A stretch of DNA of 20,000 nt from an uncultured virus (IMG/VR IMGVR_UViG_3300037840_000096) (taxonomy: Duplodnaviria; Heunggongvirae; Uroviricota; Caudoviricetes): IMG/VR virus record IMGVR_UViG_3300037840_000096, one strand, 5' to 3'. Position 1 is the stretch's first letter. Each line of letters begins with the position of its first letter. The translations under genes were made by a program, and so were the position numbers. The notes below the pieces were generated by a model. The model was not told the origin of the DNA and searched no databases. It was given only the letters and a program-made list of their open reading frames with translations. Positions 1-20,000 of the stretch are shown one piece after another.

Positions 1-177
1 CAGAAGACCAACACCCACTGTAGCCAATACATCCAGAGGGTTCCCATAGACCTGAAGAGGAGCTTTGCTGCTGCCAACCATCTCCGGGGGCTCACAATCC
101 GCAGGACCCTCCTGCGTCTCATGAGACTATGGTTGGAAAACCCCAACATCCTCCCCTCTGAAGAAGGAGACGAGTAG
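1..177 (+). CDS. Ribbon-helix-helix (ParG/Arc/CopG-like) DNA-binding protein, 5'-truncated by the window edge
   Basis: Frame 1 is open from base 1 to TAG at 175-177: QKTNTHCSQYIQRVPIDLKRSFAAANHLRGLTIRRTLLRLMRLWLENPNILPSEEGDE. The strand-helix-G-helix pattern resembles ParG-type RHH proteins. Not in the ORF track. Confidence 0.55.
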   Translation, partial: QKTNTHCSQYIQRVPIDLKRSFAAANHLRGLTIRRTLLRLMRLWLENPNILPSEEGDE

Positions 178-183
178 AGTCCT

Positions 184-1047
184 ATGGAATTCACTGATCT
201 GTTGGATGAGCATGGTGTGGCTTACCACGTTACAGGAGCCAAGTGTACCCAGGGATGGGTGAACTTCACCTGCCCGTGGTGCATGCGTGATCCCTACATG
301 GGCTACAACATTCAGAACAGGTATGTTTCCTGCTGGAACTGTGGCTATCACCCTCTGGGAATGACTCTCCGGCTCCTTACTGGATTGTCACTTCCAGAGT
401 GTTTTCGCCTAACAGCAGAGTTTCCCAGGCTGTTCCTGGGGCACAAACCCCACACCGGGAGGTACAAAGAGCCTCCGAATCTGGAGCCTTTGACTACCTC
501 TGGTCTTCACAGAGACTATTTAGCAAACAGAGGGCTTTGGCCGGCAATCGTATCCAAAATGTGGGGAGTGAGGGCCATAGGGCCTTTGGGAGGCAGGATG
601 AAGTGGAGACTCTGGATTCCCATTCATCTGAGAGGAGAAATAGTCTCCTGGACAACCCGACACATCTCCCCGGAGAACCCTCTTCGCTACCTGAACGCTC
701 CTGATGAGGAATCCTCCTACCCAGTGAGCGATCTCCTGTATGGAATTGACCATGCCAGGTGTGCCATCATCGTAGTGGAAGGCCCCGTGGATGTGTGGAA
801 GATCGGGCCTGGAGCGGTAGCCACTTTGGGAACCAACGTAACCCCCACCCGGCTGCTCCAGATCGCCAGATTTCCCTACCGGGTGGTGTGTTTCGATAAC
901 GAACCGGATGCTCAGGTACGAGCAAAGTCTCTATGCAAAGAACTCTCCATGTACCCAGGGACCACGAAGAATGTAACCCTGGATTCCAAGGACCCAGGTT
1001 TCTGTACCCCACAGGAACTGGACTCTCTCAGGAGGTTAATTTTGTGA
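184..1047 (+). CDS. DNA primase (Zn-binding domain + TOPRIM)
   Basis: N-terminal CPWC...CWNC zinc ribbon; TOPRIM motifs IIVVEGPVD, AVATLGT, VCFDNEPD and KDPG. Confidence 0.9.
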   Translation: MEFTDLLDEHGVAYHVTGAKCTQGWVNFTCPWCMRDPYMGYNIQNRYVSCWNCGYHPLGMTLRLLTGLSLPECFRLTAEFPRLFLGHKPHTGRYKEPPNLEPLTTSGLHRDYLANRGLWPAIVSKMWGVRAIGPLGGRMKWRLWIPIHLRGEIVSWTTRHISPENPLRYLNAPDEESSYPVSDLLYGIDHARCAIIVVEGPVDVWKIGPGAVATLGTNVTPTRLLQIARFPYRVVCFDNEPDAQVRAKSLCKELSMYPGTTKNVTLDSKDPGFCTPQELDSLRRLIL

Positions 1048-1049
1048 TA

Positions 1050-1343
1050 ATGACAGATGGGCTGCCGGTCGGTGAGATCGTTAAAAAGCATCTCACAGAG
1101 AAATGCCTCTCTGTGAGGAAAGCAGCCAAAGAGTGCGATCTGTGCTGGCTTACAATTCAGAGGATGATAAAATCCTACGGGAGAAAGGTAACCCTAGAAT
1201 CCTTTCTGAGGGTCTGTAAAGCCTTGAAGGTGCCAGCCAGTCAGATTTTGAAAGAAGCGGAGGAGTTACATGAAGCCAGAAGAGAAAACACTGGTGTCCA
1301 GCCTGCCGGTGGGGTTAGTTCTGAAACGAGCAAGGCTGTATAA
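1050..1343 (+). CDS. XRE-family helix-turn-helix protein
   Basis: Likely ATG at 1050 just after the primase stop; LSVRKAAKECDLCWLTIQRM...TLESFLRVCKALKV matches the XRE HTH pattern. Confidence 0.75.
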   Translation: MTDGLPVGEIVKKHLTEKCLSVRKAAKECDLCWLTIQRMIKSYGRKVTLESFLRVCKALKVPASQILKEAEELHEARRENTGVQPAGGVSSETSKAV

Positions 1344-1599
1344 GGGACTCTCCGCTCGAAACTGTGCCAGGAGAGCAAAGATTTGTCTTCATACCTGGTT
1401 ACGGTTTGAAAACGGAACACGCGGGACAGGATCTGGTCCTGTAAGTATACAACTGTCCACTCTAATCATAGCGTGTCAATCGCTTGGGCTGTCTCCCGGT
1501 AAGGTACTTCTGGAGGCTGAAAGACTGAAAGCCACGGGAAGGCCCCTGGAAGACCCTGTAACGCCATTGCTGGCCGAAACGGAGCGTAGGTCCCTTTGA
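1270..1599 (+). CDS. XRE-family helix-turn-helix protein (paralog of the preceding gene)
   Basis: AGGAG before ATG; LKRARLYKGLSARNCARRAKICLHTWLRFENG...LSTLIIACQSLGLS is an XRE HTH. Confidence 0.8.
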   Translation: MKPEEKTLVSSLPVGLVLKRARLYKGLSARNCARRAKICLHTWLRFENGTRGTGSGPVSIQLSTLIIACQSLGLSPGKVLLEAERLKATGRPLEDPVTPLLAETERRSL

Positions 1600-1788
1600 G
1601 AGTTGGAGTGCCTTGGCGGGGCTGCCAGGGGCCTAGAAAAGGCTCCCGGTAAGACGGGGACCAAAGACAAACCGGCCAGGAGGTGAATCCCAGCCGGCTT
1701 GCCCGGAACAACAGAGTGGTGGTGCAGCGGAGGCAATGCCAATGTACACCATCTGCTCCTTCTGACACAAGATATACAGGAGTACACC

Positions 1789-2526
1789 ATGTCCTTTATG
1801 AAGGAAGAACCCAGAGATCCCAGGGCGGCGTACATAGCCCAAAGTCTCTATGCCAAACTCAGGGAGAAGAAAGTTCTGTACACGGGGGCTTCCCTCCGCT
1901 CCATGAGATCCTGCGTGTATGAGCTAGTGAAAAAACACGGTCTGGAGGAAGTGGAGAAAGCCCTGGAGTGGTATGGCAATCATCTGGGAGAGGAGTGGGT
2001 TCCGCATGCCTACTCTGGTAGCTCACTCCGGGTGAAGTTCGACCAGATCCACCAGGCCATGCAGAGGATAGCAGAAGAAGCTCCACCAGAGGAGATCAGC
2101 GAGGAAGCAAAAAGACTGGCTACATGGGCCATGAAAAACTGGTCCTGGCCAGCAGCGATAGAGGCATCTCTGGAGACGGTGATCCAAAAGTCTCTGGAAA
2201 ACTGGAGGTCTTTCTCCCAGAGAATAGAGACTTTGGTCAGGAAGCCCTATATGAAGGCCATGCTTCGGGAGGTTGATTTTATCACCCGAATTCAGGTCAT
2301 GTACTCCCCCACGTTCCTCCAGCAATGGCTGGAACTCCTGCACGAGGCTTACGGATGGCAAAGTCATTATCTGGGAAGGATGAACAAGCTCGTGTTCCAA
2401 CCGGGATCTGTACTATTCCGGGAACATATGTGGAGGGGATGGGCTCAGGTATGGACAGGATCAGCGACCGCATTCGACAGTCTGTTGAAGTCGCTGCTGA
2501 TATCCTCCGGGGAGAAGCAAACGTGA
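1789..2526 (+). CDS. Hypothetical protein with a segment resembling the C-terminal domain of phage replication initiators (lambda O-like)
   Basis: AGGAG then ATG 1789 (track ORF starts at 1699); EEVEKALEWY...WVPHAYSGSSLRVKFDQI resembles the 'W...ILSP.KLR.KFDQL' pattern of O-like proteins. Confidence 0.5.
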   Translation: MSFMKEEPRDPRAAYIAQSLYAKLREKKVLYTGASLRSMRSCVYELVKKHGLEEVEKALEWYGNHLGEEWVPHAYSGSSLRVKFDQIHQAMQRIAEEAPPEEISEEAKRLATWAMKNWSWPAAIEASLETVIQKSLENWRSFSQRIETLVRKPYMKAMLREVDFITRIQVMYSPTFLQQWLELLHEAYGWQSHYLGRMNKLVFQPGSVLFREHMWRGWAQVWTGSATAFDSLLKSLLISSGEKQT

Positions 2527-3188
2527 AAGGAGAGTGGGAAGGCGTGATGCTGGTGGATCTCAAGCCAGGGGACATAGTGGAGTACCCGGAAGACGAACCC
2601 TGCGACACGTTTTCAGTTGTGAGTGTGGAACTTCGACCGTCAGAACTGGTTCGGATTCGGATGACAAGGTTGGACAACGGAGCAGAGCAGAGGATGTTTA
2701 TGGCTGGAGGCCAGATAATCAGGAGAAAAGTTGTGAGTGAACTCACTCCCGCTGCTCTGGCAGCAACCGCGAAGATAATCCTGTCTGTTTTTCACGATAA
2801 AGACGACTGCCTAGGTGAGATAGCCCACAGGACCATCGGCCTCCAGGTCATGGAGATTCTGACCCTGCTGGATATAGATGCACAACCCCACTTCGACCAA
2901 ATCCTGGAGCACATGCTCTCCTACCTGGATAATAACTGCCAGGCTGGTTATTTGCGAGTTCTGCAAGATTTCCTCATGGAGGCGAATGTGGTCCCTCCCT
3001 ATCTTGCTCTGGTTCTCATGGTCTGTACAACCCTGGGCCGGTGCAGGCAGTGGGTTCAGAACACCATGAAGAGCCAGCCCAATCATCAAGCACAGCAAGT
3101 CTCCAGTTCCCTGAACAAATTGGAGAAGTGCATGCGGGTCATGCGGTTTGGGGTGCTGGAGGGAAGTAGAGGGGGAAATCATGAGTGA
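2523..3188 (+). CDS. Hypothetical protein
   Basis: GGAG then GTG 2523 overlapping the upstream TGA (GTGA coupling); long ORF with no recognisable motif. Confidence 0.65.
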   Translation: MKGEWEGVMLVDLKPGDIVEYPEDEPCDTFSVVSVELRPSELVRIRMTRLDNGAEQRMFMAGGQIIRRKVVSELTPAALAATAKIILSVFHDKDDCLGEIAHRTIGLQVMEILTLLDIDAQPHFDQILEHMLSYLDNNCQAGYLRVLQDFLMEANVVPPYLALVLMVCTTLGRCRQWVQNTMKSQPNHQAQQVSSSLNKLEKCMRVMRFGVLEGSRGGNHE

Positions 3189-3396
3189 ATCACGTTGGGT
3201 ACATCTGAATGTAGAAAGAGTCCAGGCAGCTACAGAAAAAGCTGCCTTGTGCTTCCTGGAGGATCGTGAAGAGGAAGTCTGGATTCCTTTCTCCCAGATG
3301 GAAGATCCAGACAACGTGTCGGTGGGGGATAAGAACTGCACTATCTCGGTCACCAGATGGTGGGCTGAGAAGCAAGGGATAGAAGATGAAGGTTGA
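3181..3396 (+). CDS. Small conserved phage hypothetical protein
   Basis: GAGGGGG then ATG 3181; TEKAAL...EVWIPFSQ...VTRWWAEKQG is a pattern common in small phage proteins. Confidence 0.7.
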   Translation: MSESRWVHLNVERVQAATEKAALCFLEDREEEVWIPFSQMEDPDNVSVGDKNCTISVTRWWAEKQGIEDEG

Positions 3397-4819
3397 GGAG
3401 TTCGACGGAGCCAGAGAGCAGGAAGCTCTGTTTCTCTGCGTGAAGGTAACAGAGTTTCTCTCCAGGGTCGCGGGAAGGATTGGCAAAGATCCCTGGAGAG
3501 CGAAATCCTCTAATCTGATTTGGAAATGGAGTGAGGAGTATTTCGCCAGGTACAAGCAGGCCCCTGATAGAGAGATCATGGCTCCTTTTCAGGAATGGGC
3601 CAGAAAATCAGGAAAAGACGAAGCTAGCCACAAGAACATAGACCGGCTTCTCTCCTGGATTCTTGACAGAGAAGTAGCAAAGTCCCTATCCCTGGCTCAT
3701 GCCCTAGATAGGGCTCAGGAGCATCTGAATGACGTGCGGCTGGGAAGGCATCTGGAGGAACTTACGAGGTTTCGAGAGCAAGGACAGGTAAGGGAAGCCC
3801 TAGTTTGTGTGCAGAGTTTCGTGAAGCTGGATCTGGAATCAGCACCCTATGTGGACGTGCTGCGGGATCTGGCAGCACATAAAGAGGCCCTGGAAGCGTC
3901 TCAGAGGGTTCTGGTGGAGATGCCGGGAGCAGCGGGAGAGTTCTTTGGCAACGAGCTATCTGAGAACGCCTTCGTGGCTTTTATGGCTGCTGCCAAAGGT
4001 GGAAAGTCTTACGCCCTCCTGGACATTGCCTGGCGGGCCTTTCGGCAGGGCAGGAAAGTGGCCTACTTCCAAGTAGGTGACCTTTCGCGGGATCAGATAA
4101 TTCGCAGGTTCCAGCGTAGAATCGTATACCGAAAGCTGGAACCTGGGATTTTCCAGAAACCAGTACGCATTACCGTTCCCAGCGAATCTCGTGGGCTGGC
4201 TGTCGTGGAGTATGAGCAGAAGGAGTTCACGAGAGAGGTGTCCTTCGCGAAACTTAACAAAGCCATAGAGACTTTGGCCGGCTCCCGGCCTGATCCTGAT
4301 TCGGGTGGGGAGTTACGGCTTTCTTACCATCCGATCAAAACTGTGTCTACGGTAGACATAAAAAACATTCTGGATTCCTGGGACCAAAGTGGTTTCCAGA
4401 GCCAGGTGATTTGCGTAGACTATGCTGGCAACCTTGCCCACTCTGGTGCCAGCAGGGATTTCGACAACATCTCCCAGACCGCTCATACCTGGGCCATGTT
4501 GCGGCAGTTGTCAGAGGTGCGGAAGTGTTTGGTGGTTACGGCCAACCAGACCAACAAGGAAGGGTTCACTTCCTGGGTGCTAACCCGAAAGAACTTTGCA
4601 GATTCCAAGATGATTCTTGCACACTGCACCGCTTTCCTTGGCGTGAACATGACAGATGAGGAGAAGCAGAGAGGCATCCTGCGATATAACTTCGTCGTAA
4701 GACGAGAGGATGCCTACAGTGAGTCGTTCTGTTTGTATGCGGGGAGCTATCTGGCGGCTGCTGACCCGCTTGCAGTTACAACCTTGCCGCCGAAAGGGTT
4801 CCCAGCAAAGCTGGGATGA
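3386..4819 (+). CDS. Replicative DNA helicase, DnaB/SF4-like
   Basis: Walker A FMAAAKGGKS, Walker B VICVDYA, SF4 motif LVVTANQTN; 477 aa; located near the primase. Confidence 0.88.
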   Translation: MKVEEFDGAREQEALFLCVKVTEFLSRVAGRIGKDPWRAKSSNLIWKWSEEYFARYKQAPDREIMAPFQEWARKSGKDEASHKNIDRLLSWILDREVAKSLSLAHALDRAQEHLNDVRLGRHLEELTRFREQGQVREALVCVQSFVKLDLESAPYVDVLRDLAAHKEALEASQRVLVEMPGAAGEFFGNELSENAFVAFMAAAKGGKSYALLDIAWRAFRQGRKVAYFQVGDLSRDQIIRRFQRRIVYRKLEPGIFQKPVRITVPSESRGLAVVEYEQKEFTREVSFAKLNKAIETLAGSRPDPDSGGELRLSYHPIKTVSTVDIKNILDSWDQSGFQSQVICVDYAGNLAHSGASRDFDNISQTAHTWAMLRQLSEVRKCLVVTANQTNKEGFTSWVLTRKNFADSKMILAHCTAFLGVNMTDEEKQRGILRYNFVVRREDAYSESFCLYAGSYLAAADPLAVTTLPPKGFPAKLG

Positions 4820-4825
4820 AAGGGG

Positions 4826-5179
4826 ATGAGAATGGCTTTTCGTGAGTTCAAAGAATCCCAGGAGGGAGGAGGTAACTCCGTTGGGGATTTCAAAAACGCA
4901 GCCAACAGTCAAGCGAAGAGAAGGCGTTTGGTCAGTGTGGCTACATACTACAATCCCGATCACTCCATTCACGGGAGGATTTGTATTCGTGCAGTCCACG
5001 CCGACGCCAATCCAGTCCTCACCCTGCATACCGCAGCGGCCCTGGAGGTGGTGAAGGGCATCCTGGAGAACCTCCCAGACTCTGTGATTCTGGACGAGGA
5101 ACTCCAGAGGATTATCAGCGAAAGGATCGGGAGGGCCTCTGGAGTGCAAGAAACCCAAAGCGAATCGGAGGGATCGTGA
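4826..5179 (+). CDS. Hypothetical protein
   Basis: ORF fills the gap after the helicase, with AAGGGG upstream and GTGA coupling to the next gene. Confidence 0.6.
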   Translation: MRMAFREFKESQEGGGNSVGDFKNAANSQAKRRRLVSVATYYNPDHSIHGRICIRAVHADANPVLTLHTAAALEVVKGILENLPDSVILDEELQRIISERIGRASGVQETQSESEGS

Positions 5180-5667
5180 CCACACCGCAGAAACTGAGAA
5201 TTCTGAAGCAGGAAGCCACTCTGTTCCGGGACGGCAAAGTCCCTATCTACCTGATGCCCGATGGCAGGTTTGCCTGCTGCTGGGGAGGGAAATGGCTGGT
5301 CAGGGCCAGCGTAAAGTCGCTGGAGAAACACACCAACGCTCACAGACCCTTCGTGAAGTTGATGTGTGTCGCAGAGAACTTTCCTTCCTATCAGGACATG
5401 GCTCCCGTGGTGATGGAAGTCTCTGACATGCAGCAGTCCTACGTTTTCGACAAGGAGGGGAAACGCCGGACCCGGCATTCTGGGTGCTGGACGAGGTACG
5501 ATTCTGAGTTGTATGCTCAAGCTCTGGCTCTGGAGAAGAAACGCTTGAAATACCAGGAAGAACTCCAGGCAGAGTACGAAAAGATCCGGGAAGCTGTCAG
5601 AGGGAGGAGGATCTATCCTTCTTCTTTCAAGGATCTCCTGGAGAAGGAAGAGGAAGAAGAGGAGTAG
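5176..5667 (+). CDS. Hypothetical protein
   Basis: GGAGG then GTG 5176 (track ORF starts at 4981); coiled-coil and acidic C-terminus. Confidence 0.65.
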   Translation: MTTPQKLRILKQEATLFRDGKVPIYLMPDGRFACCWGGKWLVRASVKSLEKHTNAHRPFVKLMCVAENFPSYQDMAPVVMEVSDMQQSYVFDKEGKRRTRHSGCWTRYDSELYAQALALEKKRLKYQEELQAEYEKIREAVRGRRIYPSSFKDLLEKEEEEEE

Positions 5668-5691
5668 TTTCGCCCGACAGGAGAGCAATGG

Positions 5692-6204
5692 ATGTTCGAC
5701 AAGGAGGTTCCGCTGTGGCAGTTGATTTCGAGGCTCTGGAGATATGGCAACATGGCAGACAAGCAAGCAACTCGGACGTGGTTCGGGCTCAGAGGGCCTA
5801 TCACAAGAGAACTGGCTCTCGGAGCCAGCCAGCACCTTCGGGATCTTCTCCCAGAGGACTTCCCGCAGATCGTGACCCTCTGTGGGTCCACGAAGTTCAA
5901 GGAAGAGTTCATTCAGATGAACTTTGAACTCACGATGGCGGGACGCATCGTAATCTCTGTGGGGTGGTTCTCTCACGTTGATGGCAGGATTTACACTCCC
6001 ACGGAGGAAGAGAAAAAAAAGCTGGACGAGCTTCACCTGCGTAAGATTGACCTGAGCGATGCAATCTTCGTAGTGTCCAGGGATGGATACATCGGAGAAA
6101 GCACCACCAGGGAGATCGAGTACGCTCTCAAGACGGGCAAAACCGTCTGGTGGATGGAGAAAACAGCAGAAGAGAAGTTCATGAATCGCTCCCTTTCACA
6201 GTGA
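5692..6204 (+). CDS. Nucleoside 2'-deoxyribosyltransferase-like (NDT/DUF4406-like) protein
   Basis: IVTLCGSTKF...LHLRKIDLSDAIFVV...GYIGESTTREIEYALKTGK is the NDT/Rcl-like fold signature. Confidence 0.75.
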   Translation: MFDKEVPLWQLISRLWRYGNMADKQATRTWFGLRGPITRELALGASQHLRDLLPEDFPQIVTLCGSTKFKEEFIQMNFELTMAGRIVISVGWFSHVDGRIYTPTEEEKKKLDELHLRKIDLSDAIFVVSRDGYIGESTTREIEYALKTGKTVWWMEKTAEEKFMNRSLSQ

Positions 6205-6208
6205 AAGG
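6192..6208. promoter_or_regulatory. Perfect 17-bp palindrome CCTTTCAC-A-GTGAAAGG upstream of the parB-like gene (parS-like core)
   Basis: 8+1+8 inverted repeat seen directly; its core TTTCAC.GTGAAA resembles bacterial parS (TGTTTCACGTGAAACA) with one extra central base. Confidence 0.4.
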
Positions 6209-6307
6209 CGAGCAAAGTCCCTATAGTCCCAGCGATGCTGGGAGCCCTATGGACTTGGCTTCTGACCAACAGCAGGGATAGTCGCCTACAACAGCGAGAG
6301 GTGCAAG

Positions 6308-7642
6308 ATGGCGAAGAACGGCAAGAAATCCAAGACCGAAACCGAGATCCCCGGACTCAAGATCATCAGCGTGGACACGCTGATGGTGCCGGTGGACGAG
6401 TTCGTGGACAACAGTGCTCAGTCCCGTGGCATGGGGATCTTCTCCAAGCTGGGAGGGGAGGGCTATGGCCTCTTCGAGCGAAAGGGGGTCAACAAGAAAA
6501 GCATTTGGGAGATGCTGCACTCTGACAAGGAGGAGCAGCGGTCAGCGGCTCTGACCCTCCTGGAGGAACACGAGGGGGAGGAGTCGGAGGACCGGCAGAA
6601 GAAGCTGCCCGCTTCCGGTGGGAACTCCCTCTGGGCTCTGGCCAAGGACCTGCACGACAACCCCGCTGGGCTGCTCCAGCCCATTCTGGCCTGGGACACA
6701 GGGGATGGATTCGACTGCATTGCTGGTGCCCGTAGGCTGGTTTCCTACGCCATCAACAAGGCCCTGTACCCCGACGAGGATCGTTGGGGTGAGATCGAGA
6801 CACGAGTCTTCAAGTTCGATGGCACTCCTTCTCCCCTGGCTCTGCGACTCATGGCCAGGAGCGAGAACAAGATTCGCCGGGGGGAGAGTCCGCTGGATCG
6901 GGCCATGTCCTTCTCCCAGGACATGAAGGACGGAGGGTACACCATCGCTCAGTATTCCAGGATCGTCGGATTCTCGGAGCAGTACATCTCCGACTACACG
7001 AAGCGACTTCTGGACAAGAGGATGAAGGAGTTCTGGCCCAAGATTCACTCCGGGGAGTGGACGGTGGACAAGGCCCTCCGCAAGTACCGATCTTTCTCGA
7101 AGGAGGCGGAAGCCAAGCGGGAGGACAGCAACGGCACCCGTGACCGCTGGCCGTCTGCCAAGGCCACGGTCAAGACCTACAACCTGAAAAAGAAGCCAGA
7201 AGAGATGAGCGACGAGGAATGGACTCTCTGGACTTCTCCCGACGTTCGCAAGCTGATCGCTCTGACCTTCCACGTCGAATACTCCGAGTGGGAGCCTGGC
7301 AAGCCAGAGGAAGAGAAGCCCGCTGAGAAAGCGGAACCGGAAGGCAAAGCCACCAAACCCGGTGGTGGCAAGATCATCAGGATTCCCAGGCTGACGGCCC
7401 AACTTCTTCTGGTGGGATTGGGCAAGACGGATGCTCGAACCTACGACGATGCCAAACTGAAGGAGAAGCTGGAAAGCCTTCCCAACCTGATCGAGGATGG
7501 AACCCCGGAGTTGGATGACGCCACTCTGGAGAAGGTGAAGAACCGGCTCCTGGAGGCTTACCGTGAGGACTTGAACGTCGAGATCATCGACGGGAAATAC
7601 TCCGGGAAGGGTAAAGCCAAGGCCGGTGCTGCGGCCAAGTGA
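6308..7642 (+). CDS. parB: ParB/Spo0J-family protein (ParB N-terminal CTPase domain + HTH)
   Basis: GLLQPIL...IAGARRL (GxRR box), SENKIRRGESPLDRA, HTH YTIAQYSRIVGFSEQYISDY; GAGGTG Shine-Dalgarno. Confidence 0.85.
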   Translation: MAKNGKKSKTETEIPGLKIISVDTLMVPVDEFVDNSAQSRGMGIFSKLGGEGYGLFERKGVNKKSIWEMLHSDKEEQRSAALTLLEEHEGEESEDRQKKLPASGGNSLWALAKDLHDNPAGLLQPILAWDTGDGFDCIAGARRLVSYAINKALYPDEDRWGEIETRVFKFDGTPSPLALRLMARSENKIRRGESPLDRAMSFSQDMKDGGYTIAQYSRIVGFSEQYISDYTKRLLDKRMKEFWPKIHSGEWTVDKALRKYRSFSKEAEAKREDSNGTRDRWPSAKATVKTYNLKKKPEEMSDEEWTLWTSPDVRKLIALTFHVEYSEWEPGKPEEEKPAEKAEPEGKATKPGGGKIIRIPRLTAQLLLVGLGKTDARTYDDAKLKEKLESLPNLIEDGTPELDDATLEKVKNRLLEAYREDLNVEIIDGKYSGKGKAKAGAAAK

Positions 7643-7675
7643 GTCCACGGAAGTATGGTCGTCCCTGCTGCCCTG

Positions 7676-7749
7676 CAACCAGCACCGTACAACTTAGCAC
7701 CACGAGCCTGCCGTGGGTGGAAAGCAGGCAAACCAACTGTTGCTGGTTG
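7676..7749 (+). ncRNA. Structured RNA element: H-type pseudoknot enclosed by a 9-bp helix
   Basis: CAACCAGCA (7676-7684) pairs with TGCTGGTTG (7741-7749); S1 is CCACG/CGTGG and S2 is GCCTGC/GCAGGC. Confidence 0.4.
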
Positions 7750-7750
7750 G

Positions 7751-7788
7751 ATGCCAGCCCTACTCCTGGCGGGGTGGGCTGGTGTTTT
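7751..7788 (+). terminator. GC-rich hairpin followed by a short T-tract (putative intrinsic terminator or processing stem)
   Basis: ATGCCAGCCC-T-ACTCC-TGGC-GGGGT-GGGCTGGTGT followed by TTT, downstream of parB. Confidence 0.5.
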
Positions 7789-7883
7789 CGACATAGTGGA
7801 GACTTCGAGGAAGTCCCGTTCTTCTTGAAAGAATGCCGCAACCGTAAGGCCGGCTGGGGTAGTGCAACTCTACCCGTGTCGAT
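7788..7883 (+). tRNA. Non-canonical tRNA-like cloverleaf with long variable arm (anticodon ambiguous: UUG, or UGA in a shifted register)
   Basis: Acceptor TCGACAT/GTGTCGA; D-like stem GACTTC/GAAGTC; anticodon arm GTTCT-TCTTGAA-AGAAT; variable arm GCCG..CC-GTAA-GG..CGGC; T arm GGGTAG-TGCAACT-CTACCC; no adjacent CCA. Confidence 0.55.
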
Positions 7884-7912
7884 TTCGTCCAAAGTCCCTA
7901 TGGAGAAAGCTG

Positions 7913-8275
7913 ATGAAACTGAAACCGCAAGGTGATCGCGTGGTGGTCCTGGTGGAGGAAGCTCCTACCGTGTCCAGGGGAGGGATTCATCTCCCAGAGA
8001 GGTCCCGCCGCAACACCCAGATGGGCAAAATCTTGGCCGTAGGCCCCGGTCGCAAGGGGGAGAACGGGGAGAGAATCCCCCTGGATCTGCGGGTAGGAGA
8101 CAAAGTGGCCTTCACCCGACACGCAGGAGACACCGTGCCCGAGTTGGGTGACAACATCATCATCCTTCCCGAGAGGGAGATCCTGGCAGTGGTAGAGGAG
8201 GCTGTAAAACACACTCCCCTCCAACACGCCATCGACTACAACGAGGCGTTCCCTTCTGCGGAGGATTTGGAGTAA
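7913..8275 (+). CDS. groES: Co-chaperonin GroES (Cpn10)
   Basis: MKLKPQGDRVVV...SRGGIHLPE...GKILAVGPG...LRVGDKVAF...EREILAVV; GGAG before ATG 7913. Confidence 0.95.
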   Translation: MKLKPQGDRVVVLVEEAPTVSRGGIHLPERSRRNTQMGKILAVGPGRKGENGERIPLDLRVGDKVAFTRHAGDTVPELGDNIIILPEREILAVVEEAVKHTPLQHAIDYNEAFPSAEDLE

Positions 8276-8277
8276 CC

Positions 8278-8490
8278 ATGCTCATCATCGACACCGACAA
8301 GAAAGAGATCATTCTGGACTCGTCGTGGACCACCAGACATAGCCGGGACGTTCCTCACGTTCTGATTTCGCCAGAAACGAAGGTGGTGGATCTACCTGCT
8401 GCCACTACTTACACCATCAAACGTCAGGAAGCCATTCCCAAGACCGTTCTGACCGTGCAGGAAGCGGCAAAGAAAGGATTTGATTCATGA
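8278..8490 (+). CDS. Hypothetical protein
   Basis: 70-aa ORF with GGAG upstream, coupled to the next gene by ATGA. Confidence 0.6.
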   Translation: MLIIDTDKKEIILDSSWTTRHSRDVPHVLISPETKVVDLPAATTYTIKRQEAIPKTVLTVQEAAKKGFDS

Positions 8491-9503
8491 AGATGGACCG
8501 AAAGTCCCTACTTCACCGGCTTCTCCTGGTTGAACCAGGGCTTTCCAAAGGAGGGACATTTCGGCAAGCTGACTGTCTTCTCTTCCGGCGTGGTCGGGTC
8601 TATACCTTCAATCAGGAAGTAGCCTGCTCCTTGCCCTCCGGGCTCCCTAAAGAGGTAGAGGGAGCCGTGGAGGGTAAGAGGGTCATGGACCTGCTGAAAC
8701 TCCTGGAGGAAGATGAGATAGAGGTTGATTTCGCAGCAAAGTCCCTATGCGTCCGGGGTAAGAGGCCCCGGTCTACTATCCCTCTGCAAGAAGAAATTAC
8801 CCTACCCGTGGACAGTGTGGACAAACCGGAAGGGTGGCAGAAGCTACACGAGGATTTCTCAGAAGCAGTGGATTTAGTCTATCGCTGTGCCCGGAAGAGA
8901 CGCCAGGACGAGGGCATGGACTGGAAAAAGGAGTGTGTCCATATTACTCCTAAGCACATGGAGGCCAGTGACAACGAAAAGCTGGCCAGGTACACGCTTC
9001 CCACGGGAGTTCTGGAGCCCCTCCTGGTTCGTGGGGAGACTCTGAAAGCCATGTGCCAGTTAGGAATGACGCAGGTGTGTGAGACGCCTGCCTGGCTTCA
9101 CTTCTGGAATCCCATGAAACTCAGGATGAGCCTTCGCAAGCACATTCGAGAGTCTTACCCCAACATGGAGGCATTCCTAAAGCTGCGGGGGAGAAAGATT
9201 CTGCTTCCAAAGTCCCTATGCTCCACGGTAGCCAGGGCCATGATTTTCACCCAGGACAGGGTTCGGGTAACCCTGCTTCCCAAGAAAGTAGTAGTAGAGG
9301 CCATCTCCCCGCAGGGAAACCACTACGAACCCTGTCCTCTGGTGGGATATGAGTACGAAGGACCTGATCTGTGTTTCTCCGTGCCTCCCAAACTGCTCCT
9401 GGATGTAGTATCCAGGGAGAGTGTGTGTGAGGTAACAGAGTCCACTCTCCGAGTGGACAACGGCAAGTGTGTGTTTGTAGTATCCTTGGAGAGAACAGCA
9501 TGA
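8487..9503 (+). CDS. DNA polymerase sliding clamp, Pol III beta-like
   Basis: 338 aa with a beta-clamp-like pattern (MKMDRKSLLHRLLLV..., MEASDNEKLARY, FSVPPKLLLDVV); lies in a replication module that has a clamp loader. Confidence 0.7.
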   Translation: MKMDRKSLLHRLLLVEPGLSKGGTFRQADCLLFRRGRVYTFNQEVACSLPSGLPKEVEGAVEGKRVMDLLKLLEEDEIEVDFAAKSLCVRGKRPRSTIPLQEEITLPVDSVDKPEGWQKLHEDFSEAVDLVYRCARKRRQDEGMDWKKECVHITPKHMEASDNEKLARYTLPTGVLEPLLVRGETLKAMCQLGMTQVCETPAWLHFWNPMKLRMSLRKHIRESYPNMEAFLKLRGRKILLPKSLCSTVARAMIFTQDRVRVTLLPKKVVVEAISPQGNHYEPCPLVGYEYEGPDLCFSVPPKLLLDVVSRESVCEVTESTLRVDNGKCVFVVSLERTA

Positions 9504-9706
9504 ACAAGTATGTGAAAAAGCTGGCGGAGGAGATAGGGGAGTGGCCCTTGTTAGTCTCCGCTGCCATGAATGAGGTGCAGAAAGACAATCACCAAACAGA
9601 GGGAACCATACAGGTAGAAGCCGCTGCCTATCACGCTCTTTGTCTGATGGCTCTGATCGGAATTCACCAGATAGAGGTAGAGCTTCTGAGGGAGAAAGCA
9701 ACGTGA
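9500..9706 (+). CDS. Hypothetical protein
   Basis: GGAG then ATG 9500, coupled to both neighbours by 4-nt overlaps. Confidence 0.6.
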   Translation: MNKYVKKLAEEIGEWPLLVSAAMNEVQKDNHQTEGTIQVEAAAYHALCLMALIGIHQIEVELLREKAT

Positions 9707-10935
9707 GCTTTGTGAATCCCTCCTCCTGGAACGCCCCTCAGCCTTTGAAGCTGGTGCCTTTGTGCGACAAGTGCCGGCTCCACGAGAGTTGTGAATCTCC
9801 CTTCATGAAGCCTACGGGTGAGGGGAAGCGAAAGGTCTTGATTGTAGCGGAAGCCCCCGGACAGACAGAGGACCAGAGAGGCGTTCAATTGTGTGGGAAC
9901 TCTGGTGGCGAACTCATGCGGATTCTGAGCAACATCGGGATTCGCATGAGGAAGGACTGCTGGCTCACCAACGCCGTGATCTGCCGGCCCTGGGATGAGG
10001 ATGGTAACAGAGAGCCCACTACCAAGGAAATCTCTTACTGCCGGCCAAACCTGGCCAACACTTTTCGAGAGCTTGATCCCGAAGTGGTGATCCCTCTGGG
10101 CAAAGTCTCTATGGCCAGCATACTCCCGCTGGTGTGGAAAGACCACGAAGCAGACACCATCACCCGCTGGGTGGGATGGCAGATTCCAGTCCAGAAGGGT
10201 AACTTCTGGATGTGCCCAACCTACCATACCTCCCACTTACTTCGTGCAAACAACGAAGGAGCCAACACCGTAGAACTCCATCTGACGAAGCACCTGGCGG
10301 CTGCTTTTGCTCTGAAAGGCAGGCCCTGGGACCAAAATCCTCCAAACTTTGCAGGATCAGTTCAGCTTCATTTCTCTCCCAGACAGGCAGCTAAAGAAGT
10401 CGGGGCTATGATGGAAGAGGGAGGTCCATTGGCCTTTGACTTTGAAACTACCACTCTAAAGCCAGACGGTCCTCACGCAGAGATCCTGTGCTGTGCGGTG
10501 AGTGATGGCAAAGTCTCTATTGCCTTTCCCTGGATCGGAGAGGCCAGAGAAGCTGTACGGAATCTAGTTCGCAATCCTAAGATCCCCAAGATCGCGGCTA
10601 ACTTGCAGTTTGAGGACAGGTGGTGCCGGGCCAAGCTGGGAACCTCTGTCCGAAACTGGCACTACGATACCTGCCTGGGAGCCCATTGGCTGGATTGCAG
10701 AAGTCATGTTTCCAGTCTGAAATTCCAGTCCTTCGTAAGATTCGGAATGCCAGACTATGACAGCCATCTGGAGAAGTACAAGAAACCCGATAAGAAACAT
10801 AGGGACGACTGCAACGCTCCCAACAGACTAAAAGAAGTTGAACCTGAGATTCTACTCCGTTATTGTGCGATAGATGCCCTGTTAGAGGTGAAGGTGTTTG
10901 AACACCAGATGCAAGAGTGGGAGAACAAACAATGA
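9703..10935 (+). CDS. Uracil-DNA glycosylase family 4-like domain fused to 3'-5' proofreading exonuclease (N-terminal part of a split family A DNA polymerase)
   Basis: CDKCRL, AEAPG, TNAVICRP, TYHTS (UDG4); AFDFETT, ANLQFED, YCAIDA (Exo I-III); likely GTG start at 9703. Confidence 0.88.
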   Translation: MSFVNPSSWNAPQPLKLVPLCDKCRLHESCESPFMKPTGEGKRKVLIVAEAPGQTEDQRGVQLCGNSGGELMRILSNIGIRMRKDCWLTNAVICRPWDEDGNREPTTKEISYCRPNLANTFRELDPEVVIPLGKVSMASILPLVWKDHEADTITRWVGWQIPVQKGNFWMCPTYHTSHLLRANNEGANTVELHLTKHLAAAFALKGRPWDQNPPNFAGSVQLHFSPRQAAKEVGAMMEEGGPLAFDFETTTLKPDGPHAEILCCAVSDGKVSIAFPWIGEAREAVRNLVRNPKIPKIAANLQFEDRWCRAKLGTSVRNWHYDTCLGAHWLDCRSHVSSLKFQSFVRFGMPDYDSHLEKYKKPDKKHRDDCNAPNRLKEVEPEILLRYCAIDALLEVKVFEHQMQEWENKQ

Positions 10936-11168
10936 GTCGGGCGACTGTAACGGCGATCTATCGTGTTGTCAGTGCTTCTAACAGAGACAAGGATACACTC
11001 ATTGGGGTGTTTGATCTACACCAAATCCCTTTGGTAGGGGAGTTAATCAGTATTCAGGGTGACCCTTACATCGTCCGAGAGAGAAGCTGGGAAATCGACG
11101 AAACGTTCCGCCCTGAAATGACACATCCGTTCTGCTACTTACGAGTTGTGAAGGCAGGGGATTTCTAG
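10932..11168 (+). CDS. Hypothetical protein
   Basis: GGAG then ATG 10932 overlapping the upstream stop. Confidence 0.6.
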   Translation: MSRATVTAIYRVVSASNRDKDTLIGVFDLHQIPLVGELISIQGDPYIVRERSWEIDETFRPEMTHPFCYLRVVKAGDF

Positions 11169-11178
11169 GAGAACAACA

Positions 11179-11559
11179 ATGGCTGAGAGTCACGCGGAGA
11201 GGCTGCACAAGATCGAAAACCACCTCATCCAGATAGATGAGAAGCTGATTCAAGTGCTTCGGCAACTGAGTCACATGGAGGAACTGATCCTGTCCACGAA
11301 GGTAGAGTCTGTCTCCGAGGAGGAGGAAGAAGAAGCACCAGATAGCATTCAGTTCTGGGTATTAGAAGTACCTGTAGGGAATCGCTACTTCCAATACATA
11401 AGGAAGGAGGTCGTCATTCTTACTGATTACCTTACCAGCGCTCGTCGCTACTACTCGGAGCAGGAAGCTAAGGTAGCCGCTGTCTCTCTGGAAGCCGAGC
11501 ATCATTGGAGTGGGTATCTGAAGGCCATCTGGACTTCTGACCTGGAGGACTACGAATGA
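11179..11559 (+). CDS. Hypothetical protein
   Basis: AGGAG then ATG; N-terminal coiled coil and acidic run. Confidence 0.65.
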   Translation: MAESHAERLHKIENHLIQIDEKLIQVLRQLSHMEELILSTKVESVSEEEEEEAPDSIQFWVLEVPVGNRYFQYIRKEVVILTDYLTSARRYYSEQEAKVAAVSLEAEHHWSGYLKAIWTSDLEDYE

Positions 11560-12149
11560 GCATTCTCTGTGATTTTCAGATCGAAGCCCTGTGCAGCCGC
11601 AAGGACAATCCTCTCCTGGAGCCCTTCAACAAGGGCATTCAGGATGGTGGGGTTATCAGTAGCGGTTTGACCCACATGGGCTATGATTTTCGCCTGGGAT
11701 TTCTGGTGTTCATCCTCAAGAACACCTTCAACGAAACCCTCTCACCCAAGAGGATGAAGACCGATCCTGAGTACCTGCGAAGGATCTTCGACGAAGTTCA
11801 CGCAGTACAGGGCCAGCCTATCGTGATTCCTCCCAACGGATATGCTCTGGGCTATACCCTGGAGTACATCCGCATGCCACCTACGCTAAAGGGTCATTGT
11901 GTGGGAAAGAGTAGTCTGGCGAGATGTGCTGTCATCATCAACACAACTCCTCTGGAGCCTGGCTGGGAGGGTCATCTCACCCTGGAGATTGGCAACCTCT
12001 CTCCCTGTCCTGTGGAGGTGTACGCCGGTGAAGGGATCGCTCAGGTGGAATTCTTCGTGGCAGATCATATGCCTGACACCGTCTACGACTCCAACAAGAA
12101 ATACCAATCTCAGGGTCCCAACCCCGTGATCGCCAGGGTGAAGCCATGA
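11556..12149 (+). CDS. dcd: dCTP deaminase
   Basis: ISSGLTHMGYDFRL, GKSSLARC, TPLEPGWEGHLTLEI, YAGEGIAQ, KYQSQ. Confidence 0.95.
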   Translation: MSILCDFQIEALCSRKDNPLLEPFNKGIQDGGVISSGLTHMGYDFRLGFLVFILKNTFNETLSPKRMKTDPEYLRRIFDEVHAVQGQPIVIPPNGYALGYTLEYIRMPPTLKGHCVGKSSLARCAVIINTTPLEPGWEGHLTLEIGNLSPCPVEVYAGEGIAQVEFFVADHMPDTVYDSNKKYQSQGPNPVIARVKP

Positions 12150-13543
12150 AATCTCCAGTTCCAGCTACGAAAGAAGCCCTCCAACTGCTCATGGAGGGAG
12201 CGGTTGCATCTAGTAAGATGTCAGCCAACGGCATCAGGATAGACGTGCCGTACCTGGACCAGAAGATCAAGGAGGTTCGCCAGACCATAGAGACTTTGGA
12301 GTCTGAACTCCGGCAGGCACCAGAATACAAGTGCTGGCAGAAGATGTTCGGTCTGAAGATGAAACTCCAGGCTCCTTACCAACTTGGACAGGTGATCTTT
12401 CGAGGGATGGGTCATAAGAGAAATCCGTTTCTACAAGACTCCAACGAGGAGGTGGCGTTTGAGCATCTGAAGCTACCCTTCCTGAAGTTGCACTTTCAGA
12501 GGTTGAAGCTGAAGAAGGCCCTGACCACCAACCTCTACGGCATCAAACGCGAAACTGTAAGCGGGTTCTGCCATCCCAGCTTCCTGCTGGACACCACCGT
12601 CTCCAATCGCTTGAGTTGCCGCAACCCTAACTTCCAAAATGTTCCAGGCCGGAACAAGGTAATCTCCGAGATCGTGCGGTCCTGTGTGATTCCCAGGGAA
12701 GGTCACGAGATCCTAAACGGTGACTACTCCGTGCAGGAAGTGCGAGTGGCCTACTGCTACTGCAAGGATCAAAGGCTCCTGCATGATATCCTGCACGGAG
12801 ACATGCACAAGGATCGAGCCCTGGAGTTGTTTCTTCTGACTCCAGAGGAGATGGGAAACCCCAAACAAGGAATGGGGAAGAAGATTCGCCAGGAGGCCAA
12901 GAACAAGTTTACCTTCGCTCAGTTCTACGGGGACTACTACGGTCACTGTGCCCCTCTGCTCTGGGATGCTATCACAATGGAGGAGCTTACCACCGCTGCT
13001 GGCGTGCCTCTCCACGAGCATCTCAAGTCAAAAGGCATAGGGACTTTGGGCCTTTGTGACCCAGAACAGGAACCCAAGAAAGGAACTTTTGAGTATCACG
13101 TTCAGAAAGTAGAGAGGAAAATGTGGGACGAGGTGTACGTTGAGTACACCCAATGGAAAAAGGACTGGTACAATTTGTACCTGGCTCACGGAGCCATCTC
13201 CACCCTCACTGGCTTCCGACACGAAGGAGTGTTCTCCCGGAATCAGATACTCAACTTCCCCGTGCAAGGGTCGGCTGCTCACTGCCTGCTCTGGTCGCAC
13301 ATCCAGATCCAAAAGGAAATGACCCAGCGTAGGATGAAGTCCAAGATCATCTTCACAATCCACGATTCTCTCGGGGTAGACGCCCATAAGAAAGAGATAG
13401 ATGATGTGTGCGAGATGATGTACCGCTGGAGCGTAGTAGAGATTCAGAAGCACTGGCCCTGGATCATCGTTCCGTTGTCCTTGGAGTTCGGCATCTGCCC
13501 TGTCAACTGGTATCAGGAAATCCCTCTGGAGGTGAAGTTATGA
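12146..13543 (+). CDS. DNA polymerase family A, polymerase domain only (C-terminal part of the split enzyme)
   Basis: GIRID thumb start; RLSCRNPNFQNVP; motif A DYSVQEVRV; motif B RQEAKNKFTFAQFYG; NFPVQGSAA; motif C TIHDS. Confidence 0.93.
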   Translation: MKSPVPATKEALQLLMEGAVASSKMSANGIRIDVPYLDQKIKEVRQTIETLESELRQAPEYKCWQKMFGLKMKLQAPYQLGQVIFRGMGHKRNPFLQDSNEEVAFEHLKLPFLKLHFQRLKLKKALTTNLYGIKRETVSGFCHPSFLLDTTVSNRLSCRNPNFQNVPGRNKVISEIVRSCVIPREGHEILNGDYSVQEVRVAYCYCKDQRLLHDILHGDMHKDRALELFLLTPEEMGNPKQGMGKKIRQEAKNKFTFAQFYGDYYGHCAPLLWDAITMEELTTAAGVPLHEHLKSKGIGTLGLCDPEQEPKKGTFEYHVQKVERKMWDEVYVEYTQWKKDWYNLYLAHGAISTLTGFRHEGVFSRNQILNFPVQGSAAHCLLWSHIQIQKEMTQRRMKSKIIFTIHDSLGVDAHKKEIDDVCEMMYRWSVVEIQKHWPWIIVPLSLEFGICPVNWYQEIPLEVKL

Positions 13544-13722
13544 CCCTTCGTGACCGTCAACTGCGGTTCTTGGAAGAGTATGAATTGCTCTGTAGGAAGT
13601 TCGACATCATCGTTGGTTCCTGCGGGTGTTGTAACTCTCCGTGGATAGACCCTCCAGGAAACGGTGAAACTATCGAACTCCACCTGGCCGATCTGCGAAG
13701 CAAAGTGGAGAAAGAACTATGA
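13540..13722 (+). CDS. Small hypothetical protein with CGCC motif
   Basis: GGAGGTG then ATG 13540, coupled on both sides; contains GSCGCCNSPW. Confidence 0.65.
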   Translation: MTLRDRQLRFLEEYELLCRKFDIIVGSCGCCNSPWIDPPGNGETIELHLADLRSKVEKEL

Positions 13723-14651
13723 GTACCTCCCTGTATGAAACCTGTCGCCCAAAGTCTCTAAGGGAAGTGGTGGGTCAGGACAACGCCGTACGCATCCTGA
13801 CCCAGAAGCTCAGGGAAGAATCCCTTCCCCACACGGTTATGTTCGCAGGGCCTACGGGATCGGGAAAATCCACGCTGGCACACATCGTAGCCAATGAACT
13901 TGGCTGCGGGGACAACCTCACCCCCATAAACTGTGCTGATGATCGCGGCATGGACATGGTCAGAGAGATCCAGACCACCATGCGTTACCAGCCCATGAAC
14001 GCAAAGTGTCGGGTGTGGATTCTGGAAGAGGTGATCCAGATTCCCAAACTCACCCAGAAAGCCTTCCTGGACGTGCTGGAGCACCCTCCAGAGACGGTGT
14101 ATTTCCTGCTCTGTACCAACGACACCGGAGGGCTCCTGGACACCTTTCTGGGAAGGTGTTTCATCTTGAACCTAGCACCCCTAGCTGGAGAACATCTAGC
14201 AACGGTGTTGTCCAGAGCCACTGCCACACTAAACACAAACTTTCCAGAACCTGCTGTGGTTAGAGCCATAGTCACTAACTCCCAGGGCTCTGCCAGAGTG
14301 GCTCTACAGCTTCTGGAGGCTGCTCTGGCGGTCAAAGGGGAGAAGGCTCAACTGGAGGCTGTGCAGCAGGGAGTGCCTGATAAAGAAGCTCTGGTGGAGT
14401 TCCTGGGCAGAGCTCTGATCCGGCGGGCTTCCTGGGCTGATCTGGCAAAGGCCCTGAAGCCACTCACGGATCAGGAAGCAGAGGGGGTTCGCCGGCAAGT
14501 TCTGGCCTACATGACTACGGTTCTCCTGGGAGGAGGGGACAAATCCACCCTGGCGTATCATGTAATAGAGGCTTTCCGAGAGCCTTTCTACCAGAATGGC
14601 AAGGCTCTCCTGGTGGCAGCGGTGTGGCGTGCAACCCAGATGGCGAGGTAG
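13719..14651 (+). CDS. Clamp loader AAA+ ATPase, DnaX (gamma/tau)/RFC-like
   Basis: LYETCRPKSLREVVGQ, Walker A GPTGSGKS, Walker B WILEEV, LEHPP, LGRC (SRC-like), GSARVALQLLE. Confidence 0.9.
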   Translation: MSTSLYETCRPKSLREVVGQDNAVRILTQKLREESLPHTVMFAGPTGSGKSTLAHIVANELGCGDNLTPINCADDRGMDMVREIQTTMRYQPMNAKCRVWILEEVIQIPKLTQKAFLDVLEHPPETVYFLLCTNDTGGLLDTFLGRCFILNLAPLAGEHLATVLSRATATLNTNFPEPAVVRAIVTNSQGSARVALQLLEAALAVKGEKAQLEAVQQGVPDKEALVEFLGRALIRRASWADLAKALKPLTDQEAEGVRRQVLAYMTTVLLGGGDKSTLAYHVIEAFREPFYQNGKALLVAAVWRATQMAR

Positions 14652-14663
14652 AAAGGAGAATCC

Positions 14664-14789
14664 ATGCAATGGCACCGGGGAGTGTTCGTAGTCCTTGTCA
14701 GACTGCTGCTCATAGTGCTTTTGCTGCTGTGCATCAGCGGCATGCTAGGGCTAATCGCAGACCAGATCGCTCACTTGTTTCGGAGGTAG
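14664..14789 (+). CDS. Small single-pass membrane protein (41 aa)
   Basis: AAGGAG then ATG 14664; MQWHRGVFVVLVRLLLIVLLLLCISGMLGLIADQIAHLFRR; fills the gap exactly; below the ORF-track cutoff. Confidence 0.6.
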   Translation: MQWHRGVFVVLVRLLLIVLLLLCISGMLGLIADQIAHLFRR

Positions 14790-14794
14790 CAGTC

Positions 14795-15028
14795 ATGGCA
14801 GGGCAGGAATTCAGTGATTTGTACTGCGAAGGCATTTGTCTTGACTGTGGAAGTACAGACATGAACGCCCTAGCCACAACGGTATGTCCTCACTGTGGAG
14901 GAATGGTTCCACTCATCCACGCTCCGAAAGGACCGCAAGGAGAGAAAGAGGTACGATGGCGTATCAAACAGCTACAAGAAAGCCCCGCAGAACGTGCCAA
15001 GGTCAAAAAGAACCTGAAAGGCAGATGA
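14795..15028 (+). CDS. Zinc-ribbon protein
   Basis: GGAGGT then ATG 14795; CLDCG...CPHCGG followed by a basic tail. Confidence 0.65.
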   Translation: MAGQEFSDLYCEGICLDCGSTDMNALATTVCPHCGGMVPLIHAPKGPQGEKEVRWRIKQLQESPAERAKVKKNLKGR

Positions 15029-15032
15029 AATC

Positions 15033-15518
15033 ATGAAATGCCCTGAGAACGTGCTGGAGATTCATCTGGATCGGTTGGAGGAGGAGTGCCAGTCTCTTCC
15101 CAAACTCCTTTTCCTTTGGGGAGACAAACTAGCTCAGGCCAAGCGAGACGCCAGAAACGCCAAGAACTATCTCAAGCTCCTGGCAGCGAACATGGCGAAG
15201 GAGATACGAGAGAATCCGAAAGACTTCGGCTTAGAGAAGATTACAGAGGCTGCTTTGGAACAGACAGTTCTTGTGCAAGAACAGTATGCCCAGGCTCTGG
15301 CAGACCACTCTGAAGCCGAACACGAGGAGGACGTTCTTCTCGCTTTCGTAATAGCCCTGAAGGAGAAAGGAGAACAGATTGGCAACATGACGAAACTTCA
15401 TGGTCAAATGTATTGGTCAAAGCCTGATACATCCGGTCTGAAGGAAGAGGAACGCCAGCAAGCCACTAAGGCCAGCAAACCTGACATGGGCATGCGAAAG
15501 CCCAAAACCAGCAAGTAA
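15033..15518 (+). CDS. Recombination mediator, UvsY-like
   Basis: All-helical 161-aa protein with KITEAALEQTV...Y...; lies upstream of SSB and RecA, as in T4-like recombination modules. Confidence 0.6.
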   Translation: MKCPENVLEIHLDRLEEECQSLPKLLFLWGDKLAQAKRDARNAKNYLKLLAANMAKEIRENPKDFGLEKITEAALEQTVLVQEQYAQALADHSEAEHEEDVLLAFVIALKEKGEQIGNMTKLHGQMYWSKPDTSGLKEEERQQATKASKPDMGMRKPKTSK

Positions 15519-15569
15519 CCGTCCGAAGCAAAGTCCCTATGGTATCGCCCGTAGCAGCAGAGGTGCAGA

Positions 15570-16604
15570 ATGGCAGAGAAACGCAAGCCGATGGTCGTCA
15601 ACACGAAGAAGCAGGTGGAGACGGCCCCGACCGCCAACAAGGCGAAGTATCTGAAACTTCCCAGCAAGATCCAACGCTTCAAACCCGTGGCAGGCCAGGA
15701 CTACACGGTGATCTTCCTCCCGTGGATCGCTGGAAAGGGTCACCCCGAGAAAGGGGAGCCTGTCGCCACTCGATTCATCATGGTCCACGCTGCTCTGGGT
15801 CCGAACTCCGAGGCCCACTACTGCCTGGCCCACATCAACAAGCCCTGTCCTGTCTGTGAGATGTTTCAAGAGCAGCGTCTCAAGTGCCCTCGTGGGGACA
15901 AGACCTTCTGGCGGGATCAGGTGATGCCATTCTCGGCTCGCAACCGAGAACTCATGCTGATTCACGTTCTGAAGCATCAAGACCCCAAGAACCTCTTCAT
16001 CTGGGACGAAGCGGTGGGGAACTTCGGTGATTCCTTCCGGGCCATGTTCCAGCGTCGGGAAGCCTGGCGGAAGTACGCCAACCTGGAAGATGGCTGCACG
16101 GTGGAATTCAGTGCTGCTGAATCCACGGGAGGTGACTTCAAGTTTGTCACCTGCAAGAACGCTATCGTCATCGAACCCCGTACAGAACCACTGGACAAGT
16201 GGCTCGTGGAGGCGGCGTACAACACCTGCGTGGATGACTTCTTGGTCTACACTCCCTATGCCGAACTGGCTCGTCTGCTGGGCCAGACCGGAGGAGACGA
16301 CAGCAACGGAGAGGATCAGGAACGCATGGAAACCCCCTCCAGCCGGGTCAAGGAGCGTACAGAGGAGGATGAACTCGCAGAAGAAGAGGACGAAGAAGAG
16401 GAAGATGACGAGGAACAAAAGGTCCCGGAGAAGCCTACTCGCAAGCCCACCCGATCTGTCCGGCCTGCTGTCGAGGACGTGGAGGAAGCAGAGCCTGACG
16501 ACGACGAAGACGACGATGACGAAGAAGTGGACCCGGACGACGAGGAGCCGGAACCCGATCCAGAGCCGGTCAAACCCAAGACTGGCAAGAAGAAACCTCG
16601 CTAG
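15570..16604 (+). CDS. Single-stranded DNA-binding protein, T4 gp32-like
   Basis: VIFLPW, MVH, HYCLAHINKPCPVCE (Zn site), very acidic C-terminal tail; GAGGTG Shine-Dalgarno. Confidence 0.8.
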   Translation: MAEKRKPMVVNTKKQVETAPTANKAKYLKLPSKIQRFKPVAGQDYTVIFLPWIAGKGHPEKGEPVATRFIMVHAALGPNSEAHYCLAHINKPCPVCEMFQEQRLKCPRGDKTFWRDQVMPFSARNRELMLIHVLKHQDPKNLFIWDEAVGNFGDSFRAMFQRREAWRKYANLEDGCTVEFSAAESTGGDFKFVTCKNAIVIEPRTEPLDKWLVEAAYNTCVDDFLVYTPYAELARLLGQTGGDDSNGEDQERMETPSSRVKERTEEDELAEEEDEEEEDDEEQKVPEKPTRKPTRSVRPAVEDVEEAEPDDDEDDDDEEVDPDDEEPEPDPEPVKPKTGKKKPR

Positions 16605-16630
16605 GGCTCCCTGACAGCCCTGGCAGGTCA

Positions 16631-16680
16631 GGGGAGGAGGGGCGGGACTTGTACTCCCGGTCAGACTCTCCTCCCCGTTT
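16631..16680 (+). terminator. GC-rich hairpin followed by GTTT after ssb (putative terminator or processing stem)
   Basis: GGGGAGGAG (16631-16639) pairs with CTCCTCCCC (16668-16676), with inner stem CGGGA/TCCCG; the T-tract is weak. Confidence 0.35.
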
Positions 16681-16681
16681 C

Positions 16682-16758
16682 GGCCTCGTGGTGTAATTGG
16701 TAGCAGCCCCTGCCTTAATCAGGCTCGGGCGGTGTTGGTTCGACTCCAACCGAGGCCC
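16682..16758 (+). tRNA. Atypical tRNA (best-paired anticodon UUA, ochre-suppressor-like; identity uncertain)
   Basis: Acceptor GGCCTCG/CGAGGCC; D loop AATTGGTA; T arm GTTGG-TTCGACT-CCAAC; anticodon arm CCTG-CCTTAAT-CAGG; 9-nt variable region; no CCA. Confidence 0.75.
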
Positions 16759-16760
16759 TT

Positions 16761-17798
16761 ATGAAAAACTCAGTAGAACAAGCAAGGAGAGAAATGTTCC
16801 AGCACTCCAACGGCAAAGTCCCTATGGGATTTGATCCTGTCCTCTCTATTGGTTTGACTCTGGGAAACCTGGGGATCTGTGGCAAGACCAACGTAGGACT
16901 GGCTAAAGGAAAAATATACCGGCTCCAGGGCCGCTCCCAGAGTGGGAAGACTTTTGTAGCTAGAACCATTCTGGCAGAGGCTGCTCGAAGCAAGGTGTTC
17001 GACGAATATGAACTAATCTACGATGATGTAGAGCGTGGTGCCCTGATGGACACCGAAAAATACTACGGAAGAAAATTGGTAGAGCGTCTGGTTCCTCCTG
17101 ATGGCACTCCAGACGATCCCATGTACTCCGTAACCGTGGGGGATTTCTTCAAGCGTATCAACTTCCTTCTTGCCCAAGGCAAAAAGCTCATCTGGATCGA
17201 GGACTCTCTGGATTCCCTGGAGCCCGACAACGCTACCAAAATGGGAGATGGCAAAGCCAAGGTCTACTCCCAGGAGCTACGGAGATTGCTGAAGCCTTTG
17301 GATGAGACGGGAAGTATTCTCATCCTGATCTCCCAGGTTCGTATGGATATCCGCTCTCCCTGGGGAGGGGATCTGGCCTCTGGTGGTATGGCCCCGGAGT
17401 TCTACTCCACTCTGGAGATTGTGCTTCGTAAGCTAAAACCCATAAAGAAAAAGTATAAGGACGTGGACTATATCACCGGGAGTCTGGTGTCCTGTCGTAT
17501 CAAAAAGAACCGAATCTCTGGCCGGGACAGGCTCATCAAGTTCCCATTCGATCCTGAAGTGGGGATAGACGACGTGGGAGCCAACGTGGACTTTCTGTTG
17601 GCCTCCAATCACTGGAAGAAGAACAAAGCTGCTAAGGTCATCCAGGCTCCAGAGTTCAACTTCACCGGGGGCAGGTCTGCTCTGGTGAAGAAAATAGAGG
17701 AAGAAGGTGTTGAGAGGGAACTTCAAATCCTGGTAGGCAAGGTGTGGCGGGAGATCGACGAAGCCCTGACAGTCGGGAGAAAGAATCGGTACGAGTAG
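16761..17798 (+). CDS. recA: RecA/UvsX-like recombinase
   Basis: LSIGLTLGNLGICG, Walker A GRSQSGKT, IWIEDSL, ILISQVR, SGGMAPEFYS, IKKNR; alternative start ATG 16794 has the stronger SD (AAGGAG). Confidence 0.92.
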   Translation: MKNSVEQARREMFQHSNGKVPMGFDPVLSIGLTLGNLGICGKTNVGLAKGKIYRLQGRSQSGKTFVARTILAEAARSKVFDEYELIYDDVERGALMDTEKYYGRKLVERLVPPDGTPDDPMYSVTVGDFFKRINFLLAQGKKLIWIEDSLDSLEPDNATKMGDGKAKVYSQELRRLLKPLDETGSILILISQVRMDIRSPWGGDLASGGMAPEFYSTLEIVLRKLKPIKKKYKDVDYITGSLVSCRIKKNRISGRDRLIKFPFDPEVGIDDVGANVDFLLASNHWKKNKAAKVIQAPEFNFTGGRSALVKKIEEEGVERELQILVGKVWREIDEALTVGRKNRYE

Positions 17799-18146
17799 AT
17801 GGCTAGAACCTCCCCAACCCAGCGTAGCTTGGCCCTCCTTCGGCGGGAGGGCTACACATGCCAGGTGGTGGAGTCATTCAATGCCTACGCTGGTCGGAGG
17901 ATAGACCTGTTCGGGGTGATAGACATAGTAGCTGTAGGACATGGGCACATACTTGGAGTACAAACAACCACTGGCTCCAACCTGTCTGCCAGGGAAGCAA
18001 AGTCCCTATCAGAACCGAGGCTGTTGGAGTGGCTTCGTGCAGGTGGTCGTTTCGAGTTGTGGGGCTGGCGGAAGGTTGGTCCCCGTGGTAAGCGTAAGAC
18101 CTGGCAGGTTCGCCGGGTTGAACTTCTGGAGGTAAACTTCTCATGA
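17799..18146 (+). CDS. PD-(D/E)XK nuclease, Holliday-junction resolvase-like
   Basis: LRREGY...DLFGVIDIVAV...GVQTT is an Hjc-like pattern; adjacent to recA. Confidence 0.7.
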   Translation: MARTSPTQRSLALLRREGYTCQVVESFNAYAGRRIDLFGVIDIVAVGHGHILGVQTTTGSNLSAREAKSLSEPRLLEWLRAGGRFELWGWRKVGPRGKRKTWQVRRVELLEVNFS

Positions 18147-18925
18147 AAACTCAGATCCTGGACTACGGATACCTCGAATACATCGAGCATTGGGGCTCGG
18201 ATGAGCGAGTGATCGAAGCCGCTCGCATGTCTACGGGCAAGGGATTCCTTGGCTGGGGGCCGAAAGAGGAAGCCTGTCCAGAATGCTCAGGGGCTCCTCA
18301 CATCTACGAACACGAGAACGCGAAGACCTGTCCAGGATGCAGAGGAACGGGGAAGAAGCCTGGAGACGAGAAACTACTCAGGTTCCTGAACGAGAAGAAG
18401 CACACCACTCCCTTCGAGATGGCGGGACTCGTGCTGGAGGTGCAGGCTCCCATCATGGTGTTCCGGGAATGGCACCGGCACCGGACCCAGAGCTACAACG
18501 AAATGTCCGCCCGTTACACCCCTCTCCCAGACGTGAACTACGTTCCCACTGTGGACCGTCTTATGATCGGTTCAGACGGTAAGAACCGTCAAGCAGGTAC
18601 GGTGTCTGGAGCGGAGGTGCTGACCCGTCAAATGGCTGAACTGTACTGTGCTGAGTTGCAGTACGTCTGGAAGCAACAAGAGGAGTTCTACCAACGCTGG
18701 CTCAAGAATGGCGTGCCTAAAGAACTAGCCCGTGCCCATCTTGGAGTGGGTCGCTACAGTCGAATGCGTGCCTCTGCCAACCTCCTGAATTGGCTGAAGT
18801 TTCTCACGCTTCGCATGGCTCCAGATGCCCAATTCGAGATTCGCCAATTCGCCAACGCGGTTGGGGATCTGATCTCCCAGCACTTCCCCCGCACCTGGAC
18901 TCTATTCGTAGAGGGTAGGCAATGA
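18143..18925 (+). CDS. thyX: Flavin-dependent thymidylate synthase with zinc-finger insertion
   Basis: AARMS, HTTPFE, ThyX motif REWHRHRTQSYNEMSARY, KELAR, AQFEIR. Confidence 0.95.
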   Translation: MKTQILDYGYLEYIEHWGSDERVIEAARMSTGKGFLGWGPKEEACPECSGAPHIYEHENAKTCPGCRGTGKKPGDEKLLRFLNEKKHTTPFEMAGLVLEVQAPIMVFREWHRHRTQSYNEMSARYTPLPDVNYVPTVDRLMIGSDGKNRQAGTVSGAEVLTRQMAELYCAELQYVWKQQEEFYQRWLKNGVPKELARAHLGVGRYSRMRASANLLNWLKFLTLRMAPDAQFEIRQFANAVGDLISQHFPRTWTLFVEGRQ

Positions 18926-19311
18926 GTGACTTCCCGCTGCACGATGAGTTGAAGCTACCTCACCCCCGGCACCCAGGACACAAAGGATTCCTGGATCTCC
19001 TCATGGAGATGAGGGCTCTCCACATCAAAAAATGCCAGGACTACGGAATCAAGGATGATCCTCTCCTCAACCTTCGAGCGTGTGCTGCGGCTGGCCTGGA
19101 ACCGTGGAAAGGATGCTGGCTCCGGGCTCTGGACAAGGTCACACGGATAAACGTCTTTTGCCAAAAGGGCAACCTGGAGAACGAATCTGTGGAAGACTCT
19201 CTCCTGGATCTGGCAGCATACTGTCTCCTGGCCTTGACGCTGAAGCGAGAAGCCGATGCTCGAAAAGCTGCGGATGCAAAACTGGCAGAACCACCAGGAG
19301 AAGGTAGTTGA
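18922..19311 (+). CDS. Nucleotide-modification-associated domain protein (DUF1599/Nmad1-like, MazG-like all-alpha fold)
   Basis: KKCQDYG...RALDKVTRI...NESVEDSLLDLAAY. Confidence 0.75.
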   Translation: MSDFPLHDELKLPHPRHPGHKGFLDLLMEMRALHIKKCQDYGIKDDPLLNLRACAAAGLEPWKGCWLRALDKVTRINVFCQKGNLENESVEDSLLDLAAYCLLALTLKREADARKAADAKLAEPPGEGS

Positions 19312-20000
19312 GTTTGATCCCCAGGTGACGGTGATTGTTGGCGATAACGATAGCGGCAAAAGCGCTATTCTTCGGGCTCTCCGTTGGATAGCGTTTGATG
19401 AGTGGGATGGGATCGCCAACGAACACATCACCTGGGGAGAAGACTCTTCTGAGTGCATACTCTCCCTGGACGGTCACGAGATCACCCGGTACAAATCTGT
19501 AGATGGAAAGAACCTGTACTTCCTGGATGAGAAGAGGTTCGCCGCCTTCTACCCCGATGTTCCCCAACCCATAAAGAAGCTCCTGAACTGTGGCCCTGAC
19601 AACTTCCAGAACCAGGACGACCCTCCCTTCTGGCTGTCTCTGACTTCTGGCCAGGCAGCCAGTGCCCTGAATGAAATCTTCCACCTGGAAGATATAGATG
19701 CTGCTCTGGACTCTGCTAGATCAGAGGTTCGGAAGATCGGTTCTCGGGTGCAGGTTATGAAAGAAAATGTGGTCCAATTCCAGGAAGAGGTTCGCAAGCT
19801 GAAGTGGGTGGACAAAGCCGACAAAGCTCTCAAACAGATAGAGACTTTGGAGCGACTGGTCCACACTCAGGAAGAGAACATAACCTCTCGCACCCTTCAG
19901 ATTCAGGAGGTAGAGGAAGCTGAAGGCAAGATGTGGACACTCAAACGTAGGATCAAGTTAGGTGAGAAGGCTCTGCTCCGAGGGGAGCGGTTAGCACAAC
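19256..20000 (+). CDS. SbcC/Rad50/gp46-like recombination ATPase, 3'-truncated by the window edge
   Basis: My translation from ATG 19256: MLEKLRMQNWQNHQEKVVEFDPQVTVIVGDNDSGKSAILRALRW (Walker A), Q-loop NFQNQDDPPFWL, then coiled coil; open to the end of the window; not in the ORF track. Confidence 0.88.
   Translation, partial: MLEKLRMQNWQNHQEKVVEFDPQVTVIVGDNDSGKSAILRALRWIAFDEWDGIANEHITWGEDSSECILSLDGHEITRYKSVDGKNLYFLDEKRFAAFYPDVPQPIKKLLNCGPDNFQNQDDPPFWLSLTSGQAASALNEIFHLEDIDAALDSARSEVRKIGSRVQVMKENVVQFQEEVRKLKWVDKADKALKQIETLERLVHTQEENITSRTLQIQEVEEAEGKMWTLKRRIKLGEKALLRGERLAQ

What the first reader, a model, noticed from the sequence alone, without database searches (positions are those of the whole stretch)
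922..19850. Asymmetric 13-bp motif SCAAAGTCYCTAT written into the coding sequences about once per kb
Seen in sequence: 18 exact copies of CAAAGTCYCTAT, all preceded by G or C. There are 13 on + (923, 1840, 3678, 5235, 6213, 7890, 8737, 9208, 10101, 10509, 15529, 16814, 17998) and 5 on - (2224, 4265, 12287, 13037, 19838). Near-matches occur at 577(-), 13750, 8500 and 2359. Chance expectation for the 12-mer in 20 kb on both strands at uniform composition is about 0.005. Fifteen copies lie inside unrelated genes (primase, helicase, clamp, UDG-exo, PolA, RecA, nuclease, SbcC and others). They occur in four codon registers: A/P-K-S-L, G-K-V-P/S, Q-S-L-Y and I-E/G-T-L. Synonymous positions are fixed (CTA, ATA, TTG) and flanks are unrelated, so selection acts on the DNA, not on protein or through a mobile repeat. 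Established analogies are mycobacteriophage L5 stoperators (13-bp asymmetric), DNA uptake sequences, Chi/KOPS/matS, and the dispersed sites of the ParB-family proteins Noc and KorB. I do not recognise this sequence as any of those. Inference: it is a phage genome-marking system of dispersed binding sites for a phage protein, serving genome organisation/segregation, self/non-self discrimination, packaging or DNA entry, or global repression.
Basis: partly seen in the sequence, partly recalled or inferred. Interest (0 to 1): 0.93.

Follow-up and report, generated by a model that had tools for sequence, protein, structure and literature searches.

The report
Private DNA word marking a phage genome
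An uncultured soil phage has written one exact copy of a private 13-15-base DNA word into roughly every thousand bases of its genome, mostly inside genes; its relatives carry their own versions, and the likeliest reader is the phage's own ParB-type DNA clamp protein, though no binding has been tested.

Summary
The window holds 18 exact copies of SCAAAGTCYCTAT (0.03 expected). With 2.6 kb more from an identical record, there are 21 copies in 22.7 kb.

Selection acts on the DNA:
- 19 of 20 peptide positions that could encode the word do encode it.
- The word uses minority codons.
- In PolA it replaces the family's consensus GIKKLG with GIGTLG.

Copies are evenly spaced only when both strands are pooled, so orientation does not seem to matter.

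New here: three related phage fragments (primase, DnaB or PolA 44-55% identical) each carry their own dialect at about one per kb:
- AAAGACYCTA
- GGGAAGACTCTAY
- CCGTCAAAGCAGTTAWTWTTCG

More distant relatives lack such a word. The word-bearing lineage also has its own ParB-CTPase protein, with GxxR and ENxxR motifs, a ParB-type HTH, and fold matches to ParB, Noc and KorB. A word copy lies within 100 nt upstream of parB in 3 of 3 relatives where that region is visible.

Best reading (about 0.4): these are parS/OB-like loading sites of the phage's own ParB clamp, spaced so that sliding covers the whole genome.

Weaknesses: the word is asymmetric, no binding was tested, and only about 30% of the roughly 77-kb genome is visible.

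Rivals: another phage reader (stoperator-like), nick or modification sites, and a host signal. No host was found, but the search was weak.

The parts
922..934 (+). word copy GCAAAGTCTCTAT in the primase gene (A-K-S-L)
1839..1851 (+). word copy CCAAAGTCTCTAT in the unknown gene 1699/1789-2526 (Q-S-L-Y)
2224..2236 (-). word copy, reverse orientation, same unknown gene (I-E-T-L)
3677..3689 (+). word copy in the DnaB-like helicase gene (A-K-S-L)
4265..4277 (-). word copy, reverse orientation, in the DnaB-like helicase gene (I-E-T-L)
5234..5246 (+). word copy in an unknown gene (G-K-V-P)
6212..6224 (+). intergenic word copy, 84 nt before the ParB-like start. A word copy also lies upstream of parB in relatives rel271 and L342.
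7889..7901 (+). word copy 12 nt before the likely GroES start (7913), directly followed by GGAG
8736..8748 (+). word copy in the clamp-like gene. It sits in the same alignment column as a copy of the dialect in rel271 (AAG TCC CTA versus AAG ACT CTA).
9207..9219 (+). word copy in the clamp-like gene (P-K-S-L; relatives have LPKxL)
10100..10112 (+). word copy in the UDG/3'-5' exonuclease gene (G-K-V-S)
10508..10520 (+). word copy in the UDG/3'-5' exonuclease gene (G-K-V-S)
12287..12299 (-). word copy, reverse orientation, in PolA (I-E-T-L; 32 relatives have I-x-x-[ML])
13037..13049 (-). word copy, reverse orientation, in PolA (GIGTLG where the family consensus is GIKKLG)
15528..15540 (+). intergenic word copy, 30 nt before gene 15570-16604
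16813..16825 (+). word copy in the RecA/UvsX-like gene (G-K-V-P)
17997..18009 (+). word copy in unknown gene 17799-18146 (A-K-S-L)
19838..19850 (-). word copy, reverse orientation, in the SbcC-like gene (I-E-T-L)
6308..7642 (+). ParB-CTPase family gene (444 aa), the best candidate reader. It has GxxR (G140, R143) and ENxxR (N187, R190) motifs and a ParB-type HTH.
13749..13761 (+). near copy CCAAAGTCTCTAA (1 mismatch) in the clamp-loader gene
8499..8511 (+). near copy CGAAAGTCCCTAC (2 mismatches, 9-base core intact)
577..589 (-). near copy CCAAAGGCCCTAT (1 mismatch)

Best explanation
The word is a cis-acting recognition site in duplex DNA, kept by selection about once per kb irrespective of strand. 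It belongs to a lineage of uncultured phages of about 77 kb in which each member has its own dialect. The most likely reader is the lineage's own ParB-CTPase protein (window 6308-7642). By analogy with ParB/parS, Noc/NBS and KorB/OB, the protein would load at the word, close into a CTP-dependent clamp and slide for about 1-2 kb. One site per kb would then keep the whole genome occupied. The purpose of that occupancy is open: global gene control, compaction or segregation, or marking the DNA as self. Dialects would keep related phages from reading each other's DNA, as in plasmid incompatibility. Shown here: the sites, the DNA-level selection, the strand-independent even spacing, the dialects, the ParB fold and motifs, and the word copy beside parB. 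Inferred: binding, CTP-dependent sliding and the purpose.
For: (1) Enrichment: 18 copies against 0.03 expected, and 21 in 22,655 b.

(2) DNA-level selection. 19 of 20 pentapeptide positions able to encode the word do so; one site is counted in two overlapping ORFs, and the single miss is at 2358. Permuting synonymous codons within genes leaves a mean of 3.1 copies (largest 6) in 2000 trials against 21, and 2 of those are the unshuffled intergenic copies. The word uses minority codons: CTA 9% and TTG 12% of Leu, ATA 17% of Ile. Among 32 PolA relatives at 47-57% identity, none has the word's peptide at either PolA site, and the consensus GIKKLG is GIGTLG here.

(3) Spacing. CV is 0.54 against 0.96 for random placement, P=0.0014. 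Per-strand spacing is not regular (P=0.27 and 0.66). Holding one strand's sites fixed and randomising the other's gives P=0.021 and 0.0027. The result repeats in relative rel271 (P=0.0036; 0.008 and 0.005).

(4) Dialects. L270 has 5 copies of AAAGACYCTA in 6.1 kb. G007/rel271 has 10 copies of (Y)RGGAAGACTCTAY in 14.2 kb, with the reversed-pattern control at 0. L342 has 10 copies of TCAAAGCAGTTA, extended to about 22 b, in 9.9 kb. Each phage has 0 copies of the other's dialect. One site in the clamp gene occupies the same codons in this phage and in rel271.

(5) Link to ParB. A profile of the ParB-like family hits strongly only the three loci with strong words whose parB region is visible, out of 90 loci. 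tblastn finds the protein in 1 of 88 loci. A word copy lies 84, about 20 and about 40 nt upstream of parB in 3 of 3 cases.

(6) The protein is a true ParB-CTPase. The family profile matches ParB/Spo0J/Noc at E 3e-22 to 7.5e-17 and KorB at 1e-4. HTH_ParB is found in 35 of 44 members and ParB_N in 12 of 44. G140, R143, N187 and R190 are invariant. The AF2 model has pLDDT 87.6. All listed Foldseek matches with E <= 0.001 are ParB, Noc, Spo0J or KorB. The DNA-binding domain resembles ParB-parS (Z 8.8) and KorB-operator (Z 7.8, rmsd 2.7 A over 85 residues).

(7) KorB clamps reach promoters up to 1.5 kb from their sites (PMC11790492, abstract and passages). That range matches the 1.0-1.5 kb spacing found here.
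Against: ParB, Noc and KorB sites are palindromes read by dimers. This word is asymmetric: only 5 of 7 mirrored pairs fit a dyad centred on C8. The break (A at positions 4 and 12) is invariant in 21, 10 and 5 copies, none of the 12 matches to CAWAGNNNCTWTG is a symmetric variant, and L342's word shows no dyad.

The ParB/word co-occurrence amounts to one clade, so it is effectively one evolutionary event.

A perfect 22-bp palindrome inside the 5' end of parB (6364-6385) could be the real parS.

No ParA was seen, though only about 30% of the genome is visible.

Two more distant relatives, L297 and L285, have other dispersed words without a visible ParB-like gene.

In L342, 7 of 10 copies are intergenic and four lie 18-37 nt before ORF starts. 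That would also fit an ordinary operator or promoter element.

No binding data exist.
Confidence: 0.4

Rival explanations
1. The sites are read by a different phage-encoded, inherently asymmetric DNA-binding protein, for example a monomeric two-domain repressor as in Cluster A mycobacteriophages. It would silence or tune transcription across the genome, in the manner of stoperators.
For: The word is 13 bp, asymmetric, present in many copies and has lineage-specific dialects, as described for stoperators (PMC6550527 passages; PMC9283540 abstract start). In L342 most copies sit just before genes. About 70% of the genome, where such a gene could lie, is not visible.
Against: Stoperators predominantly have one orientation relative to transcription. 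Here all genes are on + and copies split 14:7, which is two-sided binomial 0.19 by my arithmetic. Sites on the two strands fill each other's gaps. 18 of 21 copies are inside genes or long ORFs. The only small HTH genes in the window (1050-1343, 1270-1599) have no homologue in 88 relatives' loci. No integrase or immunity gene was seen in the visible part.
Confidence: 0.17
2. The word is the target of a phage enzyme that nicks one strand or modifies a base. The broken dyad would ensure that only one strand is cut or marked, and even spacing would provide swivel or marking points along the packaged DNA.
For: The sharpness of the word (18 exact, 5 near) resembles enzyme specificity. The pseudo-dyad has an invariant break. 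Phage ParB-like proteins can act as activators of DNA-modifying T-dioxygenases (PMC13229309, abstract). Localised nicks at consensus sequences in T5-, phiKMV- and tf-type phages are recalled, not from any call.
Against: No nuclease, methyltransferase or dioxygenase family was detected beside the sites. A target motif does not by itself explain enrichment or even spacing. As I recall, known nick systems use one strand only. The dioxygenase-associated ParBs lack a DNA-binding domain, whereas this one has a ParB HTH. Only contigs, not raw reads, were available, so ends could not be seen.
Confidence: 0.12
3. The word is a host signal that the phage imitates or has acquired. It could be an uptake-sequence-like or Chi-like self mark read by a host protein, with dialects that follow the hosts.
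For: Density near 1 per kb, both orientations, even spacing, placement in tolerant reading frames and dialects between related lineages are the hallmarks of DUS/USS (recalled, not from any call). The host is unknown.
Against: No genome with the word at density was found. Five genomes behind those rows have 1-3 copies. 301 Planctomycetota genomes have at most 5 copies each, like the control. The gene content looks like a self-replicating lytic-type module. A word copy is tied to the phage's own parB in 3 of 3 cases. A 13-15 b word is longer than any Chi I recall.
Confidence: 0.12
4. The word marks start sites for the phage primase on the lagging-strand template, which would explain spacing of about Okazaki-fragment length.
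For: Spacing of about 1 kb. A DnaG-type primase with a zinc-binding domain is encoded at 184-1047.
Against: Priming sites are strand-specific, so each strand should be evenly covered on its own. Here neither strand is (P=0.27 and 0.66, with + gaps up to 5 kb and - gaps up to 8 kb), and only the pooled set is regular. Primase homologues occur in 10 of 88 loci, most of them without any word.
Confidence: 0.05

Closest known systems
KorB and its OB operators on plasmid RK2 (ParB-CTPase clamp acting as global regulator)
   Same: A mobile element encodes its own ParB-family protein with several dispersed sites of about 13 bp, some far from promoters. Clamps slide up to 1.5 kb (PMC11790492). The DNA-binding domain of the phage protein superposes on KorB-operator (Z 7.8).
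   Different: OB is a palindrome. As I recall, RK2 has only about a dozen sites in 60 kb. Here there is about one site per kb, mostly inside coding sequence, and the site is asymmetric. No KorA-like partner is known, and binding is untested.
Noc and its NBS sites; chromosomal ParB/parS
   Same: ParB-CTPase fold with GxxR and ENxxR motifs and a ParB HTH. Many specific sites are scattered over a replicon and spreading starts from them. A site lies close to the parB gene.
   Different: Those sites are palindromic and far sparser. The partners differ (membrane binding for Noc, ParA for ParB), and none of these was seen here.
Stoperators of Cluster A mycobacteriophages (L5 gp71-type repressor)
   Same: A 13-bp asymmetric word in tens of copies per genome, with motif and reader diverging together between subclusters (PMC6550527; PMC9283540).
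   Different: Stoperators have one predominant orientation relative to transcription. Here orientation is neutral, most copies are intragenic, the density is higher, and no gp71-like repressor was found in the visible part.
DNA uptake sequences (DUS of Neisseriaceae, USS of Pasteurellaceae); properties recalled
   Same: Exact 9-12-mers about once per kb, in both orientations, evenly spaced, tolerated in particular reading frames, with dialects between related lineages.
   Different: Those belong to bacterial chromosomes and arise from biased uptake. Here the carrier is a phage, and no host genome with the word was found in those searched.
22-bp asymmetric repeats of T1-like phages (T1, TLS, Stevie)
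   Same: 16-20 copies of an asymmetric phage-private repeat of unknown function (PMC4319613; PMC11447400).
   Different: Those repeats are predominantly intergenic and co-oriented with transcription.
Dispersed SopB centromere sites of phage N15 (recalled, not from any call)
   Same: A phage with a ParB-family protein whose sites are scattered in the genome rather than clustered.
   Different: As I recall, N15 has four palindromic sites and is a plasmid prophage with a ParA partner.

Membership tests
ParB-CTPase proteins with dispersed cognate sites (ParB/parS, Noc/NBS, KorB/OB) | N-terminal ParB/Srx-fold nucleotide-binding domain with GxxR and ENxxR motifs | tested here: met
   G140, R143, N187 and R190 are invariant in 44 family members. 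The family profile matches ParB/Spo0J/Noc at E 3e-22 to 7.5e-17. Foldseek and VIA hits are PadC, Spo0J, pNOB8 ParB and sulfiredoxin at Z 9-10.
ParB-CTPase proteins with dispersed cognate sites (ParB/parS, Noc/NBS, KorB/OB) | ParB-type helix-turn-helix DNA-binding domain | tested here: met
   HTH_ParB is found in 35 of 44 members. Model residues 172-282 match ParB-parS at Z 8.8 and KorB-operator at Z 7.8.
ParB-CTPase proteins with dispersed cognate sites (ParB/parS, Noc/NBS, KorB/OB) | Cognate site is a 13-16 bp palindrome read by a dimer | tested here: not met
   The word has only a partial dyad (5 of 7 pairs). The break at positions 4 and 12 is invariant. None of the 12 matches to CAWAGNNNCTWTG is a symmetric variant. 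L342's word shows no dyad.
ParB-CTPase proteins with dispersed cognate sites (ParB/parS, Noc/NBS, KorB/OB) | A cognate site lies at or beside the parB gene | tested here: met
   A word copy lies 84, about 20 and about 40 nt upstream of parB in 3 of 3 visible cases.
ParB-CTPase proteins with dispersed cognate sites (ParB/parS, Noc/NBS, KorB/OB) | The protein binds the site, binds CTP and slides | not testable with these tools
   No DNA-protein prediction or assay is available.
ParB-CTPase proteins with dispersed cognate sites (ParB/parS, Noc/NBS, KorB/OB) | Partner protein (ParA, or KorA-like clamp lock) | tested here: inconclusive
   No ParA family hit in the 22.7 kb visible. About 70% of the genome was not seen.
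Stoperators (Cluster A mycobacteriophages) | 13-bp asymmetric site in tens of copies across the genome | tested here: met
Stoperators (Cluster A mycobacteriophages) | Predominantly one orientation relative to transcription | tested here: not met
   Copies split 14 + to 7 - with all genes on +. Sites on the two strands complement each other in spacing. The definition comes from PMC6550527.
Stoperators (Cluster A mycobacteriophages) | gp71-type monomeric immunity repressor encoded by the phage | tested here: inconclusive
   None was recognised in the visible part. The two XRE-type genes are not conserved in relatives. The Cluster A repressor 7tz1 appears only as a generic HTH match to the ParB HTH (Z 4.4).
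DNA uptake sequences (DUS/USS) | About one per kb, both orientations, evenly spaced, many inside genes | tested here: met
DNA uptake sequences (DUS/USS) | Same word at similar density throughout the host chromosome | tested here: inconclusive
   Not found in those searched: 121 rows of a truncated genome-contig scan, 5 genomes with 1-3 copies, and 301 Planctomycetota genomes with at most 5 copies. The host is unknown.
Localised nick sites of T5/tf-type phages | Consensus at nicks, all on one strand | tested here: not met
   Copies lie on both strands. The one-strand rule is recalled.
Localised nick sites of T5/tf-type phages | Physical single-strand interruptions at the sites | not testable with these tools
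   Only assembled contigs of two runs were available.
Primase recognition sites | Strand-specific sites covering each lagging-strand template | tested here: not met
   Per-strand spacing is not regular (P=0.27 and 0.66). Gaps reach 5 kb on + and 8 kb on -.

The most novel reading that the evidence does not exclude
A lineage of soil phages marks its whole genome as its own. It builds about 75 private loading sites for its own ParB-CTP clamp into its coding sequences, one per sliding range. Lineage-specific dialects evolve, as in plasmid incompatibility, so that co-infecting relatives cannot read or hijack each other's DNA. The invariant asymmetry would mean a ParB-family protein that reads a non-palindromic site, for example with a second reading head in its uncharacterised C-terminal half.
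Probability: 0.25. Interest if true: 0.9.

Novelty: new variant of a known kind. Interest (0 to 1): 0.8.

Why it matters
If the ParB link holds, this would be the densest known set of ParB-family sites on any replicon. It would also be a case where a virus pays in rare codons and altered amino acids in core replication enzymes to keep a protein-docking word every kilobase.

That would extend the ParB-CTP clamp idea from centromeres and a few plasmid operators to coverage of a whole genome. It would also provide a natural series of site/reader dialects for studying how DNA-reading specificity co-evolves.

That constraint comprises exact, evenly spaced, strand-indifferent, lineage-private words. 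It can be tested directly with one purified protein and a few oligonucleotides.

I found no description of this word or of such a system in print. The searches were made, over open-access full texts only.

Tried and rejected
- **Megablast** of the window against cultured phages: no match.
- **tblastn of PolA** against cultured phages: best 27% identity, so no host hint.
- **ParB-like protein** against cultured phages and against plasmids: no match.
- **First relatives found** (PolA 38-48% identity): no motif and no other dispersed word.
- **Viral-contig scan with a 14-mer form of the word:** None of the 80 loci fetched with 5-kb flanks holds a second copy.
- **Viral-contig scan with a 22-mer** repeated inside the phage, meant to reach the rest of its genome: 0 hits, since the phage's own records are left out.
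- **Sequencing runs:** two soil-metagenome DNA runs hold the stretch, both kept as contigs and both possibly the source. No RNA holder is listed. Contigs cannot show nicks, ends or expression.
- **X2 contig ends** do not coincide with the word (my reading).
- **The search for homologous proteins on the ParB-like protein:** nothing, twice, not even the protein itself. The first search scored only the 8000 candidates sharing most words with the query, which I attribute to its lysine/glutamate-rich words.
- **AF2 on a two-sequence alignment:** unusable, pLDDT 41.7.
- **Pfam on the window's ParB-like protein alone:** no ParB family.
- **Scans for more ParB-like loci** found only L271, apart from L342.
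- **The XRE pair** as a heterodimeric reader of a pseudo-dyad: dropped, no homologue in 88 loci.
- **Promoter reading:** no sigma-70-like site around the parB-upstream copy, and one third of copies are antisense.
- **RNA-level signal:** rejected because both orientations occur in a one-strand gene array.
- **Mobile repeat:** rejected because flanks are unrelated and a 13-b insertion would break frames.
- **C-terminal half of the ParB-like protein** (residues 283-444): barely tested by the fold searches.
- **Literature search for the word itself:** 81 papers held one of the strings. All 20 listed held CAAAGTCCCTAT; by their titles most are flavivirus studies, and none concerns phage (listing only).

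Full report
**1. The observation**

The window holds 18 exact copies of CAAAGTCYCTAT, 13 on + and 5 on -, at the stated coordinates. Dinucleotide-preserving shuffles give 0.03. Every copy is preceded by G or C. Allowing up to two mismatches to the 13-mer adds only five sites, against 1.58 expected for all sites with up to two mismatches, so the word is unusually sharp.

Flanks are unrelated. Two further positions are weakly conserved: G after the word in 14 of 21 copies and S next in 17 of 21.

A virus record, G001, is 100% identical to window 4543-20000 and runs 2655 bases further, adding three copies. All further statistics use this 22,655-base stretch with 21 copies, 14 + and 7 -.

One soil-metagenome run holds the window inside a 76,847-base contig, at 6747-26746. 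That contig also shows three further 20-22-base matches to word-bearing stretches, at about 42, 57 and 61 kb. The word therefore also occurs beyond the part I could read. That visible part is roughly 30% of the genome.

**2. Setting**

The stretch is a phage replication module, with all convincing genes on the + strand:
- primase
- two small XRE-type HTH genes
- DnaB-like helicase
- a ParB-like gene
- GroES
- a clamp-like gene
- UDG plus 3'-5' exonuclease
- dCTP deaminase
- PolA
- clamp loader
- RecA/UvsX-like
- ThyX
- SbcC-like

No cultured phage is close: megablast finds nothing and the best PolA match is 27% identical.

**3. Selection is on the DNA**

Copies use four of the five reading registers that avoid a stop codon.

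- Of 20 pentapeptide positions in the encoded proteins that could carry the word, 19 carry it. One site is counted in two overlapping ORFs.
- Permuting synonymous codons within each gene leaves a mean of 3.1 copies (largest 6) in 2000 trials. Two of those are the untouched intergenic copies.
- The word needs minority codons: CTA is 9% and TTG 12% of Leu codons, ATA 17% of Ile, ACT 22% of Thr.
- Orthologues show that the word sits where the protein was already nearly compatible (I-x-x-L, L-P-K-x-L, G-I-x-x-L-G), with the variable residues bent to fit.
- In 32 PolA relatives at 47-57% identity, neither PolA site encodes the word's peptide. The family consensus GIKKLG is GIGTLG here.

This is a cost paid in core enzymes.

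**4. Spacing and orientation**

The mean gap is 1058 bases. The coefficient of variation is 0.54 against 0.96 for random placement (P about 0.0014-0.0018 in 20,000 simulations).

Neither strand is regular on its own (P=0.27 and 0.66). The 5-kb gap between + copies at 10508 and 15528 is filled by the - copies at 12287 and 13037. Keeping one strand's sites fixed and randomising the other's gives P=0.021 and 0.0027. Copies on the two strands therefore substitute for one another.

The 14:7 split does not differ from 1:1 (two-sided binomial 0.19, my arithmetic). It matches the 3:2 ratio of usable reading registers. The signal thus behaves as a duplex-DNA site needed about once per kb, with no polarity.

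This argues against stoperators, promoters, Chi/KOPS-type polar signals and strand-specific priming sites.

**5. Relatives carry dialects**

PolA relatives at 38-48% identity have no such word. A wider protein search showed a closer group at 47-57% identity, several of them on 71-79-kb contigs. Three members of this lineage could be read as DNA.

| Relative | Size | Similarity to this phage | Word | Copies and spacing |
|---|---|---|---|---|
| L270 | 6.1 kb | PolA 55% | (W)AAAGACYCTA(W) | 5 copies, 3+/2- |
| G007 (= L271/L300, "rel271") | 14.2 kb | PolA 53%, syntenic | (Y)RGGAAGACTCTAY | 10 copies, 6+/4-, reversed-pattern control 0; mean gap 1451, CV 0.40, P=0.0036; again regular only when strands are pooled |
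| L342 | 9.9 kb | primase 45%, DnaB 44%, syntenic | TCAAAGCAGTTA, extended to CCGTCAAAGCAGTTAWTWTTCG | 10 copies, 6+/4- |

The first two dialects share the core AAGWCYCTA with this phage, where W is T. L342's word shares CAAAG and TAT with this phage's word at the same spacing, but differs in the four central bases. That resemblance is suggestive only.

Neither this phage nor rel271 has a copy of the other's dialect. Most sites are at different places in the two phages. One in the clamp gene occupies the same codons, AAG TCC CTA here and AAG ACT CTA there. This suggests that sites can persist while the dialect changes.

Other, more distant relatives have unrelated dispersed words: L297 has TCTTGAWAA 23 times in 19 kb, not evenly spaced, and L285 has AATGGTAAT 6 times. 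Private words may therefore be common in this wider group.

**6. A candidate reader**

Among the window's proteins, the ParB-like one is found by tblastn in only 1 of 88 relatives' loci, namely rel271. The two XRE-type proteins are found in none.

A profile of the ParB-like family was run against 3732 ORF segments of 90 loci. It hits strongly only this phage, rel271 and L342, with weak hits in L141 and L273.

In all three, a word copy lies just upstream of parB: 84 nt here, about 20 nt in rel271 and about 40 nt in L342, where it is in reverse orientation. At the observed densities, a copy within a given 100 nt is expected in about 7-10% of cases each (my arithmetic). Intergenic DNA probably attracts copies, so the true odds are less extreme.

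The protein is a genuine ParB-CTPase:
- 47 cluster representatives match at E <= 1e-30.
- The family profile matches ParB, Spo0J and Noc structures at E 3e-22 to 7.5e-17 and KorB at 1e-4.
- HTH_ParB is found in 35 of 44 members and ParB_N in 12 of 44.
- G140 and R143 (GxxR) and N187 and R190 (ENxxR) are invariant.
- The AF2 model has pLDDT 87.6.
- All listed Foldseek matches with E <= 0.001 are ParB, Noc, Spo0J or KorB.
- Its DNA-binding domain resembles ParB-parS (Z 8.8) and KorB-operator (Z 7.8).

KorB clamps load at OB sites and slide to promoters up to 1.5 kb away (PMC11790492, abstract and passages). Orphan ParB-CTPase proteins are frequent on mobile elements and in phages (PMC12704722, passages). 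A site every 1.0-1.5 kb is what full coverage by such a clamp would need.

**7. What does not fit**

- ParB-family sites are palindromes. This word has only a partial dyad around its central C: 5 of 7 mirrored pairs here, 5 of 6 in rel271. The break, A at both position 4 and position 12, is invariant. None of the 12 matches to the relaxed pattern CAWAGNNNCTWTG is a symmetric variant. L342's word has no dyad at all. If it is this ParB, it needs something extra, such as a second reading module in the C-terminal half, which the fold searches barely tested. P1 ParB reads two different boxes (recalled; its structure 1zx4 appears at Z 5.3).
- A perfect 22-bp palindrome inside the 5' end of parB (6364-6385) could be the true parS. 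It is not conserved in rel271.
- The ParB/word association is one clade, hence effectively one event.
- In L342, 7 of 10 copies are intergenic and four lie 18-37 nt before ORF starts. That would also suit an ordinary operator.

**8. Host signal**

I estimate that as about 5% of the chance hits expected for the whole collection. Five genomes behind those rows have 1-3 copies. 301 Planctomycetota genomes have at most 5 copies each, like the reversed control.

No candidate host was found, but the test is weak, so a host-encoded reader stays at about 0.12.

**9. Literature**

The word itself appears only in unrelated papers (listing). Searches for dispersed phage repeats and for phage ParB returned:
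- stoperators (PMC6550527 passages; PMC9283540 abstract start)
- the 22-bp repeats of T1-like phages (PMC4319613 and PMC11447400, passages)
- KorB, and the ParB-fold survey
- ParB-like activators of phage T-dioxygenases, which lack a DNA-binding domain (PMC13229309, abstract)

None describes this arrangement. Supplements were not read.

Earlier notes of this scan report comparable private words in other uncultured phages. They are unchecked leads.

**10. Verdict**

The thing is a lineage-private, evenly spaced, strand-indifferent DNA word maintained by selection against coding interests, with dialects among relatives.

My leading reading, at about 0.4, is that the copies are loading sites of the phage's own ParB-CTP clamp, giving whole-genome coverage. 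Next come another asymmetric phage reader (0.17), nick or modification sites (0.12), a host signal (0.12) and priming sites (0.05).

I class it as a new variant of a known kind (dispersed ParB/KorB/Noc-type or stoperator-type site systems), with high interest.

Noticed in passing
window 6364-6385: A perfect 22-bp palindrome, CATCAGCGTGGACACGCTGATG (10-bp arms, 2-bp centre), lies inside the 5' end of the ParB-like gene. It occurs once in the window. It could be a classical parS. It is not conserved at the aligned place in rel271.
   Followed up: partly
L297 (19,023 b; PolA about 34% identical): The 9-mer TCTTGAWAA occurs 23 times on both strands (about one per 0.8 kb) and is not evenly spaced (CV 0.82). 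No ParB-like gene is visible in that locus.
   Followed up: partly
L285 and L301: Other over-represented words appear in more distant relatives. L285 has AATGGTAAT 6 times (0.04 expected). L301 has AAGATCCTA 6 times and ATCGGATTC 7 times.
   Followed up: no
L342 3710, 4285, 4782, 7451: In this relative the 22-b word sits 18-37 nt before the starts of small ORFs in a roughly 3.7-kb insert of small genes between primase and the unk275 homologue. The layout looks start- or promoter-associated.
   Followed up: partly
window 9640-10935 and 12146-13543: The family A polymerase is split. A UDG-family domain fused to the 3'-5' exonuclease is encoded separately from the polymerase domain, with three small genes and a dCTP deaminase between them.
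   Followed up: no
window 19256-20000, continuing in L140: The SbcC-like ORF ends at 20206 of the joined stretch and overlaps the next 342-aa ORF (20053-21081) by about 150 b. A word copy lies in the overlap. This could be a split gene or a frameshift.
   Followed up: no
window 16380-16527: The acidic low-complexity tail of gene 15570-16604 (D/E-rich) collects short unrelated contigs, joints and loose ends in both runs. These are most likely cross-matches of simple sequence, not variants.
   Followed up: no
window 1050-1343 and 1270-1599: Two adjacent paralogous XRE-type HTH genes overlap by about 70 b. They are absent from all 88 relatives' loci.
   Followed up: partly
window 7913-8275: The phage encodes a GroES (Cpn10, E 8e-23). 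No homologue was found in the relatives' loci.
   Followed up: no
window 6308-7642: The word-indexed protein search did not return this protein or any relative, even though 47 clusters exist at E <= 1e-30 in the exhaustive search. A long ORF on the opposite strand (6542-7678) may have been called instead in some annotations.
   Followed up: partly
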